A stretch of DNA of 64,000 bases, taken from positions 3,599 through 67,598 of the IMG/VR virus record IMGVR_UViG_3300047319_000410; one strand, 5' to 3'. This document shows positions 1-64,000 of the stretch, in pieces. Below the pieces are notes generated by a model. The model saw nothing but the letters and a program-made list of their open reading frames with translations. It was not told the origin of the DNA and ran no database searches. The stretch is from a virus. How positions within the stretch are numbered: position 1 is the stretch's first letter; each line of letters begins with the position of its first letter. Made by a program: the position numbers and the translations under genes.

Positions 1-193
1 AACTCTTGCCCACAGAAGTTTCTCCTATAAGTTCTACTATTGATCCTATAGGTAATCCCTTCTTAAAGTCATCAGAGCATACCCAGTTAATCATATGGGA
101 GCCCGTACTTACATATTCAATTTCATCTTCATTAGGTTGATCACTAAGAGCACCTACGGACTTTAAAATGTCAATTATTTCGTTTGATTTCAT
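1..193 (-). CDS. uvsX: RecA/UvsX-like recombinase, 5' part (runs off window)
   Basis: Not in the ORF track. Manual translation MKSNEIIDILKSVGALS...YVSTGSHMINWVCS...GLPIGSIVELIGETSVGKS shows the RecA STGS, GLP-G-IVE and Walker A motifs. Confidence 0.9.
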   Translation of the reverse strand, partial: MKSNEIIDILKSVGALSDQPNEDEIEYVSTGSHMINWVCSDDFKKGLPIGSIVELIGETSVGKS

Positions 194-199
194 ACTCTA

Positions 200-439
200 T
201 TATACTGAATTTGACTCTTTTGACTTGACACTTTCCATAGAAATTGTCTTTCTTGTCTTTGACTCTTTTATAGTATCTAATAGTTTCTTAGCTAACACTA
301 CTGCTCCATCACCATAATTATGTTCAATAACTGTTCCATCATCACAGTCATAAGTAAATGGTTGAGTAAGTCCTTCTCTACGAACTGCTGATCTAGCCAG
401 AATAGGAGTCCCATTAATAGCAATGTGTACACTAATCAT
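200..439 (-). CDS. hypothetical protein
   Basis: 79 aa ORF on the coding strand with an AAGGA SD-like element upstream. Confidence 0.65.
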   Translation of the reverse strand: MISVHIAINGTPILARSAVRREGLTQPFTYDCDDGTVIEHNYGDGAVVLAKKLLDTIKESKTRKTISMESVKSKESNSV

Positions 440-454
440 AATAATTCCTTTAAG

Positions 455-529
455 TGGCTGTGGGAAAAGGACTTGAACCTTTACTAGTCGCTTTAACAGA
501 GCGGTGCATCACCATTATGCTACCCCACA
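455..529 (-). tRNA. tRNA-Asn(GTT)
   Basis: Cloverleaf: acceptor TGTGGGG/TCCCACA, D-loop with GG, anticodon loop CTGTTAA, T-arm AAAGG-TTCAAGT-CCTTT, G73, encoded CCA. Confidence 0.93.
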
Positions 530-535
530 AAAAAT

Positions 536-611
536 TGGAGCAGGGGGCTGGACTTGATACCAGCAATCTCTGGGCTTCGGACCACAGTGAGTTCAATTTC
601 TCTACCCCCGC
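536..611 (-). tRNA. atypical tRNA-like gene (identity undetermined; Gly-like acceptor)
   Basis: Acceptor GCGGGGG/CCCCTGC + U73 + CCA and T-stem GCTGG/CCAGC are intact. D-loop lacks GG, T-loop is 8 nt (TATCAAGT), anticodon arm is 18 nt. Confidence 0.65.
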
Positions 612-622
612 ATTGTTATCTT

Positions 623-628
623 ATTATA
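623..628 (-). promoter_or_regulatory. putative -10 box for the tRNA pair
   Basis: TATAAT on the minus strand 11 nt upstream of the tRNA-like gene. Confidence 0.45.
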
Positions 629-630
629 CT

Positions 631-1335
631 CTAAACTTTATTAGAAAAAGAAGAAATAAAGGATTTTAACTTTTCTGCATCTTTAATCCGCTCATCCTTT
701 AGAGAAGCGTATAAGTTCTCTACCTGATTGGCTTTATGTCTTTGTAACCTATCAATCGTGGTCTGATCTATAGGAGCTTTACCTACTGAGAAATGTAAAT
801 GTTCTGTAAAGATATCAATATAATGTTTACGACCAATAAGATCAGCTACTTCATTAATCCAAGTATCACAGTAATCAGACACAAAATAAGGAGGAACAAC
901 GTATCCCAATGTGTTAATCCAATTACGATGTAGGAATCCATGCGTGCCAAAAGACGGTGGCTGAATTCCATCCATTCCATATACGAATAAAATCTTATCT
1001 TCATACTTATTAAATTCTTCTCTTACCTTATCATCCCATCCTTTAGTTTGAAATATAATATCGTCTCCTGCAAACATTACTATTTCACCATCAGCTAATT
1101 CATATGCTTTATTAGTCATTTCAGCCATTAAGATTCTAGGACCAATAACTGCGTCTACATGAATGTATGGACCTTTCATGTAAGTTAATCTATCTATAGA
1201 CTCTTTATCGTCTTCATCAATATAAAAAATGATCTCTAAATTATATGGTTCGTTAGCTCTCATATAAGCAGATGACCATACTCTAGACATATTTAGAGGA
1301 CGGCCGCGAGTCGGACATAGAATAGAGATTTTCAT
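631..1335 (-). CDS. GT-A fold (family 2-like) glycosyltransferase
   Basis: N-terminal KISILCPTRGR, IDEDD and MFAGDD acidic motif. Confidence 0.8.
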   Translation of the reverse strand: MKISILCPTRGRPLNMSRVWSSAYMRANEPYNLEIIFYIDEDDKESIDRLTYMKGPYIHVDAVIGPRILMAEMTNKAYELADGEIVMFAGDDIIFQTKGWDDKVREEFNKYEDKILFVYGMDGIQPPSFGTHGFLHRNWINTLGYVVPPYFVSDYCDTWINEVADLIGRKHYIDIFTEHLHFSVGKAPIDQTTIDRLQRHKANQVENLYASLKDERIKDAEKLKSFISSFSNKV

Positions 1336-2492
1336 TTGAAGTAGTTAGATACCGTAGTTATAATACGATTAATATTCTCTTCTGTTAAGTATTGATGGCA
1401 ACCAATGTGAATACCATAATCTCCTACATACTCCGCTTCTGGGTAGCATCCTAAGTTATAGTAATCCTTTTCTCTCTCTGCCCTAAATGCATCATGTTGG
1501 GTAAAAGAACATCCAAAATTACGTTTCCAATGAATATCTGCCTTATCTAGTGCTTCTTTTAATCCATGAATCTTACCAGGAACTTTAACCGTCATTGAAA
1601 TACCATGAGGACAATTTTTATTATTTTTATCTTCTTCACTAAACCATAATTCATTCTTAAGGTGAGATAGTCCTACCATTATTCTCTTCATATTAATATA
1701 TCGAGTATCAAAAGTCTTCCAAAAATTAGCTATTCCCTCTAAGCCTATTGATGCCTCAAGATCATTCATTTTAGAGTTAAATCCACGTCTTGGGAAGTCA
1801 AAATAAAGATCTCCATTCCTTCTACCATGAGATCTAGTAGAGTTAATAATATCTGCTATATCCTTACGATTAGTAGATACCATTCCCCCTTCCCCACAAC
1901 AAACTAAATGGGCTACATAAAAACTAAAGGCTGCTGCATCACTATGATGACCAACATATTCATGATCATAAACCGCACCATGAGCTTCACAAGCATCTTC
2001 AAATAACATTACATTCTGAGAATCCGCTATTGCTTTTAATATTTTCATATTACAAGGCTTGCCCATAGTATGTACAGCAATAATAGCTTGTATTTGAAAT
2101 CCTAGTTCTTTATTGGCAGTATCAAAAATACACATAGTTTCTAATACTTTTTGTTCATCTATGTTTAAAGTTTCTCTTTTAATATCCACAGGAACAGGAG
2201 TAAATCCTGCTGCTCTAACGGCATTAGCAGTAGCAATAAAAGATAAAGCAGGAACTATAATTCCGTCTCCTTCTTTAGCTCCAAAATCATAAAGGGTTAG
2301 ACACATATTAATAACTGCGTCTGTACCTGAACTTACTGCTTTATTGTACTTATATCCAAATAAGTCTCCCCATTGCTTTTCAAATCTCTTAACCTTCTCA
2401 CCAGAGCTTGCCCAATTCTTATCACAACAATCCATAAGATTCTTGCGAGCAATTTCTCCAATTCTTAGTTCACCAAATTCTATTCTATCCAT
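1332..2492 (-). CDS. DegT/DnrJ-family PLP enzyme, ColD-like NDP-4-keto-6-deoxysugar 3-dehydratase
   Basis: AVSSGTDA, EDACEAHGA and SFYVAHLVCCGEGG, with His where aminotransferases have the Schiff-base Lys. Confidence 0.85.
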   Translation of the reverse strand: MDRIEFGELRIGEIARKNLMDCCDKNWASSGEKVKRFEKQWGDLFGYKYNKAVSSGTDAVINMCLTLYDFGAKEGDGIIVPALSFIATANAVRAAGFTPVPVDIKRETLNIDEQKVLETMCIFDTANKELGFQIQAIIAVHTMGKPCNMKILKAIADSQNVMLFEDACEAHGAVYDHEYVGHHSDAAAFSFYVAHLVCCGEGGMVSTNRKDIADIINSTRSHGRRNGDLYFDFPRRGFNSKMNDLEASIGLEGIANFWKTFDTRYINMKRIMVGLSHLKNELWFSEEDKNNKNCPHGISMTVKVPGKIHGLKEALDKADIHWKRNFGCSFTQHDAFRAEREKDYYNLGCYPEAEYVGDYGIHIGCHQYLTEENINRIITTVSNYFK

Positions 2493-3465
2493 TTATTTGA
2501 TCCTTAAAATAAAAATGCATATCATATACTAAATCTTCAAAAGAGTATCTTGGCAACCAACCTAATTCTTGTTCTATATAAGTAGAATTTCCTCTTAAAA
2601 ATGTTAATTCAGTTGGTCTAAGATAAATTTTATCTACTTCAACAAATTCCTTATAATCTAATTTACATAATTTAAATGCTATTTCACACAATTCTTTAAC
2701 ACTATGAGAACTTCCTGTGGCAACAACAAAATCATCTGGCTTACTATGTTGAAGCATCATCCACATAGCTCTAACATAATCCTTAGCATGTCCCCAATCT
2801 CTAACAGAATCCATATTACCTAATTTTAATTTATTTAACTTCCCACATTTAATATCTAATGCACCTTTAATTATTTTTGCACTAACAAAATTAGTTCCTC
2901 TTCTGGGGGATTCGTGATTAAATAATATTCCATTAGATATAAACATTCTATATGAATCTCTATAATTTTTACATATATTATATGCGAATAATTTAGAAGA
3001 CCCGTATGGAGAAACAGGCTTCATTTCAGAAAACTCATCAAGATATCCATATTTATTTAAAGGAGTGTTACCATACATCTCAGAGGTAGCTGCGTTATAA
3101 ATCTTAGCCATTGGGCATATTAATCTAGCAGCCTCTAATAAGTTTAAAGTACCTACCGCATTAACTTGAGTAGTATAAACTGGGTTATCAAAACTAATCC
3201 TAACGTGAGACTGGGCAGCTAAATGATAAATCTCATTAGGCATACACTCTTGTAATACCTTAATTAAAGACATGCTATCAGTCATATCAGCATATCTTCT
3301 TTGGATCTTATCTATTACTCCTGCTTCATTAAGTCTAGAAGTTTGAGTCTCTGCTACTGAGTGTCTACGAATAGTTCCCCAGACTTCATATCCTTTACTA
3401 AGTAATAACTCAGTAAGATAAGATCCGTCCTGGGAACTGATTCCAGTTATTAATGCTTTTTTCAT
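2485..3465 (-). CDS. gmd: GDP-mannose 4,6-dehydratase
   Basis: ALITGISSQDGSYL, HLAAQSHVRISF, TSEMYG, SPYGSSK, ILFNHESPRRG, RDWGHAKDYV. Confidence 0.95.
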   Translation of the reverse strand: MKKALITGISSQDGSYLTELLLSKGYEVWGTIRRHSVAETQTSRLNEAGVIDKIQRRYADMTDSMSLIKVLQECMPNEIYHLAAQSHVRISFDNPVYTTQVNAVGTLNLLEAARLICPMAKIYNAATSEMYGNTPLNKYGYLDEFSEMKPVSPYGSSKLFAYNICKNYRDSYRMFISNGILFNHESPRRGTNFVSAKIIKGALDIKCGKLNKLKLGNMDSVRDWGHAKDYVRAMWMMLQHSKPDDFVVATGSSHSVKELCEIAFKLCKLDYKEFVEVDKIYLRPTELTFLRGNSTYIEQELGWLPRYSFEDLVYDMHFYFKDQING

Positions 3466-4397
3466 AGTCTTAATGAAGGTGATCTATAATTATCTCTGAA
3501 CCATTCAATAGATTGCCACAAAGCTACATCTAAATCAGTAAATTCAAAGTTAGGAAATACTGAATTAAATACTGTCTTATTAGTAGGTCTTCTTAACTGA
3601 CCATTAGGCTTAGTAATATCCCACTCAATATTATTATACTTATAGATCTTAGCAATCTTATTAACTATAGATCTAATAGTATATTCTTGTTTACCAGATA
3701 CTATCATTAGTTCTGGGAGCACCTTGGAATCTAATAAATCAATAGCTATTTTAGCTACGTCCTTAGCATATAAGAATTCTCTGTATGATGATCCGTCTCC
3801 CCATATAACAACAGGCTCATCATAAGTCTTAGCATTATAAAACTTATGAATTAGTGAGGGTATTACGTGTCCATCCTTTAGATTATAATTATCTGATTCA
3901 CCAAACATATTACCTGGAATAAGGCAGCATCCTTTAAGTCCATGTTGTTTATTATAGGCTCTTAATTGTACGTCTACCATTCTCTTAGCATATGCATAAG
4001 ATTCGTGTGCTTTATGAGGAGGACCGTTGTGGAGGTTATCCTCAGATAATTCTTCTAGTCCATCTGGGAATGCACAAACAGAAGTAAACGCTACAATTCT
4101 TTTTATATTATTTAAACTTGCATAATGAATAACATTAGAATTAATTAAAATATTATCATAAAACTGTTGGGCGGGTGTATCAATATTACGTTGAATTCCT
4201 CCCACCCTTCCAGCCGTATGAATAACATAATGAGGCATATATTCTTGAAATAGTTCAGATACATTTCTAGGATTTCTTAAATCACGACTAATTCTATCTG
4301 AAAATATAAATTGGTATTGAGGATAATTTCCACTAATATTCTCAATAGCAGTTCCCACTAATCCTCTTGAAGTTACTAATACTCTATCCATTACCAA
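3462..4397 (-). CDS. GDP-L-fucose synthase / ColC-like epimerase-reductase
   Basis: HTAGRVGGI, YAYAKR, GHVIPSLIHK, VIWGDGSSYREFLYAKD; adjacent to gmd. Confidence 0.88.
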   Translation of the reverse strand: MVMDRVLVTSRGLVGTAIENISGNYPQYQFIFSDRISRDLRNPRNVSELFQEYMPHYVIHTAGRVGGIQRNIDTPAQQFYDNILINSNVIHYASLNNIKRIVAFTSVCAFPDGLEELSEDNLHNGPPHKAHESYAYAKRMVDVQLRAYNKQHGLKGCCLIPGNMFGESDNYNLKDGHVIPSLIHKFYNAKTYDEPVVIWGDGSSYREFLYAKDVAKIAIDLLDSKVLPELMIVSGKQEYTIRSIVNKIAKIYKYNNIEWDITKPNGQLRRPTNKTVFNSVFPNFEFTDLDVALWQSIEWFRDNYRSPSLRL

Positions 4398-5157
4398 ATC
4401 TCCTAGCCCATCTTTCAGGGGATCCTAACCAATTATAATAAGAAATTTGAATCTGTCGTCCTGGTTGATTCCAAATTGATTGAAATAATCCTAAATCATT
4501 TCCATGATATGCTTGTTGTACAGGAATATTATCTCCTACACCAGGATTCCAATCACACTTCAATACCTCAGCAGGAGATAATTGAAATGTACCACCAGCT
4601 TCTTGAAATCTAAATGCTAAATCATGGGTACACATATTAATATGTTCAAACCTACAATCTAATCCGCCTAACCATCTAAACATATCAGTATAATACATCC
4701 CAGCAGGAGCACACATATAACTGTCTTTAATTCCTGGTAACTGTTGATCTCTATGAGTTCTAGCTTTCCAATAATTATCATCAGGCATTTGACCAGACAA
4801 TCCTGGACCTTCCGAGTATCTTAAAATTATCCCTTTTAATGGATTGTTCTCTGGAGTTAATAAATCTAATGAATCCTTTAGAGAGTTTTCTAATAAGTAT
4901 CCATCATCAGCAGCCCACATCATGTAAGTTCCTTGTGCTAATAAGGATGCTATTTGAGTAGCTCTAGCAGGAGCACCAAAGTCTCTAATAAACTTAAAGT
5001 TAGATTCCTTAGTGAATGATTCTCCTGATGGTGGGTAAGGACCACAAATAATCATTTCCCAACTATAACCAATACCTATAGAGGATTTTACGGAATTATA
5101 TAATCTATCCCAATTTTGATATCTAATACCAGGGACTAAAATTGATAAATCATACAT
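4384..5157 (-). CDS. GT-A fold glycosyltransferase (paralog 1)
   Basis: YDLSILVPGIR, WAADDG, LGGLDC; similar to 5707-6519 and 6516-7274. Confidence 0.75.
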   Translation of the reverse strand: MYDLSILVPGIRYQNWDRLYNSVKSSIGIGYSWEMIICGPYPPSGESFTKESNFKFIRDFGAPARATQIASLLAQGTYMMWAADDGYLLENSLKDSLDLLTPENNPLKGIILRYSEGPGLSGQMPDDNYWKARTHRDQQLPGIKDSYMCAPAGMYYTDMFRWLGGLDCRFEHINMCTHDLAFRFQEAGGTFQLSPAEVLKCDWNPGVGDNIPVQQAYHGNDLGLFQSIWNQPGRQIQISYYNWLGSPERWARRFGNG

Positions 5158-5714
5158 TATTTTATTGCCTCCAAATTTAAACTCATTAATTGTCCATTTA
5201 CTTTATCCATGTGTGGGAGATAAGCTTGTGAATAATCATCTATACTACCGTGTTCAATATTTCTCCAATTCCATAAAGTAAGTTGATTAAATCCTGCATC
5301 ATTAAGCATATTACCTAATTTTTGATAATCAAATGCTTGAAAATGATAATCATAATCATTCTTATGACCGCCAAAAGTTAAACCAGATAATATATCAATA
5401 TTACTATTATTTTCCATAGGAAAAACATTAATGATATAATATTCGGCAATTGCTTTAAAATCTGGCACCGATAATCTTAATACTCCACCCTTTTTTAATA
5501 CTCTCCAACATTTATTAAGAATAATTTGTGATTCAATTTTCTTATAATGCTCTAATACGTGACACATATAGATAACATCTACACTACCACTTTCACAAGC
5601 AGCAAGATAGTTTTCTATACTACTAATAACATCAGCCTTACTTTCAGGTCTAATATCAACATTAATATAACCAGGAATATATCTTGATCCAGATCCAAGA
5701 TGTAATTTAACCAC
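5157..5714 (-). CDS. class I SAM-dependent methyltransferase
   Basis: KLHLGSG, HVLEH, RVLKKGGVLRLSVPD. Confidence 0.85.
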   Translation of the reverse strand: MVKLHLGSGSRYIPGYINVDIRPESKADVISSIENYLAACESGSVDVIYMCHVLEHYKKIESQIILNKCWRVLKKGGVLRLSVPDFKAIAEYYIINVFPMENNSNIDILSGLTFGGHKNDYDYHFQAFDYQKLGNMLNDAGFNQLTLWNWRNIEHGSIDDYSQAYLPHMDKVNGQLMSLNLEAIK

Positions 5715-6519
5715 TTATCAACTCCTTGTATTCTTTAGGTATTTTCTTACCAAATCTACGTTCCCACAATGGGGAAGCATATCTCCAATTACTAAAGTCT
5801 AAATGAATTCTCTTATATGCAGCATCTTTATTATTATACATTAACTTGAATATGGGATCGTCATGAATTAATTGAGCATCATGTACAGGTCCATGATCTC
5901 CGGTACGATTAGGCATATGATCACAATTCATAACCTCAGTAGGAGAATCAAGTAAAGTTCCTCCATCTGCCTGTACCCTAAACATAAGATCATGAAGAGG
6001 GTGATTAAGATATTCAAACTGACAATCAAATCCTCCAAGTTCAAAGAAATAATTTCTTTTCATTATAAAATGTAATGAAGTTTTCCACTCTTCTTTAATG
6101 CCCGGAAGCTGTAAATCAGCATGAGTCCACGCCCACCAAAAATTCATTGCTAATTCACCACCACTATATCCAGCGGACTCTCTATATCTTAAATTCATCA
6201 CATCTTTATCGTCACAATACTCTTTAAGAAGTCTTAAAGCATTTTCAATAGAATTATAATAAAATACTCCATCATCCACACAATGTAAAAGATATTCTCC
6301 TTCACAAGCCAATGCTGCTAATTGTGCGGCCCTAGTTGGACAACCATAATCTTTTACTAATTTAATATTAGATGTTCCACTTAGTTCAGGAGGTAGATCA
6401 AATGGACTACAAAATACTACTTCATAAGTATACTCACCTATTGCAGGCTTAATAGAATCATAAAATTGCTTCCAATTATGAGTTCTTATTGCGGGCAAGA
6501 ATATTGATACATTAATCAT
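5707..6519 (-). CDS. GT-A fold glycosyltransferase (paralog 2)
   Basis: VSIFLPAIR, HCVDDG, LGGFDC; start moved to the ATG that overlaps the upstream stop (ATGA). Confidence 0.75.
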   Translation of the reverse strand: MINVSIFLPAIRTHNWKQFYDSIKPAIGEYTYEVVFCSPFDLPPELSGTSNIKLVKDYGCPTRAAQLAALACEGEYLLHCVDDGVFYYNSIENALRLLKEYCDDKDVMNLRYRESAGYSGGELAMNFWWAWTHADLQLPGIKEEWKTSLHFIMKRNYFFELGGFDCQFEYLNHPLHDLMFRVQADGGTLLDSPTEVMNCDHMPNRTGDHGPVHDAQLIHDDPIFKLMYNNKDAAYKRIHLDFSNWRYASPLWERRFGKKIPKEYKELISG

Positions 6520-7274
6520 ACTGAAAACCTTCTCTCCCAAATACTAGGACTTCTTCTCCAGGTATTAATATCAATAACTGCGGGTCTTCCCGTAATGGAA
6601 TACAGTTTTCTAAAATTGGGTTCATCATTCTCTGCTTGTGCATCATGCATAGGGCCGTGATCTCCAGTTCTATCAGGCATATGAGTACATCTATACATAA
6701 CTTTATCAAACATTTCAATCTTAAATCCAGCAATTACAAATCTAACTGCTAAATCACTATGAGCCATTGCCATGCCTTCAAAATTAATACAGTCCCAACC
6801 CCCAAGATCAACTATATTTTGTCTACGAATTAATCCTGTATTAACTACGTAAGAATTTAGAGGTACATTTAATCCCCTCATCATACCATTATTACCTAAT
6901 AAGTAATACCCAGGATTACTCATTATATGATCAGTACCTTCTCCTTCATAATATTTGCCAGACAATATTGTTCCTTCATTTAAATCATAAAAAGCTTCTT
7001 CTAAAGCCCCCTCTAATGGAACTCCATCATCAGAAGTCCAAGTAATAAACTCTCCTTCTGATAATATTAATCCTATTTGTTGGCATCTAATAGGAGAACC
7101 AAAATCCTTTACATATTTAATATTACGCTTAGATTCTAATTCCTTAGGTAAACTATAAGGACCAACAATAACTAATTCCCAACTATTTTTGGTTAAATAC
7201 TTCTCAAACTTATTATAAATATCTTCCCAGAATTGAGTTCTTATTCCAGGCATTAAAATTGATAAGTCATACAT
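6516..7274 (-). CDS. GT-A fold glycosyltransferase (paralog 3)
   Basis: YDLSILMPGIR, WTSDDG, LGGWDC; HMPDRTGDHGP shared with paralog 2. Confidence 0.75.
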   Translation of the reverse strand: MYDLSILMPGIRTQFWEDIYNKFEKYLTKNSWELVIVGPYSLPKELESKRNIKYVKDFGSPIRCQQIGLILSEGEFITWTSDDGVPLEGALEEAFYDLNEGTILSGKYYEGEGTDHIMSNPGYYLLGNNGMMRGLNVPLNSYVVNTGLIRRQNIVDLGGWDCINFEGMAMAHSDLAVRFVIAGFKIEMFDKVMYRCTHMPDRTGDHGPMHDAQAENDEPNFRKLYSITGRPAVIDINTWRRSPSIWERRFSV

Positions 7275-8188
7275 TATAATTGATCCCTTATTATTTGAGT
7301 TACTTTATTCACTATCTTATCTGTATCTGGGCAAAGATTATCCTTAGAGGCTACAAATCCCGCCGCTCTTTCGTCCAACCCTAATACTCCAATAGGCACT
7401 TTAGTTTTGGTCATTAAATCATATGCAATAGTCTTCATGCATCCATTAATAAAATCATCATCTATTATTAAACCTCCATACTTAGAGGCATTTAACATTT
7501 CAATGTATTCATCTTTTACTGCAAATGGCTTTAACCAAACAAGATTAACTAAATTAACCCAAAGACCATATTCTTCTCTAAGTACTTTTACTGCTTCTAA
7601 GGCATAAAGTCTAGTAGCGGAAATACAAAATAAAGTTATATCTGCATATTCGTAACGAATATCTTTAATTTCATAATCTATATTAAATGATTTTCTATGC
7701 TCACTTACATATAAAGGTTCATCATGTCTCATAAACCAATCCCATACTTCTCTATATTCATTAGGTGTAAATGGAGCGCATACAAACATACCAGGCATTC
7801 TAGTAAATATACTATGATGACAGGATCCCGCTACTGGGCCTATTCCGCCTTCCATAGCTATTGATCTAACAAATATAGGACACGGAATCCCCCACATATC
7901 TTTAGACTTAGCTGCGTAATTAATTATAGATGCACAGTTATACCATTGAAATCCTTGATATCTAACAATGTAAATTGGTCTTCTTCCTGCTAATGCTGCT
8001 CCTACTGCTATTCCACCTCCAGCTACGTCAGCCATAGATAATTCAACTAGATTTGGATGATCTTTAACCTCAGGAACCGTTCCTCCCACCCAACCTACCG
8101 CAGTAAGACACTGACCTAAAACTAAACCCCTATCATTAATATGGGTTAAAGTTATATCTTTAATTACTTCTGCAACTGTTTGTCCCAT
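7274..8188 (-). CDS. ThDP-dependent enzyme beta subunit (PDH E1-beta/transketolase-like)
   Basis: GIAVGAALAGRRPI, PIFVRS, IFTRMPGMFVCAP, C-terminal NLVWLKP domain. Confidence 0.82.
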   Translation of the reverse strand: MGQTVAEVIKDITLTHINDRGLVLGQCLTAVGWVGGTVPEVKDHPNLVELSMADVAGGGIAVGAALAGRRPIYIVRYQGFQWYNCASIINYAAKSKDMWGIPCPIFVRSIAMEGGIGPVAGSCHHSIFTRMPGMFVCAPFTPNEYREVWDWFMRHDEPLYVSEHRKSFNIDYEIKDIRYEYADITLFCISATRLYALEAVKVLREEYGLWVNLVNLVWLKPFAVKDEYIEMLNASKYGGLIIDDDFINGCMKTIAYDLMTKTKVPIGVLGLDERAAGFVASKDNLCPDTDKIVNKVTQIIRDQL

Positions 8189-8994
8189 ATAGGAATTATA
8201 CTTTCTCTGGCATCTTCCATTATAAACTCACGTCCTGTTAATTGTATTTGTAATCTATCTACTTGTGGACCATCATTACCAAACCCTGCGTGCCAAAGCA
8301 TTCTAGTAGTTAGAACATTGATTAACCCAGGAAGTTTAATCTTTTCCATAGTTTCTCCAAGAACTGCTGGAAGATCGGATACCTCATATGCATTTAGTCC
8401 AAAAGATCTGCCTACAGAAGCAATATCCCAGTCTCTTCTAACTTTCTTTTCAGTTAAAATTGATAGATTATTATCTTCTATTACAAATAGAATAGGTAGC
8501 TTCTTGTGGGCTGCATATCCCATAGCTCCCAATACATAATCTTCCTCGCAAGAAGCATCCCCCATAAAAGTTATTGTTATGTTTTTTGTACCTAAACAAT
8601 GTCCTACTGCTAATGGAACTTGATCCCCCATTAGTCCACTATGCCCAAACATATTAATATCTGGAGAATGAATAGAAGCTGATCCTCCCATTCCTTTAGC
8701 ACATCCAGTTTCTTTCCCTAATAGTTCGTCTATTAAAGATTCAATATCCCCCCCAAAACAAAGATAAGTAGAATGTGCCCTATGTTGAGCAAAAATAGCA
8801 GGTTTAAATATATAATCAGATATAGTAGCAGCTATAAACTCTTGCCCTACAGATAGATAGGTTGGAATTTTAATAAGTTTATTCCTTAGGCATTCAGCTA
8901 CTTTTTCTTCAAATACTCTACAGCAAGCAGCCTTAAATAAGATTCTTTCTTCTCTATTTAATATGGTGCTAGCTAATGTAATTAAATTAGTCAT
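8164..8994 (-). CDS. ThDP-dependent enzyme alpha subunit (PDH E1-alpha-like)
   Basis: YLSVGQE, HRAH, GCAKGMGGS, ThDP motif GDAS...IEDNN. Confidence 0.88.
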   Translation of the reverse strand: MTNLITLASTILNREERILFKAACCRVFEEKVAECLRNKLIKIPTYLSVGQEFIAATISDYIFKPAIFAQHRAHSTYLCFGGDIESLIDELLGKETGCAKGMGGSASIHSPDINMFGHSGLMGDQVPLAVGHCLGTKNITITFMGDASCEEDYVLGAMGYAAHKKLPILFVIEDNNLSILTEKKVRRDWDIASVGRSFGLNAYEVSDLPAVLGETMEKIKLPGLINVLTTRMLWHAGFGNDGPQVDRLQIQLTGREFIMEDARESIIPIWDKQLQK

Positions 8995-9629
8995 ACTGTA
9001 GGTTCTACTACCATTAATTCTAATGGCTCATCATAATTAAATTCTTTAGCTAACAAGTTCCATGTCTTACCAGAAAGAACATCTCCACAAGATGCTACGA
9101 ACACATTATCAATATTTTTTAAACCACCTTTAATAACCACTATAGATGCATAATCTTTAATTTTAATAGTAGAATCTCTAATTATACTTATCTTATGATT
9201 TTCAAAAAATCTAGTATTATCATTACTTATTAATAAGTGGCTATCATCTCGTGTTATATAATCAGTTTCATAAGTTGATTTACGACGACCATACTTATCT
9301 CTTAATCTTACTAAGTCAACTTTATTGTTAGGGCATTCAACCTCAAACAATCCTATACCATTATCAGATAATGCCTTAGTAGAGTGAAAGACCCCTTCCC
9401 TAATAGTAATCTTAGCAGGAACAGTAAGAAATCTAGATTCATTGAGGAATGATAGTTCAGCAACTCCTCGTAATAAAATTAATCCTGTTTTTTTATTAGG
9501 GTGACAATGCATGGATGTAGATTCTTCATGATTAATATGAAGATACCAAATACCCATATTATCATCTGAGTATACTAAATACTCAAATCCCCAAGGCTTT
9601 TTAACTACGACTTTTGAGAAATCTTCCAT
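8991..9629 (-). CDS. cupin-domain protein (sugar isomerase/epimerase-like)
   Basis: KKPWG, STSMHCH, GVFHST, DLVRLRDKYGR, resembling type II PMI cupins. Confidence 0.72.
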   Translation of the reverse strand: MEDFSKVVVKKPWGFEYLVYSDDNMGIWYLHINHEESTSMHCHPNKKTGLILLRGVAELSFLNESRFLTVPAKITIREGVFHSTKALSDNGIGLFEVECPNNKVDLVRLRDKYGRRKSTYETDYITRDDSHLLISNDNTRFFENHKISIIRDSTIKIKDYASIVVIKGGLKNIDNVFVASCGDVLSGKTWNLLAKEFNYDEPLELMVVEPTV

Positions 9630-10137
9630 ATTGATCTATTACTGCTTTCATCCAAGGTCCCATATGCTTGTAATGAGGAGAAGAAACTATATTACCAGAA
9701 ATAACATAGGGCTCATCTACATATAATGCTCCTGCATTATTTATATCATCCTTAATACTATAATATCCAGAAATTCTATGCCCCCGCACTAGTTTAGCAG
9801 AAATCATTAATTGAGCACCATGACAAGTACTACCTATAACTTTTCCAGTATCATAGTAATTTCTAATAAAAGTAAGTGCTGTTTTCTCTTGCCTAAGTTT
9901 TTCTAGTGCTTTAACCCCTCCAGGAAGAATTAATAAATCAAAGACATTAGTATCAGAACTTGATAAAGTTCCAACAGATAAATTTGCTTCAAACTTACTT
10001 CCTAAAATTCCAGTTATAGTACCTTCTCTTTCAGCAGCTATAGTAACTTTAAATTCTTCTTCTAATAGTCTATAATAAGGATAAATAACCTCTTGATCCT
10101 GAAACCCATTCCACGTTAATATTAATACATTTTTCAT
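9601..10137 (-). CDS. DJ-1/PfpI family protein
   Basis: FQDQE, LILPGG, STCHGAQ nucleophile elbow. Confidence 0.88.
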   Translation of the reverse strand: MKNVLILTWNGFQDQEVIYPYYRLLEEEFKVTIAAEREGTITGILGSKFEANLSVGTLSSSDTNVFDLLILPGGVKALEKLRQEKTALTFIRNYYDTGKVIGSTCHGAQLMISAKLVRGHRISGYYSIKDDINNAGALYVDEPYVISGNIVSSPHYKHMGPWMKAVIDQYGRFLKSRS

Positions 10138-11069
10138 AATTGTACTCTACTTAAAATTGTTTGCCAAAATATCTTATTATTATACTTTTCTTTGAAAGTC
10201 TTATATCCCCTTTGAGCTACTTGAGCACCAAAATGAGGAGATTCTATATGTGCTTCTATTAATTCTAGTAAATCTTTAGGGCTATTAAATTCAATATAGT
10301 CCCAAGCAGGCATAAATAGTTTTTCAGTAGCTTCGTTTTTCTTTTCTAACAGTAAATTACCGCTAGCTAATATTTCAAATACTCTACCCTTACATTGATC
10401 TTTACCTGTGGGAGACTCACAGAAATTAATTCCTATTCTTGATCTTCTGATATAGTTAGCATATTCTTTAGGACTTAATTTCTGCTCTCTTTGTCCACCG
10501 GTAACTAATAGATCTTTAAAATGTTCCTGCACATAATTAAGATATTTACTTCTATCGCTGTATCCATTAAGACTGCCAATAAAACTAGCTACATTAACCT
10601 TTTCTTCTGGTTTATTATAGAACATTGTTTCATCTTGGGGAGTCCATAATTTTAATTGTTTTTCAGGATACTCATGATTTATTACATCATAGTCCCAAGA
10701 TATATGAAGACTAGCAATATCTCCTAAAGAATTAATTTTATTTATTGACCATCCATAGTTTATATCAGGCCATACTATTGCAATTGGAACAGAGGCACTA
10801 ATCTTCTTTAAAAGCTCATCACTTGGATTACTTGGATGAGTACCAAGATAGGATAATACTACTAACTCAGGCTTCCATCCATTTAAACATGCAATAACAG
10901 CACTATTAAATATATTCTTCTCCATTACATCATAATGGATAACTTTATACTCTCCTAACCCTGACTGTTTAAAAGTGGCAAATAAATTATTATAGTGATT
11001 AGATAAACCTAAAGAAGGATTAGCGTCTGGGTGGCATTCAGTTAAAAACAATACACGTCTAGAATTCAT
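10134..11069 (-). CDS. GT-B fold glycosyltransferase (CgeB-like)
   Basis: SFIGS, SRIGINF, KGRVFEILASG, IAQRG-type C-terminus. Confidence 0.75.
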   Translation of the reverse strand: MNSRRVLFLTECHPDANPSLGLSNHYNNLFATFKQSGLGEYKVIHYDVMEKNIFNSAVIACLNGWKPELVVLSYLGTHPSNPSDELLKKISASVPIAIVWPDINYGWSINKINSLGDIASLHISWDYDVINHEYPEKQLKLWTPQDETMFYNKPEEKVNVASFIGSLNGYSDRSKYLNYVQEHFKDLLVTGGQREQKLSPKEYANYIRRSRIGINFCESPTGKDQCKGRVFEILASGNLLLEKKNEATEKLFMPAWDYIEFNSPKDLLELIEAHIESPHFGAQVAQRGYKTFKEKYNNKIFWQTILSRVQL

Positions 11070-12855
11070 TTATAGCTTTTTTCTTAAATTTTTGTGCTCT
11101 GCGTCCAAACCAAATAGTCTCATATCCCCATTGAATCTTATCACCACTTTCAGGAGGAAAGGAGATATGATCTAATTGATAATCCACTATTCCTTTATTA
11201 AAGCAATTAAGATAATTCAGGAATTTAATTATCTCTTGTTTGAGTATGGTTCTATCTTGTACTAGCCTTAACCAACTGGCTTCTTCCATCGGCCAGCTAA
11301 TATCCCCTATTTTAGGGTCATAATGATCCCAGCCACCACCAGCATAACCCTTAGTGGCATGTAGAACTGCTTTATCATACTCATCTTTAAATAAAGAGGG
11401 CTGAGTTTTACAATACTCTAACAAACGATCATAAAAGTCATCTATATTTAAAGCGTTTTTAAAATAGTGTGCTAATAGTTCCATTATACCAAAAGCATGA
11501 AATACTAACATCATCCAATTATAAGTATAAACCTCTATCATGTCATCTTCTGATAAAGAAGAGGTAGATCTTACCATTCTTTCATATTCAGGTATAATGT
11601 CTTTTCTATTACTAGAATGTTGTAAGAACACTGGAGACTTAAAGGTCTTAATTCCATAAGTTCTTTTATATTCCTCATCATTCATGGGTGCATTATTAAA
11701 TACACTACAGTTCCAAGTAAGGACTGATGGTAATGGATAAATTGCAGCTAGAATCTCCCAATTCCTTTTATAGGTTGCTACTGTTTCTCCAGGTAAACCC
11801 ATAATTAACTCAGTATAAGACTGTAATCCTTCGCTATCAAACTTAGTAACTAAGTCCTTAAAACTACTGAACTTAATATTGGCCCTCTTGATAACTTTAA
11901 GTGTATTAGGATCAAAGGTTTGTACCGATAATGATATTGCTCTTAATAATTCAGCGTCAGCTAATTTCTTAGCCATTGGAATTATCTTTTCAGATGAAGT
12001 CTTAACCCAGGTCAGCCCTAATTTACTAGGAAATCCAGTAGCCTTTTTTACTTCATTTAACTTGCAAGCTAGTTTATAATCTCTTTCAGGAAAGATACCA
12101 AAGTTACCATCACATACGTCTACATAGATAATTTCATTCTTACCAAACCATTCAATCTCTTTATATAATCGTTCTTCACTAAAGTTTCTTATTTTAGTTT
12201 TAGTAGCAGAGCCCCAATCACAAAAAGTACATTGAAATGGACAGCCTCTATTAGTTTCCCAAGAGGCTATAAACTTATAATTAGTATTTTTATCTACATA
12301 GTTCCACATTTCATCACTATAAGTAGAAGGAATTTCATCAAGATTAGTCATTCTATCTTGTGGAATAAATTTTTTACTTTTAACCTCACATCCGGGCACA
12401 TCTACAGGATGCCCACATATTATATAATCAATATATCCCATTAATAAATTATGAAGAACTACTTCCCCCTCTCCATGTACTATAATATCAACATAGAAAT
12501 GTTCTTCAAAAAAGTTAATATGAACATCTGGGACTTCCGGTCCTCCAAATATTATTATACATTGAGGATTTATCTTTTTAACTTCCTTAGCTAATAAACA
12601 GGTAATCTCCCAATTCCAACAATAACAGGAACATAATAGTATATCTGCATCTCTGCACTTCTCTATATCAGAATAAACATTATCCCTAATAAAGAATATC
12701 TTCTGAAAGTCAAAGTTATCCTGTATCTCCTTATGTTTATTGGAATACATTATATTTGTAAGTATACTATAAGGAAGGTGAATCTGATTATCACCAAAAA
12801 AACAACTATACTGACTACTAAAGACTTTAAATTTACTTTTCATGAAGATAATCAC
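11059..12855 (-). CDS. cobalamin-binding radical SAM enzyme
   Basis: SCYCWN/GGPEV/GEGE B12-binding domain followed by ETNRGCPFQCTFCDW. Confidence 0.9.
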   Translation of the reverse strand: MIIFMKSKFKVFSSQYSCFFGDNQIHLPYSILTNIMYSNKHKEIQDNFDFQKIFFIRDNVYSDIEKCRDADILLCSCYCWNWEITCLLAKEVKKINPQCIIIFGGPEVPDVHINFFEEHFYVDIIVHGEGEVVLHNLLMGYIDYIICGHPVDVPGCEVKSKKFIPQDRMTNLDEIPSTYSDEMWNYVDKNTNYKFIASWETNRGCPFQCTFCDWGSATKTKIRNFSEERLYKEIEWFGKNEIIYVDVCDGNFGIFPERDYKLACKLNEVKKATGFPSKLGLTWVKTSSEKIIPMAKKLADAELLRAISLSVQTFDPNTLKVIKRANIKFSSFKDLVTKFDSEGLQSYTELIMGLPGETVATYKRNWEILAAIYPLPSVLTWNCSVFNNAPMNDEEYKRTYGIKTFKSPVFLQHSSNRKDIIPEYERMVRSTSSLSEDDMIEVYTYNWMMLVFHAFGIMELLAHYFKNALNIDDFYDRLLEYCKTQPSLFKDEYDKAVLHATKGYAGGGWDHYDPKIGDISWPMEEASWLRLVQDRTILKQEIIKFLNYLNCFNKGIVDYQLDHISFPPESGDKIQWGYETIWFGRRAQKFKKKAINEF

Positions 12856-13375
12856 TGACTTCTACTAAGATAGTTGATTTACCTTTTTTGGCTTGCTCTA
12901 ATGCATTTTTATAAGAATATTGTATATCTACTAAACTGCCCAATCTTTGAACCCAAATATGATCTAACATTTGTTTCATAGGAGAAGTAAAATCTCCTGT
13001 GTGCTGTGGGCCTGGGTGCAAAGGTCTTTCGGATCCTATCCCAGTTCTTATTATAACTCCAGGTTTATATCCTCCATCAGACATAACTCCTATTTTATCT
13101 AAGTGATTAACCAACTGATTAATCCCTAACAATAAAAAGTTCCACCTAGGGAATATACTTATAGGAATAAAGCCTTCTAGGGCTAATCCAATGCTCATTC
13201 CCATCTGCATCTCTTCGGCTACAGGTAATTCGAGCCTCTTTTCCATCGGAACATCAGCTAGTGTACCATACATGCCAGTACCAGGATAACTTACCGCCTG
13301 TCCTATAAAAATAGTATCAGGATGCTTTCCTAACATTGTCATAGAAGCCTTTAGATCATCAAAATACTTACCCAC
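12833..13375 (-). CDS. short ThDP-dependent enzyme beta subunit (pyrimidine-binding domain only)
   Basis: ELPVAEEMQMGMSIGLALEG, HPGPQHT; ~180 aa with no C-terminal domain; GTG start overlapping the upstream TAG. Confidence 0.8.
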   Translation of the reverse strand: MGKYFDDLKASMTMLGKHPDTIFIGQAVSYPGTGMYGTLADVPMEKRLELPVAEEMQMGMSIGLALEGFIPISIFPRWNFLLLGINQLVNHLDKIGVMSDGGYKPGVIIRTGIGSERPLHPGPQHTGDFTSPMKQMLDHIWVQRLGSLVDIQYSYKNALEQAKKGKSTILVEVSDYLHEK

Positions 13376-13989
13376 TAAAATTGTATCCTTTCTCCACTTA
13401 AAGGACCAGCATGAGGACAAGGTAAATCATAGCTATATCCATCTACATATTTAATAGGTAAACTTACTACCAAATCTTCTGTGTTATTATTAACCCAAGT
13501 ATTTCTAGTAGGGGTACAAACTGATTTACCATTATCTTCTATTATAAACTTTATGGGTAGATCGTGACCTATAACATACTTTATGGACTCCCAAAATATC
13601 CCTGTCTCTGCTGTCATATCACCAATAAAAACATAAACTTTAGAATCTCTATTCTTTAGTTTAATAGCTTTTGCTATTCCAACCCCTATAGGAATATTAC
13701 CACCAACAATAGCAGAGGATAAAATCTTATACTCGGGAAAACAAAGATTAATTGATCTTCCATTTAATATTGCTTGTTTAAGTTCCTCTTTTGGAACTCC
13801 CTTTAATAAACATTTATAATGGGATCTCCAGGTAGTAAGTACCCAATCTTGTTTTCTAATATCTTTAAATATCTCTATTAGTTGATCTTCATTATTTCTC
13901 TCTAAATGGATAGGAGCTTTAATCTGTTTATTAATAAAACAGTTAGAGATATCTTCCTCAAACTCTTGTAATTCAATTTTAGATAGCAT
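13375..13989 (-). CDS. short ThDP-dependent enzyme alpha subunit
   Basis: APIHL, WRSHY, SSAIVGG, GDMTAETG...IEDNG. Confidence 0.82.
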   Translation of the reverse strand: MLSKIELQEFEEDISNCFINKQIKAPIHLERNNEDQLIEIFKDIRKQDWVLTTWRSHYKCLLKGVPKEELKQAILNGRSINLCFPEYKILSSAIVGGNIPIGVGIAKAIKLKNRDSKVYVFIGDMTAETGIFWESIKYVIGHDLPIKFIIEDNGKSVCTPTRNTWVNNNTEDLVVSLPIKYVDGYSYDLPCPHAGPLSGERIQF

Positions 13990-15406
13990 ACTTTCTCTTA
14001 AGATCAATCTTCATCATATTATTAATATCGTCAATTACATACTGACCAAACTTATCTTTCATGTAAGACAGATAAGAAGGATTAGAAAAATACTGCTTAA
14101 AAGCGCGATCCCTAAAAGTAAGCACTTCACCACCTGTAATATACTTAGTGTCAAGTGGCCTAGTCTCATAGGCATGTTGAGAATATCCCAACCATGTTTC
14201 AGGTAACTTCCAACCTTCTTTAATAGCGATTTCATATAATTTACTTCCGGGGTAAGCCATTGCACAGTAAAAATTAGCATACTCTGTTTTTAACTCTAAA
14301 GCTAAGTCCAGAGTACGCTGCATGGTTTCTTGATTATCCTCAGGTAATCCAAAGATATAATTAGCTCCAACACAAATGTCAAATTCTCTAATCTTCTTTA
14401 CTATATTAAGAATATTAACATCTTCATATTTACCTTTAACTACATCCTTACGAACCTCTTTAACTCCAGATTCAATGCCTAAAGCAAGCCAATTAACTCC
14501 TGCTTTCTTTAATATCTCTAAGTGTCTCTCTTTGACCGTATCAATACGAGAATAGCACCAAATATTAAAGTCATGTTTTCTTTCAGCTATTAACTTACAA
14601 AGCTCTAGGAAATGGTCTTCTACTAAGACAAACATTTCATCTGCAATCTTTACATTCTTAATACCCATTTCTGCTATTCTATCAAACTCTTTAATTGTAT
14701 GCTTAGGATCCCAATATCTAATCATTTTCTTAGAGAATGGAGAGTTAATCATACAAAAGGTACAAGAAAATGGGCATCCAAGACTAGTATAAACTGATGC
14801 AAATGGAGTTCTAATTCCTTTGTTAGTCCATCCATGCCAATTAGATGTTCGATATTTATCCATTGGTAATAAATCCCAAGCCATGCCAGGAAGTTTAGTT
14901 CCTAGTTCTTCTTGGGGAATTATAGATTCTGTATAAATATGATCAATTGGTCCTTTATTATTAAGGAAATCTAATATAGAGTCTAGTCCTTCTCCTTTAA
15001 CTACATAATCTGAACATATAGTATCCAAAGAATTTTGGGGTAGTGCAGAAATATGCCCACCAATCAACATAACTTTATATCTTGTACTGTAATAAGCCTC
15101 TAATACATCTAATAATTTCTTTGCCCCTACCATATTTTGAGTAGATGCAGATGGTTGTTGACCATAAATTACTAGCACTACCAATCTAGGATTAAGTGCT
15201 CGTATTTGAAATACTGTGTCTTCACTTTGATAATTATTAGCTTCACAATCTAATATACCAACACTATAACCTTTAGCTCTTACTCCATTAGCTAGAAGGG
15301 AAGCCCAGATTGGCGGTTCCTTAGCACTATATTCAGTACTTAATCCTTGATATATTTTACTTGCGGCATTTGGGTGTACAAATAAAACGTCTAAATTACT
15401 TTGCAT
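13979..15406 (-). CDS. cobalamin-binding radical SAM enzyme
   Basis: EPPIW, GGHISALP, KGEG, SLGCPFSCTFC, GIESG, IFGLPED. Confidence 0.9.
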   Translation of the reverse strand: MQSNLDVLFVHPNAASKIYQGLSTEYSAKEPPIWASLLANGVRAKGYSVGILDCEANNYQSEDTVFQIRALNPRLVVLVIYGQQPSASTQNMVGAKKLLDVLEAYYSTRYKVMLIGGHISALPQNSLDTICSDYVVKGEGLDSILDFLNNKGPIDHIYTESIIPQEELGTKLPGMAWDLLPMDKYRTSNWHGWTNKGIRTPFASVYTSLGCPFSCTFCMINSPFSKKMIRYWDPKHTIKEFDRIAEMGIKNVKIADEMFVLVEDHFLELCKLIAERKHDFNIWCYSRIDTVKERHLEILKKAGVNWLALGIESGVKEVRKDVVKGKYEDVNILNIVKKIREFDICVGANYIFGLPEDNQETMQRTLDLALELKTEYANFYCAMAYPGSKLYEIAIKEGWKLPETWLGYSQHAYETRPLDTKYITGGEVLTFRDRAFKQYFSNPSYLSYMKDKFGQYVIDDINNMMKIDLKRKYAI

Positions 15407-15602
15407 CTTTAATTTCTTTATATAACTTCTTAAACTCTTTTAAATCTACTTCTAATTCTTTAATAACTTCTTTAAGTCCTTGCTTATCTAAAGTTTCACT
15501 ATCACTACAACACCCGCAGCCAGGGGTTGAGGCTCTAATTTCTCCACCATCATCTATATAAATAGAATCATATCTTGCATTAAATAATCTTACGTATGTC
15601 AT
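15396..15602 (-). CDS. small hypothetical protein (GCGCC)
   Basis: 68 aa ORF overlapping both neighbours. Confidence 0.6.
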   Translation of the reverse strand: MTYVRLFNARYDSIYIDDGGEIRASTPGCGCCSDSETLDKQGLKEVIKELEVDLKEFKKLYKEIKDAK

Positions 15603-15919
15603 TTTTTAATTAAACTTTCAATACTATTAAGAAATACTTTTGTAGCATCTTCTCTACCAAAATACATATACTCTGTAGTAGAATCATGTTCTTTATCAAT
15701 ATTTACACACAGTACAGATGGATAATCAAAATTACATTTCTCGCACCATATAAACAAATTATATTCTGACCATTGTAATGTTTCATCCCAATCAACCTTA
15801 CATTTTGGACATCTATATCCCAGTTCACAAGGAAAATCAAAAGGAACTACATTAGTTGGCCTTTTGCCTACTAATTTTTCAGCCCTTTCATTTTTACTTA
15901 TTATTGACTGCGTTTCCAT
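15599..15919 (-). CDS. hypothetical zinc-ribbon protein
   Basis: CPKC...CEKC; coupled to both neighbours. Confidence 0.65.
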   Translation of the reverse strand: METQSIISKNERAEKLVGKRPTNVVPFDFPCELGYRCPKCKVDWDETLQWSEYNLFIWCEKCNFDYPSVLCVNIDKEHDSTTEYMYFGREDATKVFLNSIESLIKK

Positions 15920-16923
15920 TATAAATTAGTGTAAGGTTGATTAGTTGGAAGTAAAATACTATATGCCTTGATAAGCTCTTTAATTCCGTCTCTAAGGCTG
16001 TACTTAGGCTTAAATCCTAGAGCCTCGATCTTAGCATTGGAGACGAGGTAGTCCCTCTTATCAGGATCAGACCTTATCTCAGAAGATGCTATGCAAAAAT
16101 CAGGGATATATTCTTTAATTCTTTCTGCTAGTTCTAACTTGGTTATATTAGTATCTGAAAGACCTACATTATATGCTTGACCCCTCATTCTATCAAAGTT
16201 ATTAATTGCAAAGATAAAGGCTAAGGCTACGTCATGAATATGGATAAAATTACGTTTAAATTCCTTCTCAAATAATACAATATACCCATCTTTTACTGCT
16301 TTGTAAGTAAAATCATTAACTAATAAGTCTAATCGCATTCTAGGAGAAGCTCCAAAGACAGTTGCTAGTCTTAATACTACTGCTCTACCATCTTCTAATA
16401 ACATTCTCTCTGCGTCACACTTAGTTTTACCATAAACACTAATTGGTTTTAATGGAGTTTCCTCTGTACAGAACTTACCTGATCCTTCTCCTAATCCATA
16501 GCCACTATTAGTATTAGGGAATATAATCTTTGCTTCTGGCCTAGCATACATTAAGATATTAGCAATTTGATTCCAATTAACGTCCCAAGCTAGTTTTTGA
16601 TCTTTATCACAGGCTGGGAATCCTACTATCGCTGCTAAAGGTATAATTACGTCTGCTTCTTTTACATATTTTGCTAATTTAACTTCGTCTCTAACGTCTC
16701 CATGTACAAACTCTATATCTCCCTTGTAGCAATAATCAGTAAGATTAACTTGTTTATACATTAGCGAGTCGTAGCACACGATTTTATCATAATAGAACCT
16801 ATATTCTGGGTGATTCTCTTTAAAGTCAAAGTCTAAAAATCCTGATATAGTCTTAGCAGTTATTAGTTTTTGAACTAATACAGAACCAAGATAACCATTA
16901 CTGCCCGTTATAAGAATATTCAT
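15919..16923 (-). CDS. NAD-dependent NDP-sugar epimerase/dehydratase (extended SDR)
   Basis: ILITGSNGYLGS, LAAIVGFPAC, YGKTK, LRLATVFG. Confidence 0.9.
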   Translation of the reverse strand: MNILITGSNGYLGSVLVQKLITAKTISGFLDFDFKENHPEYRFYYDKIVCYDSLMYKQVNLTDYCYKGDIEFVHGDVRDEVKLAKYVKEADVIIPLAAIVGFPACDKDQKLAWDVNWNQIANILMYARPEAKIIFPNTNSGYGLGEGSGKFCTEETPLKPISVYGKTKCDAERMLLEDGRAVVLRLATVFGASPRMRLDLLVNDFTYKAVKDGYIVLFEKEFKRNFIHIHDVALAFIFAINNFDRMRGQAYNVGLSDTNITKLELAERIKEYIPDFCIASSEIRSDPDKRDYLVSNAKIEALGFKPKYSLRDGIKELIKAYSILLPTNQPYTNL

Positions 16924-17432
16924 TACCAACTAATCTCCCAATCTTTAAAATCTGCTGCGAGACAATCAATTTTATAATCTTTTCTTCCGCCCTCTAAATA
17001 TTCTTGAATCTTATTTTTAGCAGTATTTCTTATACCATTAAGGCCATGAGTTAATTCAAGATTATTACCATCTTTAATTCCTTTACGATAATTTGTTTCA
17101 TTATGCCATATATGAAGATTCATTTGTGATAATACCATTATTGCTCTTATGAAATTTGCATCAATATCTTCATAGGGAATACCTCCTATAGCAATATCAA
17201 TATCGTGTAAGATATCTTTAATCTCTTTAGCATACTCTTCTTTATGTTCTTTAATAAAAACTTCTTTAAGTTGAGCAATGCTAAGACGATCAATAAGTTC
17301 TGCTAAAGTAGGAAGATATTTTCTTTCCCTATTTTTAAATGATTCCTCTACGTCAATATAAGTGACTGGAGGTTCCAATGGGACTTCTTTGCCTAATATT
17401 CTAACACATCCATTTTTTGGATCATAAACCAT
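16923..17432 (-). CDS. helical protein, DUF4254-like
   Basis: TLAELIDRLSIAQLK motif, recognised by eye. Confidence 0.5.
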   Translation of the reverse strand: MVYDPKNGCVRILGKEVPLEPPVTYIDVEESFKNRERKYLPTLAELIDRLSIAQLKEVFIKEHKEEYAKEIKDILHDIDIAIGGIPYEDIDANFIRAIMVLSQMNLHIWHNETNYRKGIKDGNNLELTHGLNGIRNTAKNKIQEYLEGGRKDYKIDCLAADFKDWEISW

Positions 17433-18031
17433 TATTTACCTCTTCCATTTGTTCCTTCCAATTTTGGACGAACTAAAATTAGTATCTTTTCTAGCCAATC
17501 TACTTTATATCCTTCTTTAACGCACTCCATAACATGAATATAATCACTATAGTCAGGATATAATTGTATCATCTTAGTATTAAATGGTAACTTAGTAAAT
17601 ATCTCAGTTCTATAAGTTGGACAAGCAACATTACCACCAACTAAGCCCTTAGATTTATCTTTACAAAGAATCATACCATTATTAAACTGTAGTCCTGGAA
17701 TCCATATGTCAATATTTGGTTTTTCTTTTAATGCAGATCTTAATATATTACCCGCCCCTACTGCAAACTCATCATCATCATCTAAAACAGTTACAAACTC
17801 TGTCTCTGCTGTTAAAGCTCCAAGATTAAGAGACATATATCCATAATTATGATACCTTCTGCCTGTGGATAATACTTTTAAAGTACTGTGCATAGCGTCT
17901 GGCTCTGGAACTGAGGGCCAAACCCCATCACCAACTACTAATATCTTCTTTAATCCTTCTCTTTTAGCAGACTCAACTGCATTAATTACTGTTGGTCTAT
18001 TGATTGATCGTATTATGACTGTCGTTTCCAC
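17432..18031 (-). CDS. GT-A fold glycosyltransferase-like protein
   Basis: TVIIRSINR, VVGDG, LNLG...FVTVLDDDD. Confidence 0.72.
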   Translation of the reverse strand: METTVIIRSINRPTVINAVESAKREGLKKILVVGDGVWPSVPEPDAMHSTLKVLSTGRRYHNYGYMSLNLGALTAETEFVTVLDDDDEFAVGAGNILRSALKEKPNIDIWIPGLQFNNGMILCKDKSKGLVGGNVACPTYRTEIFTKLPFNTKMIQLYPDYSDYIHVMECVKEGYKVDWLEKILILVRPKLEGTNGRGK

Positions 18032-19250
18032 CTTTTATTATTCCTTTATATTTAAGTAGTTCTCTATAAAGAGTCAAACGATTATGTACAACTTTATTTA
18101 AGTCAAAGTACTCATCTGTTATCTTTTTAAGATTTTGACCTAATTCCTCTCTATGTTTCTTATCTTTAATTAACTTAGTTAGAACTCGTACCCACTCAGT
18201 CCTGGGGGATTTTGGATCTATAAGATAGCCTGTTTTCCCGTTCTTTATAGTCTCCTCATAGCATCCGACGTTAGAAGCTACCAAAGGAACTCCATATCGT
18301 CCACACTCAGCTACCTTTATTTCTGACTTGCTATCATTAAATTCATTCATATTAAGAGGAGCAATAGCAACATCCATATTAGCATACATAATTCCATACT
18401 TATCAGCAGGCAGAGCACCATAAATATCCCAATTACGAGAACCTCTAAATCCAGCTAATAATGCTTTTCGATAATCTTCCCATACATCTTGTTGCCAATC
18501 TTCTTTTCCTGGCTCTACAGGAGGTTTACCATAAAATCCCCAATGTACGTTTTCTTTTCCTACTCTTTGGTTAACCATTTGAGGAACCCCTAAGAATTCT
18601 TTTACGTCATGGCTATGGTGAATTCCTCCGGCCCATCCAACTCTAGTTAATCCTTTTTTAGGTGTTTTAAACTTAGGAGCGTTCCAGCATTCTAAATTAT
18701 AATCAATAGCATTCTTAATTACTGCTAGTATTCCGTGGCAATAATCTTTAACCCTATGAGCAAACTTAACTTGAGTTACAGAAACTAAATCAGAGTGTGT
18801 ATAAATAAACTTAGTTATTTCCTCTAATCCCTTTTCCTTATAAACACTATAAAGTCTATGCTCTGGAAATAGATTGATTAACAGGTCATCGGTATCAAAA
18901 TGAAATAACTTATTCTTCTCTTTAACTTTACCTAATACTCTTGCTGTATAGTTACCACCAAAGTTACATATATTATTAGTTATTACTATATCTGCCCATT
19001 CAATATCTGCTAGATTATCCTCATCAAATTTACCTGATGATAAATCTAAATTAAGAGGATTGTCGTTTCTTTTAACCTCTATAACATTAGAGTATAATTC
19101 AATTAATTTAGCTACAGGATTAAGAACCCTATAAAAACTACATCCGCCTTCATTTGGTGGAAACATCAATAATCTTAATTTTCTTCCTAGTCCTGGAAAT
19201 TCGATCTGCTCTTTCCAGAACTCTGCTGTTGTTTCTATAGAATTGGTCAT
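17997..19250 (-). CDS. GT-B fold (family 4-like) glycosyltransferase
   Basis: GCSFYRV, DTDD, VGWAGG..H..D, FNDSKSEIKVAE, PLVASNV, NGKTGYL. Confidence 0.88.
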   Translation of the reverse strand: MTNSIETTAEFWKEQIEFPGLGRKLRLLMFPPNEGGCSFYRVLNPVAKLIELYSNVIEVKRNDNPLNLDLSSGKFDEDNLADIEWADIVITNNICNFGGNYTARVLGKVKEKNKLFHFDTDDLLINLFPEHRLYSVYKEKGLEEITKFIYTHSDLVSVTQVKFAHRVKDYCHGILAVIKNAIDYNLECWNAPKFKTPKKGLTRVGWAGGIHHSHDVKEFLGVPQMVNQRVGKENVHWGFYGKPPVEPGKEDWQQDVWEDYRKALLAGFRGSRNWDIYGALPADKYGIMYANMDVAIAPLNMNEFNDSKSEIKVAECGRYGVPLVASNVGCYEETIKNGKTGYLIDPKSPRTEWVRVLTKLIKDKKHREELGQNLKKITDEYFDLNKVVHNRLTLYRELLKYKGIIKGGNDSHNTINQ

Positions 19251-19255
19251 GTAAT

Positions 19256-19261
19256 ATTATA
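19256..19261 (-). promoter_or_regulatory. putative -10 box of the glycan operon (leaderless)
   Basis: TATAAT-attac-ATG, just downstream of a terminator, with no SD. Confidence 0.55.
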
Positions 19262-19270
19262 CATGACTAT

Positions 19271-19307
19271 AAAATAGAAAAATCCTAGTTTTTATGGAAA
19301 ACTAGGA
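19271..19307 (-). terminator. rho-independent terminator
   Basis: Stem TCCTAGTTTT/AAAACTAGGA (19283-19307) followed by a T-rich tract on the minus strand. Confidence 0.75.
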
Positions 19308-19342
19308 AACCTTTTTAAAGAACGACGATCTACCGAATCGTA

Positions 19343-19918
19343 TTAGTGAGTTACAACTGGCTTAGCCATTACTGCGCCTCGTGCAAGGTCCATAATTGCA
19401 CCTTGAACATCAGAGACTCCAGGAAGACCAGTATTACCAGCCGGATCAGCTACGCCTGGAACTAGTCTACTTACTGCACTAGTTACTCCACCACGAACAT
19501 TAGGATGAAGTAAATATAGTGCTCCAATAGCTAGATTAATCCACGGAGAGAAAGGAAGAGGAAGACTAGCCGCAATACTTTCTAAGAACCCTAAAATATC
19601 AGGAGAAGAACTAAATGAAGTCTTAGCTGCATTTAAATCTAATGGAATTACTACTGCACCAGTATTACCCTTAAGATTGGGCTGTGTGGTAATAACAGGA
19701 GTCGTGTTCCTATTAGCAAAAGCTGCCTTAACTGCATTACCAACCGTACCAGTAAATTGTGAAATTGGAACTGCTACGGTTGCATTAGGACTAGAATCAA
19801 CAACATTAGTATTTTCGGTAACTACCAAACCTTGTACTGAAGGATTACAACCAGTTAAAGTTGAACCTCCAGTTACACATAAAACTAACACTAACAATAC
19901 TGACATTAACTTATTCAT
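19343..19918 (-). CDS. putative lipoprotein
   Basis: MNK + hydrophobic core + LTGC lipobox; second hydrophobic segment at about aa 107-137; GGAG SD. Confidence 0.7.
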   Translation of the reverse strand: MNKLMSVLLVLVLCVTGGSTLTGCNPSVQGLVVTENTNVVDSSPNATVAVPISQFTGTVGNAVKAAFANRNTTPVITTQPNLKGNTGAVVIPLDLNAAKTSFSSSPDILGFLESIAASLPLPFSPWINLAIGALYLLHPNVRGGVTSAVSRLVPGVADPAGNTGLPGVSDVQGAIMDLARGAVMAKPVVTH

Positions 19919-19930
19919 ATATGAATCTCC

Positions 19931-20725
19931 TTAATCTTTCAAATTTGCAACATAATTATCATTACTATCCTTGGTACCAAAGATATTGATAGTCGGAGCC
20001 TTTGTTGCAATAATAGTCTCCGCTATTAGTTTAACTTCTTCATATTCTGGCTTCTTAGCAATAAGAGCATAAATATCATGACACTTTTCCATTATACTAT
20101 TAATCTCTCCATCAGTCTTAGCTACTGGAGATTGCTTGGGACGAGGACCAGATTGTGAATAATCAGGCCACTCCTCTACCATCTTTTTAACAATCTTGTA
20201 ATCATAGCCAACCTTAGGATTTAACATTGAGTCTGGTTGATTAGTGTCCGGGTCTACTACTTCATAATCTACATTAGCAATATCAGATAAGATCTTTTCC
20301 CATAACTTAATTCCTATGGACAAAATCTTAACTTCATTAGTGGTTCGATCTAGAACATTCATGTAGTATCTAGCGCCTCGTTTGATTGATCGTGCAACTA
20401 GCTTAAGATGATCTCCACCACCCTTTTCAGGCTTGAACAATGCAAAGTAAAGTTCACATAATGGACAATTTTCCCCATGAACTCTTAAACATTGAACATT
20501 CTTAATTTGATCATTATCTCCAGCAATCCTATGAATAAAATTCTCTACATAGAATCTTAATCCTTCTTCCTTTGGGGGTAAAATTCTAACAGGATTATCT
20601 CCTACTTTTACCTCTAAAAAGTTCTTAAGAAACTCATTATTAGAGCCTCCCTTACCTTTATTTTCATTTTTAGCTTTTTGGTCTTCGTATTTTGCTCGTA
20701 ATTCGTTTAAGTCTACTTTTGCCAT
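19931..20725 (-). CDS. single-stranded DNA-binding protein (gp32-like)
   Basis: VRILPP, CLR..GENCPLC, RYYMNV, GYDYKIVK, WPDYSQS. Confidence 0.85.
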   Translation of the reverse strand: MAKVDLNELRAKYEDQKAKNENKGKGGSNNEFLKNFLEVKVGDNPVRILPPKEEGLRFYVENFIHRIAGDNDQIKNVQCLRVHGENCPLCELYFALFKPEKGGGDHLKLVARSIKRGARYYMNVLDRTTNEVKILSIGIKLWEKILSDIANVDYEVVDPDTNQPDSMLNPKVGYDYKIVKKMVEEWPDYSQSGPRPKQSPVAKTDGEINSIMEKCHDIYALIAKKPEYEEVKLIAETIIATKAPTINIFGTKDSNDNYVANLKD

Positions 20726-20762
20726 AATTGTTTTCCTTTGTTATTAATCGTTAAAAATACAC

Positions 20763-20774
20763 ACTCTATAATAC
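20763..20774 (-). promoter_or_regulatory. conserved 12-mer GTATTATAGAGT, putative promoter
   Basis: Identical copy at 34208-34219; both lie upstream of minus-strand genes. Confidence 0.5.
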
Positions 20775-20776
20775 CG

Positions 20777-20818
20777 CTACAGACTACCAAAAGTAGGTAA
20801 TCTGTAGTGTTTTCTTTT
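20777..20818. terminator. stem-loop, probable terminator
   Basis: CTACAGACTACC/GGTAATCTGTAG inverted repeat in an intergenic gap; the T-tract is on the plus strand. Confidence 0.55.
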
Positions 20819-20831
20819 AATTAATTTTTAA

Positions 20832-21050
20832 TTAAACAGCAGGGACCGGAGGTACTGGGTTATTAGGATCAGTTCCTAATGCCTGTAGTCTAGTTACTTC
20901 TGCTTGTAGCCCTGCCTCAACAGTTGCTACATCTGCTGGGCTCATTCCTGCACTAAGTTGATCAATTAGTGCTTGAATTCTAGCTGCAATTGCCGTAGTT
21001 GCTACATCAATTGCCGTAATTAAATTTAATACATCTTGCGTGGCTGCCAT
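20832..21050 (-). CDS. small Ala-rich coiled-coil protein with Pro-rich tail
   Basis: 72 aa ORF with strong AAGGAG SD. Confidence 0.75.
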   Translation of the reverse strand: MAATQDVLNLITAIDVATTAIAARIQALIDQLSAGMSPADVATVEAGLQAEVTRLQALGTDPNNPVPPVPAV

Positions 21051-21188
21051 AATTCTTTCTCCTTGTTTTTCTATTCTTTTTAATGCTACTTTAATGTCAA
21101 TTAAAGCCTCTAATATATGCTCCTCAATTTTATCGTGGTTATGATTAATTTTATTAACCTCTGATATTATATAGTCTTTTAATTAAAA

Positions 21189-21638
21189 TTAAGAATTAAT
21201 TTTCATCTCTGCTCTACTATTAGAACTAAGCTGAATTAGGTTCTCATGACGTTGTTTTAATGCTTCAAATAAGCCTTTAAGGAGATTTTCTTTAGATTGA
21301 GCGACTTGCAAATCTATTTTGGTAGAACAATAATCGGTCCTACTCATTATTTTGGCTTCAATATCTTTTTCTGTTACTTTATCTTCCGATGCTCTAAGTT
21401 CTTTAGCTGTAGACGCTCTATTAGTATTATAAATTCTTTGTAAATCATCCTCTACTATTACTACCCTAGTTCTAGCCAGATTTAGAAGACCAATATAATA
21501 TGCATAAATTAAATGTGATTTAGATAGCTCCTCTTCTAATAGAGACTTATTAATAACTAAGATCTTATCACAAAGTTCAATATAATGATCCCAGTCTAAA
21601 TTATCATACACTTCTATTAATGATTGTGCTTTGCTCAT
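21189..21638 (-). CDS. uvsY: recombination mediator UvsY-like
   Basis: Helical 149 aa protein with KVTEKDIEAKI and EALKQR..LIQLSSN.R; located between helicase and SSB. Confidence 0.65.
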   Translation of the reverse strand: MSKAQSLIEVYDNLDWDHYIELCDKILVINKSLLEEELSKSHLIYAYYIGLLNLARTRVVIVEDDLQRIYNTNRASTAKELRASEDKVTEKDIEAKIMSRTDYCSTKIDLQVAQSKENLLKGLFEALKQRHENLIQLSSNSRAEMKINS

Positions 21639-21715
21639 GCTGCGTTCATTCCATTATTTGGAGGATTCTTAAGTAAAATATAAATACCAACTATAATTAA
21701 TAACAAAACTATCAT
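21635..21715 (-). CDS. 26-aa membrane micropeptide
   Basis: MIVLLLIIVGIYILLKNPPNNGMNAA; ATGA overlaps at both ends fill the gap exactly; below the ORF-track cutoff. Confidence 0.6.
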   Translation of the reverse strand: MIVLLLIIVGIYILLKNPPNNGMNAA

Positions 21716-22059
21716 ATTAATTCTTTCAACCAAGGATTAAGATTAAATAATAATAATACTGTTCTAGACATTAATACCACTATTTGTTCTTCTGTTAAAG
21801 TTATACTCTCTCCGGCTAATCCACAATTCTCTGTAAGACAGTGAGAAATTTCATGCCAGAAAGTTTCTTTCATTGATTGTTCAGATAATGAACTATCAAT
21901 TGTAATTATATAATCTGTAAAATCTGTAGAACCAATACAGGGAGATTTATCTTCTAATTTAATATTAGTGTCAAATATAATATCCATGTGACACCAACCA
22001 AGATTTAATCCATCTTTAGATAACTTACGTAATTTCTTCGTAAATGATTGTTGGGTCAT
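21712..22059 (-). CDS. small HEXXH metallopeptidase-like protein
   Basis: ITID..LS....ETFWHEISH. Confidence 0.7.
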   Translation of the reverse strand: MTQQSFTKKLRKLSKDGLNLGWCHMDIIFDTNIKLEDKSPCIGSTDFTDYIITIDSSLSEQSMKETFWHEISHCLTENCGLAGESITLTEEQIVVLMSRTVLLLFNLNPWLKELI

Positions 22060-23444
22060 ATAATCTTATTAAGGGCAGTTACAGTACGATCCAGACTCTT
22101 TATAATACTCTTTGTATTAGTTTTTAATGATTCTTTCTCAAGTTTCTTTACTTGTACTGATAGATCATTTGGGTTAAATTGCTTCATAGTTAAAGTACTG
22201 TAATCTACCGTACATTTAACTATAAACCTATTCCTACCATTTCTAGATTTAACTACGAATGCATTCATTATTCCATCATCTTTTTCTTTAGTACTCTGGT
22301 TTAATGATATTACATAATCTGCTGGTCTAATCTTACCAAAAGAATCAGCTAGTTCATTCTCTGTAATTAAAGTTACTTGAGTTCCTTGTCTATTAGGTTG
22401 AGTAGCGGTCCATAATAATACGTTATATTCAGAAGCTAATCCTCTTAAATCCTCTGCTATCTTTTGTTGGCTTAAATATTCAGCAGTATTTTGATGGGTT
22501 GGACTAAGTAATTCTAAGTAATCTATGATAAGCATATCTGGCTTAAACCCTTTGAAATTAAAGAGTTGTGTCAAATAGCTCTTAATGCCAAAGAGGTTTA
22601 TTTGTCTTGAAGGAAACTCTTTAATTACCAAACTTCCTTTAAATTTATCTTTAAATAATCCTAATCTAGTCTCTAAATCAGCCTTCGACCCCCTTAGCTT
22701 ACATTGAGGAATCTGAGTTATAATAGAGTCAAATCTCTGTGCTATCTTATCTTCTGACATTTCTAATGAGATATAAAGCACATTCTTATCTTGCTTTAAT
22801 GCCTTTACTGCTTGGTTAACTAGATAAAGGCTCTTGCCTGTACCAGAATTGGCAACTACGATGGCTAGCTCTTTCCTCGACAAGCCACCATCTAAATCCT
22901 CGTCTAATCGAGGGAATACAAGCCTGAATCTCTCCGATGTGGACTCAATTAACTGCCTTCCAAACCTATCAGTAATCGTATCATAATAAGTTTGACCTAA
23001 GTTAATATTACGACAGACTTTATTAGCATTTATGATTAAATCACTTACTTCATCATATTTCTTCTTGCCAATAAGATCAATAGCTTTAACTATAGCATTT
23101 TTAAGTGATTGTTCCTTAGCAAATTTCTCAATGAGGTCTAAGTAATATTCCTCATTTTCAAATGCTGTTGTCCCTATAGATGTAATTAAATCAACTTCAT
23201 CTAAGTAATCATTTCTATCATTTTCTTTAATATCTTCCTTAATTTTCTGATTCAGAAAATCATCCATAGGAAGTTTCTTGTACTTTGTAAAAAATTCATT
23301 AATTGTTCTATAAATGAACTTATGAGGAGTAAATTCAAAGTACTCTTCTTTAATTAATGGTGTTATCTGGACGTAGAATGATTCTTTTGATTTGATTAAG
23401 TAAAGTATTCCGCGTTGTATATTAGTTTCAAATGTAAAATTCAT
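22056..23444 (-). CDS. replicative DNA helicase (DnaB/gp41-like)
   Basis: ANSGTGKS Walker A, ISLEMSE, IIDYLEL, WTATQPNR, ADSFGK, KSRNG. Confidence 0.93.
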   Translation of the reverse strand: MNFTFETNIQRGILYLIKSKESFYVQITPLIKEEYFEFTPHKFIYRTINEFFTKYKKLPMDDFLNQKIKEDIKENDRNDYLDEVDLITSIGTTAFENEEYYLDLIEKFAKEQSLKNAIVKAIDLIGKKKYDEVSDLIINANKVCRNINLGQTYYDTITDRFGRQLIESTSERFRLVFPRLDEDLDGGLSRKELAIVVANSGTGKSLYLVNQAVKALKQDKNVLYISLEMSEDKIAQRFDSIITQIPQCKLRGSKADLETRLGLFKDKFKGSLVIKEFPSRQINLFGIKSYLTQLFNFKGFKPDMLIIDYLELLSPTHQNTAEYLSQQKIAEDLRGLASEYNVLLWTATQPNRQGTQVTLITENELADSFGKIRPADYVISLNQSTKEKDDGIMNAFVVKSRNGRNRFIVKCTVDYSTLTMKQFNPNDLSVQVKKLEKESLKTNTKSIIKSLDRTVTALNKII

Positions 23445-23446
23445 AA

Positions 23447-23905
23447 TTATCTAATCTTTTGTAACATAAATTGTACGGTTATATGACAGTTTGCTAAGAA
23501 GTTAATAGTATCTAGATAATCATCATGATCGTTCTTCTCGATAAAGACTACTTTTTTAATTCCGGCCTGCACTATTAATTTAGCACAATCAAAACAAGGA
23601 GAATAAGTACAATAAATAGTAGCTCCTTCTGAGGAATTATGAGATTTAGCTAACTTAGCTATTGCATTACTCTCAGCATGTAAAACTTCTTTTCTTGTCT
23701 TCCAGTAAGGCCCTAGAGGATCATAACCTGTATCATCCTCACAAACATTATCATATCCAACAGGAGTTCCATTATAACCTTCTGATATAATATGGTTATC
23801 TTTAACTATAATAGCTCCAACCTTCTTTTTCCTAGCATAGGATAACTCACTTATAGTGTCTGCACATTTAAGATATGCAGTATCTAAATTCATTTGAGAG
23901 GCCAT
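23447..23905 (-). CDS. dCMP deaminase
   Basis: VGAIIV, GYNG, HAESNAI, SPCFDC. Confidence 0.93.
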   Translation of the reverse strand: MASQMNLDTAYLKCADTISELSYARKKKVGAIIVKDNHIISEGYNGTPVGYDNVCEDDTGYDPLGPYWKTRKEVLHAESNAIAKLAKSHNSSEGATIYCTYSPCFDCAKLIVQAGIKKVVFIEKNDHDDYLDTINFLANCHITVQFMLQKIR

Positions 23906-24360
23906 TATAGTTTCTTTTTCTTATTTTTATAGTAACTATGGTTCATATTAGTTTCTCTTGTTAGTTTTTTAGCTAGTTCAACCTTTCTCTTAGTTTCTAC
24001 GTCGGATACTCGTTTAGCTCCAAATTTCTTAGCAGTTTCATGAGTAAAGTCCATTCTAGAATAAGGAGAAGTAGTATCTTCTAGCCTCTTTCTGGTGGCC
24101 CTAATACTATCATTATAGTACTTTAAAGCATCGTCTTTAGATGCTCCCTTCTTATGAAATACTTGAGCTTTTCGTCTATTAGTATGAAAGTCCATTCCTT
24201 TAAAATGTAAGTTAGGAGAACTGCTATAATATCGTTCTCTTTGTTTTTTACATTTAGGACATTTAGCTCTCTTAGGAGCCTTTAACATTGGAGCTTCTTT
24301 CTCCCATAATGTTTTACATTTCTCACACTTAAATTCATATAAAGTCATTAGGCCCCACAA
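23905..24360 (-). CDS. FmdB-type zinc-ribbon protein
   Basis: YEFKCEKC...CPKC...FKG..FHTN. Confidence 0.7.
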   Translation of the reverse strand: MWGLMTLYEFKCEKCKTLWEKEAPMLKAPKRAKCPKCKKQRERYYSSSPNLHFKGMDFHTNRRKAQVFHKKGASKDDALKYYNDSIRATRKRLEDTTSPYSRMDFTHETAKKFGAKRVSDVETKRKVELAKKLTRETNMNHSYYKNKKKKL

Positions 24361-26297
24361 TCACGATCCCCAATAGCACAAGCAGTACCATTAGCTACTT
24401 CTGCAAAAGTTACTTCTTGATTCTTAATATCAGGAACATATTTATCTAAGTTCTCTTTAGTTAAAGGAATAGCTTCTAATGGTTCTACTTCTGTATCGGT
24501 AGCCTTTGATCCTGCACGATAGATAGTAAATCCTTTAACATATCTTGAATAAGCTAATACTAATTCAGACATTTCTTCCCATTTAGCGTCCTTGGGTAAA
24601 TTAAGAGTCTTACTTAAACTATTATCTACGTATCTTTGGATCGTAGCCTGCATCCTGATATGGCCCTCAGGAGTTACATCATACGCCCCTACAAAGTTCG
24701 TAAGATCATTTCCGCTTTGAATGTATTTCTTAAATAGAGGATCTACAACCACTTGTGACTTCCATACGTTAGCGTCTCTATATCTTCGTTTATACATTGC
24801 TGCGAATATAGGTTCAATACCAGTAGAAACTCCTAATAGCATAGAAATAGTACCAGTAGGAGCGGCGGTTATCATTACTGCATTTCTAATTCCCATTTCT
24901 TTAACTTGTAATCTAATGGATGGGGGCAAAGATTTAGCAAACGGTTGAGCCAAGAACTTCTTAGCATCAAAGGCTGTGAATGATCCTTTTTCTCTGGCAA
25001 TATAAGATGAAGCTCTATAACATTCATTTCTAAATGTCATAAACAGTCTATCTACAAACTCAATAGACTTTTCATCCCCATACTTATAACCCAGTTTAAT
25101 TAAAAGATAATGTAATCCAGTTACTCCTAATCCTATACGTCTAGATCGTTCTCCTACTTCTCTACACTCAGGAATAGGATAATAATTATAAGTTAAAACA
25201 TTATCAAGGAATCTTATTCCAACTCTAATGGTTCTGGCTAGCTTTCTCCAATCTACATCTTTACCAGACTCGTCAACCATATTAGCAAGATTGACATGCC
25301 CTAAGCAACAATTACCATATTGAGGTAATGGAATCTCTCCACATGGATTAGTAGCAGGCATGGATTCAAAATAACTAACATTAGTCCATTCAGCAGCCTT
25401 ATCAATCATGAAGACTCCAGGATCTCCACACTCTACTGAATTTTGGAATATCTTATCCCATAGCCACTTAGCTTTAACTTGAATTTTTCTTACATTAGTA
25501 AAGTCATCATCATATTTTAATAAATAGTGATTTCTTACTCTTCCCAATACGTCTTCTTCACTTAAACCAATAACATTAATAGTATCTGTAGTTCTTGTAT
25601 GACCATCTTCATTAGTGGAGATACGATCTACTGCAAAAATAAAGTAGTCTCTATTATTAAACTTAAAGTTCCAATCATAATCATTATCTACTGCGTCTAA
25701 GAACTTATCTGTTATTCCTACTGATATATTAAAGTTATTTAATTCTTTCTTATCTAACTTAACGTGAAGAAATTCTAATAGGTCTGGGTGATCTACATTA
25801 AGAATTGCTATTAAAGCTGTTCTACGATATCTTCCTGCTTTAACATGATTAGCAATTTCATTAATCATCTTCATTACAGATACGGCACCAGGAGCAGAAT
25901 GAGCTATATTAGCCACTGTGTCTCCTCTTGGGCGAACCCAGGAATAATTACCTCCAACTCCACCACCACCACAGGAAATTTGATAATAATCAGAAATAGT
26001 CTTACCAATGGATTGAATAGAATCCTCAGGACTTAATTGATAACAATTAAGCATATTTTGCTTAGATCTACCACAACCAAAGATAATTCTTCCTCCTGGT
26101 ATAAAGTCTCCTTTTCTTAAAGAGTCATAAAATCTATCTTCATAAGTAGCCTTATCCTCATCCTTCTCTACTGATGCTATAGTTCTAGCAATAACCCTAG
26201 ATCTCTCTTGCCAAGTCTCTTCCCCGGGATAAGCGTATCGCTTTAAAAATATCTCTTTAGATAGTCCTTCTAATTGTAATGTGTGCGTATCAGTCAT
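24348..26297 (-). CDS. nrdJ: class II (adenosylcobalamin) ribonucleotide reductase
   Basis: FIPGGRI, TNPCGEIPL, CCLGHVNL, APTGTIS, KGFTIYR (no YY pair), C-terminal Cys pair; no beta subunit nearby. Confidence 0.88.
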   Translation of the reverse strand: MTDTHTLQLEGLSKEIFLKRYAYPGEETWQERSRVIARTIASVEKDEDKATYEDRFYDSLRKGDFIPGGRIIFGCGRSKQNMLNCYQLSPEDSIQSIGKTISDYYQISCGGGGVGGNYSWVRPRGDTVANIAHSAPGAVSVMKMINEIANHVKAGRYRRTALIAILNVDHPDLLEFLHVKLDKKELNNFNISVGITDKFLDAVDNDYDWNFKFNNRDYFIFAVDRISTNEDGHTRTTDTINVIGLSEEDVLGRVRNHYLLKYDDDFTNVRKIQVKAKWLWDKIFQNSVECGDPGVFMIDKAAEWTNVSYFESMPATNPCGEIPLPQYGNCCLGHVNLANMVDESGKDVDWRKLARTIRVGIRFLDNVLTYNYYPIPECREVGERSRRIGLGVTGLHYLLIKLGYKYGDEKSIEFVDRLFMTFRNECYRASSYIAREKGSFTAFDAKKFLAQPFAKSLPPSIRLQVKEMGIRNAVMITAAPTGTISMLLGVSTGIEPIFAAMYKRRYRDANVWKSQVVVDPLFKKYIQSGNDLTNFVGAYDVTPEGHIRMQATIQRYVDNSLSKTLNLPKDAKWEEMSELVLAYSRYVKGFTIYRAGSKATDTEVEPLEAIPLTKENLDKYVPDIKNQEVTFAEVANGTACAIGDRDCGA

Positions 26298-26481
26298 TTA
26301 ATATTTCCTTTGATACCTCTGCTTGCTGCATTAACTTATTCCATAGCTCTAAAACTACTTGATGGTTATTAAATTGAGGAGTAGGATAAATACCATGAGC
26401 AAAGTCGTACATTACCGAATGGCAAAATCCATTCACATCATAATACTTAATATCTTTAAGATCTAACAATCGTCTCTCCAT
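26290..26481 (-). CDS. hypothetical protein
   Basis: 63 aa ORF overlapping both neighbours. Confidence 0.55.
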   Translation of the reverse strand: MERRLLDLKDIKYYDVNGFCHSVMYDFAHGIYPTPQFNNHQVVLELWNKLMQQAEVSKEILND

Positions 26482-27991
26482 TTTTCTTTATCACCTTAAT
26501 ACTATCATGTTCTTCTAATAATTCTTGTAAGTCTCTATTATGAGTTATGATAAATATCTTTTTATCTTTCTTAAGTTCTTTTAGTAATTTATATAGCCCT
26601 TTTACACCCCGAAAATCTAAATTTTCTCCAACTTCATCCAAGAAAAGTAAATCAGAATTTATAGTACCATTTAGAACCGCTAAGTTATTCAATGAGAAAG
26701 CAACAGCTAAATCTATCATTCTTTGTTCTCCACCAGAAAGAGCTTTATAACTCTTTTGAATTCCATAACTTACAATTTTCTCATCTAAGGAATCATTAAA
26801 TTCTATAATTAGAGAATTATTAGAAAGATATCCTAAATAAAAATTACATTTTGTGTTAAAGTAATCTAGTATATTACGAATTATATACTTTATAATTCCT
26901 TCTTCTGAAAAGGCTGTTTCCCAGAACTTCATTATATCATATTTCTTAATATAGTCTTTTTGTTCTTGTTCTATTAGTTTTATCTTCTCAGTAAACTCTT
27001 TTTCAAAAGTTTTAAGATTTTCCTCTTGTGCTTGTAAGCCTTTTAGCTCTATAACCTTCTGATAATCCTTAGACGCAATAGGAATATCAATCATGTCTAT
27101 AGCAATCTCAGTTGCCATAATAGTGTCATTAACCACATTTATTTTTTCTTGAATCTCTTCTTTAGATTCAATTTTATCTAAGGGTAAAGATTGATTACAG
27201 GTTATGCATACCTTTTTACCAGACCTATTAAGATCTTGGTGAAGTTTACCAATCTTACCTCTAGAAGAAGCTAAATCTTTTATAAGATTAGATTTAATAT
27301 TCTCTCTTTTAACTATCTCTTCTAATGAAATTTCTGGAATAGTTATTCCTATTTCTCCCTTTTGCTCTAATATCTTAATTATTTTATTATTAGTATCATC
27401 TAAGTTCTTTTTTACATCCTCTATACGAAGATCATTAGCTTTAAGTCTATTCTTAAGATCAAGTCTTATATTCTTAGCTTTATCTCTTAATGTAAAATAC
27501 TCATCTAAGCTAAGATAATTCTTAATTAAAGATCTCTTATCATCAGGAGTAGATCCTACGAATCTTACATTATTGTGTTGTCCAAATATAGAAGAGTATG
27601 TAAAAGTTTTGTAATTTATCTTTAACTCAGACTCTATAAACTTCTGAGTCTCTAAGACAGAATTTCTAGTTTCCTCTTTATTTTCTTGATAGACTCTAAG
27701 AATTGAGGGTTTTCTTCCCCTAATAATTCTAAGACTTCCGATACAAAGTTCAACAAATAAAGGTCCCTCACTCTCTCCTCTAACCAATTCGTCCTCGTTA
27801 AGTCCGCGAATAGTGCGTCCAAATAATCCAAATATGACAGCCTCGAAGATACTTGATTTTCCTGCTCCATTTGATCTTCGTTCATCTACATTATCTCCTT
27901 TAATCTGTATTAAACCATTATAATCATTAAAATCTATCTCTGCTTCTTTAATAGATAAGAAATTCTTTATCTTAAGTTTTCCGAGTTTCAT
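26456..27991 (-). CDS. Rad50/SbcC-like recombination ATPase (gp46-like)
   Basis: NGAGKSS, CITC zinc hook, LSGGE, LFLDE, IITH. Confidence 0.93.
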   Translation of the reverse strand: MKLGKLKIKNFLSIKEAEIDFNDYNGLIQIKGDNVDERRSNGAGKSSIFEAVIFGLFGRTIRGLNEDELVRGESEGPLFVELCIGSLRIIRGRKPSILRVYQENKEETRNSVLETQKFIESELKINYKTFTYSSIFGQHNNVRFVGSTPDDKRSLIKNYLSLDEYFTLRDKAKNIRLDLKNRLKANDLRIEDVKKNLDDTNNKIIKILEQKGEIGITIPEISLEEIVKRENIKSNLIKDLASSRGKIGKLHQDLNRSGKKVCITCNQSLPLDKIESKEEIQEKINVVNDTIMATEIAIDMIDIPIASKDYQKVIELKGLQAQEENLKTFEKEFTEKIKLIEQEQKDYIKKYDIMKFWETAFSEEGIIKYIIRNILDYFNTKCNFYLGYLSNNSLIIEFNDSLDEKIVSYGIQKSYKALSGGEQRMIDLAVAFSLNNLAVLNGTINSDLLFLDEVGENLDFRGVKGLYKLLKELKKDKKIFIITHNRDLQELLEEHDSIKVIKKNGETIVRS

Positions 27992-28335
27992 TTATAATTT
28001 TCTGCTTTTGGATATTCCTTAGTTTCTCTCTCAGATTCTTGTAATAACTTTTTAAACAGTTCAGATTTAGTTTTATTTTTAAAATCACCCATTCTAAAAA
28101 CACATCTGTCTGTCTTAGTTACTTTATCTTTAGGAGAATATCCATCAATTAAAAATGTATTAAATGATGAATTTAAACTATCATCTTTTAAACTAACAAG
28201 TACATTAGCTGGGCCGTCAACCAATACTAAATTCCAATGAAAATAATAACCCCATGTCTTCTCACAGGTACATTGTCTTATAGTATGAGTTAATTGCAAC
28301 ATATCATTGCAGTAGAAACATTGTAATAACTTCAT
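27988..28335 (-). CDS. hypothetical Cys-containing protein
   Basis: CFYCND...CTC; ATGA-coupled between gp47 and gp46. Confidence 0.65.
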   Translation of the reverse strand: MKLLQCFYCNDMLQLTHTIRQCTCEKTWGYYFHWNLVLVDGPANVLVSLKDDSLNSSFNTFLIDGYSPKDKVTKTDRCVFRMGDFKNKTKSELFKKLLQESERETKEYPKAENYK

Positions 28336-29324
28336 GATTTAATCTCTGTTAATCCTTTTAATAAACTATCTTTAGAAATCTTAGTATTAGACTCATCAAT
28401 ATACTTCTCTATTACACCCTCATTAATTTCATTTATATTAACAGTTGGATTATAAGTTGAATTATGTTTAATTTCATATAATTGACTAAACTTAATGTCA
28501 AGATACTTTACATTATATTTACTTAAAATATCTTCTTTTAGCTTAGCAATACTATTATCACCAATCTTATTAACTATAACTCTTAATAAAGTAAAATAAT
28601 CAGGATCATTAATATCATCCTTATGATTCTCTAAGTCTTCTAACTTACATACGTAGTGTCTGATACCTTGATTATTTCTTATAAACTTAATTCCGTCTTT
28701 TTCTATTCTAGCCACATAACATGGTTTTCTGCTCTCTCCAAAGTTAGTGGTATATGGAGTTCCTAATATAGTTATATTTTCGTTGAACTGTTTAAAGCTG
28801 TGAATGTGACCCAAAATGCAGCGATTATTAATACTGGAAGGATCAATAGTGAAATCAGAGATCCCCATAGTATTGAGACTACCGAAGAAGCCAAAATGTC
28901 CAAGCAGAATTTGAGAACTTTCAGCAGTTTTAATAGCATTTATAATTACACTTTCATTTTCGTAGAACGGGATTAACCTAAAATATTTATCTCCAATAAT
29001 TGTATCTGTTATCTCAGTTATTATACTAACTTGTTCATCATTAGCAAATAAACTTAATGATGTTGGAGAATCATCTGACTTATTCTCCATGTCATGATTA
29101 CCTTTAAGAATGTAAAATCTTCCATAAAGTAAATCCAATAAATTCTTAAAAGCTAATAACTCAGTAGGAGATGGTCTTCTCTTCTCAAACACATCTCCTA
29201 ATAAGATTATGTTCATGCACTTACTATCTTTAATTATCTTTAAAATAGAATTTACTTGAGCATCAAGATATCCTGGAAATCTATTATGAAGATGGATATC
29301 TCCTATTATTAGGGTTGAATTCAT
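28332..29324 (-). CDS. Mre11/SbcD-like nuclease (gp47-like)
   Basis: GDIH, LGDVF, GNHD, LGHIH, GTPY...FGE. Confidence 0.92.
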   Translation of the reverse strand: MNSTLIIGDIHLHNRFPGYLDAQVNSILKIIKDSKCMNIILLGDVFEKRRPSPTELLAFKNLLDLLYGRFYILKGNHDMENKSDDSPTSLSLFANDEQVSIITEITDTIIGDKYFRLIPFYENESVIINAIKTAESSQILLGHFGFFGSLNTMGISDFTIDPSSINNRCILGHIHSFKQFNENITILGTPYTTNFGESRKPCYVARIEKDGIKFIRNNQGIRHYVCKLEDLENHKDDINDPDYFTLLRVIVNKIGDNSIAKLKEDILSKYNVKYLDIKFSQLYEIKHNSTYNPTVNINEINEGVIEKYIDESNTKISKDSLLKGLTEIKS

Positions 29325-29650
29325 TATCTGTTATCACCAGAACCTTGCAAAACTCCTCTTTCTTGTCTTGATTTAAGTTTTGCAATATTAATCTCTGCTA
29401 CTTCTTGTAATGAAATTCCAATACAATGACAAGCAGCAGCAACGTACCATAATAAATCACCAAATTCTTTCTTTATTGTTTGTTCAAATATAAGAGGATC
29501 TCCACCATCTCTCATAAACTTCTTATACTTTTCACAAACTTCTCCTAATTCTCCCGCCATTCCAATAAATGGATACGCGGCTCCATATGGGCCTATATCA
29601 GGAAATATTGCTGTTTCCATTACTTTATTTTGATAATCATTAAGATCCAT
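29324..29650 (-). CDS. mazG: MazG-like NTP pyrophosphohydrolase
   Basis: GELGEVCEK..KK, KEFGDLLWY, NIAKL.SR..RG..GSGDNR. Confidence 0.9.
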   Translation of the reverse strand: MDLNDYQNKVMETAIFPDIGPYGAAYPFIGMAGELGEVCEKYKKFMRDGGDPLIFEQTIKKEFGDLLWYVAAACHCIGISLQEVAEINIAKLKSRQERGVLQGSGDNR

Positions 29651-30029
29651 TAAAATATCCTTTTATACTCCAACAATACTCAGGACTAGACTTACAATCA
29701 TTAAGTAAATCTTCATATCCCATCATCAATCCTTTCACATAAAGACCTTCCATGAAAGTCTTTTTATTACATTTAGTAAGAGTTTTAATTATAAATCTTT
29801 GATTCATATAAACTCCTACTCTTGCTCGCAACTGTCTTAACGATCTAATATTATCATTATCAAAGATTTGCTTTGCAGTTATGTATTTAAGTCCATTAGT
29901 TTGAAACTGTTCAAATACTTGTTCTGCTTTACCTACATTTAATACAGGTCTAGCATAAACAGCTTTACCCCTATTTTTAACTTTGGTATCTCCTTGACGA
30001 CCTTGTGGTTTTGGATTTTGACTTGCCAT
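29640..30029 (-). CDS. hypothetical protein
   Basis: 129 aa ORF with AAGGA SD. Confidence 0.65.
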   Translation of the reverse strand: MASQNPKPQGRQGDTKVKNRGKAVYARPVLNVGKAEQVFEQFQTNGLKYITAKQIFDNDNIRSLRQLRARVGVYMNQRFIIKTLTKCNKKTFMEGLYVKGLMMGYEDLLNDCKSSPEYCWSIKGYFNGS

Positions 30030-30040
30030 TTATTTTATCC

Positions 30041-30328
30041 TTATTTTTTACTCCTAATAAATTTTGAAAATCCTCTATCTAGCTTACCAACATTAGAATA
30101 AGATAAATCATGAAATTTTTCTCCAATTTTATTGGGCAAAGCACTAATATAATAATCATGATTTTCATCTTTTATCACAAATTCAAAACTGCCACACTCT
30201 TCTTTATTCATAGGATGATAACATAGTCCAACACCAGAATCCTCATCTAAGTTAAGTAAATGAGCGGAAACAATAGTATTCTCTGACTTAGTACCAAAGT
30301 CTCCAGTAATCTTATATTTAATTTTCAT
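30041..30328 (-). CDS. hypothetical protein
   Basis: 95 aa ORF coupled to the polymerase gene. Confidence 0.6.
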   Translation of the reverse strand: MKIKYKITGDFGTKSENTIVSAHLLNLDEDSGVGLCYHPMNKEECGSFEFVIKDENHDYYISALPNKIGEKFHDLSYSNVGKLDRGFSKFIRSKK

Positions 30329-31421
30329 TTAATATCTCCTGTAAATTACTTACCTTACCATTAACGTATTTAACTTCTGTTCCTACATCGAACGCACGTC
30401 CAACAACTACTTCTATATTAAACGGCACTTCGCACTCAAATCCATAGATTTTTCTCAAAGATGGATAATTTATCATCTTATCATAAATTATATTTAAAGC
30501 CTCTTCTAACTCTGGTCTTGGAGACTCATTCTCAGCACTATCATGTACAGTTGCTAAAATTAATGAGTCGAGGCCACGTAACTCAAACTCATCATGAATA
30601 TCCATAAGACAATAAAGAAGAATGTCTGAAGCAGGGCGCTGGATTTTAAAATTGATTCCTTGTCGTTCTGCGTGCTCACGTACCTTCTTAATAGGAGACT
30701 TAATATCAGGGAGATTGCGCCTTCCGCCAAATAAACTTGTAACATATTGATGTTCATGTAAAAACTCTCTTGTTTCATCCATCCAAGTAAAAATACCCGG
30801 ATAAACTTCCATATACCTGTTTATAATACTCTGTGCTCTTTGAATCGAAATATTAACCTCAGAAGCTAATCTTCCTGCTCCTCCACCATAAACAATTAAG
30901 AAAGATACTGACTTTGCAATCTGTCTCTCTTCCTTAGTAATTTTCTCGATTGGTTTCTCAAAGATTAAACTAGCAGTATAAATATGCAAATCCACTCCTG
31001 AGCGGATTGCATTAATCATCTGCTTATCTTTACATACGTGTGCTAATACCCTTAGTTCCATTCCCGAATAGTCAGTAGTTATAAACAACCACTTAAGGGA
31101 ATTAAAAATCTCTCTTATATTAAGTTCTTTAGTTTTTCTTGGCAGAGTGTGGAAAGATACGCCCATTTTGTAATAACGAGAGCAAGACAGTCTACCAGTC
31201 GTAGTGCCATCAAATTTAAAATCAACATAAACTTTATTCTCACCATTATAATCTACTGCCTTCTTAATTCCTTTATAATAGGTTGAATATAACTTAGAGA
31301 CTTTCTTATACTTTTGAACTTGATTTATAAAGTCTCTAGCTCTTATTAAATCTTCTATAGATTTGGATTCAATTACCTTTCGGCAAATATCCTCATCTAT
31401 TTGTCTCTGATTTATTTTCAT
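30318..31421 (-). CDS. family A DNA polymerase, piece 3 (catalytic domain)
   Basis: TTTGRLS, motif A DYSGMELR, motif B RQIAKSVSFLIVYG, motif C VHDS. Confidence 0.92.
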   Translation of the reverse strand: MKINQRQIDEDICRKVIESKSIEDLIRARDFINQVQKYKKVSKLYSTYYKGIKKAVDYNGENKVYVDFKFDGTTTGRLSCSRYYKMGVSFHTLPRKTKELNIREIFNSLKWLFITTDYSGMELRVLAHVCKDKQMINAIRSGVDLHIYTASLIFEKPIEKITKEERQIAKSVSFLIVYGGGAGRLASEVNISIQRAQSIINRYMEVYPGIFTWMDETREFLHEHQYVTSLFGGRRNLPDIKSPIKKVREHAERQGINFKIQRPASDILLYCLMDIHDEFELRGLDSLILATVHDSAENESPRPELEEALNIIYDKMINYPSLRKIYGFECEVPFNIEVVVGRAFDVGTEVKYVNGKVSNLQEILNEN

Positions 31422-31581
31422 TAATTAAAGTCTTTAAAAGTTCTACGGCCACCTTGTTTGCTGCTGAGGCATGATCAGTTTTATTCTTTATAGTAAAGCC
31501 CATAGCAATATCCAAAGCAATCTTAGCGTCAAGTTTAATCTGTTCATTCTTTAATTTAATATCGTTTTTACTTAATCTCAC
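31393..31581 (-). CDS. small hypothetical protein between polymerase pieces 2 and 3
   Basis: 62 aa ORF overlapping both polymerase pieces. Confidence 0.55.
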   Translation of the reverse strand: MRLSKNDIKLKNEQIKLDAKIALDIAMGFTIKNKTDHASAANKVAVELLKTLINENKSETNR

Positions 31582-32047
31582 TTTGGATTCTTTCGTTTAT
31601 CATATCAAGCAAAGTAACAAGACACTCCTTATTTGTAGCAGGCTTTTTACCTTTAGTTAACAATGGAGGATATAAACCTATCCCTCTATCATCAGTAAAT
31701 AAAAAGTCGGCTAAGTCATCTCCAGAAGACGGATTAGTGTCTTTATCATAGTGCATTTCTCTAATGCTATTATACAGTTCAGTGTTTTTTTCTTTCAATG
31801 TCTTTCCTACTTCTTCTAGTTTGATAGGATCAATAGTCATTCCTCTATATTCTATCTTAGCAAACTTAGGAAGCATCTTAGTTATTAAAGTCTCATAATA
31901 AGTCTCAACCCCTAGTTCTTTTAACTGGGGTTTTAATTTATTATAAACTCTTAACGTAAAATCACTATCTGTACAATTACCTAATGCCATCTCTGCTAAT
32001 GGCATATTCTCCCAATCAGTCTTCTTAGGATTTTTATTAGTTAACAC
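31568..32047 (-). CDS. family A DNA polymerase, piece 2 (Exo III region and start of thumb)
   Basis: NCTDSDFTLRVY, KIEYRGMTID, NPSSGDDLADFLF, TKGKKPATNKECL. Confidence 0.85.
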   Translation of the reverse strand: MLTNKNPKKTDWENMPLAEMALGNCTDSDFTLRVYNKLKPQLKELGVETYYETLITKMLPKFAKIEYRGMTIDPIKLEEVGKTLKEKNTELYNSIREMHYDKDTNPSSGDDLADFLFTDDRGIGLYPPLLTKGKKPATNKECLVTLLDMINERIQSEIK

Positions 32048-32164
32048 TTATGGACACCATCTTCTGTGAATAATACCACACAAACTACATTTAACTCTTT
32101 GATACCATCCAACTTGAATCCACTCTCCCCATTGATGCCAACCAAATCTACATCTTAATCTCAT
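32048..32164 (-). CDS. 38-aa Cys/His/Trp-rich micro-protein between polymerase pieces 1 and 2
   Basis: MRLRCRFGWHQWGEWIQVGWYQRVKCSLCGIIHRRWCP fills the gap exactly; not in the ORF track. Confidence 0.65.
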   Translation of the reverse strand: MRLRCRFGWHQWGEWIQVGWYQRVKCSLCGIIHRRWCP

Positions 32165-32165
32165 A

Positions 32166-33167
32166 TTAAAACTCCTGTAAATATTCTGGGTAGTGTTCCT
32201 TAACTAAGTCCTTTAAATGCTTTGGTTTATTCTCTTCTATTTGATGCTGCATTAAAAGCGTATCATCCACATTAATTACTGTAATTTCATTATGTAAAAG
32301 CATCTTTAAATCAAATTTAGCATTGTGAAATACTTTTCTATTAAGTTTATTCTTACATATTAATGACATAAAACTTAGTGTAGTCAGAGGTTCAATCAAG
32401 GACTCTTTATGATAAACTGGGAAGCAAATTGCTTTACCTTCATCCCAAGCTATTGATACAGTTAATAATTTATCTTTAAGGAAATTTAATCCCTCAGTCT
32501 CAGTATCAATGGCAATAGTTTTATCAGTAGTAAATAACCATCTATAGTCTTCTAATTCTTTCTCTGAGTTAATAAGTTTATAATCTTGATTAATTACTGT
32601 CTTTATTTTTAAAATGTACTTATGATATGCATTTCTTATATCCTGCTCAAATAATACAAGGTTACGAGGCTCGTAAATAATAGAAGCAGGGTGTACAATA
32701 GGGACAACAGGAATTTCTTCATAATAAAATGTCTGTCCTCTCTTATCAATAATTCCACTCTTTCTAATTAGCATCTTCATTGCTAAGTTACCCATTGGAA
32801 TTATAAGTTTGGGCTTAAGTTTATCTATGGTATCTTTTAAGTGCTGCCTACAAATCTTCATATTAGAAGGAGTCATATCAGATTCCTTAATACTTGGACA
32901 CTTAACAGAAGCTAAACAAGTCCAACTAATTTCATCACTAAAAATCTTTCCAATAGTCTCTTTTAATAAGATATAGTTATCTGGAAGAAGTGCAACAGCA
33001 TTATTATCATAAGTTGGTCTTAGACAATCAGATAAAAATAATACATCTACTTCTTTAGAATTTTCATAATCCATGAATGAATGGAAAGGTTTATTCAACT
33101 TAAGAATTGAACATCCTTCACATTTTGAATTATTAGTAGATAAAGCTGGGAAGTCTATTTCGTCCAT
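32166..33167 (-). CDS. family A DNA polymerase, piece 1 (UDG-like domain + Exo I/II)
   Basis: CEGC, VKCP, ICRQHL, HPASII (family 4 UDG-like fold); IAIDTET; FHNAKFD; DDTLL. Confidence 0.87.
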   Translation of the reverse strand: MDEIDFPALSTNNSKCEGCSILKLNKPFHSFMDYENSKEVDVLFLSDCLRPTYDNNAVALLPDNYILLKETIGKIFSDEISWTCLASVKCPSIKESDMTPSNMKICRQHLKDTIDKLKPKLIIPMGNLAMKMLIRKSGIIDKRGQTFYYEEIPVVPIVHPASIIYEPRNLVLFEQDIRNAYHKYILKIKTVINQDYKLINSEKELEDYRWLFTTDKTIAIDTETEGLNFLKDKLLTVSIAWDEGKAICFPVYHKESLIEPLTTLSFMSLICKNKLNRKVFHNAKFDLKMLLHNEITVINVDDTLLMQHQIEENKPKHLKDLVKEHYPEYLQEF

Positions 33168-33181
33168 AACTATAATAAAGT
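33168..33181. promoter_or_regulatory. 14-bp divergent spacer with overlapping -10 boxes
   Basis: Plus strand TATAAT-aaagt-ATG; minus strand TATTAT-agtt-ATG. Confidence 0.55.
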
Positions 33182-33529
33182 ATGAGTAATTATATTGATA
33201 ATAAGAAGTTTGAAAAACTGATATGGAACTATAAAAAGAATCCCAGGAAATATGAGAAAGAATTTACTGAAACGCTTGATCTTCTTATATCAACTATAAT
33301 ACATTCATTCTCCTTTAAAATGGAATTTGATGATGCTAAACAGGATTGTTTCCTTTTAATCTTAAAAGTTCTTAAAAACTTTGATAAAACTAAGGGTCCT
33401 GCTTTTAATTACTTTACTACTGTTATACTAAACAACCTTAGAGCAATATACACTAAGGATAAGAAATATACCAAAAGTATTGATAACTATATTAGTTATA
33501 TGATGAAACTTCAAGATGAGAGAGATTAA
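33182..33529 (+). CDS. gp55-like late-transcription sigma factor
   Basis: NYIDNKKF, DDAKQDC..ILKVLKNFD.TK..AFNYFTT, resembling sigma region 2 / T4 gp55. Confidence 0.75.
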   Translation: MSNYIDNKKFEKLIWNYKKNPRKYEKEFTETLDLLISTIIHSFSFKMEFDDAKQDCFLLILKVLKNFDKTKGPAFNYFTTVILNNLRAIYTKDKKYTKSIDNYISYMMKLQDERD

Positions 33530-33836
33530 CTAACTCTCGTTCAATAGAAGATACGGTATTATAAATCTTAACTCTATATCTTCCTGAACATACAACCATT
33601 GCAGGAACAGAAGTTACTGCAAAAAATCCAAATGATTCTGGAGCTTCAAAAGAGTCCATAATATAAACAGGAACTTGAGTTTCCCATCTTAACTTAGTTA
33701 GTATAAACTCTCTTACTTGTGCTGATAGTGGGTCCCAGGATGATAAAAAGATAAAAACTGCATGAGAGTTTCCTAAGTTCCTGGTTATTGAGTTAAACTC
33801 TAAATCATTAATAGAAGTAAAAATATTACTATTCAT
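33492..33836 (-). CDS. thioredoxin-fold protein lacking CXXC
   Basis: FIFLSSWDPLS in place of WCxxC; VTSVPAMVV cis-Pro loop. Confidence 0.6.
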   Translation of the reverse strand: MNSNIFTSINDLEFNSITRNLGNSHAVFIFLSSWDPLSAQVREFILTKLRWETQVPVYIMDSFEAPESFGFFAVTSVPAMVVCSGRYRVKIYNTVSSIERELVNLSHLEVSSYN

Positions 33837-34201
33837 AGTGCTGACATTATAACTGGTTCATTTGTGGGTTCGGGGATTACATTCTCTTCGTTAGCTATAT
33901 TATCTAGTGCAGCATTAAACTTAGCTTTTTCCTCAGGATTATTGTCTAAATATTCTTTAAGTCTTTTCTCTGCCTCTTCGTGTATAGCCATTATACCTCG
34001 CTGAAATACTGACTTAGAAAAATCATCCTCAGACATAGCAGGGGGTTTAACATTAGTCATCCAATTCTTGTATGCCTCTGAGTCTGACTTACCAAATTTA
34101 ATAGAAATTCTCATTCTTCTTCCTTCTGTGTTAATCTTTAATTTATATGTTTTAGGGCTAAGTTTAAGTAAGGTTAACCCACCTTTTGAATTTATCTTCA
34201 T
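33833..34201 (-). CDS. hypothetical protein
   Basis: 122 aa ORF, ATGA-coupled to the next gene. Confidence 0.65.
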   Translation of the reverse strand: MKINSKGGLTLLKLSPKTYKLKINTEGRRMRISIKFGKSDSEAYKNWMTNVKPPAMSEDDFSKSVFQRGIMAIHEEAEKRLKEYLDNNPEEKAKFNAALDNIANEENVIPEPTNEPVIMSAL

Positions 34202-34235
34202 TTAGGTACTCTATAATACTAAGAAGGATAATATT

Positions 34236-34742
34236 ATGGAAGACAATTATGAATTTTCAGAAGATCTTAAATTCAAGAAACGACCAAATAGCAAAAAGAA
34301 GGGATCTTCATTTGAAAGAAAGGTATGTCAAGTATTAAATGATTACTTTAAAACCACAGAATTTTGTAGATCCCCTAATAGTGGTGCTTTTGCTACTACT
34401 CATAACTTACCTGAATACCTTAAGATATATGGGGATATTATAACCCCTAAGGAATTTAAATTCTGCATAGAAGCTAAAAGAGGTTACTCTGATATAAACA
34501 TATCTGATTTATTTAATAAGAAGTCTAAGTTTTGGGAATTCATAGAACAAGCTGAGAGAGACAGTAGAAAATCACACAAGCCTTATCTCCTTATTTGGCA
34601 ACAAGATAGGGGCAGAATCCTATGTGTTTTACCTAAGACTTACTCACTAATTGTCGAAAACCACTTAAATTTTGGTATTATAAATATAATAGCTTTAGAA
34701 GAATTATTAAAATTAAACAATGTAACTAACTTCTATAACTAA
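34236..34742 (+). CDS. Holliday junction resolvase (Hjc-like PD-(D/E)xK)
   Basis: NSKKKGSSFER, RSPNSGA, GDI, IEAK, WEFIEQA. Confidence 0.82.
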   Translation: MEDNYEFSEDLKFKKRPNSKKKGSSFERKVCQVLNDYFKTTEFCRSPNSGAFATTHNLPEYLKIYGDIITPKEFKFCIEAKRGYSDINISDLFNKKSKFWEFIEQAERDSRKSHKPYLLIWQQDRGRILCVLPKTYSLIVENHLNFGIINIIALEELLKLNNVTNFYN

Positions 34743-34752
34743 AAAGTTATAA

Positions 34753-37245
34753 CTAAAGATTAGATTTAGTTAACATAGTTTCTAAGAGCTTACGTGTTAA
34801 AGCAAGATAATTATCTATTTCTACACTGTCATGAACACCTTTCATAACATTATGAGATACTTCATGCATTAACTCTTTCATATACTCAGTTACTTGAGTA
34901 GTTACAATAGAAGATAATTTTTTATTATAATCATCTTTAGCTCTAGTGAATAAAATTTTAAATATTACATGAGGTTTACCTAATACTCTTTTAATTATAT
35001 TAATTGATTGTCCACCAGAACCTTCAATTTCATAATCACCAGAAATTATTCCTTTAGCCATTTCTTGATTTAAAGTATTTTGATTAAATCTATAGATCTT
35101 GTTACTCTTAAGATTTCTTATTTCTAAACCTACGTTATTAATAGAGTTACCAGTTTCTAATATTAACATTCCTAAAGCTTGTCTAGCTAATCTAGTTTTA
35201 TTAGGATCTTTAATATCTCTTAATAAAACCCCTCTTGCAACTCTATTCTGAATTGAAACTTTAATTTTCTCTAAAGTTGGATATTCTTCCATTTTGACTC
35301 TTTTAATAGAGTCATCAATATCCTTTTTATATAATTGAGACTGAAAATCCCCAGCAGCTAATAGATCACTGACTATTTTTAATGTTTGTTCAATAGGATC
35401 AATATCTTTTCTTCCTATTACTTCTTCATTAAACAAATCATCAAGATGAGTTAATTGTTTATTAATTGCTCCATAATATGCTTTTAATGGTGAAGGTTGC
35501 TTTTCAGTAACGAAATTAAGATTATCATCTGAAAATGCAGTTGGTACAAAGCCAAATACTTCCTTTAGCATTAATTTACCAATCTGAGTTCCACTTTCCT
35601 TTGACCAACTTACTTTAAAATTAATAGGAAGTGCATGAACTATTTCTCCAGCTCCTATTCCTTGTTGCATTAAGTTACCAGAATTTGATTGTAAGTCTCC
35701 TGCTGTAAAGGACATAAGATCAGTTTCTTTTAATCCAAAGGTTTTAGCTGCTGCTAACGCTTTCCCTTTATTTGACTCTTTATAGACCTCCAAAATATCA
35801 GCTTTCTTACCTTTTTCAGATATATTACCAACGTGTAAGATAGCATCTGGTTGTCTGGAAGCAAAAGACTTAGTAGCTGATTGACCAAATAAACTATTAA
35901 GACTAGAGATTAATACTTGTTTGCTGGCTTCTAAAGCCATAAAATTACTATCTTTCTCTATTTTTAATAAGTCATTATAAAGGAATGCAGATAATTTATC
36001 TGCTTCTACAGAATCTTCACTATAAAGTACTTCGTTTATTCCTATCTTAGCTACGTACTCATTAAATTTATCTATTCTATTGCCCACATCTAGGGATATT
36101 TTAGTGAGTGTAGCAAGAGCTAGGGCTTTGTCCCCTCTTGCTACAGCTGCGACGACCATAGGGTATAACTCGAAGGATTTTCCCAGGTAATTAATCCATA
36201 CAATGTCCGACTCCCCCATCTTCTCTCTAGAGGTAAATCTAACTGAGTCACGATAAGATATAGCATCCTTTTCAAAGTCAGGAATATCTTTCTCTTTTTT
36301 CCAATGGGATACTCTTTTATTAAAAGATAAAACTAAATTAACAAAAGGATCACTTAAAATTTCTTCCTTCTTTTTATGTATCCCACCAGTCCCAACACCA
36401 TAGTCTGGGAGACCCTTACCTCTAACCCAAAGACCATTCCTGTCTATAATTAAAGTTTTAGCTAATTCTTGTAAATCGCCCTCTTTAAAAGTGTTGTGTC
36501 TAACAGATTCTTCAATTAAAGTTACTGCTTTAAATAAGTTTTCTGTGAAAGCATTCCTGGTAGTAGGATCTAAAACTCGTCTTTCATATCCTAGTTCACT
36601 TATAGCATAATTAACTTCTCCATTAAGTTTACCATAAAGACCCTGAGTTCCAGGGTTTAAAACTCTCATATTAAGTAAGTTTCCTGGAACTGATAACCAA
36701 TCAAGGGGCATTCCTGTTTTAGGAGATAAGGTTTGTTCAAAGAAACCATCAACTCTTAATTTTTCTAACTTATTTCCTATTTGTTGAAGATTATAAAGAG
36801 TGTTCTGTTCTAACATTGCATCTTCTGGTAAACCTCCCATTGGAGTCATTATATCCATAGGAACTGCTTTTGGAGCAAGTGCTAAATTTGACTCTTTTTC
36901 AGGTTCCTCTGTACCTGCACTTCCAACTCTTAATTTAGCCAACCATCTCCATTTTTCCATATTAACTTGACCAGATTTGGCAGTTAATATAGTTGGACGT
37001 TCTCCTGATTGAGTTTGAACATAGATTGGGAAATCTTGTCCCTCAATAGAATATGGAGTTAATAAGGCTACTGTAGGTTTAGTTGTAGTAGCCCAGGAAG
37101 GAATTTTAGCTACTGTACCTTGAAGACGCTCTACTTCTGTATCTATCTTAGCGTTTTGTTCATCATTCTCTACAATAGTTAATTTGAACTTACGCTTATT
37201 AATAAGTTCATAACTAGCTAACAGGTCTGTAAAGTAAGATTCCAC
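34753..37245 (-). CDS. large hypothetical protein, possibly virion-associated
   Basis: 830 aa, last gene of the tail operon; no recognisable family. Confidence 0.7.
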   Translation of the reverse strand: MESYFTDLLASYELINKRKFKLTIVENDEQNAKIDTEVERLQGTVAKIPSWATTTKPTVALLTPYSIEGQDFPIYVQTQSGERPTILTAKSGQVNMEKWRWLAKLRVGSAGTEEPEKESNLALAPKAVPMDIMTPMGGLPEDAMLEQNTLYNLQQIGNKLEKLRVDGFFEQTLSPKTGMPLDWLSVPGNLLNMRVLNPGTQGLYGKLNGEVNYAISELGYERRVLDPTTRNAFTENLFKAVTLIEESVRHNTFKEGDLQELAKTLIIDRNGLWVRGKGLPDYGVGTGGIHKKKEEILSDPFVNLVLSFNKRVSHWKKEKDIPDFEKDAISYRDSVRFTSREKMGESDIVWINYLGKSFELYPMVVAAVARGDKALALATLTKISLDVGNRIDKFNEYVAKIGINEVLYSEDSVEADKLSAFLYNDLLKIEKDSNFMALEASKQVLISSLNSLFGQSATKSFASRQPDAILHVGNISEKGKKADILEVYKESNKGKALAAAKTFGLKETDLMSFTAGDLQSNSGNLMQQGIGAGEIVHALPINFKVSWSKESGTQIGKLMLKEVFGFVPTAFSDDNLNFVTEKQPSPLKAYYGAINKQLTHLDDLFNEEVIGRKDIDPIEQTLKIVSDLLAAGDFQSQLYKKDIDDSIKRVKMEEYPTLEKIKVSIQNRVARGVLLRDIKDPNKTRLARQALGMLILETGNSINNVGLEIRNLKSNKIYRFNQNTLNQEMAKGIISGDYEIEGSGGQSINIIKRVLGKPHVIFKILFTRAKDDYNKKLSSIVTTQVTEYMKELMHEVSHNVMKGVHDSVEIDNYLALTRKLLETMLTKSNL

Positions 37246-37248
37246 ACT

Positions 37249-37602
37249 TTAATATTTAGCACCAGTTAGAGCATTGTCTGGATTTGACTCTTTTGCCCTA
37301 CTGACTTCTGCTTCATACTCTTTGCACGCTTTATTATACTTAGATTCAAATGACTTTAGAAAATCTACTATAACTTTTAATTTTTTAACTTTTTCTTCAC
37401 AACAATCTTCACCAAAAATATTTAAATCTATTCTTAAAGGATCTCCGTATTCGTTTGATATTTTTATACAAGCATCTAAGTCATGTGGTCTAACTCTAAT
37501 ATGACCAGAGATATTAGATGCTCCATCATCACTAAGCCATTCTCGTTTCTTATATGAGAATATTGGTTTTTCCCCAACAAACTCAACTAAAGTCTTAGCC
37601 AT
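37249..37602 (-). CDS. hypothetical protein
   Basis: 117 aa ORF coupled to the tail tube gene. Confidence 0.65.
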   Translation of the reverse strand: MAKTLVEFVGEKPIFSYKKREWLSDDGASNISGHIRVRPHDLDACIKISNEYGDPLRIDLNIFGEDCCEEKVKKLKVIVDFLKSFESKYNKACKEYEAEVSRAKESNPDNALTGAKY

Positions 37603-38173
37603 TTGGATTACTTTCTTGAACTGCGAAGTCGTAACTAAAAGTCATTTCAATAGTATGAAATTCATTAGTTGCGTAGTTAAATTCTCCCTCTTTCCACGAA
37701 TTGGGAAATACAGCATAAAGATGAGTATGTTTAATAGGCTTGCGTTCATTAGATAATTGGAATAATTGACAATTAACTTTAAAGTTTCCAATTCCTTGTT
37801 TAAAATTATCTGTTAGGATTCCAGTTCTTGGATCATAGATAGATGCAAACCATTCATAAAGAACCGAAGCAGTATCACCTAAAACCAAGTTATCAAAAGT
37901 TACTGTTATTGGCTCAGTATTAACTTTACCAGCATAATAGAATTTATCATTAACTCTTTCAGAAGTTATTCTTTCCATTGCATGTCCAATAGGAGATACT
38001 TGTTTTGCAGCTAGAGTTAATCCGTTTGGGATTGGTCCTTCACCTGTTGGGCAATTAAAGACTAATTCCCATTGAAATCTACGAATAGACTCAAGATCAT
38101 GAGACAAATCAGGAATATGTCCGTGTTGTAAATCTCTCTCTTTAGCTGTAGCGTAATAATCTATTTTTGCCAT
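37595..38173 (-). CDS. tail tube protein (gp19-like)
   Basis: RRFQWEL, YYAGKV..EPITVTF, LYAVFP, IEMTFSYD; follows the sheath gene. Confidence 0.85.
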   Translation of the reverse strand: MAKIDYYATAKERDLQHGHIPDLSHDLESIRRFQWELVFNCPTGEGPIPNGLTLAAKQVSPIGHAMERITSERVNDKFYYAGKVNTEPITVTFDNLVLGDTASVLYEWFASIYDPRTGILTDNFKQGIGNFKVNCQLFQLSNERKPIKHTHLYAVFPNSWKEGEFNYATNEFHTIEMTFSYDFAVQESNPNG

Positions 38174-38188
38174 AAAATTTTATCCTAA

Positions 38189-40285
38189 TTAAAACTGAGC
38201 GGATTGACTAGTTAAGTTTAACTCGAAAACTATTGCCTCAGCAGTTAATGTTGGTCTAATAAGAATCTTACACCATAACTGATTATTAGCAATTCTTTGT
38301 GGAGTATTTGTGGTTTCATCACAAATAGTTCTATATTGGGTTATACCTCTTCGTCTTCTAATATCATCTAACAACGGATCTATAACACCCTTAATAGCAG
38401 CCCAAGTAAAAGGATCATTAGGCTCAAAAACAAATGATCTACCAGCTACTAATACTGACTTTCTAAGGAAAATCATTAATCGTCTAATATTAATTCTATC
38501 TAAAGCAGTTGCTAATCTTTGACCTGTGCGTTGTCCAAAGATCATTAATCCATCTTGGGGGAAGTTAACTACAGGATTAATAATATTTCCTGCACCATAT
38601 AGAGAGTTTCTATCCCCCTGATTAAGATTCATTTCTACATCAGTTGGCTTAGTTAATCTTCCTCTATTCTCTCCTGCGGGAGCAAACCAAGTTTCTGCTA
38701 CTGCGTCTGTATAAGTCATAGTTCTAACAGCAAAGATTGAAGGATCATACCATCTATCAATGCCATCATACTTACTGAATACTTTAACCCAAGGCCAATA
38801 AACTGCTACCCAAGAACTATTAATTGCAGTACTTCTAGCAGTACTTATACCATTACTCCAGTCTACTGCTTGTTGTACTCCACCTACTGCGTATGGAGGA
38901 GCCATAGCTGCAATAAAGTTTTGTGTGCTCTCTGCTAGAGTAATTAAAGCGTTTTGTACATTTTGATCAGTAACTCCAGGAATAGCGGCTATATCTATAC
39001 CGAGAACATCGTCAGATAATGCTTGCATTCCAGTCTTAGGCGTAACAGAAACATCACCTATTAAAGCTGCTATATTTTCATTTGAATTACCAATTCCACT
39101 TCTACCATTAGCAAGTCCATAAGTTCCTTCTACAAGTTTTAAGAATCTACTTACTATCTTAGTTTCAATTGTAGTGGAAGAAGCAGAACCAACTCCTAAT
39201 CCAATACCAAGAATATTATTACCACCACCAAAAGAATTAAATGTTTCTGCAAATGTTACTGGGGCAGTAGCGTTTAGATCGGTATTTCCTTGAGCTAAAT
39301 AACCATAAATTATTTCTGAAGTTAAAGTTCCATTAGGACTATTACTAATAGCTTTTTCGATAAACGTACCAGATCCAGCTAATCTTACTTTAAATTGTTC
39401 CCTTAATGAACCATTTTGGTTAACTTGAACAATATTATAATTTCCATTTTGGCCTCTTACATCAACGGAATTTCCACTTGTAGTTCCATCAGAATTAACT
39501 CCTAGATTATATCCATTACCAGGATATAAACTAAAAACTTTATAAGAGAAAGAAGACGTCGGATCAGAGAAATTGTAAGATACGCCAGAAGCAGCTACGC
39601 TAGAATAAATAGTATTATTAACAGTACTGTCTGGATTAAATAATTTAAATGCATTTAGTCCAATAGTAAATCCAGGATCAGAATAAGCTGAGGCTGTTAA
39701 AGTAGTTGAAGATCCTGCAAATGCACCAACCAAAATACCATTTGTAGTATCAACAACGGATTGAGGATAAACCCCAACAAATGCGGTTGCTAATGCTCCG
39801 GTTCCTATAATTTTCACTAACGCATTTACTTGTGTAGTGTCAGTCCCAGAAGGGATAGAGAATTGTTTAGGAGTTATAAACTTATTAACTCCAGCATTAT
39901 CAGTAACTTGTATAGATAAATAAAGATTCTGAGTTACTCCAAAACCACTAGCATTAAATTGCATGTGAGGAGAAGCACCAACTTGAAGTACTGAGGAAGC
40001 ACTTATGGCACTAGCAGCAACAGCGGCTCTTACAAAATAAATAGAATTAGTAGTTTCAAAAATCTCTATTGCACCGAGTAAAGCTTGATCAGGTAAACTA
40101 GAGTCTGGTTCACCAAATAGGTCTACCATTCTTTGTGGACTGGTAATTAAAGTAGCTTTATTAGTTGGACCCTTATTAGCAAATCCAACAAGCCCTACTA
40201 TTGAAGAATCAATAGAGGGTGCAAACTGAGAATTATCTACTTCGACTGAGTAGACTCCGGGGGAAACTATAATCGGTGTAGCCAT
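38189..40285 (-). CDS. tail sheath protein (gp18-like)
   Basis: SPGVYSVEVD, GFANKGP, WFAPAG..RG, INPVVNFP, DRINIRRL, FEPND. Confidence 0.96.
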   Translation of the reverse strand: MATPIIVSPGVYSVEVDNSQFAPSIDSSIVGLVGFANKGPTNKATLITSPQRMVDLFGEPDSSLPDQALLGAIEIFETTNSIYFVRAAVAASAISASSVLQVGASPHMQFNASGFGVTQNLYLSIQVTDNAGVNKFITPKQFSIPSGTDTTQVNALVKIIGTGALATAFVGVYPQSVVDTTNGILVGAFAGSSTTLTASAYSDPGFTIGLNAFKLFNPDSTVNNTIYSSVAASGVSYNFSDPTSSFSYKVFSLYPGNGYNLGVNSDGTTSGNSVDVRGQNGNYNIVQVNQNGSLREQFKVRLAGSGTFIEKAISNSPNGTLTSEIIYGYLAQGNTDLNATAPVTFAETFNSFGGGNNILGIGLGVGSASSTTIETKIVSRFLKLVEGTYGLANGRSGIGNSNENIAALIGDVSVTPKTGMQALSDDVLGIDIAAIPGVTDQNVQNALITLAESTQNFIAAMAPPYAVGGVQQAVDWSNGISTARSTAINSSWVAVYWPWVKVFSKYDGIDRWYDPSIFAVRTMTYTDAVAETWFAPAGENRGRLTKPTDVEMNLNQGDRNSLYGAGNIINPVVNFPQDGLMIFGQRTGQRLATALDRINIRRLMIFLRKSVLVAGRSFVFEPNDPFTWAAIKGVIDPLLDDIRRRRGITQYRTICDETTNTPQRIANNQLWCKILIRPTLTAEAIVFELNLTSQSAQF

Positions 40286-40296
40286 TAATTACCTCT

Positions 40297-40479
40297 TTAT
40301 GCGTTCGCTATTTTAATCATTCTTCGTCTAAACAAATTAAAAATTATATCTGTTAGATAGTAGTCTGGGACTGTTATGGATTCTTTAGGGTTTAAATAAA
40401 TTCTATTTATACCTTTTTCTGTTTTAAAATATAACTCTAATCCTTGCAAACAGTCGTTTTTAATTTCTTTTAAGACCAT
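40297..40479 (-). CDS. hypothetical protein
   Basis: 60 aa ORF downstream of a late promoter. Confidence 0.6.
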   Translation of the reverse strand: MVLKEIKNDCLQGLELYFKTEKGINRIYLNPKESITVPDYYLTDIIFNLFRRRMIKIANA

Positions 40480-40488
40480 AAAATTATC

Positions 40489-40502
40489 TATTTATATTTA
40501 TA
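40489..40502 (-). promoter_or_regulatory. T4-type late promoter (two overlapping TATAAATA)
   Basis: TATAAATATAAATA on the minus strand upstream of the sheath/tube operon; a gp55-like gene is present. Confidence 0.6.
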
Positions 40503-40537
40503 ACACCTATAAGCATAATTTAAGAAATATTTCGTAT

Positions 40538-42793
40538 TTATGGCACTATTACCCAAGTATTTGATTTTAATGAGGGAACTCCACCAGCCCCACCAAATCC
40601 AGGAACTATAGTCTCAGGAATACAAAAATTACCTCCATTAGTATCAGTAAATGGAAGACAATCAATAGTAGACCCACAACTAGGAGGACCCTGCTCAGGG
40701 AATAAAGTTAATAATTTATTTAAATCATCAAAAGTAAAAGCCGCTGGCTGATAAACTTCCCTACCATCCCTAAATATTTGACTTGGACAGGCATTAAAAT
40801 CAGTCAACATAGTTTTAACTTCAGAAGTTAAATTTAAAGTTGATCCAGTAGATAGCCCAGCAAAATTAGTATAAAGTAATAAAGTATCTATATTAAAAGC
40901 ACTAACAATAGAAATAGTATTAATAGCAGAAGCAATATTATAAGTATAATTACTCCACCCAGAGAAATCTTGAACTATGCCAAACTGTAAGAATCTCCCA
41001 TCCCTATCTACCCACATATTACAAGAAGATGGATAAGTTAAAGTACAAGAAGCCAAGAAATTACAGGCAAATGTAGGATCCATTGCACTCCAAGCATGAT
41101 TTCCTGGTCCTGCGGATACTACTAAAGTCTTACCACTATATCCTAAAGTAGAAGTTAAATAGTTATATAAAATTCTAGTAGAAGAAGCCAAATAAGCTAC
41201 TGGTTCATTAGAAGTAACAAAACACATAGTAGTTATATGCTTTAAATTATTAGCCAATGTTCCACTTGCATAAGCAACCGCAGAAGTATTTTGATCAATA
41301 GTAATTAAAGATCCTTGCTCATATTCAAATGGTCTTTGCTCTGGTTGAAGTGCAGAAACTTCAGACCAAAACTGACCTTGGAAAGGGAAATAATCAGGAT
41401 TAGCTCTGCCCGCTAATAAAAATCTAGACTCTGTGGTAGCATTATTATCTTCATACTGAGTAAATCTAGCGGAAGTTCCTCCAGTATGAATTATAATTCC
41501 AGCGAATAATCCATCAACAGGATCTAAATATCTAGCTGCGTATTGACCCGCATTACCAGAATGTGAAAAGCTAACTCCAAGTATTCTTCTTCTATCAATA
41601 TTAGGATATGTATCTAACATATATCTAATTGATCTTCTGGTATTTTCAAAAGAAGCTACGTTTCCTCTGTTTCTTATCTGCGTAACATTAGGAATTATAG
41701 GTCCAACCTGCCCAGTTGGAATTAATAAATACCAACCTCTATCTACTGTTTGTTGATAGAATTGAGTATTATGTAGTGCATTATTAGTTCCGCTATAAGC
41801 ATCTTCATTCCAAGCATGAAATACTACTAATAATGGAGCAGTAGTTTCTCCAGTGTTATAGCAAGAAGGAACAGAGAAAAAAGCTGTTTCTCCATAAGCG
41901 GTTCCTGTTATAGAAGAAGTAAAAGTAAAAGTTCCTGAGAATCCAGCATTACAATCACCAGGAGGTCCACTACTTCCAGATCCAGCTCCCCCACCAGATC
42001 CAGTAAATGCTACTGAACTAAAGATGGTGTCACCACCATTAAACATATCAACTTCTAAATTTATCTCTTGAATGTCACCAGTAGAAGTATAAAGATATTT
42101 TTTAGTTGGGAGATAAGCTTGTACCTGAATCTCAAATTGTTTTCTTATTACCCTATCTTCTCTATCTCCAACAATATAAGATGAATTATCTCCAAACTCG
42201 TTAATAAAGGCTAGGGTCTTATTACTGAATTTAGTAACTACAGTTAGGGCCGGATTGAATAAAGAAAATACTTGCTCCTTAATTTGATCGAGGTCTTCAG
42301 TATACTTAACCCAAACATTAAGAAGATAAATTATCTTTACTGGTCTGGATACTAAAGAAATTATACGTTCATTTTTTGCTATACCAGTATCCCTAATGGT
42401 CTGAGCATAGACCATAGGATTAAATCGTCTTCTAGTATCGTCGTTTTCGTCCCCAACTTGACTAATAGAAAGGAAAGGAAGAACTAAATTCTCTTCCTTC
42501 ATTAAACTTGCTACTGCACGCTCTGGATTAGCATATACACACTTAATAGGAATTCTTTGATCATCTTTTCCTAAAAATTGAAATTGATTAAAATTATTTT
42601 TTAAAGATTTAAGAGTTTCTTTATAAAGTTGGCTTATACCTGTTTTATCTTTTCCTGCTTCATTAATGAATTGTCTCATTAATTCAAAAGGATAATACGC
42701 TTGACTTCTTGCTACTGTAGAGTGAGCAATAATATCATCATTATTGTCAAACGATGAAGTAGATAATTCTGTTAAATTAATTAAATTAGGCAT
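40538..42793 (-). CDS. tail completion/sheath terminator (gp15-like) fused to an alpha/beta-hydrolase domain
   Basis: N-terminal IPIKCVYANPER/LPFLSI/EDLDQIKEQV..FNP and position after the neck genes; Gly-rich linker; PLLVVFH, IDRRRILGVSFSHSG, GNHAW. Confidence 0.75.
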   Translation of the reverse strand: MPNLINLTELSTSSFDNNDDIIAHSTVARSQAYYPFELMRQFINEAGKDKTGISQLYKETLKSLKNNFNQFQFLGKDDQRIPIKCVYANPERAVASLMKEENLVLPFLSISQVGDENDDTRRRFNPMVYAQTIRDTGIAKNERIISLVSRPVKIIYLLNVWVKYTEDLDQIKEQVFSLFNPALTVVTKFSNKTLAFINEFGDNSSYIVGDREDRVIRKQFEIQVQAYLPTKKYLYTSTGDIQEINLEVDMFNGGDTIFSSVAFTGSGGGAGSGSSGPPGDCNAGFSGTFTFTSSITGTAYGETAFFSVPSCYNTGETTAPLLVVFHAWNEDAYSGTNNALHNTQFYQQTVDRGWYLLIPTGQVGPIIPNVTQIRNRGNVASFENTRRSIRYMLDTYPNIDRRRILGVSFSHSGNAGQYAARYLDPVDGLFAGIIIHTGGTSARFTQYEDNNATTESRFLLAGRANPDYFPFQGQFWSEVSALQPEQRPFEYEQGSLITIDQNTSAVAYASGTLANNLKHITTMCFVTSNEPVAYLASSTRILYNYLTSTLGYSGKTLVVSAGPGNHAWSAMDPTFACNFLASCTLTYPSSCNMWVDRDGRFLQFGIVQDFSGWSNYTYNIASAINTISIVSAFNIDTLLLYTNFAGLSTGSTLNLTSEVKTMLTDFNACPSQIFRDGREVYQPAAFTFDDLNKLLTLFPEQGPPSCGSTIDCLPFTDTNGGNFCIPETIVPGFGGAGGVPSLKSNTWVIVP

Positions 42794-43353
42794 TATCTAC
42801 CATATCCTTCAAGATCATTAGTTTCTGTTCTAGTAATATCAAGCACCTCAGCATTGTCTCTTAGGATTCTAGCAGAACAAATTAAATGATAAACTCCATA
42901 AGCCTCAAAACTATCTTCCTGAACTTCAAATATCTCATATTTAATATTTTGAAATTTAGGTTGAATTACATCACCAACCTTAACTGATCGTTCTAATCTG
43001 TACTCTAGATAAGATTTATTAAAAGTAAATACTTGATCATTAGTTAATTCAATACCAAACTCAGATAAATTTTCTTCTATAATCTTAGGGTCAAAGTGGC
43101 CTACGACTAGAATACCTTCTTTAGCTATTATTTTATTTCTATCTTCTAAGTAAATCTTATCAAAAGAAGTTTCATTACCTAGGTACTTAAAATAAAGTAT
43201 TGGGGATCCAGTTAATTTAATAGCCTCATCATCAATCATATTAAATAGATTAATATCTGGGTTAGATTGATCATATAGATTTAATAGACCACTTTCTCCC
43301 GACTCTGGAGTATAGATTACTGGAGTAGATACTTTAAAGTTCTCTTTGGACAT
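42793..43353 (-). CDS. neck protein (gp14-like)
   Basis: DEAIKLTG, DKIYLEDR, LSEFGIEL, VKVGDVI, YEIFEV; synteny. Confidence 0.78.
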   Translation of the reverse strand: MSKENFKVSTPVIYTPESGESGLLNLYDQSNPDINLFNMIDDEAIKLTGSPILYFKYLGNETSFDKIYLEDRNKIIAKEGILVVGHFDPKIIEENLSEFGIELTNDQVFTFNKSYLEYRLERSVKVGDVIQPKFQNIKYEIFEVQEDSFEAYGVYHLICSARILRDNAEVLDITRTETNDLEGYGR

Positions 43354-43644
43354 TTATTTCTTCTCTAATAACTTTCCCAATCTTAATATAACTTTCATTT
43401 TCTTTTGTTGAATTTTTTGCATAGCATCTAATTCAGTTTTAGCAATTTTAGTTACTTTATGTTTTGGTCCAAGACTTTTCTCATATACTCCGTGTTCTAA
43501 TAACTTTGCTTTTATTTCTTTACTTAACTTTTTATACTCTTGAATACATTTTTTATAACCACGAGCTTCTCCTGACCAAGTATGAGTAGGTTGGTTATTA
43601 AGATAATCTATAAATTTATTCGCATCAAGAGCTACATTATCCAT
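43354..43644 (-). CDS. small basic hypothetical protein
   Basis: Lys-rich; WSG..R.Y.K shared with the upstream ORF. Confidence 0.65.
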   Translation of the reverse strand: MDNVALDANKFIDYLNNQPTHTWSGEARGYKKCIQEYKKLSKEIKAKLLEHGVYEKSLGPKHKVTKIAKTELDAMQKIQQKKMKVILRLGKLLEKK

Positions 43645-43970
43645 TAATGATTTTTAAATATTTCTTTGTACTTTTCTATTCGTTTATGATTTTTTAATAT
43701 TCCACTAACCACATCTGTACTAGTAAATTTTCTCTTATTTCTTCGTTTTGTATTTTCTGGATTTTGTGGAATAGCATCATAAGCTCTATACATTTTTCTA
43801 CTAATCTTATCTCTTTTTTTATCAATATTAGCAGCAGCCTTATGATTACCCAAATCTTTCATAGCCGCTGCTCTATAATGACCACTAGCATTTTGTTTTG
43901 ATAATTTATGATAAGCTCTAGTAGCCCCAGACCACTCAGACTCCTGTAATAATTCTAATAATAATTTCAT
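43644..43970 (-). CDS. small basic hypothetical protein
   Basis: MKLLLELLQE|SEWSGATRAYHK; start reassigned to the ATG right after the gp13 stop. Confidence 0.65.
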   Translation of the reverse strand: MKLLLELLQESEWSGATRAYHKLSKQNASGHYRAAAMKDLGNHKAAANIDKKRDKISRKMYRAYDAIPQNPENTKRRNKRKFTSTDVVSGILKNHKRIEKYKEIFKNH

Positions 43971-43971
43971 A

Positions 43972-44835
43972 TTAAAAAGTTGAGAATGGAGCGAACTCTT
44001 CAATCTCATCCATAAGTTGTTGTTCTAACATCTGCATTTCTTCTTTGCCCTCTTGACGTAGGATATCACCATCAAGAGTAGCCCCACCACCAGGACCAGG
44101 AAGTACTTTATATTTTCCTCTTACTGCTCCTAATATTGTTTTAGCTTTAGCTAATGCATATCTGTGTAACCAGTTTCTAATATAAGGATGTAAAGTATCA
44201 GAGTCTAATCCTCTATATTGAACTATTACTGGATCTGGAGTTATAACTGGAACTGGGTAAATCTGTAACCACTTATTATTAATTACATCCCAAGAACCAT
44301 CATTTCCTAGAACCTTACGAATCATCTCTAAATGCATCTGCATTAAAAGATATTCACCTACTTGAAAGTCCGAGAATATAAAATTCTCTGTAAAGTATCT
44401 TAAAAATACGTCAAACTCTAAGGTACCATAAGATGCCTGAGCAGATAATAAACTTCTCTTATAAACTACATAAGTTAAGTTATCTAGAATATATTGAGGA
44501 AGTTCATATACGTTTTCTCCTGCTGACGCCATAAAAACTGCCATTTGAGTAGTAGAATTAGGTAGATGGAAGTAAAGTTTACTTATTGATTCATCTATCG
44601 CAATTTTAATTTGCAAATCTGTTAGTTCTACTCTTATAGTTGGAGCACCTAAGGAACCTAAAATATAGGCTTTAGTATTCTTTTCAAATTTGGAGAATGT
44701 TACATTATCAATATAATCATTTCTGTTTAAACCAGAACTAATAATCTCTCCCAAAGTTTCTCTTTGGTAAAGTCTATCACCATGAGGTTTAGAAAAGGAA
44801 TCCCCATAATTAGCAATTTGAGGTTTTAATGGCAT
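43972..44835 (-). CDS. neck protein (gp13-like)
   Basis: YILGSLGAPTIRVELTD.Q, WLHRYALAKAK.ILG..RGKY..LPGPGG..TLDG. Confidence 0.88.
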   Translation of the reverse strand: MPLKPQIANYGDSFSKPHGDRLYQRETLGEIISSGLNRNDYIDNVTFSKFEKNTKAYILGSLGAPTIRVELTDLQIKIAIDESISKLYFHLPNSTTQMAVFMASAGENVYELPQYILDNLTYVVYKRSLLSAQASYGTLEFDVFLRYFTENFIFSDFQVGEYLLMQMHLEMIRKVLGNDGSWDVINNKWLQIYPVPVITPDPVIVQYRGLDSDTLHPYIRNWLHRYALAKAKTILGAVRGKYKVLPGPGGGATLDGDILRQEGKEEMQMLEQQLMDEIEEFAPFSTF

Positions 44836-44842
44836 ATTTTAA

Positions 44843-45016
44843 TTACTCGTCTTCATCCTCTGCATGTTTAGTATTTTTGGTTTCTATATCTGATCCTTCT
44901 TCTTTGTCATCATTATTAGTTTTATCTTTATAATATTTTCCAAACTTATTCTTCTTGGACTTCTTTTTTCTTTCGGCTAACATCGCTTCGTTTAGGATAC
45001 TCAAAATTTCCTTCAT
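44843..45016 (-). CDS. 57-aa basic/acidic micro-protein
   Basis: MKEILSILNEAMLAERKKKSKKNKFGKYY...EDEDE with GAGG SD; not in the ORF track. Confidence 0.6.
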   Translation of the reverse strand: MKEILSILNEAMLAERKKKSKKNKFGKYYKDKTNNDDKEEGSDIETKNTKHAEDEDE

Positions 45017-45161
45017 TGTTTTCCTCTTTTTTAATTTCTATTAGATATGGATGATTAATAAATTGATGAAATTCCACTATTTGATTAGGATAAATCTCTT
45101 TAATTTCATCATCCACATAAATTAATAACTTACTTCTACTATTGCATTTAAATTTAAACAT
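44946..45161 (-). CDS. hypothetical protein
   Basis: 71 aa ORF; its 3' end overlaps the next small ORF. Confidence 0.55.
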   Translation of the reverse strand: MFKFKCNSRSKLLIYVDDEIKEIYPNQIVEFHQFINHPYLIEIKKEENNEGNFEYPKRSDVSRKKKEVQEE

Positions 45162-45732
45162 TCTGACTCTTATTTATATACTCATTTTCTAGGTTATTTA
45201 ACTCTATTATTTTCTCTTCTCTATGAGTTTCCCTGTGGCAATTAGCACATAATAGGTCACATTTATCTAATTCAAACTTAATTTTATCATCAAATACTCT
45301 TGTTCTAACTTCAAATATAGAAAAACTTTTTTCCTCTGGATTTCTGTGATGAAAGTCCATAGCTTCTGGGCACTTATTATAACCACACTTAATACATTTT
45401 CCTCCTTTATATTCTAAGCATTTTAATTTAAATTTACCTCTATTTTGTAAATTATTTTTAACTGCACATTTTCTACAGGCAGAAGAATATCCATGTTTAA
45501 ACTTATTATTTTTGTAAAAATAAGATAAATCAAAGGTTCTATGACAATAATTACATTCTTTAAAATTAAAAATTAAATTTGGTTTAATTCTGCCATAAGG
45601 AAGACACTCTAAACAATTTAATCTTGTATGAAGTTTTTTACGTACCCCATTTATTTTAATAACGGATTTAAATTCCTTACCACAATCTTTACAGACCAAC
45701 ATTCTACATTTACGATTACGAGTCCAAACCAT
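45154..45732 (-). CDS. free-standing HNH (homing-type) endonuclease
   Basis: GGKCIKCGY, DFHH, CDLLCANCHRETH, plus N-terminal CxxC pairs; own TATAAT (45751-45756) and AAGGAG SD. Confidence 0.85.
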   Translation of the reverse strand: MVWTRNRKCRMLVCKDCGKEFKSVIKINGVRKKLHTRLNCLECLPYGRIKPNLIFNFKECNYCHRTFDLSYFYKNNKFKHGYSSACRKCAVKNNLQNRGKFKLKCLEYKGGKCIKCGYNKCPEAMDFHHRNPEEKSFSIFEVRTRVFDDKIKFELDKCDLLCANCHRETHREEKIIELNNLENEYINKSQNV

Positions 45733-45766
45733 ATTATAACTCCTTATGATATTATACTCATATAGT

Positions 45767-45799
45767 AGAAAGAAAAAGCCAGGGTTGATCCTGGCTTTT
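45767..45799 (-). terminator. rho-independent terminator after the major capsid gene
   Basis: AAAAGCCAGG/CCTGGCTTTT stem with a T-tract. Confidence 0.85.
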
Positions 45800-45850
45800 C
45801 CTCTATGACGGTCCTCTGACCTAAGTTGTTAGTAACTAATCAGTTAGATA

Positions 45851-47401
45851 CTAGGTACGCTGTGGCCCGGAATTCGTGTCACGCCCGTACGGTACGAATA
45901 GATAGTTACTAATCGGGCCTATGATTCTTATAATTCTGAAGAATCTAGACTCTGGAGTTATTGAAACCTTGCCATATCGAGTAAGGATACCCTTTCTTGG
46001 TTGGAAGGTTAACGGATCAGTAACCGTTGGTAGTGCTTGCAATGGAATATATGGGCAATAAACATATCCTTGATCCATTGGACTAGAACCACGATATCCC
46101 ATCATAATTTCATCTTCTGGGTATAGTGGGTCAATATAAAGGTCATACTTGTTAGCAAATTTACCCTTATATTCAATTGCATTAGGACCCATATTGGTAG
46201 GACGATCAGCCATATCAATTCCACCATGAAGCTTACTTGAAGTTTCAAGAATAGAACCAATTAGTGGTGAAGTTACCATCCAAGTTCCGGGCCCTCTTAG
46301 AGTTGACTTCCAAATATCTTGTGATGCAAGATTAATTACACCCATCAAGTTAGCATAAACATCGCCAACGTGACGAGGAGCAAACGGAAGTGAACTAGAG
46401 GTAAAGTCAATAACAAAGACGTTTGAAAGCGTCTGTGCTGGGTTGCCTTGACCTGTGGTAGCTGCGTTTGCAAAGTCATATAAGAACTGAGCAGGAGTGA
46501 ATCCTGTTCCATCATTAAGGAAGTTATTACTGTTTGACTGATCTAGGTAAGATCTATTAAATCCACCAAATGAACCAGAAACATCATAAGAAATCATTCT
46601 GAGGTCTTCAACTAACTCTCGGTCGATTTCAAGAGTAAGTTCCTTACTAAGTAAATCAGTAAGTTCTGACTCAAGGTCGATATTGTGATAAGCCTTCAAG
46701 TCTTGACCAGCTTCAATAGTCCATAGAGCACGCATCTTACGTGTTCTAGCTTCTACTGGTTGTTGTTCAATGTGAAGGTTTAACTCTGCAATTGCTGAAC
46801 CTGAGAGACGCTCACCACCTGAAGTATTATAACCAAGAATGGTTGTTTGATCAGGCCAAGCTGCAATCTGACCACCATAGGTAGTAGAAGGAGAACCAGA
46901 AGCCCAAGATAACAATTGAGCAAGAGTAGGAGAAGGAGTTACATCCGAGTCCAAGTTTGCATTATTACCGAAGATACTTGAGGTTACGAAGTTACGATAA
47001 GTAAGATTATACTTACTGTAAACAGTTTGAGTTCTTTGTGTTCCACCATCAGGGCCACCGACTCTATCAAATCCCATATAGAAGACTTGTGAGACCGGAC
47101 CTTGCATAGGTTGAACGCCAACAATGTAGTTTGCAATTAGTTGTGGGAATACCCTGCGAACTAAAGGAAATGCAAACTTTTGGAATGTACCAAGCTTACC
47201 AACAGTAGTAGGTGAATCACCAGTACCGAATGCTTCATCGATACTGCCTTCTTTAATACCTTCAACTATTACAGACTTGGCTTGATTTTCTAGAAGTTGA
47301 GCAGTTACCTTCCTAATGTAACTATTCTTTATATCCCCTACAATAGGGTTCCACTTCTTAACCAGTGATTCACTGATTCGTGAGGCAACTACATCATTCA
47401 T
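45851..47401 (-). CDS. major capsid protein (gp23-like)
   Basis: LLENQ, PLVRR, VGVQPMQGP, EARTRKMRA.WT.E..QDL, EIDRE, YCPYIPL, FQPRKG..TRYG. Confidence 0.97.
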   Translation of the reverse strand: MNDVVASRISESLVKKWNPIVGDIKNSYIRKVTAQLLENQAKSVIVEGIKEGSIDEAFGTGDSPTTVGKLGTFQKFAFPLVRRVFPQLIANYIVGVQPMQGPVSQVFYMGFDRVGGPDGGTQRTQTVYSKYNLTYRNFVTSSIFGNNANLDSDVTPSPTLAQLLSWASGSPSTTYGGQIAAWPDQTTILGYNTSGGERLSGSAIAELNLHIEQQPVEARTRKMRALWTIEAGQDLKAYHNIDLESELTDLLSKELTLEIDRELVEDLRMISYDVSGSFGGFNRSYLDQSNSNNFLNDGTGFTPAQFLYDFANAATTGQGNPAQTLSNVFVIDFTSSSLPFAPRHVGDVYANLMGVINLASQDIWKSTLRGPGTWMVTSPLIGSILETSSKLHGGIDMADRPTNMGPNAIEYKGKFANKYDLYIDPLYPEDEIMMGYRGSSPMDQGYVYCPYIPLQALPTVTDPLTFQPRKGILTRYGKVSITPESRFFRIIRIIGPISNYLFVPYGRDTNSGPQRT

Positions 47402-47409
47402 ATTATCTA

Positions 47410-48030
47410 TTACTCCTTAATTAAGTTTTTTGTTAATTTAATTACTTCTTCTGTCAACCACGGATTATCGTTTTCTTCCGCTGGCTTTTTATCTGCATTA
47501 TTTATAACGATAGCTTTTTCAGATGATTTAAAAGGCTTCGCAACTTGTTCAGTTAGAGTCTTAACCTTCTCACCTAATTTATTACCAGTCTTAGATAATA
47601 AAATGTTCTTTTGTTCTAATACTTTTGCAGTATTACTAAGTTTAGCATTTTCAGCTAATACTTTCTTCATTTCAACTACTAGAGTTGAAAGTTCTTCTTT
47701 TAATTGAGAGTTTTCATCTTCAATATCAGATTTAGCATTTTCTCTATCTTGTTCATTTAACTCAATTGCCATTACTGATTTAAAACTCTTCATTAGTTCT
47801 GCGTCTCTAAAAACTTGATTCTCTTCTCCAAGTTCTTTTAATGCTTGTTCCTTAATTTCGTTCTTTTGTAATTCTAAGTAACCTAAGACTTTAGCACTAA
47901 GTTCTTTTTTAACTGCATCAACCTCTTCGGTAATATGGGATTGAACTAATTCAGCAATCTTGTTTACCGAAGCCTCACTTAAACCCTCAGGTAAAAGTTC
48001 TGCAATCTTAATAGTTTTATTCTTTTTCAT
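47410..48030 (-). CDS. prohead scaffold protein (gp22-like)
   Basis: Coiled-coil, Glu/Lys-rich; between protease and capsid genes. Confidence 0.78.
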   Translation of the reverse strand: MKKNKTIKIAELLPEGLSEASVNKIAELVQSHITEEVDAVKKELSAKVLGYLELQKNEIKEQALKELGEENQVFRDAELMKSFKSVMAIELNEQDRENAKSDIEDENSQLKEELSTLVVEMKKVLAENAKLSNTAKVLEQKNILLSKTGNKLGEKVKTLTEQVAKPFKSSEKAIVINNADKKPAEENDNPWLTEEVIKLTKNLIKE

Positions 48031-48081
48031 TATTTTTAGCTACCTCTATATACTTTTTAATACTTAAAATTTTACTTATTT

Positions 48082-48702
48082 TTATTTTCTGTGTTCATTA
48101 AGTTTAGATTTTAATAATTGGATAAAAATCTTCTCATTTAATGACTTATTATAAACTTGCTTACATTTGTCTCCATAGCACTTAGATTCAAATAAATCTA
48201 AGGTAGCTCCTATAGTGGATTCATCAGGAACCAGATCAAAGGTAACTAAACTAAAGTCATCATTAACTTCCCATTTAGCTCCGTTAGTTTCTTCTTTTAA
48301 TTCAGTTAAAGTTCCGCCACCACGACTAGAGATTCCTAAGGTTACTCCATCTTTAATTAAAGTCTGAGCTATTTGACCTTTGGGAGTGTTTAAAAGTTCA
48401 ATTTCTCCCCAAACATCATTACCTTCCATCTTTAATCCTGTAACTCTATGGGAAGCATCAGAGTATTTAACATTTAATCTATCGGGATGGTCTAATTCTC
48501 CTAATAGTCTATGTTCATTAATTAAAGGAATTAATTTACCTACTTCTCTTTCAAGCAAGGTCTTCTTATAAATTCTTTGGTTTCTATTGGGAGTTTCTGC
48601 TCTTTGAAATAAACCTTTAAGTTTCATAGTGCCATTAGAGGCTGACTCTGAAACTATACAAGATTTACTTAAAGGATAGAATTCATTAAGAATTTTTAAC
48701 AT
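48082..48702 (-). CDS. prohead protease (gp21-like)
   Basis: NRNQRIY, LGELDHP, ASH, LNTPKG, LGISSRG.G, TFDLVPDES. Confidence 0.95.
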   Translation of the reverse strand: MLKILNEFYPLSKSCIVSESASNGTMKLKGLFQRAETPNRNQRIYKKTLLEREVGKLIPLINEHRLLGELDHPDRLNVKYSDASHRVTGLKMEGNDVWGEIELLNTPKGQIAQTLIKDGVTLGISSRGGGTLTELKEETNGAKWEVNDDFSLVTFDLVPDESTIGATLDLFESKCYGDKCKQVYNKSLNEKIFIQLLKSKLNEHRK

Positions 48703-49477
48703 TGTTTTTTAAATCTATTTTCTTTTTAGTATTTTTTATTCCATGTATAGACTTTATATCTTTTTTAACTTCTTTGCCGGCGTGTTCAGCAGTTTTAGGG
48801 CGAATAAAAGTCTCTGGGTGATTTCTTGTTCTTATTTTACTTTCTAAACTAGAAAGTCTTTTATATCTAGCTTTGCCTAAACTACCCTCTGAAACCTTAA
48901 GTTTTAAACGATGCATTATATTATGATTGCCACTCTTTAATCTAGCACCATCTTTAACTGTTTTTTTATAACTCATCTTAGCAGAATTAGATAATGCAGT
49001 TTCCCATCTTCGATGCATAAAGGGATTATCCATATGATCTTGAGTTATTAATTGAACTCCTCTTTTAATTCTGTGTTGTTTAGCTCTTTCTACTCTTCTT
49101 GCACCATAAGTAGATTCTTTAATCTTACGTCCACCTGCGAGATATTTCTGTTGAACTCTTTGAGCATAGCCCTTAATATCTGCTACTGGGGTATCTGCTG
49201 AAAATCCTTTATAAACTTTCTTTTTACCTGCTAAGTGAGATTTCTTTCCCCAAGTCGGGCGAGTAACAACATAAATTCTATTACTTCTATGAGTAGAGAA
49301 TATAGATCCATAATCTGCTCTATCTACTCCTTGGCCTAAAGTTTTAAATTGTCTAAATTTACCTTTTTTACCTCTAGCCTCACTAGATTTTGCACCACCT
49401 CCAGCCAAGTACTTACTTTTTGGCTTTCGTGTTAATCTCTTGATCCTACTCTCTTCAATTAAATCTAATAGATTCAT
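48686..49477 (-). CDS. highly basic putative internal head protein
   Basis: Lys/Arg-rich units separated by IEE|S, IKE|S, VSE|G. Confidence 0.65.
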   Translation of the reverse strand: MNLLDLIEESRIKRLTRKPKSKYLAGGGAKSSEARGKKGKFRQFKTLGQGVDRADYGSIFSTHRSNRIYVVTRPTWGKKSHLAGKKKVYKGFSADTPVADIKGYAQRVQQKYLAGGRKIKESTYGARRVERAKQHRIKRGVQLITQDHMDNPFMHRRWETALSNSAKMSYKKTVKDGARLKSGNHNIMHRLKLKVSEGSLGKARYKRLSSLESKIRTRNHPETFIRPKTAEHAGKEVKKDIKSIHGIKNTKKKIDLKNNVKNS

Positions 49478-50031
49478 TATCGTTGTTTATCATAAATATT
49501 ATTTATGATACCTAATAATTTCTTTTCTTTTTTAGTTTTAGTATTCTTTAAATATCTACGATATCTTGTAGGCCAGATTACTCCCTTGCCCGCACTCTTT
49601 CTACCAGGACCACCCATATTAACTCCGATTGATCCAACTGTAGTTCCTATACTTGCTCCTGTAATTTCATCAATTAATTTTTGAGCTTCATTTAAAAGAG
49701 ATTGAATCTTTTTAACTTTAGATTCTTTTACTTCTTTTTGATCTTTTCTAAATTTTCTTTTTAATTTAACTTTATCATGTAAAGAATCTGCTCTTTTTCC
49801 TTTTTCAACTCTACCTTTTCCGTGTTTTGGACTAAAGGATTTTATACTACTCATGTGCATTCTCATTAATCGTTTATGTCCAATACTGCCCTCATCTATT
49901 TTATCTAAATTAATCTTAGAGATATCTGGCATATCATAATCAGGATGAGGAGGAAGTATATTTGTTGCACCAGGAGTTTTTAGCATCTCCTCTAAGATAT
50001 TCATTGATTCTGATATTAATGATTTAGCCAT
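49477..50031 (-). CDS. basic putative internal head protein
   Basis: ISE|S, IDE|GSIG, VKE|S, LNE|A sites. Confidence 0.65.
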   Translation of the reverse strand: MAKSLISESMNILEEMLKTPGATNILPPHPDYDMPDISKINLDKIDEGSIGHKRLMRMHMSSIKSFSPKHGKGRVEKGKRADSLHDKVKLKRKFRKDQKEVKESKVKKIQSLLNEAQKLIDEITGASIGTTVGSIGVNMGGPGRKSAGKGVIWPTRYRRYLKNTKTKKEKKLLGIINNIYDKQR

Positions 50032-51263
50032 TATTCATCATTTCCTATATGTAAACTTCCAAATCTATGTTTTCTCTTTAATTTTAATTTCTTTTGATAT
50101 TGTATGGAAGTAGCAAGAGTACTTTTAAGTTTATCTCTATTTATGAAAGTTTCTCCTGGAGGACTAATAGCTTTAGTTACTCTATGAGCGATTCTCTTAT
50201 TTCTTTTAACCCCAATACTACCTTCTTTAATTAAACTCTTTTCTGCTTCAATAAATCGTTCTACTTGTCTCTTAATATGAGCAAAGTCTTTTGATTTAGG
50301 GAATCTACCTTTATTATTTTTAAGTTTAATCCCCCTAGCTGCTAATCTAGATGCTGAGGCTTGTCTATTAATTAATTGAAGTTTTCTACCTTCTCTTGAT
50401 CTTAGTGCTTGTGGGCCTTGTTTAGTTAATTTCTTTAGTCCTGAATTAGCACCATGAGTTACTTTGTTAGCAGATTTAATACTCTTATGCTTTTCATGTT
50501 CTGCTGACTTTTTAGCAGAGTAATTAGTTAGTTTATTAGCTGCTTTGTGGCCGTGGAATGATAACTTTCTAACTCCTCTACCAATTAAACCTGCTAATCC
50601 ACCTAAGAATTCATTAATATTCTCTTGGTTAGCTTCAATGCCTTTAGATTCTAAGAACTGAGTTACTATTTTAGTTGCCTGTTCTTTAGTTACGGATTTA
50701 TAATTACGTTTTGCTCGAAGATTTTTTTTATGACTAATATAATCTGTAGAAACTTTATCTAATTTAGATTCCGTACCTTTACTAAATCCATGTTTATCTA
50801 ATAATTTTGCACCAACTTTTCTAATTCTTAGCATCCTTTTAGCACCAAGACTTCCTTCTTCTATGGACTCTTTAACTTTCTTTTTCTTAGTTACTGAAAC
50901 TGATTTATCAAAGTTTTTCATAGCAGGAGCAACAGTACCATAATAAGCACCGGCATTAAACTCAGAACCTTGAGTCTTTCGATTCCTCATTTTGTTCATT
51001 ATATTGTATACTTGAGACTTCTTCTTACCCGCCTTTTCAGCAGATAAATTTTTATACATATTTAATTGAGTAGCAATACGTTTTCCTGTTCCTACTCCAC
51101 TTCCGCCTGTAGTCTCGCCCTCTTGAACTGATTCTTTCATTTTCTTTTTCTTACCCTTATGAGGTTTTAGGCCTGTAGACGAAACACAAATAGGCCATGC
51201 ACTATCTTTAGCTTTGCCTTTTGCAATTAAATGCTTAACACAGCGTTCAAGTTTTTCTGGCAT
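50031..51263 (-). CDS. highly basic putative internal head polyprotein
   Basis: VQE|G, IEE|GSLG, INE|F, IKE|GSIG sites separating basic units. Confidence 0.65.
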   Translation of the reverse strand: MPEKLERCVKHLIAKGKAKDSAWPICVSSTGLKPHKGKKKKMKESVQEGETTGGSGVGTGKRIATQLNMYKNLSAEKAGKKKSQVYNIMNKMRNRKTQGSEFNAGAYYGTVAPAMKNFDKSVSVTKKKKVKESIEEGSLGAKRMLRIRKVGAKLLDKHGFSKGTESKLDKVSTDYISHKKNLRAKRNYKSVTKEQATKIVTQFLESKGIEANQENINEFLGGLAGLIGRGVRKLSFHGHKAANKLTNYSAKKSAEHEKHKSIKSANKVTHGANSGLKKLTKQGPQALRSREGRKLQLINRQASASRLAARGIKLKNNKGRFPKSKDFAHIKRQVERFIEAEKSLIKEGSIGVKRNKRIAHRVTKAISPPGETFINRDKLKSTLATSIQYQKKLKLKRKHRFGSLHIGNDE

Positions 51264-51266
51264 AAA

Positions 51267-51815
51267 TTAATTATTATCAATACAACAGCCCCAAGCACAT
51301 CCAATAAATGCTGTCTCAGCGGCTTGTTGGGCATTAGAAAGAGTAGTTGCTATAGTATTAGCACTAGCAGTAAAGGTATTAGCACAAGTCTGCATAGCAG
51401 CAAAATATGTATTTTTACACACAGTTCTTTCAGCAGCATTATGTGCGGCTAATAAACATGCCGTATAAGCATTTCCAGCGGTTGTTGTACATCCATTATA
51501 AGTAACAGCAGCATCATCATAAGATGCACACGCAGCCGCATATGCACTATTAACGCTGTCATTATAAGAAGTTTCACACCAAGAAACACATAATACATCT
51601 AGATATTTTCCTTCTGGACATGGTGTTGGATCTGGTGGACTTGGAATCAAACCATTGCAATATGGATTTGTCGAATCATGAAAAACTACAGGAATAAATG
51701 GAGTTGGAGCAGTTATAATAGTTGTGGTAACAGGTTTAAATCCAGCACCCATAAAGAATGCTGAAATCATAAAAAGTACACAAAGACTTGTAAGAATATA
51801 CTTAGTCTTATTCAT
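51267..51815 (-). CDS. exported cysteine-rich protein
   Basis: N-terminal hydrophobic signal/TM, Pro-rich linker, about a dozen Cys in an Ala-rich helical body; start reassigned to MNKTKY. Confidence 0.7.
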   Translation of the reverse strand: MNKTKYILTSLCVLFMISAFFMGAGFKPVTTTIITAPTPFIPVVFHDSTNPYCNGLIPSPPDPTPCPEGKYLDVLCVSWCETSYNDSVNSAYAAACASYDDAAVTYNGCTTTAGNAYTACLLAAHNAAERTVCKNTYFAAMQTCANTFTASANTIATTLSNAQQAAETAFIGCAWGCCIDNN

Positions 51816-52182
51816 CTTCGTCCTCATTTTCATCATCAGGACCGTCCTCCTCTTCAGTTTCTTCTTCTACTTCCTCTTCTATGGTTTCTTCGTTTTCCTC
51901 AGATTCCATAGCTTCGGTAATAGCAGTTAGATTTTCATAAAGAGTTGAGAATCTCTCTAGAAGAGTTTCGTCGTCAAAGTCTTCAGGAAGTTCATTCTCA
52001 CAAAGAGGGCAGAAATGAGTTTCTTGCTCATTAACCTCTTCTGCTTCGTCTTCCTTTTCCTTCTTACTTTCTACAACTACTTCCTTTTTATCTTCTACTG
52101 GAGCCTCTACTTCCTTAGTATTAAAGCCAGAGCGTTCCATTAAAAAGTTACGAACATTATCATTAATAGTAAATCCATCCAT
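51808..52182 (-). CDS. acidic protein with CPLC, possibly a prohead core component
   Basis: Very Glu/Asp-rich; first gene of the head operon; GGAG SD. Confidence 0.6.
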   Translation of the reverse strand: MDGFTINDNVRNFLMERSGFNTKEVEAPVEDKKEVVVESKKEKEDEAEEVNEQETHFCPLCENELPEDFDDETLLERFSTLYENLTAITEAMESEENEETIEEEVEEETEEEDGPDDENEDEDE

Positions 52183-52259
52183 ATTTTATACTCCAGTTTG
52201 TTTCCTGTCTATATTTTATATATAAACCAAGATAATAAATCTAAATATTTTTTATTTTT

Positions 52260-52520
52260 TTAATCTGCTGTAGTTATTAAACTTAATGCTATAACTTGAC
52301 TACCATCGGAACACACGCTTCCTGTGATAGTAACCGGAGAATCATAACAAAACACATTTAATGCTCCGGTTAATATTGTTCCTATACCATGCTGAGGTAC
52401 ATTATCTCCTACTATTGATATTGGAAGACCCTCTACGAACACATTATTTAAATTTAATGGTCCTGGGGCTATTGCGCCTCCATTATTAGTAGGATCTCCA
52501 AGTCTAGCAATATTAGGCAT
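52260..52520 (-). CDS. PAAR-like spike tip protein
   Basis: IARLGD, NVFVEGLPISIVGD, H, NVF....TGS.CSDG. Confidence 0.8.
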   Translation of the reverse strand: MPNIARLGDPTNNGGAIAPGPLNLNNVFVEGLPISIVGDNVPQHGIGTILTGALNVFCYDSPVTITGSVCSDGSQVIALSLITTAD

Positions 52521-52521
52521 T

Positions 52522-54801
52522 TTAATTTAAAGTTATAGTTTGAGTATCAAAACTACCATTCCCACCATGATTAAAGAACGTAGGAGGATATCCTACCATT
52601 TCCCAGGTAACAGTAGGATAAGTAGCAATACTAATTAATGGATCTAAAGCTGAGGAACCACTTAATCTCTTCCAGAAAGGATTATCTAATAAAGTAATAA
52701 AAGTGGAATAAGCTATACAATCCCTACCACCGTCTCCAGAAGTAGTATTAGTTGGATCTAATAATGCAGTATCATAATGAACTGGGAATGCTACGTAGAT
52801 TATAAAATGATCACTATACTTCTCAACCCATATACTTTGAGTCTCAGATTGGGTGCTATTTCCATCAATATAAGAAAATTGTCCTGTATATTGTAATTTA
52901 GCCACAATATCATAAGTAGTAAGTCCTGCTGGTAGGAAGCCAAAATTTATTTTTTTCTTTATAAAGGTTATTCTATTAAAATGACTTTGCCCACCACCTA
53001 TAAGAGGAAGTGCGCTAAAATCTCCGGCCCCTAAAGCCTCTCCTCCTTGGGGAGAACTATAAATGCGATGTGAAATAGTATTCCAATAGTCTATTTTAAC
53101 ATCATGAATATAATCATTTCTATGTACGTCAAATCCTGGTAGTGGTGGGGTTGTCCAATCAGCAATATCCCATTCGGGATCTAAAGGTATTGGATCTACA
53201 ACATCTAATTGGAATGTACCATTATTAGCAATATCTGTCATAAATAAGTCAGGCAATGAACTAGCCCCACTTAAACTATTATCATGATTATAATCAATAA
53301 CCCCTGCTTGATGTAAAAGTGCTCCTTCTACACCATATCTAACCCCTCCACGAATGATTCCCCCCGCTAGAACGCTTGGTCTTGCAGTAGGTTGTTCATT
53401 AATAACAGTATTAACATAATTTATCACATTAGTAATCTGTTCATCTATCTGAATCTGTCCTACAGCCGGATTACCTAAAGAAAGAGGAGGTACTGCACCG
53501 GCAATTCCTGTTCTTTCGGCATAACTTAATTCCGCAGTTCTAAAGAATGGACGAATATCAATTATCTGGTCAGAAGATATAATAGGATTGCCATTAGTAT
53601 CAACTGGAGTAGTATTTTTAATTAAAACATAACATACTGGTAGAACTGATTGTCCTATAATTTGTAAATCATTAGTTTGTAAACTATCAGCAAGTAAAGG
53701 AGCTAAATTAAGAAGATCTTCTGGAGAGGGGAATGATCCGTGAATATTAAGTGCTGAGAATCCATTATCAACTAAAGTATCTGATTCATTAGGAATCATT
53801 ACTGGAGTAAATCCCTCATTGTCTCTATTAGGCAACGGTTGTGATATTGTATTCTGACCAGAAGGAGTAAATTGAAGAATCCCAAGTCCTGCGCCCTTAA
53901 GAATACCTAAGGTAGGTCTATTAATAGTGGTAGGAGTATTTCCTCCTCCTCCATATTGTTGAATTTTAGTTGCAGTAGCATCTATAGGATGAGTATAGAT
54001 AAATACTAAGTCAATTCTTTGGGTAGCAGGAATTGGAATAATAGTAGCGCCAGAAACATAAAAGAAATCATCAGGATCAAAAGGAGGAACAATAATACTA
54101 AGTTCTGTTGGAACATCTACAACCGCTGTTCTAGCTACTCCTCTCCATCTTTGTACGAATTTATTAAAGAAGAAACTTATTCTAGGAGAAGTAGATTGAA
54201 TATCTAAGTTCCCTCCAAGAGCATTTCTAAAGTCCTGAATTAAAGGAAAAGGTTGGTGGGCTGCCCCTGGATCTATATTTCCAGGAATTGGATATTGTGG
54301 AGAGTTAGATCCTATAGTAGCAGATGTAATAGTATAAGGAGTATCTTTATTTATTACTATAAAAGTTAAAGCTCTCTCCATTAAACCATTATTATTAGTT
54401 GCATTAGAAGCAATAATATTGCTCATTATTTGTAAGAAATTAATTTGATACTGAGCATTAGTGTAATATCCTAAAGTACCTAATGTTTGTCCTTGAGTCT
54501 TATCAAAAGTTAATATTGGAGTTTGAGAAGCATCATTAACTCTAGCCATAAATCTTCCGGGCTTAACTCTAACAAGATCATCCGACCCATTACTATAAGG
54601 AAGTAATTCAGTAAATCCAGACCTGTCTATGCTTCCAGCAGTATTTCCTCCTCCGGCTGTTCCTCCTATCTGATCCTTTAACCAAAGATCATTCTCTATT
54701 AATTGAGATAAAGGAATATTATCTACTTGCCAAAAATAAGGATCATTAGCCTTAAATAATCTTATGGGAGATGTAAATTGATGTGTACTTGGTAAAGCCA
54801 T
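52522..54801 (-). CDS. baseplate/tail structural protein
   Basis: 759 aa in the baseplate cluster; N-terminal WQVDNIPL..L resembles WEQDNLPI..L of the upstream gene. Confidence 0.6.
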   Translation of the reverse strand: MALPSTHQFTSPIRLFKANDPYFWQVDNIPLSQLIENDLWLKDQIGGTAGGGNTAGSIDRSGFTELLPYSNGSDDLVRVKPGRFMARVNDASQTPILTFDKTQGQTLGTLGYYTNAQYQINFLQIMSNIIASNATNNNGLMERALTFIVINKDTPYTITSATIGSNSPQYPIPGNIDPGAAHQPFPLIQDFRNALGGNLDIQSTSPRISFFFNKFVQRWRGVARTAVVDVPTELSIIVPPFDPDDFFYVSGATIIPIPATQRIDLVFIYTHPIDATATKIQQYGGGGNTPTTINRPTLGILKGAGLGILQFTPSGQNTISQPLPNRDNEGFTPVMIPNESDTLVDNGFSALNIHGSFPSPEDLLNLAPLLADSLQTNDLQIIGQSVLPVCYVLIKNTTPVDTNGNPIISSDQIIDIRPFFRTAELSYAERTGIAGAVPPLSLGNPAVGQIQIDEQITNVINYVNTVINEQPTARPSVLAGGIIRGGVRYGVEGALLHQAGVIDYNHDNSLSGASSLPDLFMTDIANNGTFQLDVVDPIPLDPEWDIADWTTPPLPGFDVHRNDYIHDVKIDYWNTISHRIYSSPQGGEALGAGDFSALPLIGGGQSHFNRITFIKKKINFGFLPAGLTTYDIVAKLQYTGQFSYIDGNSTQSETQSIWVEKYSDHFIIYVAFPVHYDTALLDPTNTTSGDGGRDCIAYSTFITLLDNPFWKRLSGSSALDPLISIATYPTVTWEMVGYPPTFFNHGGNGSFDTQTITLN

Positions 54802-54802
54802 A

Positions 54803-57800
54803 TTAATTAATTCGTCCTAGTTCAAATATATTCGCAGAGTAAAATCCACCACCATCGGCTCCTTCACTATCCAATCCCTCTCCACCCCTATTATTTTTAG
54901 CTTTATATATCATAATCTGTCTTCCTGTGCCTGACTTATTTAAAGATAAATGCTTAGCGTTTGCAAATGTATTAGCCGCAGATTCATCCAAAAATATTCT
55001 TCCTATGGTTGAATCCAACATCGCACTAGCATAATAAAATCCAGATAAAGTGCTAGCTGCGCCATAAATAGTATCATCTGCAATAGCCACCAATGTAGCA
55101 GAAGGATTATATCCTTGTGCAAAAGATTGATATACAAGTCCTAGGGCTGAAGTAGTATAATTTAAACTCTTAGCAAGTGTAAAGGGTGAAAGATAAATTC
55201 TAAATGGCCCATAATTAGATTTACTAGCCCCAGGCCTAACTATTGATGATCCACCAAATAAATCTAATATGCTTTGGGATGAACTATCTGGAGTCCCTGC
55301 TGGAGCCCCATAAGCCACAACTCCAGCCCCAGAACTATAAACAGAACTAGGCCCATCATAACCAGCACCAGATGGATATAATCCACTAACACTTAGATAA
55401 GCTGCTCTTAATTTTGAGGTATCAGCAATATTCCAAATAAATAATTGTTCAAAATTATCTGTTGAATCATAATGTATTCCACTAACATTACCAAATCCCA
55501 TAGGGAAATTTACATTGTGCAAATTTACTAAACTATCGGTAACTGCTCTTACACATACCCCACCTTCGCTTATAGCACTTTGAGCCCCTAAAGTACTTGT
55601 TCCTATTTGTAATGGATTAGTAACAGTTGCAAAAGCTAATATAGTATTTTGTGGATTAGGGTAAAATTGTAAAAATCCAGCAGAAACATAAGAAGCATTA
55701 CTATAAGAATTTTTACTCATATCACTAATAGCAACATCTGGGTTGGATCCCCAATGAGTAGTAAAATCTCCTAAATCTTTAGCATCTAATATAGAGTTAT
55801 GATTTAATACTATACAAGCTCTAGTAGAATGAAATTCTGCTTTAGTATGATTTGTAGTATCTACTAAATTCCAACCACTAACATCAACGGAACCTGAGTC
55901 TAGTCTTGGGGGATTAATAAAGATTGTAGAATTATTTTCTGCTAAACAATCAACACCAAATTGTGCTACTTTAGTTGGACCAGTAAATTCAATTTCTGAT
56001 TCTCCACTAATAAATACCCCAGCATTATATTGTTGGGTGCTTATTGTTCCAGGGCCTATTATAAAAGTAGCATAAAGTCCAGATCCTCTACAAATTATAT
56101 TAGAATTTCTCTTAGCAGATATAGCAGCACCATAAATTGGACCATCATAACCTCTCGGAGCAGCACCAGTATATTCAAGTGTAGCACCATTTAAATGTAC
56201 AAATTCTGCTTGTGTGCCATAAACATCTATCCCTGGTAATAAATGCTTAATACTTCCACTATTATCCCCAGGAGAAATAGCGTGAGAACTTACTGAATAA
56301 AATCTACCATATACTGAAGGCATATTTGTAGTTTTAGTAGGTAAGATGGTAGAATTTCTAGCAACTATATTTTGACCATTTCTATCTAAATAAAATTGTT
56401 GAAAATCTGTAATTGAAGGTGCAAAAGACGATAAATTAGAATTATAAATTAAATGAGAATTATTTAAACTTAATCCAAAACTTTTTTGTCTATCAATTCC
56501 AAATTCTTGTAAATTGAAATTAGAATTAACTCCAATTATGCCAACATTATTACAGAATACATCCGGTCTTCCATTAAATTTAAATATAGAACTATTACCT
56601 CTAATACCTATCTTATTATTATAATAAGATTGTAACCAGAGGGTGGACCCTAGGACGCTACTGCTACTCCTTGAGAATCCTCCCCCTATCACTGAATTAT
56701 AAGCATCTAATCCAACTCCATTCCTGGAGAATGCTAATAATATATCATCATTTTGAGCATAATTAGTATTAGAACTTAAGTTAAGTTCTGTGTTTACTAA
56801 TTTAACTCCTGCGCCTTCATCTAATGAAGGTCTAACTGATGCACTTAAAGCATAGTTTCTATATCCTATTACTCCTCTAGAGAATATTACTTTAGAGTTT
56901 GTTGCCTTGTACCCAGATTCAGTACTTCGCATTGAAGCACAATTTTCAATTATTACATTTGAGTTATTAATCTCAAACCCATTATTAGTAGTATGTACGT
57001 TAACATCTCCTCCGTCTACACACAGTCCTCTAAGATAAATAGGACCATCACAATTTTCTATTTTAATACTGTTAAAGTAATTACCATATACTAGAATTTC
57101 AACTGCGTCACTTATAGCAGCATTAGTTCGTTTAATTTCTGTAATACCATCAATTCCATATACAGGAAGAACATCCCCAGTAGTAACAGATGCATCTTGA
57201 GTACTTCCAAATACACTTCCAGCATTAAAAGTAAATATATTATTAGCTACTGTAGTTAATCCAGCAGAGTTTACCACGACTGTCATTCTATCAGTCTTTT
57301 GGCCCCCAGGTTTAGAAACAAATATTCTATTAGTAGTATTATAACTACCATCTCCAGCACCAGATAATATAGTTGTTCCAAGACTTACTGTAGATGTATT
57401 AAGAAGAGTATTTTTTAAATCTAGAGAAGATACAGCAGAAACAAAGATTTGACCATCTACCGTAACTAATCCATTAACTATAGCAGATGCTTGAACTGTT
57501 CTTCCATAACATCTATTAATAATTTCTAATACACCATTTTTAGTAATTTTAATATTATTTAAATTTAATGAACTTAAAGCACCAAAAGTTGCAATCTCAA
57601 TTTGCATTGGAAATGATATAACTTCTGGTATTGCATTTACTAAATCTGATATTACAGTAAATACATTTTGAACACTATTAGGATTTGAACCAGAAAGGAC
57701 GTAACTTATTCCAGGTATTGAAGAGGTCGGGAATCCCATCCTCTCAAAATTAAATTGAGTTCTAGTCTCTAAGTCATAAATAGGTAAATTATCCTGTTCC

Positions 57801-57910
57801 CAATTATAAAAAGATGATGAATCAAATTTATAAACACTAGGTACCCAAGTATTTCCTACTTTAGATGAACCACCATTTCCTGTAAAAGTATCATTAATAT
57901 CAAAGGCCAT
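54803..57910 (-). CDS. tail/baseplate protein with parallel beta-helix region
   Basis: 1035 aa; repeated N.xGI...NS.. units typical of right-handed beta-helices. Confidence 0.65.
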   Translation of the reverse strand: MAFDINDTFTGNGGSSKVGNTWVPSVYKFDSSSFYNWEQDNLPIYDLETRTQFNFERMGFPTSSIPGISYVLSGSNPNSVQNVFTVISDLVNAIPEVISFPMQIEIATFGALSSLNLNNIKITKNGVLEIINRCYGRTVQASAIVNGLVTVDGQIFVSAVSSLDLKNTLLNTSTVSLGTTILSGAGDGSYNTTNRIFVSKPGGQKTDRMTVVVNSAGLTTVANNIFTFNAGSVFGSTQDASVTTGDVLPVYGIDGITEIKRTNAAISDAVEILVYGNYFNSIKIENCDGPIYLRGLCVDGGDVNVHTTNNGFEINNSNVIIENCASMRSTESGYKATNSKVIFSRGVIGYRNYALSASVRPSLDEGAGVKLVNTELNLSSNTNYAQNDDILLAFSRNGVGLDAYNSVIGGGFSRSSSSVLGSTLWLQSYYNNKIGIRGNSSIFKFNGRPDVFCNNVGIIGVNSNFNLQEFGIDRQKSFGLSLNNSHLIYNSNLSSFAPSITDFQQFYLDRNGQNIVARNSTILPTKTTNMPSVYGRFYSVSSHAISPGDNSGSIKHLLPGIDVYGTQAEFVHLNGATLEYTGAAPRGYDGPIYGAAISAKRNSNIICRGSGLYATFIIGPGTISTQQYNAGVFISGESEIEFTGPTKVAQFGVDCLAENNSTIFINPPRLDSGSVDVSGWNLVDTTNHTKAEFHSTRACIVLNHNSILDAKDLGDFTTHWGSNPDVAISDMSKNSYSNASYVSAGFLQFYPNPQNTILAFATVTNPLQIGTSTLGAQSAISEGGVCVRAVTDSLVNLHNVNFPMGFGNVSGIHYDSTDNFEQLFIWNIADTSKLRAAYLSVSGLYPSGAGYDGPSSVYSSGAGVVAYGAPAGTPDSSSQSILDLFGGSSIVRPGASKSNYGPFRIYLSPFTLAKSLNYTTSALGLVYQSFAQGYNPSATLVAIADDTIYGAASTLSGFYYASAMLDSTIGRIFLDESAANTFANAKHLSLNKSGTGRQIMIYKAKNNRGGEGLDSEGADGGGFYSANIFELGRIN

Positions 57911-57922
57911 AGTTAAAATTTC

Positions 57923-58501
57923 CTAGAATTGCAATGTCCATCTAAACACAAGGTTGAAAGAATTACTCTTAGTTATTGTTGGGAAACTCTTGTAAGCTGC
58001 TAATATAGCCGCAGGTACTACTCTACTTAATGGATTTTTAATAAAAATACCAATCTCATTTAAAGCTATTCCATTAGAACTATTCTCGTCTATAGAAAGA
58101 GTATATCTAACAGAAGAATCAGTTACTCTAGTTACTTGATTAAATGGAATTACTAAAAATGGTAGATTCTGTACTATGACTCCATTTTTAATCTGATCTA
58201 TGGTAGCAACTACTAAAGCTGCATTTGTCCCATATTGAGCAGCAGTTAAAGGAGAACTTAATTGATAAGTACTTGAAACTTCTAAAGCCGAAGTACCTGA
58301 AGTTCCTAACTGAAAGTAAGTAATCTGATAGTCAGTTATTAAATTAGATCCCGCTCCTTGGAATAAGAGAGATAGACCTACACCCATTCCCGATACGATT
58401 ATATTATGATCGTCATGATATAATTCTTCTCTACCATCTCTATATTGTTTAAAGATTTGTAAATGACCAGACATTTCGAGTTTATCATTAAAATTAAACA
58501 T
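57923..58501 (-). CDS. baseplate/tail-fibre attachment protein
   Basis: HNIIV..G, YFQLGT, LNEIGIF, AYKSF..ITK....LVFRWTL. Confidence 0.6.
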   Translation of the reverse strand: MFNFNDKLEMSGHLQIFKQYRDGREELYHDDHNIIVSGMGVGLSLLFQGAGSNLITDYQITYFQLGTSGTSALEVSSTYQLSSPLTAAQYGTNAALVVATIDQIKNGVIVQNLPFLVIPFNQVTRVTDSSVRYTLSIDENSSNGIALNEIGIFIKNPLSRVVPAAILAAYKSFPTITKSNSFNLVFRWTLQF

Positions 58502-58538
58502 AATTAACTTATATACCTTATCTAGGTTAAATCTTAAA

Positions 58539-59531
58539 TTAGAAGAATATCCTCCACACTATTTTAAGTAAAGCTACCGGAGGATTTCCTGTTGGTAATA
58601 AATCGCTCTCCGCTGTAGTTAAATCTCTTAAGAATGACTTTTTAGAAAATAATTTAAATGGAATAGAAGAAGGATAAGTAGTAAAATTAAACGGTGCTGA
58701 GGAAGTTTGTAATAATAATTTTGTATTAATAGCCCACAAACCTAAACTATAAATTCCACCATATAATTGTAATAACTCCATATCTCCGTCATACATTTGA
58801 GTTATATAAGCTACTTCCCTTAAAGAAGAGAACGTAGAGTTAGAAGATACAATAAAATTACCATCTATATTAGTTTGGGCTGAGGCTGCGTAGTTTAATT
58901 TAACATAACCTCTATAATCCATTGTGCCTCTTAAATTATAAGCCCCCATACACTTATTATATTGTCCTATAGTAGTGTTATTATAAGAGCTAACATGCAC
59001 GGAAGTTCCGCTTCCCTGAGACACGGGCCAACACCCGGAAGCTATAGCCTGAGCGGCTGTGAGTCCTAATTGAGAGGAAAACTGAATGAAATTAGGTAGT
59101 TGATAGAAGGTCGCAGAGGAGTCATAAGGATAGATTCCAGGCTCTAAAACCTTATCTATAGGACTAGGATAAGTTGGAAGCCCATGAACATTAGTATATC
59201 CCTTATGATAACCAGCAGCGGATACCCATGAATAAGGTACATTATTGCTATCTGTGCTTGGTCTTGTAGTACCATCTAATACAGTAAAAGTAGATCCATG
59301 TAAATTACCATAATAAGAGGATGCATCTTTACCAAAAGAAATAGCCTGAACAGTCCAGTTAGAAGTATTTAAAACCGCAGATGCAGTAGGTATATTAGCT
59401 ATAAAAGGAGGAATGGTCATCATTTCCGCAATTATTTTGCGTGCTTCATCTACAATAAGATTTCCCTCTTTATGGACTAGCCTTTCGGTTCCATCTTGGA
59501 AAACTTTATAAATTTCTACTTGTCCATTCAT
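58539..59531 (-). CDS. baseplate/tail-fibre attachment protein (paralog)
   Basis: GQVEIY..NLIV and IVWRIF ends parallel to the downstream gene. Confidence 0.55.
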   Translation of the reverse strand: MNGQVEIYKVFQDGTERLVHKEGNLIVDEARKIIAEMMTIPPFIANIPTASAVLNTSNWTVQAISFGKDASSYYGNLHGSTFTVLDGTTRPSTDSNNVPYSWVSAAGYHKGYTNVHGLPTYPSPIDKVLEPGIYPYDSSATFYQLPNFIQFSSQLGLTAAQAIASGCWPVSQGSGTSVHVSSYNNTTIGQYNKCMGAYNLRGTMDYRGYVKLNYAASAQTNIDGNFIVSSNSTFSSLREVAYITQMYDGDMELLQLYGGIYSLGLWAINTKLLLQTSSAPFNFTTYPSSIPFKLFSKKSFLRDLTTAESDLLPTGNPPVALLKIVWRIFF

Positions 59532-62500
59532 TATTGACTAATATCTATTGAAGTATAAGCTCCATTAAAAGTCCCACCAGAAGTAGAGTGGGGGGTCCAT
59601 TCTGGGTGAATCCTATAATTTATTCTACTCCCCCCACTAACATCAAACATTCCAGAAGTAGTTGGTGCATAACGAGATCCAGGCCCCTCTGAACAATAAT
59701 TAAAAAATCTAACTACATTAGTAACTTCATCCTGTGTATATTCTGAAACTCTATTATTTTCTGTTACATCTATTATACTTATCTCATCAAATATCTGATA
59801 ATAATTTCCTGTGATATTTGGTACCGTAAAAATATCTAAAATATAGTTTTGATTTAATCTATGAACTGGTCCAAGAGTTTTAGAATATGAATCTAGAGCT
59901 ATAATTTTAGAATTCATAGTATTAAAAGATAAGCCTACATTAGTAAAGTTTGCCTGTATTATAGGTATATTTCCTACTCCATTTATTACTGTTCCTTGTA
60001 TTGTTACATTTTCATAACACGCAGAAACTATAGTATTATTACCCCCTGGGAACGTGGGAGTAGCTAAAGGAAACGAAACTAATTTAGCTAAGTTATTATT
60101 AATATATGCTAAAGAAGATAAAAGTGTATAAGGAGTAGAAATCCATAAATTTTTATCAAAGTTATAAGACCAAGAAACTCCATTTTCTATTCCGGTATGT
60201 AACCATACTCCTAATATACTTCCTCCTATTTGATCTCCAGTATAAGTTCCAGGAAGTACATTTATATTTAAATTAAAATTATGTTCTGGAATAAGAGTAT
60301 TTCTAGAGGGGCCATATGCACTTAAATTAAATCTTAGTCTTGGGGCACCATTTAAAGCAGTTACTTTTATAAGAGGATTTCTAACAAAGAAATCTTCTTC
60401 AAGAAATCTTGCCTGGGCCTGATCTATATTAAAGATTTCTATATTATTTCTAGCTGCTGCCCCAGAAGTATCAATAAACTCTACTCCACTAATAAAATTA
60501 GCATTTCTAAATTCTGGTCTAATTATAAAATAATCAGGAATAAATGATGAAACAAGATAAGTACCTAATCCAGAGGCGATTCCTGCTTTACTTAATACTC
60601 CAGTACCATTATTATAATTAATAGGTATAGCATTATTAAAAGTAGAAGCAGCAAACTCTGGGTGTGCTGCTAAAGCCGATCCTTGTATAAATAATGTTCC
60701 ATTATAGAGAAGAGGTCCATAAGCATGAGAAAATATATCAAATCCACCGTTGCTAGATTGATTAGTAATTATATTTTTTCTAAATACACTTGTAAAATCT
60801 CTGTAAAATCTATGCATCCCATCTCCAAAACTAAAACTATAATATTCATTTAAACTAGATGGAAAAGTTCCTATAATAGCTTGAAAAGATTCTGGTAGAT
60901 TATAAAAGCTAGAAAAGATTGTAGTTGGAAGTCCACCAGGAAAGAAATCAGGAATACTGCTAGCAATTTTATTTAATTCTCTACGAAGTCCAACAGAATA
61001 CATTGTCTGTATTATTTGTGGAGTTTGCCCTCTATCAACATAACGATCACACGTAGAAGTAGTAATTGTTTCTAATCCCCTACATGGGAAAGTATTACTT
61101 ACATTATAACCATAAAAACTATCACTAGCATTATAACCTTCACAATAATCATAAATTCCTAAGGAAGATGCTATTGCAGAAGCAAACTCTAATGTAGATG
61201 GTATTAATCCTAATGGGATATAAGAAGATAAATATGAAGCATAGGCCCCAGTAGAAAGATCCATTATATTAGGAGATGGCATATCAAATCCTGTTCTATG
61301 GAAATGTCCACTTCTCTTTAGTAAATGGAAATAATCTCTCCTTCTTATAGATCTTCTTCCTAAATTAGATAATGCAGGAGCGCCAGAAGGACCATCCGAC
61401 ATTAATAAATCTGCTATGTTATCAACATCTCCTTTAGAGAAGTGATGCCCACTAGCAGACATATTAACCCCAGAAAACTCAGGACCTCCATATGCCATTC
61501 CTGACGGAAATGCTACTTCAAATTCTACAGGATAAATAAATGTAGTGCAAAAGTTATCAGAGTATGTTTTTGCATCTACTAATAAATTTATAAATAATAA
61601 AATTTCAGGTATAGAATGGAATGGACTAAATTCATTTATAAATCTAGAAGCCGTAATAACAGATAAGAAACTACTTGCATCATAATTAACAGAGTTAAAA
61701 TTAATAGAACTAGCTGTAAATACAAGTCTAAAGTGAGAAGACTTACCATTCCATAGGGTCATGTATTCTATTCTATTTCTACTAGAATCACTAATTATCT
61801 CTGCAAAGTTAGGAGGATTAATAGAAGAGGGAGTGAAAAATAACCAAGCATTGTTATAGGTTATCTCAGTAGCTCCAGATTTAATAGTATACTGTTCAAT
61901 ATAATTTAATAGATTATCTAAATATCCAGTATCTACACCAAAACAACTTAAAACTTTAATTAATTCTTGTAGTAGATCATTAGTGATAAATTGATGCTCG
62001 TAATATTTTATTTCTTCCCAAGGAGGAATAGGAAATAATCTATCCCTATATTTAAATATAAAATTTGGATCAGCTAAATTCCAAGGAGTTCCTGCTAAGT
62101 AAAATAAATTTGGAAACTTTCTTACTAAATCTAAAATTATATAATCTACCGCATATCTTACATTTTGGTCAAAACTTTTAGTGGTAAAATCTGCTACACC
62201 TAAAGACTGTGCTATATCAGGAGTCCAACTATTAAATCCATCCGCAAATAAGAAAGACTCAGTTAATAAAGAATAATAAATTAAATAAGGAATATAAGAT
62301 TCATATAATTCTATTATTCCTGAAACCGGATCAAAAATAGCAGTTGGAATAATGGTATTGATAGCTGCCTGTAAAGCTTTCTTAGTTCCTTTTGCTTTAT
62401 AGATAGTAGTAGCTAATCTTAATTGTAATCTCCACTTTTCAGGATTATTGGAAACTAATCTCCATCCAATCATATGTGCTAATAAAGGAAGAAATTCATT

Positions 62501-63421
62501 AGGGCATCTATCAACATCTAAGAGCGTATTTAATAATTCAATATTAGAATTAACATCATAAATACCAAAACTAAATGCTTTTAATAATCGTTCAAAAGGA
62601 CCTGCTGAGTCTAGAGTATTTAATAAAACTCCAGCATCAATATAATTTTGGAAAGCATTCTTTACAGTATTGTCTGAGTTATCGCTCTGTAAAGTATTAT
62701 AAACGATATTAGTTAAAGTATTTAATTGTTGAAGGCCACTAGGATTAATTGAACTTAAATAATTTGATGGAATATATTGCCTAAATAAAGAACTAGTGTT
62801 CTGATTATTCCATAAGATATAATTAAGAATCTGTATTCCATCATCAATTCCTAATGTATTCCCTTTATAGATAACATCTGTATATTTTTGAGATATAAAA
62901 GAAGACGGATCAGAAGTTAATCCATTACATGAGGTATTTAATAAATAAAATAATCCTAAATTATTAATTAAATATTCATGATTAGCAGAAGGAGTGGTAG
63001 CGAATATTGTACTATTAACTCCTAGTCTAGTATCTGGAAGTATGGTGGAATCTAAAAAGGCTTTAAAATCTGTACTAGTATCAAAATTTACATATCCGAA
63101 TCCTAATGGATTTAAAATTTGTCTTTCAAATATAATAGGATCAATTAATGTTAAACCATTTTGTTTAATAAAATATGGAGATAGTCCATTAATTGTGTTG
63201 ATAGAAGAAAAATTAGAGGTAGCAGATATATGTAAAATATTGTTAGCATTAGCAACAAATTGAATATGCTTATTAATTATATCAGCTAAAGGATCTAAGT
63301 ACTGACCACTTAAAGCCATGTCCTCTTCAAGATAGACCTTAGGAGTAATAATCTTGAGAGTTTCAAGATAATTTGTTTTATAAAAATTCTTATCTAGGAA
63401 ACCTATTTCTTGGAGAGTCAT
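59531..63421 (-). CDS. baseplate wedge protein with P2 gpI-like domain
   Basis: LLDVDRCPNEFLPLLAHMIGW...YKAKGTKKAL; follows the gp6-like gene. Confidence 0.75.
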   Translation of the reverse strand: MTLQEIGFLDKNFYKTNYLETLKIITPKVYLEEDMALSGQYLDPLADIINKHIQFVANANNILHISATSNFSSINTINGLSPYFIKQNGLTLIDPIIFERQILNPLGFGYVNFDTSTDFKAFLDSTILPDTRLGVNSTIFATTPSANHEYLINNLGLFYLLNTSCNGLTSDPSSFISQKYTDVIYKGNTLGIDDGIQILNYILWNNQNTSSLFRQYIPSNYLSSINPSGLQQLNTLTNIVYNTLQSDNSDNTVKNAFQNYIDAGVLLNTLDSAGPFERLLKAFSFGIYDVNSNIELLNTLLDVDRCPNEFLPLLAHMIGWRLVSNNPEKWRLQLRLATTIYKAKGTKKALQAAINTIIPTAIFDPVSGIIELYESYIPYLIYYSLLTESFLFADGFNSWTPDIAQSLGVADFTTKSFDQNVRYAVDYIILDLVRKFPNLFYLAGTPWNLADPNFIFKYRDRLFPIPPWEEIKYYEHQFITNDLLQELIKVLSCFGVDTGYLDNLLNYIEQYTIKSGATEITYNNAWLFFTPSSINPPNFAEIISDSSRNRIEYMTLWNGKSSHFRLVFTASSINFNSVNYDASSFLSVITASRFINEFSPFHSIPEILLFINLLVDAKTYSDNFCTTFIYPVEFEVAFPSGMAYGGPEFSGVNMSASGHHFSKGDVDNIADLLMSDGPSGAPALSNLGRRSIRRRDYFHLLKRSGHFHRTGFDMPSPNIMDLSTGAYASYLSSYIPLGLIPSTLEFASAIASSLGIYDYCEGYNASDSFYGYNVSNTFPCRGLETITTSTCDRYVDRGQTPQIIQTMYSVGLRRELNKIASSIPDFFPGGLPTTIFSSFYNLPESFQAIIGTFPSSLNEYYSFSFGDGMHRFYRDFTSVFRKNIITNQSSNGGFDIFSHAYGPLLYNGTLFIQGSALAAHPEFAASTFNNAIPINYNNGTGVLSKAGIASGLGTYLVSSFIPDYFIIRPEFRNANFISGVEFIDTSGAAARNNIEIFNIDQAQARFLEEDFFVRNPLIKVTALNGAPRLRFNLSAYGPSRNTLIPEHNFNLNINVLPGTYTGDQIGGSILGVWLHTGIENGVSWSYNFDKNLWISTPYTLLSSLAYINNNLAKLVSFPLATPTFPGGNNTIVSACYENVTIQGTVINGVGNIPIIQANFTNVGLSFNTMNSKIIALDSYSKTLGPVHRLNQNYILDIFTVPNITGNYYQIFDEISIIDVTENNRVSEYTQDEVTNVVRFFNYCSEGPGSRYAPTTSGMFDVSGGSRINYRIHPEWTPHSTSGGTFNGAYTSIDISQ

Positions 63422-64000
63422 TATACTAATACTATATTAATAGTTAAGTTATTTAAACTTATAAATTCATTAAAATCTACTGTAATATCACTATCTAGAT
63501 TGTCTACTGTAGAATATCTAACCTCTGGAATTTCAAATAGGGTTCTAAGAAACTCAGCAATAATAAATGGTTCTCCAAAATCTCTATCGTCTACATTAAA
63601 GAAATTAACTACTGCGTCATTAACTTTTAATTTAATTTGATTTTGTTGTTGATTTAATTCTTGGTCTATTCTAACAGATATAACTAGATCCAGTCCTCTA
63701 ACTACTCCGTCTACTACTACTATTTCGTCAGTAATCATTTTCTTAGGCTCCATAGCATTAAGAAGGTCTGACTTATACTGTACGGATGCTTTTTGTAATT
63801 GAGCGGTATCGGCAATCTCTAATACATAAACATCAATTATATTAGCTGAACTATAAGCTTTTCTAACCGCAGCGACTCCCTTTCCCATAGTCCCTAATTG
63901 GCTAACAAAGTTATTAGTAAATTCTGAGAAATCTTCTCCAGTCACTAATCTATCTTGTCGTCTAAATGTATAGGGAGCATATCTCTTAGCATGAGCAACG
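63421..64000 (-). CDS. baseplate wedge protein (gp6/baseplate J-like), 3' part
   Basis: Frame is open to the window edge: AKRYAPYTFRRQDRLVTGEDF, the conserved gp6/J motif. Confidence 0.85.
   Translation of the reverse strand, partial: VAHAKRYAPYTFRRQDRLVTGEDFSEFTNNFVSQLGTMGKGVAAVRKAYSSANIIDVYVLEIADTAQLQKASVQYKSDLLNAMEPKKMITDEIVVVDGVVRGLDLVISVRIDQELNQQQNQIKLKVNDAVVNFFNVDDRDFGEPFIIAEFLRTLFEIPEVRYSTVDNLDSDITVDFNEFISLNNLTINIVLV

What the first reader, a model, noticed from the sequence alone, without database searches (positions are those of the whole stretch)
631..19261. 18.6-kb phage operon for making and transferring unusual (deoxy, branched, methylated) sugars
Seen: 21 overlapping minus-strand ORFs behind one terminator plus TATAAT, including 7 GT-like genes, NDP-sugar enzymes, two ThDP alpha/beta pairs, two B12 radical SAM enzymes, a methyltransferase, a cupin and DJ-1. 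Known: phages often carry a few GTs, but this enzyme mix resembles antibiotic-sugar or complex O-antigen clusters. There is no wzx/wzy/ABC exporter and no base hydroxymethylase in the window. Inference: a self-contained cytoplasmic pathway builds an oligosaccharide of rare sugars on virion proteins or on DNA. This is the best candidate for an undescribed system here.
Basis: partly seen in the sequence, partly recalled or inferred. Interest (0 to 1): 0.88.

Follow-up and report, generated by a model that had tools for sequence, protein, structure and literature searches.

The report
Phage operon for rare branched sugars
A large soil phage carries an intact 23-gene operon that probably turns a host sugar nucleotide into unusual deoxy, carbon-branched and methylated sugars and attaches them to a still unknown target; parts of the same kit occur in hundreds of uncultured phages and in many bacteria.

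Summary
Window 631-19250 (-) is one gap-free block of 22 ORFs plus a 68-aa ORF. It encodes GMD, a fucose-synthase-like reductase and a DegT enzyme with His at the catalytic Lys position (ColD-type 3-dehydratase). It also encodes two ThDP E1 alpha/beta pairs, two B12-domain radical SAM enzymes, an extended SDR, a metal cupin, DJ-1/PfpI, a methyltransferase and seven GT-like genes (five solid, two weak). None of the 22 larger proteins has a membrane segment.

The core (E1a/E1b, cupin, DJ-1, His-DegT, SDR, radical SAM) is a cassette found in 80 fetched bacterial loci and in at least 264 viral-contig stretches, but in no cultured phage. Bacterial copies often lie near polytopic membrane proteins and nucleotidyltransferases. 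Viral copies almost never do, and about half carry a virus-only helical protein instead.

Best reading: host GDP-mannose is converted to fucose/colitose-type and acyl-branched 3,6-dideoxy sugars, which soluble GTs transfer. The acceptor is unresolved: virion proteins about 0.4, host envelope glycan about 0.33, DNA about 0.07.

The operon is not self-contained: I found no sugar-activation genes. The chemistry has precedents (ColD, YerE, AviB/Plm8-9), so this is a new variant of a known kind. Earlier notes of this scan describe the same cassette on other DNA.

The parts
17997..19250 (-). GT4-type glycosyltransferase (417 aa), first gene of the operon
   Evidence: PF00534 E 1.9e-12 and PF13692 E 8e-10. 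A 55% homolog lies next to gp32 in viral locus L107.
19256..19307 (-). Hairpin with T run (19283-19307), then TATAAT 5 nt before the first ATG
   Evidence: Consensus matches only; not enriched over shuffles.
17432..18031 (-). Weak GT-A-like protein (199 aa)
   Evidence: PF00535 E 0.0097, below the cut-off. DDDD motif by reading. No PDB sequence hit.
16923..17432 (-). Virus-only helical protein (about 133-aa core) of unknown function, linked to the cassette
   Evidence: Found at 67-80% identity in most of the 42 of 80 viral loci that carry it (a few at 44-47%), and in none of 80 bacterial loci. Atlas clusters are 89-100% viral. 568 cluster representatives. The AF2 model is a helical bundle with no PDB match.
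15919..16929 (-). Extended SDR (NDP-sugar dehydratase/epimerase/reductase type)
   Evidence: PF01370 E 1.6e-27. Cassette member in 41/80 viral and 49/80 bacterial loci.
15599..15919 (-). Orphan 106-aa Cys-rich (CPxC...CxxC) protein
   Evidence: No homolog in 184 loci.
15396..15602 (-). Orphan 68-aa ORF that fills the only apparent gap
   Evidence: No homolog in 184 loci.
13979..15406 (-). B12-domain radical SAM enzyme (cassette type)
   Evidence: PF04055 and PF02310. HpnJ 121 bits and AprD4 family 97 bits. Best PDB hit is the AprD4 diol dehydratase, 82.6 bits. CPFSCTFC motif.
13375..14007 (-). Short ThDP E1 alpha-like subunit (second pair)
   Evidence: PF00676 E 1.7e-12. GDM...EDN ThDP motif aligned to the long E1 alpha. 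52-61% identical to SAR11 copies.
12833..13420 (-). Short E1 beta-like subunit (second pair)
   Evidence: PF02779 E 3.6e-6. 57-61% identical to SAR11 copies.
11059..12855 (-). B12 radical SAM, KedN5-like C-methyltransferase
   Evidence: NF033712 at 251 bits (cut-off 700). CPFQCTFC motif. 24 viral loci carry relatives; two of them (L001, L024) have it next to GMD, Fcl and DegT.
10134..11069 (-). Glyco_trans_1_2 glycosyltransferase
   Evidence: PF13524 E 2.6e-17.
9601..10137 (-). DJ-1/PfpI family protein with Cys105-His106
   Evidence: PF01965 E 4.8e-37. Present in 78/80 viral loci.
8991..9629 (-). Metal-binding two-barrel cupin
   Evidence: Invariant H41, H43, H82, E96, E98. Profile versus PDB cupin E 6.9e-4. 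AF2 pLDDT 91.5. Foldseek E 1e-7 to cysteine dioxygenase, bicupins and phosphomannose isomerase.
8164..8994 (-). ThDP E1 alpha-like subunit (first pair)
   Evidence: PF00676 and TIGR03182 at 113 bits. GDA-x26-NN motif. More than 2700 homologs of about 277 aa.
7274..8188 (-). E1 beta-like subunit (first pair)
   Evidence: PF02779 E 1.6e-13. Present in 78/80 viral loci.
6516..7274 (-). GT2-like glycosyltransferase, paralog 1
   Evidence: 34% identical to 4384-5157. One of 44 homologs carries PF00535 and one is named glycosyltransferase.
5707..6540 (-). GT2-like glycosyltransferase, paralog 2
   Evidence: Atlas structure TM 0.67-0.72 to GT2 clusters. hhalign probability 100% to the profile of 4384-5157.
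5157..5714 (-). Class I SAM methyltransferase
   Evidence: PF08241 E 1.5e-6.
4384..5157 (-). GT2-like glycosyltransferase, paralog 3
   Evidence: 4 of 24 homologs carry PF00535. Profile versus PDB: 5tze E 1.6e-6 and SpsA E 0.0014.
3462..4397 (-). GDP-L-fucose synthase-like (Fcl/ColC-type) epimerase-reductase
   Evidence: NF047922 at 182 bits. PDB GDP-L-fucose synthase at 210 bits, full length.
2485..3465 (-). GDP-mannose 4,6-dehydratase
   Evidence: TIGR01472 at 365.6 bits (cut-off 415). PDB GMDs at 304 bits, full length.
1332..2492 (-). DegT-family enzyme with His195 at the catalytic Lys position (ColD-type 3-dehydratase)
   Evidence: Aligned to perosamine synthase K186 and to its K186A mutant entry. 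The same His occurs in 70 of 72 viral and 47 of 56 bacterial homologous HSPs.
631..1335 (-). GT-like protein (PHROG glycosyltransferase family), last gene
   Evidence: phrog_14945 E 3e-37. 71 isolate-phage records match, 63 of them Streptomyces phages where listed hits are annotated glycosyltransferase, plus Pelagibacter phage HTVC008M at 30%. No Pfam or PDB hit.

Best explanation
This is an intact, tightly packed, probably co-transcribed operon of a T4-like phage. It re-tools a host nucleotide sugar and glycosylates a target that is reachable from the cytoplasm.

Shown by sequence:
- GMD.
- A ColD-type (His-for-Lys) 3-dehydratase.
- A fucose-synthase/ColC-type reductase.
- Two ThDP E1 alpha/beta pairs with no E2/E3.
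- Two B12-domain radical SAM enzymes.
- An SDR, a metal cupin, DJ-1, an O/N-methyltransferase and seven soluble GT-like proteins.

Inferred pathway:
1. Host GDP-mannose is converted to GDP-4-keto-6-deoxymannose.
2. Part of it is reduced to a fucose-type sugar, which may be methylated.
3. Part is 3-deoxygenated to GDP-4-keto-3,6-dideoxymannose.
4. This intermediate is either reduced (colitose-type) or attacked at C4 by an acyl anion carried on the E1-like enzymes (from pyruvate or another 2-oxo acid). That would give a yersiniose-like branched sugar.
5. The SDR then reduces it, and the radical SAM enzymes C-methylate or rearrange it.
6. The GTs assemble these sugars into an oligosaccharide.

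Acceptor (inferred, my best guess): virion proteins, as in giant viruses and actinobacteriophages. The reason is that the viral copies of the cassette have shed every membrane-bound step.
For: Enzyme identities.

His at the Lys position. It is conserved across the cassette in 70/72 viral and 47/56 bacterial HSPs, which ties 3-deoxygenation to the E1 pair.

ThDP motifs are intact in both alpha subunits. There is no E2/E3 among the 22 proteins scanned.

Precedents read in papers:
- E1 alpha/beta Plm8/Plm9 add a pyruvate-derived C2 branch at C4 of NDP-4-keto deoxyhexoses; avilamycin and yersiniose are cited there (PMC4802897, passages).
- YerE/ErwE add acyl branches to CDP-4-keto-3,6-dideoxyglucose (PMC9306805, part 1 of the text).
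- A GDP-linked C3-dehydratase pathway exists in C. jejuni (PMC10440746, abstract).

Operon integrity: 20/21 overlapping junctions plus a filled gap. Copies in four other runs are 99% or more identical, without indels.

Soluble-only machinery:
- None of the 22 cluster proteins of 80 aa or more has a TM-like segment.
- 0 of 1804 ORFs in 80 viral loci have 6 or more TM-like segments, against 32 ORFs in 23 of 80 bacterial loci.

A virus-only conserved partner protein accompanies the cassette in 42/80 viral loci.

Homologs of the GT at 631-1335 match 63 Streptomyces phage records, and those among the 25 rows listed are annotated glycosyltransferase.
Against: No product, substrate or acceptor was observed; everything beyond family assignment is inference.

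- The E1 pairs could instead build an unusual ketose phosphate in the manner of DXS or transketolase. The cupin resembles phosphomannose isomerases as much as dioxygenases, and other copies of the cassette travel with GHMP/PfkB kinases, HAD phosphatases and SIS isomerases.
- I could not compare the E1 pair directly with AviB1/Plm8.
- The cassette radical SAM enzyme is closest to the AprD4 dehydratase and HpnJ, not to a proven methyltransferase.
- KedN5 family membership fails its cut-off (251 against 700 bits).
- For the virion acceptor there is no positive evidence. No Ser/Thr-rich tails were seen in the contig's proteins. The operon sits in the replication module, not among the structural genes. 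Bacterial copies lie in surface-polysaccharide-like loci (earlier notes), which fits host-surface remodelling equally well.
Confidence: 0.42

Rival explanations
1. Host-surface remodelling. The phage makes the rare sugars, and its peripheral GTs build them onto undecaprenyl-linked O-antigen, capsule or S-layer-glycan precursors at the inner face of the membrane. The host's own initiating transferase, flippase and ligase export them. The changed cell surface blocks superinfection or delays recognition.
For: The cassette's cellular copies sit beside polytopic membrane proteins in 23 of 80 loci. Earlier scan notes place them in Wza/Wzc/Wzy loci (I did not check those loci myself). Papers on marine T4-like phages interpret their GT, sugar and radical SAM clusters in this way (PMC7029224 and PMC12801897, passages). 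Location in the early/replication module fits a takeover function.
Against: The phage contig encodes no initiating phosphoglycosyltransferase, flippase, polymerase, ligase or ABC exporter, and neither do any of the 80 viral loci. Seven GTs suggest a whole new glycan, which host Wzx/Wzy would have to accept. The interpretation in the papers is itself untested.
Confidence: 0.33
2. DNA hypermodification. The GTs attach the rare sugars to hydroxymethylated pyrimidines of phage DNA, as in T4 and the metagenomic GT clusters of Pyle et al.
For: The operon lies between a gene I read as recA-like and gp32, in the replication module. Phage GTs that put mono- to trisaccharides, including heptose, on 5hmC are known (bioRxiv 10.1101/2023.12.21.572611; abstract, section 9 and passages). 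The PHROG hit of 631-1335 also touches the N-terminal 200 positions of a family annotated DNA methyltransferase.
Against: The contig has no thymidylate-synthase/hydroxymethylase family, Tet/JBP or C5-methyltransferase gene, but it is only 39% complete. Of 30 cassette-bearing viral records, 2 have a PF00303 gene, and none of the 3 that are 90% or more complete does. The Tet/JBP search found 0 of 5, but its control was silent, so that result is inconclusive. Seven GTs and branched sugars go far beyond known DNA glycans.
Confidence: 0.07
3. The E1-like pairs, cupin and DJ-1 do not branch an NDP-sugar. Instead they synthesise an unusual (deoxy)ketose phosphate or 2-oxo-acid-derived unit that enters the pathway earlier. 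The overall product would still be a rare glycan, but with different chemistry.
For: E1/DXS/transketolase kinship (DXP_synthase_N hit). Cupin fold similarity to phosphomannose isomerases (TIGR01479 C-terminal hit). Co-occurrence with GHMP kinase (58/80 bacterial, 26/80 viral), PfkB kinase (34/80 viral), HAD phosphatases and SIS isomerase.
Against: The tight, cassette-wide link to a His-type 3-dehydratase and extended SDRs fits YerE-like branching of a 3-deoxy-4-keto sugar. This window has no kinase, phosphatase or nucleotidyltransferase to activate a newly made sugar phosphate.
Confidence: 0.18

Closest known systems
GDP-L-colitose pathway (Gmd, ColD, ColC) and the C. jejuni GDP-3,6-dideoxy-heptose pathway
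   Same: A GDP-sugar 4,6-dehydratase, a DegT-fold C3-dehydratase with His in place of the Schiff-base Lys, and an Fcl-type epimerase/reductase. All three are present and adjacent at 1332-4397 (PMC10440746 abstract; ColD's His is recalled).
   Different: Here the trio is embedded in a 23-gene phage operon with ThDP, radical SAM and seven GT genes. The substrate (mannose or heptose form) is untested. There are no activation genes.
ThDP-dependent acyl branching of 4-keto deoxysugars: YerE/ErwE (yersiniose, erwiniose) and the E1 alpha/beta pairs AviB1/AviB2 and Plm8/Plm9
   Same: A ThDP enzyme without E2/E3 sits next to enzymes that make a 3-deoxy-4-keto sugar, with a reductase nearby (PMC9306805, PMC4802897).
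   Different: Here there are two different pairs, one of them very short (210 + 195 aa). They are always accompanied by a metal cupin and a DJ-1 protein, which the known systems do not have. The context is GDP-linked (known cases are CDP- or dTDP-linked) and viral. Direct sequence kinship to AviB/Plm was not tested.
'LPS-related' gene clusters and radical SAM cassettes in hypervariable regions of marine T4-like cyano- and pelagimyophages
   Same: Large myophages with clusters of GTs, NDP-sugar enzymes and radical SAM genes, with function inferred only (PMC7029224, PMC12801897). HTVC008M has a homolog of 631-1335 in a small sugar cluster.
   Different: No cultured phage in the 50,697-record collection has the E1 cassette (2 distant 31% hits) or the helical partner protein. 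This phage is found in rhizosphere/soil runs. The enzyme set is much richer.
Virus-encoded glycosylation machineries of chloroviruses and mimiviruses, and virion glycosylation in actinobacteriophages
   Same: Soluble virus-encoded sugar-nucleotide enzymes (GMD and fucose synthase in chloroviruses, recalled) plus GTs acting without membrane export (PMC9614988, listing only; Freeman et al. 2023 as cited in PMC12619734).
   Different: No evidence here that virion proteins are glycosylated. The virus lineage and the sugars differ.
Phage DNA sugar hypermodification clusters (T4 glucosylation; Pyle et al.)
   Same: Phage GTs, sometimes with a sugar epimerase, near replication genes.
   Different: Those clusters are defined by a neighbouring hydroxymethylase, 5mYOX or C5-methyltransferase, which is absent here and in 3 of 3 complete relatives.

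Membership tests
ColD-type GDP-3,6-dideoxyhexose pathway | GDP-mannose 4,6-dehydratase | tested here: met
   TIGR01472 at 365.6 bits (just under the 415 cut-off). Full-length 304-bit match to solved GMDs.
ColD-type GDP-3,6-dideoxyhexose pathway | DegT-fold enzyme with His replacing the catalytic Lys | tested here: met
   His195 aligns with K186 of perosamine synthase and with the Ala of its K186A entry.
ColD-type GDP-3,6-dideoxyhexose pathway | Fcl/ColC-type C5-epimerase/C4-reductase | tested here: met
   NF047922 at 182 bits (below the 500 cut-off). 210 bits, full length, to GDP-L-fucose synthase structures.
ColD-type GDP-3,6-dideoxyhexose pathway | 3-deoxygenation activity on a GDP-4-keto-6-deoxy sugar | not testable with these tools
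   Needs an enzyme assay.
E1 alpha/beta ThDP sugar-branching enzymes (AviB1/B2, Plm8/9 type) | E1 alpha with ThDP-binding motif plus a separate beta subunit | tested here: met
   PF00676 + PF02779 twice. GDA-x26-NN and GDM...EDN motifs.
E1 alpha/beta ThDP sugar-branching enzymes (AviB1/B2, Plm8/9 type) | No E2/E3 partners; embedded among NDP-keto-sugar enzymes | tested here: met
   None among the 22 cluster proteins. The pairs are flanked by dehydratase, SDR and GT genes.
E1 alpha/beta ThDP sugar-branching enzymes (AviB1/B2, Plm8/9 type) | Closer sequence kinship to AviB1/Plm8 than to metabolic E1s | not tested
   No tool gave me those sequences. The best NCBIfam hit is generic PDH E1 alpha at 113 bits.
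Class B (cobalamin) radical SAM methyltransferases | N-terminal B12-binding domain plus CxxxCxxC radical SAM core | tested here: met
   Both proteins and their motifs.
Class B (cobalamin) radical SAM methyltransferases | Membership of a characterised methyltransferase family at its curated score | tested here: not met
   KedN5 family 251 against 700 bits. The second enzyme scores best with HpnJ (121 against 578) and AprD4 (97 against 500), and its best PDB match is the AprD4 dehydratase.
Wzx/Wzy- or ABC-dependent O-antigen/capsule locus | Initiating phosphoglycosyltransferase, flippase/polymerase/ligase or ABC exporter | tested here: not met
   None of the 22 cluster proteins of 80 aa or more has a TM-like segment. 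No contig ORF has 2 or more such segments.
Phage DNA sugar-hypermodification cluster | GT next to dCMP/dUMP hydroxymethylase (ThyS family), 5mYOX/TET or C5-methyltransferase | tested here: not met
   PF00303, PF12851 and PF00145 are all absent from the 67.6-kb contig, which is 39% complete. PF00303 is in 0 of 3 complete cassette-bearing relatives.
Actinobacteriophage-type virion glycosylation | GT genes beside capsid/tail genes and glycosylated C-terminal extensions | tested here: inconclusive
   The operon is 19 kb or more from the structural genes. No Ser/Thr-rich tails. In other viral loci the cassette lies within 10 kb of the capsid gene.

The most novel reading that the evidence does not exclude
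Uncultured T4-like phages of soil and sea carry an autonomous, all-soluble glycosylation kit. It coats their own virions with oligosaccharides that contain acyl-branched, C-methylated 3,6-dideoxy sugars. The enzyme trio at its core (E1-like ThDP pair, metal cupin, DJ-1) would be an uncharacterised sugar-branching machine. The virus-only helical protein would be the adaptor that redirects it from the cell envelope to virion proteins.
Probability: 0.25. Interest if true: 0.85.

Novelty: new variant of a known kind. Interest (0 to 1): 0.6.

Why it matters
If the pathway works as inferred, phages make sugars of a complexity so far known only from antibiotic producers and a few LPS types. They would do so with an enzyme trio (E1-like ThDP pair, cupin, DJ-1) that nobody has characterised, although it is common in SAR11, Nitrospira, CPR bacteria, DPANN archaea and hundreds of viral contigs.

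Finding the acceptor would settle an old open point: what the 'LPS genes' of large environmental phages are for. The candidates are a virion coat, host-surface camouflage and DNA protection.

The window gives a compact set of soluble enzymes that could be reconstituted starting from GDP-mannose.

Tried and rejected
**Related cultured phages.** Nucleotide searches of the operon and of structural genes against 50,697 phage records found nothing.

**First viral scan.** A single-protein scan of viral contigs with E1 alpha found nothing. The alignment-based scan did.

**Helical protein 16923-17432.**
- Pfam and PHROG gave only sub-threshold hits.
- The AF2 model (pLDDT 79) had no Foldseek match at E 0.001 or better. 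The VIA-align wide search gave only helical-hairpin matches with Z under 8.
- I scanned nine longer proteins and the top hit (P0189) from its 568-member family. They carried only an HNH/NUMOD3 endonuclease, a weak HTH, or nothing.
- Function remains unknown.

**Small ORFs.** The 68-aa and 106-aa ORFs have no relatives in 184 loci.

**SAR11 host idea: dropped.**
- The best cellular E1 alpha hits are Pelagibacteraceae.
- But the window sits on a long branch outside the SAR11 clade (161 rows were reduced to 147 by removing identical ones, and HSPs covering 200 or fewer query residues were dropped).
- The DNA is held by rhizosphere/soil metagenome runs (the possible source run X1 was left out; the runs are of one year and may belong to one campaign).

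**RNA.** No RNA holder was listed for the stretch, so nothing can be said about expression.

**T4 late-promoter motif TATAAATA.** 15 matches against 20 expected, so it is of no use.

**Ser/Thr-rich segments.** A scan of the contig's proteins for such segments as possible O-glycosylation tails found nothing striking.

**Tet/JBP search of relatives.** It had no working positive control, so it is not used as evidence.

**PDB sequence searches.** Searches for 17432-18031 and 631-1335 gave nothing.

**Not done or not available.**
- Complex prediction was not used: I claim no specific binding pair.
I used the search for related loci instead.
- Supplements were closed. The supplementary tables of Pyle et al. 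and of the pelagimyophage paper may list clusters like this one, and I could not check.

**Literature.** Searches for a description of the E1/cupin/DJ-1 cassette or of ColD-type genes in viruses found none in the held library.

Full report
**What is there**

The window is bases 3599-67598 of a single 67.6-kb viral contig without terminal repeats. CheckV puts the contig at 39% complete. It is a phage with T4-like parts:
- a gp32-like protein at 19931-20725;
- DnaB helicase, ribonucleotide reductase, SbcC/SbcD-like nuclease, a family A polymerase piece, tail sheath and a gp23-like major head protein.

The head protein is only 30% identical to its best match among 50,697 phage records. No nucleotide match exists there.

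Between 631 and 19250 the minus strand carries 22 ORFs of 80 aa or more. Twenty of their 21 junctions overlap by 1-46 nt. The only 192-nt gap is filled by a 68-aa ORF. GC content (0.32-0.35) does not differ from the rest of the contig.

A hairpin with a T run (19283-19307) and a TATAAT five bases before the first ATG are present. Such consensus sites are not more frequent than in shuffled sequence. A tRNA-Asn gene follows the operon at 455-529.

In four further metagenome runs labelled rhizosphere or soil, short contigs at least 99% identical cover 20-30 of 30 bins of the stretch, without indels or joints. Two of them bridge the junction between the first gene and its upstream neighbour. The sequence is therefore real, stable and not decaying.

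**Gene content**

Family searches give the following, in order of transcription:
1. GT4 glycosyltransferase.
2. A weak GT-A-like protein.
3. A helical protein of unknown function.
4. An extended SDR.
5. A 106-aa Cys-rich protein, then the 68-aa ORF.
6. A B12-domain radical SAM enzyme.
7. A short E1 alpha/beta pair.
8. A KedN5-like B12 radical SAM enzyme.
9. A Glyco_trans_1_2 transferase.
10. DJ-1/PfpI.
11. A cupin.
12. A full-size E1 alpha/beta pair.
13. Two unknowns, a methyltransferase and a third unknown.
14. An Fcl-like reductase, GMD, a DegT enzyme and a last GT-like protein.

The three unknowns are paralogs of one virus-rich GT2-like family:
- They are 34% identical pairwise, and profile comparison gives 100% probability.
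- Relatives carry PF00535.
- Their profile hits the GT-A domain of entry 5tze and SpsA in the PDB.
- The Atlas model of 5707-6540 superposes on GT2 clusters with TM 0.67-0.72.

The cupin is confirmed by an invariant HxH...H...E pattern, by a confident two-barrel model (pLDDT 91.5), and by Foldseek matches at E 1e-7 to cysteine dioxygenase, bicupins and archaeal phosphomannose isomerases. None of the 22 proteins of 80 aa or more has a membrane-spanning stretch.

**The deoxysugar core**

I tested this. In the alignment to Caulobacter perosamine synthase, His195 stands exactly at K186, the position that is Ala in the deposited K186A mutant. From recall, this substitution marks the PMP-dependent 3-dehydratases ColD and E1. 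C. jejuni has a biochemically shown GDP-linked C3-dehydratase route (PMC10440746, abstract).

GMD matches solved GDP-mannose 4,6-dehydratases over its full length at 304 bits. The reductase matches GDP-L-fucose synthases at 210 bits. The three adjacent genes thus encode a colitose/fucose-type route from GDP-mannose.

**A mobile cassette**

The E1 alpha subunit belongs to a large family of about 277-aa proteins (2736 hits).

*Bacterial and archaeal loci.* A scan of one genome per prokaryotic species found 113 relatives, of which I kept 80. They come from Pelagibacteraceae, Nitrospira, Patescibacteria, DPANN archaea, SAR116 and others. Around them the same genes recur:

| Gene | Loci of 80 |
|---|---|
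| E1 beta | 76 |
| cupin | 54 |
| SDR | 49 |
| DegT | 48 |
| DJ-1 | 46 |
| cassette radical SAM | 36 |

In SAR11 genomes the order is radical SAM, DJ-1, cupin, E1a, E1b, short E1a, short E1b, DegT, SDR, at 44-61% identity to the phage proteins. These loci also hold GHMP kinase (58), nucleotidyltransferase (35), SIS isomerase (21), PhyH oxygenase (20) and RmlC-like epimerase (13).

*Viral loci.* A scan of IMG/VR found 264 viral stretches, of which I kept 80:

| Gene | Loci of 80 |
|---|---|
| E1 beta, cupin, DJ-1 | 78 each |
| DegT | 67 |
| radical SAM | 44 |
| SDR | 41 |
| GMD-like | 38 |
| Fcl-like | 38 |

Only three loci (L142, L145, L146) also share the GT2-like paralogs and the methyltransferase.

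In the viral loci L161-L184 the cassette lies within 10 kb of a gp23-like head gene, the prohead protease or gp46/47 homologs. Three cassette-bearing records that are 90% or more complete (173-318 kb) encode a gp23-like protein. In L107 the sugar island lies between gp32 and the same flanking gene as in the window, but with different content. This is what a hypervariable island looks like.

Viral and cellular E1 alpha sequences are interleaved in a tree. The tree needs at least 3 label changes forced by well-supported branches, and 10 by parsimony. The window sits on a long branch, so no donor or host can be named.

No cultured phage has the cassette (two 31% hits only).

**What links the parts**

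Across all fetched loci the DegT homolog next to the E1 pair has His at the Lys position in 70 of 72 viral and 47 of 56 bacterial HSPs. The cassette therefore couples 3-deoxygenation of a 4-keto sugar with a ThDP enzyme that has no E2/E3.

That is the logic of yersiniose-type branching. YerE and ErwE add acyl groups from 2-oxo acids to C4 of CDP-4-keto-3,6-dideoxyglucose, followed by a reductase (PMC9306805). In actinomycetes, E1 alpha/beta pairs such as Plm8/Plm9 do the same with pyruvate (PMC4802897).

Both alpha subunits here keep the ThDP motif. I therefore read the E1 pairs as branching enzymes, the SDR as dehydratase or branch reductase, and the radical SAM enzymes as C-methylating or rearranging tailoring enzymes.

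Caveats:
- One radical SAM enzyme is KedN5-like only below the family cut-off. The other is nearest to HpnJ and the AprD4 diol dehydratase.
- The roles of the invariant cupin and DJ-1 partners are unknown.
- A rival reading is that the trio builds an unusual ketose phosphate. It is kept alive by the kinases, phosphatases and isomerases that travel with other copies, and by the cupin's likeness to phosphomannose isomerases.

**Virus-specific features**

Viral copies differ from cellular ones in three ways.
- Membrane proteins: no ORF with six or more TM-like segments among 1804 ORFs in 80 viral loci, against 32 such ORFs in 23 of 80 bacterial loci.
- Nucleotidyltransferase: 1 of 80 viral loci, against 35 of 80 bacterial.
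- A small helical protein (16923-17432 here): present in 42 of 80 viral loci, mostly at 67-80% identity, which is more conserved than any enzyme of the cassette. It is absent from the bacterial loci, and its Atlas clusters are 89-100% viral. It has 568 cluster representatives at 50% identity. Its fold is a plain helical bundle without an informative match, and fusions say nothing.

The window itself has no activation genes at all, so it must use a host GDP-sugar.

**The acceptor**

*DNA.* This is the least likely.
- The contig has no ThyS-family, Tet/JBP or C5-methyltransferase gene.
- Among 30 cassette-bearing viral records only 2 have a ThyS-family gene, and none of the 3 complete ones does.
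- Known DNA-glycosylating clusters are defined by such neighbours (Pyle et al.).

*Host envelope or virion proteins.* I cannot decide between these.
- For the envelope: cellular copies lie in polysaccharide-like loci, and this is the usual reading of 'LPS genes' in marine myophages.
- For the virion: the systematic loss of every membrane step, the number of GTs, and the precedents of giant viruses and actinobacteriophages.
- Positive evidence for the virion is missing.
- I put virion proteins at about 0.4, host envelope at 0.33, DNA at 0.07, and the remainder on other targets.

**Novelty**

Each chemical step has a described relative, and sugar clusters in large phages are known, so this is not a new kind of system. 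What is new:
- the combination of genes;
- the uncharacterised E1/cupin/DJ-1 trio and its virus-only partner;
- its spread in uncultured phages of soil and sea;
- the size of this operon.

My literature searches found no description of the cassette, though supplements were closed. Earlier notes of this scan describe the same trio in other genomes, including a marine phage operon and a cupin-E1 alpha fusion. Those are unverified notes, not independent evidence.

Noticed in passing
window 455-529 (-): A tRNA-Asn (GTT) gene lies directly downstream of the operon (ARAGORN; Rfam 58.8 bits).
   Followed up: partly
window 15396-15602 (-) and 15599-15919 (-): Two orphan small ORFs lie just upstream of a radical SAM gene. 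One is 68 aa with a CGCC motif and a Lys/Glu-rich tail. The other is 106 aa with CPxC...CxxC. Neither has a relative in 184 related loci.
   Followed up: partly
window 19343-19918 (-): A 191-aa protein between gp32 and the operon has a strongly hydrophobic N-terminus (KD 2.08), like a signal peptide or lipoprotein. It has no family hit.
   Followed up: no
window 16923-17432 (-); L105-L184: The virus-only helical protein family (568 cluster representatives) is the most conserved gene of the viral cassette and has no known fold relative or function. The window copy has a 35-aa N-terminal extension that its relatives lack, so the true start may lie further downstream.
   Followed up: yes
L107 (viral contig), 550-20632: In a related phage a sugar island lies between gp32 and the same flanking gene as in the window (I read it as recA-like from its sequence). 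Only 11 of the 24 window proteins I compared have matches there. It looks like a hypervariable island at a fixed genome position.
   Followed up: partly
L185 (Pelagibacter phage HTVC008M, record 124379-133406): A small sugar cluster next to the ribonucleotide reductase genes. It holds a homolog of window 631-1335 fused into a 363-aa protein, a methyltransferase, a carbamoyltransferase, a NadE-like protein and a UDP-glucose/GDP-mannose dehydrogenase. Most are annotated hypothetical.
   Followed up: no
whole window: The best cellular relatives of several cassette proteins are marine SAR11, yet near-identical DNA is held by rhizosphere and soil metagenome runs. The host is unknown, and the low GC (about 32%) is unusual for common soil bacteria.
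   Followed up: partly
window 30318-33167 and 40538-42793: Earlier notes on this window mention a family A polymerase split into three genes and a tail-terminator/hydrolase fusion. My PHROG scan saw the polymerase piece and a weak tail sheath stabiliser hit, but I did not examine either further.
   Followed up: no

Follow-up and report, generated by a model that had tools for sequence, protein, structure and literature searches.

Three neighbouring genes that likely encode one UDG-fused family A DNA polymerase in an uncultured T4-like virus lineage

Overview of the polymerase locus

Analysis of the window, which is the whole 64,000-nucleotide stretch of DNA taken from the IMG/VR virus record IMGVR_UViG_3300047319_000410 (positions 3,599 to 67,598), showed three collinear minus-strand ORFs that correspond to one UDG-fused family A polymerase (PolA). 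The locus is likely to be a single polymerase carried in three genes that are probably translationally coupled, the products of which would most likely assemble non-covalently into the replicative polymerase. Family A polymerases are textbook single-chain polymerases. The features of a split (multi-gene) family A polymerase were all found here, namely starts and stops belonging to each piece, cuts that are kept in relatives, and purifying selection. Since related viruses keep the same cuts, a working multi-subunit enzyme is indicated and not a broken gene, and this conservation is the basis for inferring that the three proteins assemble in trans. The features of the locus are shown in Table 1.

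Table 1. Polymerase gene pieces and small ORFs at the locus (positions in the window)
Feature	Coordinates	Strand	Description
Piece 1	32166..33167	-	333 aa, ATG start; UDG-like domain and first three quarters of the 3'-5' exonuclease domain
ORF38	32048..32164	-	38 codons, Cys/Trp-rich; fills junction 1
Piece 2	31568..32047	-	159 aa, GTG start; end of the exonuclease domain, including the aspartate D27 of Exo III, and start of the thumb
ORF62	31393..31581	-	Putative, mechanically called; 62 codons, in junction 2
Piece 3	30318..31421	-	367 aa, ATG start; second thumb helix, palm and fingers, with motifs A, B and C

Genomic features and domain content

The initial annotation had described three collinear genes split by two small ORFs, each piece with its own start and stop, and all of these ORFs were present on the minus strand with the coordinates and starts given in Table 1. 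The gaps measured 118 nt at junction 1 (pieces 1 and 2) and 146 nt at junction 2 (pieces 2 and 3), with one small ORF in each, and the three pieces were in different reading frames. The record from which the window was taken is rated 39% complete.

Pfam searches placed a UDG domain at residues 87-169 of piece 1 (3.1e-09) and DNA_pol_A_exo1 at residues 197-324 (1.5e-11), the latter match covering profile positions 2-126 of 173. The glycosylase profile, that of family 4 UDG (PF03167), gave 37.5 bits against a cut-off of 24.3 and covered only profile positions 55-127 of 141, and the best solved match of the UDG-like region was 4zbx (1.1e-06). Piece 2 had no match in the Pfam profile search; its residues 12-146 aligned to residues 163-294 of the Klenow chain (1.2e-05). 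Piece 3 matched positions 62-379 of the 381 in PF00476 (3.3e-76; 257.1 bits against a cut-off of 34.3), and its residues 20-316 aligned to residues 224-514 of the KlenTaq chain (2.2e-44). The best PHROG for all three pieces was phrog_17, which was matched in order by piece 1 (positions 476-785), piece 2 (793-919, 2.3e-12) and piece 3 (931-1239); because these matches are consecutive, almost no profile is lost at the cuts.

Small ORFs at the junctions

The ATG of ORF38 lies 1 nt past the piece 1 stop, and an AGGAG inside the final codons of piece 1 is found 7 nt upstream of it. The GTG of piece 2 directly follows the ORF38 stop; these two ORFs are in one frame, separated by a single TAA. The putative ORF62 overlaps piece 2 at its stop (14 nt) and piece 3 at its start (29 nt). 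Neither small ORF matched a Pfam or PHROG family, even at E<=10, or gave a tblastn match in 80 related loci. A regular-expression search with the Cys/His/Trp pattern of ORF38 returned the window's own copy only; the nearest entries in the protein atlas were clusters of small Cys-rich proteins (scores 0.88-0.90), which serve as a lead only. When the two intervening segments were aligned to each other, interior similarity was absent. ORF38 is a lineage-specific insert, and both small ORFs would be local inserts at gene boundaries, which in relatives appear to be unremarkable intergenic positions that take up unrelated genes. Reading the junction inserts of relatives by eye revealed no homing endonuclease.

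Conserved catalytic residues

The division of the exonuclease site between two genes, as first proposed for this locus, was borne out by the residues. Exo I (D221, E223) and Exo II (N282, F285, D286) are in piece 1 and were invariant in 24 aligned homologues, while D27 of piece 2 aligned to the Exo III aspartate of Klenow and was invariant in 24 sequences. All four acidic residues of a DEDDy-type exonuclease (PF01612) are present as D221, E223, D286 and D27. The Exo III tyrosine, four residues before the aspartate, is absent: the Klenow tyrosine aligned to G23, and the replacing G23-N24 was invariant in 24/24 aligned sequences. With this tyrosine replaced by an invariant G-N, the proofreading chemistry may differ or be weak. 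Invariant residues of piece 2 (24 sequences) were M1, L2, W12, G23, N24 and D27, and the other invariant residues of piece 1 (24 aligned homologues) were C16, C19, C90, C106 and H159-P160. The four cysteines presumably hold an Fe-S cluster.

By comparison with Taq, piece 3 contains D117 and E122 (A), R166, K170, F174 and Y178 (B), and H293, D294 and S295 (C), which are taken to be polymerase motifs A, B and C. Residues D117, E122, R166, K170, H293 and D294 were invariant in 25 sequences, together with the serine after the motif C aspartate, so that motif C reads H-D-S here against H-D-E in Taq. The statement that the catalytic motifs are intact is therefore accurate for the most part, the exceptions being the Exo III tyrosine (G-N) and the motif C glutamate (serine).

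Comparative analysis of the cuts in related viruses

The search for relatives of piece 3 used an alignment as the query (piece 3 alone returned none) and gave 306 viral contigs, and 80 loci of this three-gene group were examined. Conservation of the break points in relatives, which had been suggested as a check, was observed at both junctions: pieces 1 and 2 were fused in 0/73 loci and pieces 2 and 3 in 0/76. The neighbouring genes had overlapping stops and starts, with zero intervening bases, in 46 of the 73 loci at junction 1 and 70 of the 76 at junction 2, while other three-gene loci carried 50-2403 nt at junction 1, opposite-strand ORFs included. The overlap at junction 2 varied among relatives (-4, -8, -17, -23 and others), and the frames differ with it. 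The match to piece 2 began at query residue 1 in 74 of 76 loci. All three pieces are under purifying selection, with a median dN/dS of 0.077 for piece 1 (31 pairs), 0.078 for piece 2 (43 pairs) and 0.052 for piece 3 (45 pairs).

A database-wide HMMER search with piece 3 gave about 30 best cluster representatives of 349-392 aa, which aligned end to end at 40-53% identity. These were followed by forms of 515-563 aa, in which pieces 2 and 3 are joined and the N-terminus again reads M-L-T, and unsplit PolAs of 800-980 aa appeared only at <=39% identity. A search for homologues of piece 2 among proteins of 87-279 aa returned just piece 2 itself, and the locus had no blastn match among phage records.

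A two-gene group was represented by 111 contigs, and of its 80 loci examined, pieces 2 and 3 were in one ORF in 77/78 and pieces 1 and 2 were fused in 0/72; piece 1 was often 1-3.7 kb away (up to 3732 nt) with other ORFs between. This separation would suit a reading in which the genes are real and do not make up one enzyme, pieces 2 and 3 forming a non-proofreading polymerase and piece 1 being, for example, a DNA-binding or uracil-sensing factor. The missing Exo III tyrosine and the narrow span of the Pfam UDG match in piece 1 also point that way. Two separate activities are nevertheless rather improbable, since the Exo I and Exo II acids of piece 1 and the Exo III aspartate of piece 2 are all invariant, and the joint invariance of acidic residues split between two proteins is hard to explain other than by one shared site. 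Conservation extends up to the cut from both sides, in the C-terminus of piece 1 and in the N-terminus of piece 2, and piece 1 was upstream in 72/78 two-gene and 73/76 three-gene loci having piece 2; in most of the loci without piece 1, the upstream DNA was too short.

The pieces might also be joined through RNA splicing (with an intron that is small or novel), protein splicing by a split intein, or recoding by frameshift, read-through or ribosomal bypass. Introns in SPO1-type polymerase genes are well known, as cited in PMC10580990, and at this locus the lone TAA between ORF38 and piece 2, together with a +1 slip at the piece 1 stop that would lead into the ORF38 frame, could suggest recoding. 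Joining of this kind has been largely refuted and is very improbable: most relatives have no intervening DNA at either junction, inserts elsewhere reach 2403 nt in the three-gene group and 3732 nt in the two-gene group with opposite-strand ORFs, and the relative frame of piece 3 shifts between relatives with the length of the overlap at junction 2. Piece 2 opens with a conserved start codon and an invariant M-L-T, and Rfam gave no intron match, its 7 matches at E<=10 all being chance-level snoRNA or sRNA. Polymerase homology extends up to the cut on either side, in piece 1 and in piece 2 alike, so that intein halves would have no room. The pieces of the window, which are in different frames, matched no intein family in the Pfam search, in agreement with the earlier observation that intein termini are lacking. 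A spliced mRNA or a single full-length protein, named at the outset as evidence that would count against a split enzyme, is disfavoured by the lack of intervening DNA in most relatives and by their differing overlap frames.

Contigs from four other sequencing runs span each of the window's four ORF boundaries and show 0 differences from it there. No RNA run was among the sequencing runs listed for the locus. Five related records, which carry the capsid protein of the window at 57-60% identity and of which three are rated 99-100% complete, had no PF00136 and one PF00476 locus each in searches with only these two profiles. The PolA locus is apparently the only recognisable polymerase of the lineage, as judged from PF00136 and PF00476 searches in relatives; the window's own record is 39% complete, so this particular genome may carry another polymerase. 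Decay of the locus to a pseudogene, or an error of assembly, with another polymerase replicating the genome, is the least probable reading and is refuted for the lineage, for although its source is a metagenome contig of low rated completeness and two canonical residues (Exo III tyrosine and motif C glutamate) are replaced, identical cuts occur in 73-76 separate contigs, contigs of other runs show 0 differences over the junctions, dN/dS is 0.05-0.08 across the three pieces, both replacements are invariant in the clade and not sporadic, and neither a PolB nor a second PolA was found in the three 99-100% complete relatives. These results leave no support for the three objections raised in the initial annotation, namely an assembly error, an intact polymerase elsewhere (in the relatives) and relaxed selection. 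Its description of the genome as T4-like applied only to the structural genes and to part of the recombination genes, and with a DnaB-type helicase the genome does not strictly call for a gp43.

Proposed enzyme and its expression

In the single three-part enzyme favoured here, piece 2 would be the bridging subunit. Its Exo III helix would add the last part of an acidic site whose Exo I and Exo II parts come from piece 1, and it would supply the first half of the thumb, the second half of which opens piece 3. Neither piece 1 alone nor piece 2 alone should be an active exonuclease. In a complex prediction of the three chains (with alignments), a control with piece 3 replaced and the partner kept also scored high, and the prediction carries no weight for or against the assembly.

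In the window, piece 2 is probably made by termination-reinitiation, because AGGAG precedes the ORF38 ATG and the GTG abuts the ORF38 stop. Among 52 distinct junction sequences of relatives, the mechanically called piece 2 starts were 48 ATG, 2 GTG and 2 TTG. SD-like motifs were upstream of 29/52 distinct piece 2 starts and 33/45 distinct piece 3 starts of relatives, also mechanically called. A promoter and terminator scan gave no more sites than shuffled sequence, and no minus-strand terminator was found between the pieces; neither result counts as evidence.

A tentative and rather unlikely extension is that the split is functional and not neutral, the division of the proofreading site between pieces 1 and 2 making exonuclease activity depend on subunit assembly. 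If this is true, the phage could adjust its copying fidelity, or run the polymerase core apart from the UDG/exonuclease module in the course of infection.

Comparison with known polymerases

Unsplit UDG-fused phage PolAs occur in the SPO1-like, N4-like and SP15-like groups, according to PMC10201439 and PMC13697223, and Pseudomonas phage SM1 gp037 is such an unsplit UDG-PolA of 968 aa. They share one domain order (family 4 UDG-like, 3'-5' exonuclease, polymerase) and are single polypeptides, whereas the architecture in the window is spread over three genes. The nearest phage records by tblastn were those of Bacillus, Lysinibacillus, Gordonia and Pseudomonas phages at about 24-33% identity, with none above about 33% in the collection.

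Split PolAs have been described in cyanophages. According to Czernecki et al. 2023 (PMC10201439), the S-SBP1-like PolA of T7-like cyanophages is split by gene fission with a proposed non-covalent association, and this two-gene split at the exonuclease/polymerase boundary is presented in that survey as the first reported in family A. An uncultured cyanophage lineage with a split polymerase is likewise described in bioRxiv 10.1101/325100. As in the window, these PolAs have separate genes whose parts are proposed to associate non-covalently. The cyanophage splits are in two genes cut at the exonuclease/polymerase boundary, in T7-like polymerases that lack a UDG domain, while the window has three genes, both cuts lie within domains (between Exo II and Exo III, and in the thumb) and the exonuclease site is divided. 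The MEP401-type OM43 phages carry PolA in two ORFs with a small ORF of unknown function between, for which an intron was left possible by the authors (PMC10580990). That intervening ORF resembles the junction ORFs of the window; there is a single cut, inside the polymerase domain, and the phages are podovirus-like. Unlike the MEP401-type case, an intron is excluded here because there are relatives without intervening DNA. For PhiKZ, PMC13648687 reports a family B polymerase whose separately encoded N- and C-terminal parts form a stable complex, as seen by cryo-EM, which gives an experimental precedent that such polymerase splits work. PhiKZ is a family B case in two parts known from experiment, while the window has a family A polymerase in three parts known from sequence.

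A full-text literature search, supplements aside, returned two-gene PolA splits and neither a three-gene PolA nor a divided exonuclease site. Split PolAs in two genes have been published before, and the novelty here lies in a third gene and in cuts that both fall within domains. An uncultured T4-like lineage keeps a PolA cut in the exonuclease domain and the thumb, in hundreds of contigs of one viral collection, and offers a natural test of how much fragmentation a polymerase fold tolerates, as well as a ready-made three-part enzyme for studies of assembly-dependent proofreading. When viral metagenomes are annotated, it would be a mistake to discard short "DNA polymerase" fragments as if they were broken genes.

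Phylogenetic analysis and history of the cuts

A quick tree (an unfinished search, midpoint-rooted, in which database proteins <400 aa were called three-gene by length alone) placed 35 split forms apart from 10 unsplit forms with an SH-aLRT of 99. The cut that separates Exo II from Exo III is probably old, being common to the three-gene and two-gene groups of uncultured viruses. The thumb cut would be younger, and it spread beyond one clade on the quick tree; its presence in several branches could mean that this architecture has been favoured more than once and is no one-off chance event.

Organisation of the polymerase locus

The UDG-fused family A polymerase (PolA) was found as three separate genes (pieces 1, 2, and 3), conserved and constrained, and the ORF list agreed exactly with the three collinear polymerase ORFs and two small ORFs that the initial annotation had placed at 30318-33167 (table below). 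On the profile of the phage polymerase family phrog_17, the pieces matched collinear positions 476-785, 793-919, and 931-1239, respectively. Residues 12-146 of piece 2 aligned with 163-294 of the Klenow chain, and piece 3 aligned with 301-581 of the Klenow chain and 224-514 of the KlenTaq chain. On Klenow, cut 1 presumably separates Exo II from Exo III, and cut 2 lies between the two long thumb helices.

Features of the polymerase locus and contigs from other runs bridging the ORF boundaries
Feature	Position	Strand	Description
Piece 1	32166-33167	-	333 aa; Pfam UDG and DNA_pol_A_exo1
ORF38	32048-32164	-	38 codons
Piece 2	31568-32047	-	159 aa, GTG start
ORF62	31393-31581	-	62 codons
Piece 3	30318-31421	-	367 aa; Pfam DNA_pol_A
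Boundary piece 1/ORF38			bridged by record 28
Boundary ORF38/piece 2			bridged by record 19
Boundary piece 2/ORF62			bridged by records 6 and 18
Boundary ORF62/piece 3			bridged by records 5, 11, 17, and 26

The ORF38 ATG lay one base after the piece 1 stop, with AGGAG 7 nt upstream of it within the final codons of piece 1, and the piece 2 GTG directly followed the ORF38 stop. ORF62, starting at its GTG, shared 14 nt with the end of piece 2, and the piece 3 ATG was 29 nt ahead of the ORF62 stop. The polymerase pieces were spaced by 118 nt at junction 1 (piece 1/2) and 146 nt at junction 2 (piece 2/3). An Rfam search of the locus gave chance-level matches only. The three genes would be co-transcribed and translationally coupled, and their products would assemble non-covalently, with piece 2 completing both neighbours, piece 1 in its exonuclease fold and piece 3 in its thumb. 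ORF38 and ORF62 are probably passengers at gene boundaries.

An exact 10-mer with just two copies in the 64-kb window (32154-32163 and 31571-31580, minus strand) lay at the 5' edge of each intervening segment and formed the start of ORF38 and ORF62 (M-R-L in both), and the 3' edges of the segments (32030-32044 and 31414-31428) matched at 13 of 15 positions. The interiors were unrelated. Shuffles, or random window pairs, reproduced each coincidence at a rate of about 1-2%, and these edge matches may be chance or the footprint of the arrival of the inserts.

Conservation of the split in related viruses

Piece 3 was searched exhaustively with HMMER against 1.84 billion cluster representatives. 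The top matches (about 30) were 349-392 aa long, with 40-53% identity and end-to-end alignment, followed by a second tier of 515-563 aa proteins, which were piece 2 and piece 3 fused and began with M-L-T as in piece 2 of the window. Ordinary PolAs of 800-980 aa matched at no more than 39% identity.

A profile of the short form retrieved 306 viral contigs, from which 80 loci were kept. With the window proteins as tblastn queries, piece 1 was found in 73 of these loci, piece 2 in 76, and piece 3 in all 80, while ORF38 and ORF62 had tblastn matches in none. Matches to piece 1 terminated at residue 326-333, and in 74 of 76 loci the piece 2 match began with the first residue of the query. Mechanical ORF analysis of these three-gene loci showed conserved break points, with no fusion at junction 1 (0/73) or junction 2 (0/76). 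At junction 1, stop and start overlapped in 46 loci (-1 in 44 and -7 in 2), and 50-2403 nt were present in 27. At junction 2, 70 loci showed an overlap of 1-52 nt, and six, four of them near-identical contigs, contained 21-585 nt. Read by eye, the DNA inserted at these junctions codes for unrelated products, among them a 91-aa membrane protein, lipoprotein-like ORFs on the opposite strand, and ORFs resembling oxygenases, glycosyltransferases, and kinases.

A further profile was made from the fused forms and retrieved 111 contigs (80 loci kept). In this two-gene group, pieces 2 and 3 were within one ORF in 77 of 78 loci, and piece 1 was apart in 72 of 72, abutting piece 2 in 18 and lying 172-3732 nt off in 54. 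The C-terminal residues of piece 1 and the N-terminal residues of piece 2 were conserved right to the cut. In relatives, 48 of 52 distinct junction sequences had ATG as the piece 2 start. SD-like motifs were upstream of the piece 2 start in 29 of these 52, and of the piece 3 start in 33 of 45 distinct sequences.

Where junction 1 held foreign genes, a conserved A/T-rich decamer stood at a fixed distance before the piece 2 ATG (for example, L029 5504-5513, L034 5511-5520, L049 5513-5522, and L070 2983-2992) and was exact there in 13 loci. It may be a phage promoter restoring expression. The window showed no excess of the decamer (9 matches at up to 2 mismatches vs 11 expected).

Among uncultured viruses the split is widespread, and it is both real and old. 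In a quick, unfinished, midpoint-rooted IQ-TREE tree of the piece 3 region (45 rows), 35 split and 10 unsplit forms were set apart by a branch with SH-aLRT 99, and two-gene forms were basal among the split ones. From this topology, cut 1 seems to have occurred once, long ago. The three-gene label required at least 4 changes, which suggests that the thumb cut arose, or was undone by re-fusion, more than once; this history is tentative because database proteins were labelled three-gene by length alone.

Assembly, other polymerases, and selection

An assembly error was contradicted by other data. DNA near-identical to 30300-33200 occurred in several public runs whose labels name rhizosphere or soil metagenomes. 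Eight runs contained 0.31-1.00 of the sampled words, and contigs of four of them, with the likely source excluded, bridged all four ORF boundaries with 0 differences. Depth was low, and the runs possibly belong to one sampling campaign.

An intact PolA- or PolB-type (family B) replicase elsewhere, with the pieces under relaxed selection, also found no support. The window's record (39% complete) had no match to PF00136 (PolB profile) and a single PF00476 (PolA profile) locus. Five related records (131, 130, 111, 100, and 92 kb; three rated 99-100% complete), with head proteins 57-60% identical to that of the window, likewise lacked any match to PF00136 and carried a single PF00476 locus apiece. 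The three pieces are the sole PolA/PolB-type polymerase in complete relatives. Median pairwise NG86 dN/dS, among relatives 80-97% identical in protein, was low in piece 1 (0.077, 31 pairs), piece 2 (0.078, 43 pairs), and piece 3 (0.052, 45 pairs), contrary to relaxed selection.

Catalytic motifs had been described as intact, which held for the most part. In alignments of 24-25 sequences, Exo I D221 and E223 and Exo II N282, F285, and D286 of piece 1, the Exo III aspartate D27 of piece 2, motifs A, B, and C of piece 3, and four cysteines and an H-P pair of the UDG-like domain were invariant. However, the Exo III tyrosine position (piece 2 residues 23-27) had an invariant G-N where Klenow has Tyr, and motif C (piece 3 residues 293-297) was an invariant H-D-S-x-E, with Glu two residues later, vs H-D-E in Taq. 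These substitutions could mark a distinct PolA subgroup.

Comparison with known split polymerases

Split phage polymerases are established in principle, and a split PolA is a known kind. Unlike the present locus, Pseudomonas phage SM1 encodes UDG, exonuclease, and polymerase in one unsplit 968-aa protein, and PMC10201439 and PMC13697223 also place unsplit UDG-fused PolAs in SPO1-, N4-, and SP15-like groups. T7-like cyanophages have a two-gene PolA cut at the exonuclease/polymerase boundary (PMC10201439 and bioRxiv 10.1101/325100), described as the first split among PolAs in PMC10201439. In OM43 phages, the PolA break lies within the polymerase domain, and a small ORF separates the two parts (PMC10580990). 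The PhiKZ family B polymerase has been solved as two subunits (PMC13648687). Jumbo phages are noted to have a split Pol III alpha and split RNA polymerases (PMC7824862). Full-text searches of the literature, covering main texts, turned up neither a three-gene PolA nor a divided exonuclease site. Judged from gene sequences, three genes and a divided exonuclease site appear to be new for PolA; the initial observation of both was confirmed and its reading supported, with assembly and activity of the pieces being probable.

Genome setting

The source, a viral metagenome record of 67.6 kb (window, bases 3599-67598), has a completeness rating of 39%. Nearly all genes were on the minus strand. PHROG matches included a T4-type major head protein, tail sheath, and tail tube, a gp32-type SSB, SbcC/SbcD-type nuclease subunits, a late sigma factor, a DnaB-type helicase, ribonucleotide reductase, and MazG. 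Identity of the head protein to its counterparts in T4-like cyanophages was only about 30%. The virus is a T4-like myovirus, but a distant one, and its replication module is of mixed kind.

An 830-aa ORF (34753-37245) adjoining the polymerase locus had no Pfam or PHROG match. A long stretch of sugar-modifying genes (631-19250) contained glycosyltransferases, an aminotransferase, three nucleotide-sugar epimerase-like ORFs, and several large ORFs without family. These genes could conceivably take part in modifying DNA or surface glycans, given that a 2026 paper (PMC13697223) links some UDG-fused polymerases to thymine-modified genomes.

Follow-up and report, generated by a model that had tools for sequence, protein, structure and literature searches.

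A single gene in a T4-related soil phage fuses the tail terminator gp15 to an esterase-like module of the alpha/beta-hydrolase type, and this fusion is genuine. The gene lies in a 64,000-nt stretch of IMG/VR record IMGVR_UViG_3300047319_000410 (the window) and encodes an 84-kDa protein through which six enzyme-like domains would probably come to lie where head and tail join. Our main reading, held with moderate confidence, is a tail terminator with a permanently attached serine-esterase module, forming a ring at the neck that would most likely act on ester bonds. The usual view of tail terminators is one of small, conserved plumbing, with host-interaction enzymes expected on fibres and baseplates. 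The features of the gene and of its structural neighbours are collected in Table 1.

Table 1. Features of the fusion gene and neighbouring tail genes (window positions)
Feature	Position	Strand	Basis or remark
Whole gp15-esterase fusion gene	40538..42793	(-)	751 aa plus stop, one stop-free ORF
gp15 tail terminator / tail sheath stabiliser domain, residues 1-263	42005..42793	(-)	PF16724, phrog_227, conserved core
Last ~30 residues of gp15 part (234-263)	42005..42094	(-)	Alignment with sheath-pairing C-terminal strands
Gly/Ser/Pro linker GSGGGAGSGSSGPPG, residues 265-279	41957..42001	(-)	Sequence; bridged by X2 contig
Alpha/beta-hydrolase (esterase-like) domain, residues 280-584	41042..41956	(-)	Homologues, family HMM, profile vs PDB
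His326 of PLLVVFH, probable oxyanion-hole region	41816..41818	(-)	H in 81/82
Nucleophile elbow S-F-S-H-S, residues 408-412 (Ser410 at 41564..41566)	41558..41572	(-)	Invariant Ser
Glu530, candidate triad acid	41204..41206	(-)	D/E column
His566 (GNHAW), candidate catalytic histidine	41096..41098	(-)	Invariant His
Accessory domain, residues 585-751, probable beta-sandwich	40541..41041	(-)	Conserved in homologues
gp13-like neck protein, 287 aa	43972..44835	(-)	phrog_211 head-tail adaptor Ad2 E 3.5e-19; T4 gp13 9mkb E 2.9e-6
Tail sheath, 698 aa, C-terminal domain bound by terminators	38189..40285	(-)	Phage_sheath_1C 39.3 bits; phrog_23 E 1.9e-70
Tail tube, 192 aa	37595..38173	(-)	phrog_4542 E 1.3e-18; Phage_T4_gp19 27.9 bits, slightly below cut-off 28.2

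The fusion gene

The original prediction described terminator and hydrolase in one uninterrupted ORF, and this holds, as do all the motifs that it quoted: the linker at residues 265-279, PLLVVFH at 320-326, NIDRRRILGVSFSHSG at 398-413 and GNHAW at 564-568. Its ATG start codon shares 1 base with the stop codon of the ORF upstream (42793..43353). On the 67.6-kb contig searched, the gene is the sole match to PF16724 and the sole match to the esterase family, and a six-frame PF16724 search of the contig found no second gp15.

A fusion known from metagenomes only could be an artefact of chimeric assembly, or of a sequencing error joining two genes, and the sole relative of the phage, L085, departs abruptly from it within the gene. 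However, a 527-nt contig of run X2 (41614..42140) and a 330-nt contig of run X4 (41981..42310) run across the linker and the breakpoint at 42095 with 0 differences. These runs are other soil or rhizosphere samples from other studies. The identical fusion protein is present on two contigs of a 5.8-billion protein set, and homology to the esterase family, as judged by the family HMM, starts in frame directly past the linker. The gp15 part has a GC3 of 0.19 and the module one of 0.15, with values of 0.16-0.28 in neighbouring structural genes. The module thus matches the phage in GC3 and has adapted fully to its low-GC genome, despite having Planctomycetota relatives. The probability of an artefact is negligible.

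The tail terminator domain

The N-terminal domain had been likened to gp15, and profile searches bear this out. PF16724 matches residues 80-244 (E 5.6e-8, 32.7 bits vs the Pfam cut-off of 25; searching all six frames of the contig gives 35.1 bits, also above this gathering threshold), and phrog_227, ‘tail sheath stabilizer’, matches with E 1.6e-6. The top PDB matches of this part are T4 gp15 (4huh, 3j2m), at a weak E of 0.03. Fifteen invariant columns, including D..QI.EQ..F.P, are common to the fusion and the gp15 proteins of S-SZBM1, Melnitz, Acj61 and a megaphage, and 28 of the 30 tblastn matches listed fall on genes annotated as gp15-type. T4 gp15 (PF16724; PDB 4HUD, 4HUH, 3J2M) has this core in common with the fusion, together with its gene position between neck and sheath.

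The length of gp15 in relatives, which had been suggested as a check, sets the fusion apart. Ordinary gp15 proteins span 263-280 aa in 119 of the 120 best matches, these lengths being read from the best 120 matches of a profile search at 134-613 aa with at least 8000 candidates, among which longer forms are possible. The gp15 proteins of three annotated phages have 265, 273 and 275 aa and that of L085 has 245 aa, all short of the 751 aa of the fusion. Compared with other gp15 proteins the fusion carries ~50 additional residues at its N-terminus, and compared with T4 gp15 the T4-type C-terminal tail is swapped for the linker and a 470-aa enzyme-like module.

[quoted passage not shown] Two segments of the fusion, INLEVDMF and IFSSVAFT, align with a strand region that reads I..h.VD.F in other gp15 proteins. 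By analogy with T4, residues 234-263 may pair with the sheath in the same manner.

The esterase-like module

Of 1.84 billion representatives, 209 are related to the C-terminal ~480 aa at E<=1e-3, with a lowest E of 9.8e-39, and an HMM built from 81 relatives with the query left out matches residues 280-700 with 255 bits. These relatives are stand-alone, apparently secreted proteins of ~450-530 aa, nearly all from Planctomycetota (72 of the 79 fetched loci are so titled), and some form the N-terminal domain of giant surface proteins. The family is uncharacterised and includes a protein of Rohdeia mirabilis Pla163. Homology runs from the ‘PP’ past the linker to the terminal W..P at 25-37% identity, with an overall identity of the phage module to the family of ~30%, and both share a two-domain layout and common Ser, Asp/Glu and His columns. 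Of the 42 columns conserved at >=90%, 32 are retained in the phage, among them the polar residues E302, H326, R352, W354, D400, R403, R421, D424, H436, S495, N516 and W568.

The stand-alone relatives have hydrophobic, signal-peptide-like N-termini and P/A/S-rich linkers. These features suggest that the family works outside the cell. The phage copy differs from the family in lacking a signal peptide and being fused to a virion protein, and also in its S-x-S-x-S elbow, a Cys-rich insert and a very long branch. In the tree, the phage module sits at an unresolved base with an end branch of 1.95 vs a median of 0.28, and the tree therefore points to no donor of the module. This long branch fits a change or loss of function equally well as long residence in the phage. 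At two Planctomycetota loci the neighbouring genes encode an FtsX-type permease, a cysteine dioxygenase and a ferrochelatase, which are uninformative on function.

Solved esterases are reached through the family profile. With the query included, it matches 3wyd (E 2.9e-18), 3doh (1.6e-8), 9j07 (2.4e-8) and 8daj (9.8e-7) in the PDB, and the Ser of GxSxG, the acid and the His of 3wyd are in register with the profile. The phage sequence alone as a PDB query found no solved esterase. The likeness to LC-Est1C (3WYD), Thermotoga maritima EstA (3DOH), feruloyl esterase 9J07 and the PHB-depolymerase-family esterase 8DAJ is therefore at profile level only. The original prediction had left a choice between esterase and peptidase; the esterase half stands, the nearest solved relatives being carboxyl, feruloyl and PHB-type esterases, and nothing points to a peptidase. 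An Atlas model of the module has a feature score of 0.96 and a TM of 0.79 to a cluster of alpha/beta hydrolases; this is no more than a lead. The quality of the model is moderate (pTM 0.57, pLDDT 0.63).

Family models place the module in no named family. The phage C-terminal part matches 0 Pfam families at E<=10 (Abhydrolase_1, Peptidase_S9 and AXE1 being examples), and Pfam gave sub-cut-off matches only in 7 of 10 homologues and none in the other 3. Membership of the PHB/PHA depolymerase family was considered and rejected: the phage has no match to NF050058 or TIGR01840, and the homologues reach only 23.2-41.6 bits with NF050058 (9/9) vs a cut-off of 150, and <=25.5 bits with TIGR01840 vs 107.85.

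Candidate catalytic residues

The Ser of SFSHSG and the His of GNHAW, which had been picked out from the phage sequence, turn out to be the invariant residues of the family. The Ser410 column holds Ser in all 82 aligned sequences and in 138/138 homologues covering the elbow. The His566 column holds His in 82/82 and in 148/148 homologues covering the site, and aligns with the GDH histidine of 3wyd. The acid is more variable in kind, as the Glu530 column contains D in 69, E in 12 and T in 1 (n=82), or D in 127 and E in 18 of 150 homologues; it aligns with the Asp of the 3wyd DND motif. His326 presumably belongs to the oxyanion hole, going by the general layout of such esterases.

The elbow itself is where the phage leaves its family. 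All 138 covering homologues have G-x-S-x-G vs S-F-S-H-S in the phage, and neither glycine is replaced in any homologue. Five of the nine real departures from conserved columns fall at the elbow (Y405L, G408S, M411H, G412S, G414N). The activity of the module is uncertain because both elbow glycines have become serine in the phage only.

Accessory domain and linker

The segment following the hydrolase had been described as a beta-rich tail. It does belong to the same conserved module in the homologues, being conserved to residue 700 and then again at the final W..P; a beta-sandwich is only probable, and similarity to the C-terminal beta domains of GH31 is weak (PDB profile E 0.017-0.02; Atlas TM 0.42-0.46). 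A Cys-rich insert at ~701-745 is found in the phage only, and the homologues lack it. The module contains 10 Cys and the gp15 part 1.

The linker bears on whether every subunit would carry the module. A mixed or bare ring would result if a short gp15 were also made by frameshifting at the G5 run at codon 268, or if the module were cut off by proteolysis. The -1 frame does reach a stop four codons past codon 270, giving a product of ~273 aa, the canonical size of gp15. However, the sequence of the site lacks a canonical slippery heptamer, and the RNA downstream folds no better than shuffled sequence (z -0.19). An in-frame internal start for the complete hydrolase is also lacking, the sole ATG past the linker being Met392, and T4-like phages are not known to have a system that cleaves tail proteins. 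A short or trimmed product is thus very unlikely.

Relatives and distribution

L085 is 86% identical in amino acids to the fusion over residues 1-233, and its gp15 is without the module, which is hence dispensable for a related tail. The homology ends at window position 42095, and dN/dS between the two gp15 parts is 0.09. Downstream of this point Rfam gives L085 nothing with E under 0.67 and nothing close to the gathering score, so there is no intron; this part of L085 also has no phage match and no match in the window.

No relative of the whole protein was found in 50,697 phage records at E<=1e-5, and none of the C-terminal part in the same records at E<=1. An IMG/VR pattern scan with the fusion protein, the sheath and the esterase and gp15 alignments gave no relative of the fusion, which in the 5.8-billion protein set matches only itself. 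A profile search among 7314 candidates of 614-2000 aa had the fusion as its sole find, which is weak evidence that no other gp15 fusion exists. In the literature, the main texts searched describe no fusion of a terminator or sheath stabiliser to an esterase or hydrolase, and where a tail terminator and a beta hydrolase are reported together they are separate ORFs.

Comparison with known neck modules

The original prediction assumed that enzymes carried by virions normally belong to the baseplate or fibres. This is broadly right (PMC5380687), but neck-mounted modules are known as separate proteins, as in XM1 gp40 and the 936-type phages. In the Vibrio myophage XM1, gp40 likewise sets six host-interaction modules at the neck of a contractile tail, touching the tail terminator. 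This collar spike is homologous to a tailspike over its C-terminal two thirds, and gp40 is described as a separate trimer with a tailspike-type distal part, held non-covalently via an Ig-like domain and a coiled coil (PMC10457771). Judging from its sequence, the phage fusion would instead carry a monomeric alpha/beta hydrolase, covalently on the terminator itself.

The lactococcal 936-type neck passage structure is likewise a collar at the head-tail junction. It terminates in carbohydrate-binding modules, and two groups of these look like the module with which a carbohydrate esterase binds (PMC6669499). However, it is a separate trimeric fibrous protein of non-contractile siphophages with Gram-positive hosts, and its esterase relation is to CE2, unlike the family of the phage module. 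Deacetylating tailspikes are known, and depolymerases reside on baseplate tail fibres or spikes with rare exceptions (PMC5380687); such tailspike deacetylases and depolymerases are likewise virion-borne hydrolases acting on host surface polysaccharide, but none is described within a tail terminator. The Milano collar is disulfide-linked, and its D domain resembles glycan-binding proteins (PMC10491603). The collars of XM1, Goslar and Milano occupy the same place as the predicted position of the module.

Proposed role at the neck

In the main reading, the gp15 part would form the hexameric ring that caps tube and sheath, and the 15-residue Gly/Ser/Pro linker would exit at the top face of the sheath. 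Incorporated uncleaved, six copies of the 470-aa module would then surround the neck, where other myophages have a separate collar. The module would consist of an alpha/beta hydrolase with a Ser410-His566-Glu530 triad followed by the beta-rich accessory domain. If catalytically competent, it would most likely cleave carboxylic esters. Its targets could be O-acetyl and other acyl substituents of an extracellular polymer, either one made by the host or one belonging to the soil or root matrix. Cleavage could help the virion to get free of dense polysaccharide or to find its way through it. Against this counts that the neck of a contractile tail remains far from the cell surface, and that the esterase-like family has no characterised member. 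The altered elbow, the long branch and the module-free gp15 of L085 weigh against it too. It must also be assumed that a further 490 residues exit past the terminator arms, the C-terminal arms of terminators being buried in the sheath handshake domain (PMC10491603).

A bolder version remains tentative. Here the terminator would be an exchangeable display platform, and a cassette swap at codon 233 would have given six active esterases that strip acyl groups from root or biofilm polysaccharide or from host capsule, in a matrix-clearing or receptor-destroying role at a site remote from the baseplate. If so, it would be a soil counterpart of the esterases of enveloped viruses and of mucus-adhering capsid decorations.

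It is also possible, at a likelihood well short of even, that the module is a pseudo-enzyme, in which the esterase fold and pocket are kept and turnover is lost or nearly so. Its role would then be to bind an acylated polymer, whether capsule or EPS of the host or a polysaccharide of plant or soil origin, and so to anchor the virion by its neck. The replacement of both elbow glycines is unique among 139 sequences, the five changes cluster at the elbow with distant conserved residues kept, and the branch is very long. Conversely, Ser, His and the acid have all been kept over ~70% sequence divergence. The classical rule for a nucleophile elbow is small-x-nucleophile-x-small, and Ser, as a small residue, fits it. 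A soil esterase whose motif is SxSxG is moreover reported to be active (PMC7936011). Precedents for binding at the neck are provided by the carbohydrate-binding modules of the 936-type phages (PMC6669499) and the glycan-binding-like D domain of Milano (PMC10491603). Milano also shows that mechanical collars exist, its collar being disulfide-linked, and the module could be mainly structural, a collar built into the terminator to stiffen the junction of neck and sheath or to lock it, possibly by disulfides formed after lysis, without host or matrix contact. The excess of Cys in the module over the gp15 part and the insert absent from homologues are in line with such a role. However, mechanics alone would not explain why the phage has kept the triad together with a dozen polar residues of the family, and a flexible 15-residue linker speaks against a rigid brace, making this unlikely.

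Collars have so far been known as separate proteins, from which an enzyme-like module borne by the terminator would differ. If the main reading is true, a myovirus neck has been functionalised by simple gene fusion, which would fix copy number at six and fix position without a docking domain. It would also mean that phages have recruited an uncharacterised, secreted esterase family of Planctomycetota type, and would provide a natural template for cargo display on the gp15 C-terminus of T4-like phages. For the Planctomycetota-type family, the fusion offers a first handle on function.

Neighbouring genes and expression

A promoter scan stayed at or below shuffled expectation, and the promoter and terminator scan gave no usable result. 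The 24 runs listed for the phage sequence include no RNA dataset. A 186-aa ORF at the position of gp14 has no match in Pfam, PHROG or the PDB. The gene order is the gp13-like gene, three small ORFs, the fusion gene, a 60-aa ORF, the sheath and the tube.

Integrity of the fusion gene

The joining of a gp15 domain and an esterase-like module in a single ORF, as claimed in the original prediction, is upheld by GC3 and by contigs from other runs that cross the linker. The motifs quoted for the ORF are all present where they had been placed, namely the linker GSGGGAGSGSSGPPG (residues 265–279), PLLVVFH (320–326), NIDRRRILGVSFSHSG (398–413) and GNHAW (564–568). The source is an IMG/VR virus record of 67.6 kb judged 39% complete, of which the window covers bases 3599–67598. 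All long ORFs of the window lie on the minus strand, and the ATG of the fusion gene shares one base with the stop codon of the ORF upstream. The gp15 part has a GC3 of 0.19 and the module one of 0.15, versus 0.16–0.28 in neighbouring genes, and the G+C content of the window is 33%. As the GC3 of the module is phage-like, a chimera of phage contig and high-GC bacterial DNA was rejected.

The region 40400–42900 is present, in whole or in part, in 24 listed rhizosphere or soil metagenome runs from 24 studies, one of these runs possibly being the source; the phage lives in soil or the rhizosphere. When four other runs were compared with the window, their contigs proved nearly identical to it, 23 of 25 reaching at least 99%. 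A 527 nt contig from run X2 spans 41614..42140, containing the entire linker and the breakpoint at 42095 described below, and a 330 nt contig from run X4 spans 41981..42310, both with no differences. The linker also contains a run of five G, with a -1 frame stop four codons past codon 270. No RNA structure was found downstream of this run (z -0.19), which probably represents merely Gly codons.

Features of the window
Feature	Position	Strand	Remarks
Sugar-nucleotide/glycan gene run	631..20725	-	About 20 kb; DegT aminotransferase, GDP-mannose 4,6-dehydratase, two more epimerase/dehydratases, methyltransferase, two split transketolase/E1-like subunit pairs, two B12-binding radical SAM enzymes, two glycosyltransferases, DJ-1/PfpI protein
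Family A DNA polymerase domain; UDG-like + 3'-5' exonuclease ORF	30318..31421 and 32166..33167	-	Polymerase domain match E 3.3e-76
117-aa and 830-aa ORFs	34753..37602	-	Downstream of tube gene; no Pfam, PHROG or PDB match
Fusion gene	40538..42793	-	Uninterrupted ORF, 751 aa
Cys-rich insert in fusion gene	40556..40690	-	Residues ~701–745; C706, C712, C724
Linker in fusion gene	41957..42001	-	G5 run at ~41990 (codon 268)
gp13-like neck protein		-	Neighbour of fusion gene; phrog_211; T4 gp13, E 2.9e-6
HNH endonuclease	45154..45732	-	phrog_2255, E 2e-37; between major capsid gene and neck genes
Three very large ORFs	52522..63421	-	759, 1035 and 1296 aa; nearly without matches

The tail terminator domain

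Identification of the N-terminal part as a gp15 tail terminator was borne out by Pfam, PHROG, a conserved core and gene position. PF16724 (T4-gp15_tss) matches residues 80–244 with 32.7 bits, above the Pfam cut-off of 25, and matches no other gene on the contig. PHROG 227, 'tail sheath stabilizer', is matched at E 1.6e-6, and T4 gp15 provides the top two PDB matches, at an E of only 0.03. A tblastn search with residues 1–271 matched 204 phage records at E≤1, and the 30 matches listed comprise 28 gp15-type genes, one hypothetical protein and one unannotated record. When aligned with four gp15-type proteins, the domain shares 15 invariant columns with them, among these the D..QI.EQ..F.P core. 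The gene is flanked by the gp13-like neck gene on one side and by sheath and tube genes on the other. The major capsid protein is gp23-like with only 30% identity to the nearest phages, and the lineage is T4-like but very distant.

Ordinary gp15 proteins are 263–280 aa in 119 of the 120 best matches, the sole exception being a megaphage protein of 350 aa, compared with 751 aa for the fusion. A profile search of proteins of 614–2000 aa found no other gp15-type protein, which the tool's own note rates as weak evidence.

The esterase-like module and its family

The module alone has no Pfam match and no phage relatives at E≤1. Exhaustive searching with HMMER yielded 209 relatives at E≤1e-3, of which 12 reach E≤1e-30; the best has E 9.8e-39 and 35% identity. 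Among the matches listed, relatives are nearly all 420–580 aa and match from residue ~60–190 through the C-terminus, and none of the 150 has room for a gp15 domain ahead of the module. Three are giant surface proteins with the module N-terminal to Big_1/invasin/beta-helix or DUF11 repeats. Across 185,579 species genomes, 185 stretches code for relatives; 72 of the 79 loci kept are titled Planctomycetota, including cultured Rohdeia mirabilis. The four N-termini inspected are hydrophobic and signal-peptide-like, followed by P/A/S-rich linkers. Three loci from one MAG titled Paracoccaceae (L065, L080, L083) group among Planctomycetota in the family tree, and may reflect binning error or transfer.

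No curated model names this family. Pfam alpha/beta-hydrolase matches (7 of 10 proteins) and NCBIfam PHA/PHB-depolymerase matches (9 of 9) are all below cut-off. An HMM built from 81 relatives, excluding the query, matches residues 280–700 as one piece with 255 bits. Against the PDB, the family profile matches LC-Est1C (3WYD, E 2.9e-18), a T. maritima esterase (3DOH, E 1.6e-8), a feruloyl esterase (9J07, E 2.4e-8) and a PHB-depolymerase-family esterase (8DAJ, E 9.8e-7), with the GxSxG serine, acid and histidine of 3WYD all in register. The ESM Atlas, used as a lead only, links its own moderate model (pLDDT 0.63) to an alpha/beta-hydrolase cluster with a feature score of 0.96 and TM 0.79. By these sequence comparisons the C-terminal part of the fusion is a predicted two-domain, esterase-like module. 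Its final 167 residues share the family's conservation and bear a weak likeness to the beta domains at the C-terminus of GH31 glycosidases. The family HMM alignment stops at residue 700, ahead of a Cys-rich insert which is absent from the 81 homologues.

Catalytic residues

Ser410 and His566 are invariant in an alignment of 82 sequences, while the acid column holds D in 69, E in 12, including Glu530 of the phage, and T in one. Across the wider set of 150 matches listed, the nucleophile Ser is present in 138/138 covering sequences and the His in 148/148. At columns at least 90% conserved the phage keeps 32 of 42, compared with 37–42 (median 41) in relatives. It departs at ten columns, one of them the start Met; of the remaining nine, five sit at the elbow (Y405L, G408S, M411H, G412S, G414N), producing S-F-S-H-S-G where 138/138 relatives have G-x-S-x-G. 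The SFSHSG nucleophile elbow originally proposed therefore stands in its invariant Ser410, but both elbow glycines (G408, G412) are replaced. A small serine satisfies the classical small-x-Nu-x-small rule. An esterase with an SxSxG motif is reported as active (PMC7936011); no example with Ser after the nucleophile was found. In the family tree (80 rows, none left out), the phage copy attaches at the unresolved base with an end branch of 1.95 versus a median of 0.28. With the triad residues kept, an atypical elbow and a long branch, esterase activity is plausible but not secure.

Proposed role at the neck

Other myophage terminators have a C-terminal arm that pairs with the sheath as in T4 gp15, but is shorter (PMC12929629, PMC10491603, PMC10457771). 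The strands of the fusion that align with those of gp15 proteins end at residue 263 and are followed by the 15-residue Gly/Ser/Pro linker. This arrangement would seat six modules of ~52 kDa each around the neck, on the upper face of the sheath. In known phages this place is filled by separate collar proteins: fibritin in T4, gp126 bound to the terminator in Goslar, the tailspike-like gp40 in XM1 (PMC10457771) and gp13, with a glycan-binding-like domain, in Milano (PMC10491603).

As the relatives are apparently secreted and the nearest solved structures belong to carboxyl, feruloyl and PHB-type esterases, the module would most likely hydrolyse acyl esters on an extracellular polymer. The neck of a contractile tail remains tens of nanometres off the cell surface, which makes the receptor itself a less likely target than a matrix such as a thick capsule, biofilm or root mucilage. 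The leading alternative makes the module a pseudo-enzyme that binds only. The altered elbow and long branch leave room for this reading and lactococcal neck passage structures are a precedent for binding at the neck (PMC6669499), while the retained triad residues keep hydrolysis plausible.

Virion enzymes had been described as normally sitting on the baseplate or fibres. This holds for nearly all depolymerases, which are on baseplate fibres or spikes, but the review notes rare neck exceptions (PMC5380687). Virion-borne depolymerases and neck decorations are thus already known. The apparent novelty lies in covalent attachment to a tail terminator and in having recruited this esterase family, in a single uncultured lineage; the literature searched held no such fusion, and the databases searched no second example.

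A related terminator without the module

The sole relative found is L085, a metagenome contig of 1043 bp. Its positions 60–797 correspond to the 42095..42793 region (nucleotide match 42840..42095, 81.7% identity), with 200 of 233 residues identical, a dN/dS of 0.09 and a dS of about 1.0. Homology breaks off at codon 233 and the ORF stops 12 codons on, at 245 aa, without linker or module, so a related terminator lacking the module exists. Past residue 233 the window protein retains the canonical gp15 strand motif, which is absent from L085; the final 246 bases of L085 have no match in the window, in phage records or in Rfam. Codon 233 looks like a recombination point. The switch suggests either alternative C-terminal cassettes on the terminator or, as L085 is only ~1 kb, an aberrant short contig.

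Other features of the contig

With its run of glycan genes the phage may make or modify an unusual sugar, possibly in connection with a glycan-directed neck module. The UDG-like and 3'-5' exonuclease domains share an ORF separate from the polymerase domain, and further genes encode DnaB helicase, the RNR large subunit and an SbcC-like protein. This replication set is not of the T4 kind, so the phage joins T4-like head and neck genes to a different replication machinery. The HNH gene may represent a mobile element among the structural genes. The order of sheath, tube, small ORF and long ORF recalls a P2-like chaperone/tape-measure layout rather than that of T4. Among the three very large ORFs, only the 1296-aa one gives a match, to Tail_P2_I over one stretch, and the three products probably belong to an unsampled class of baseplate or fibre proteins.
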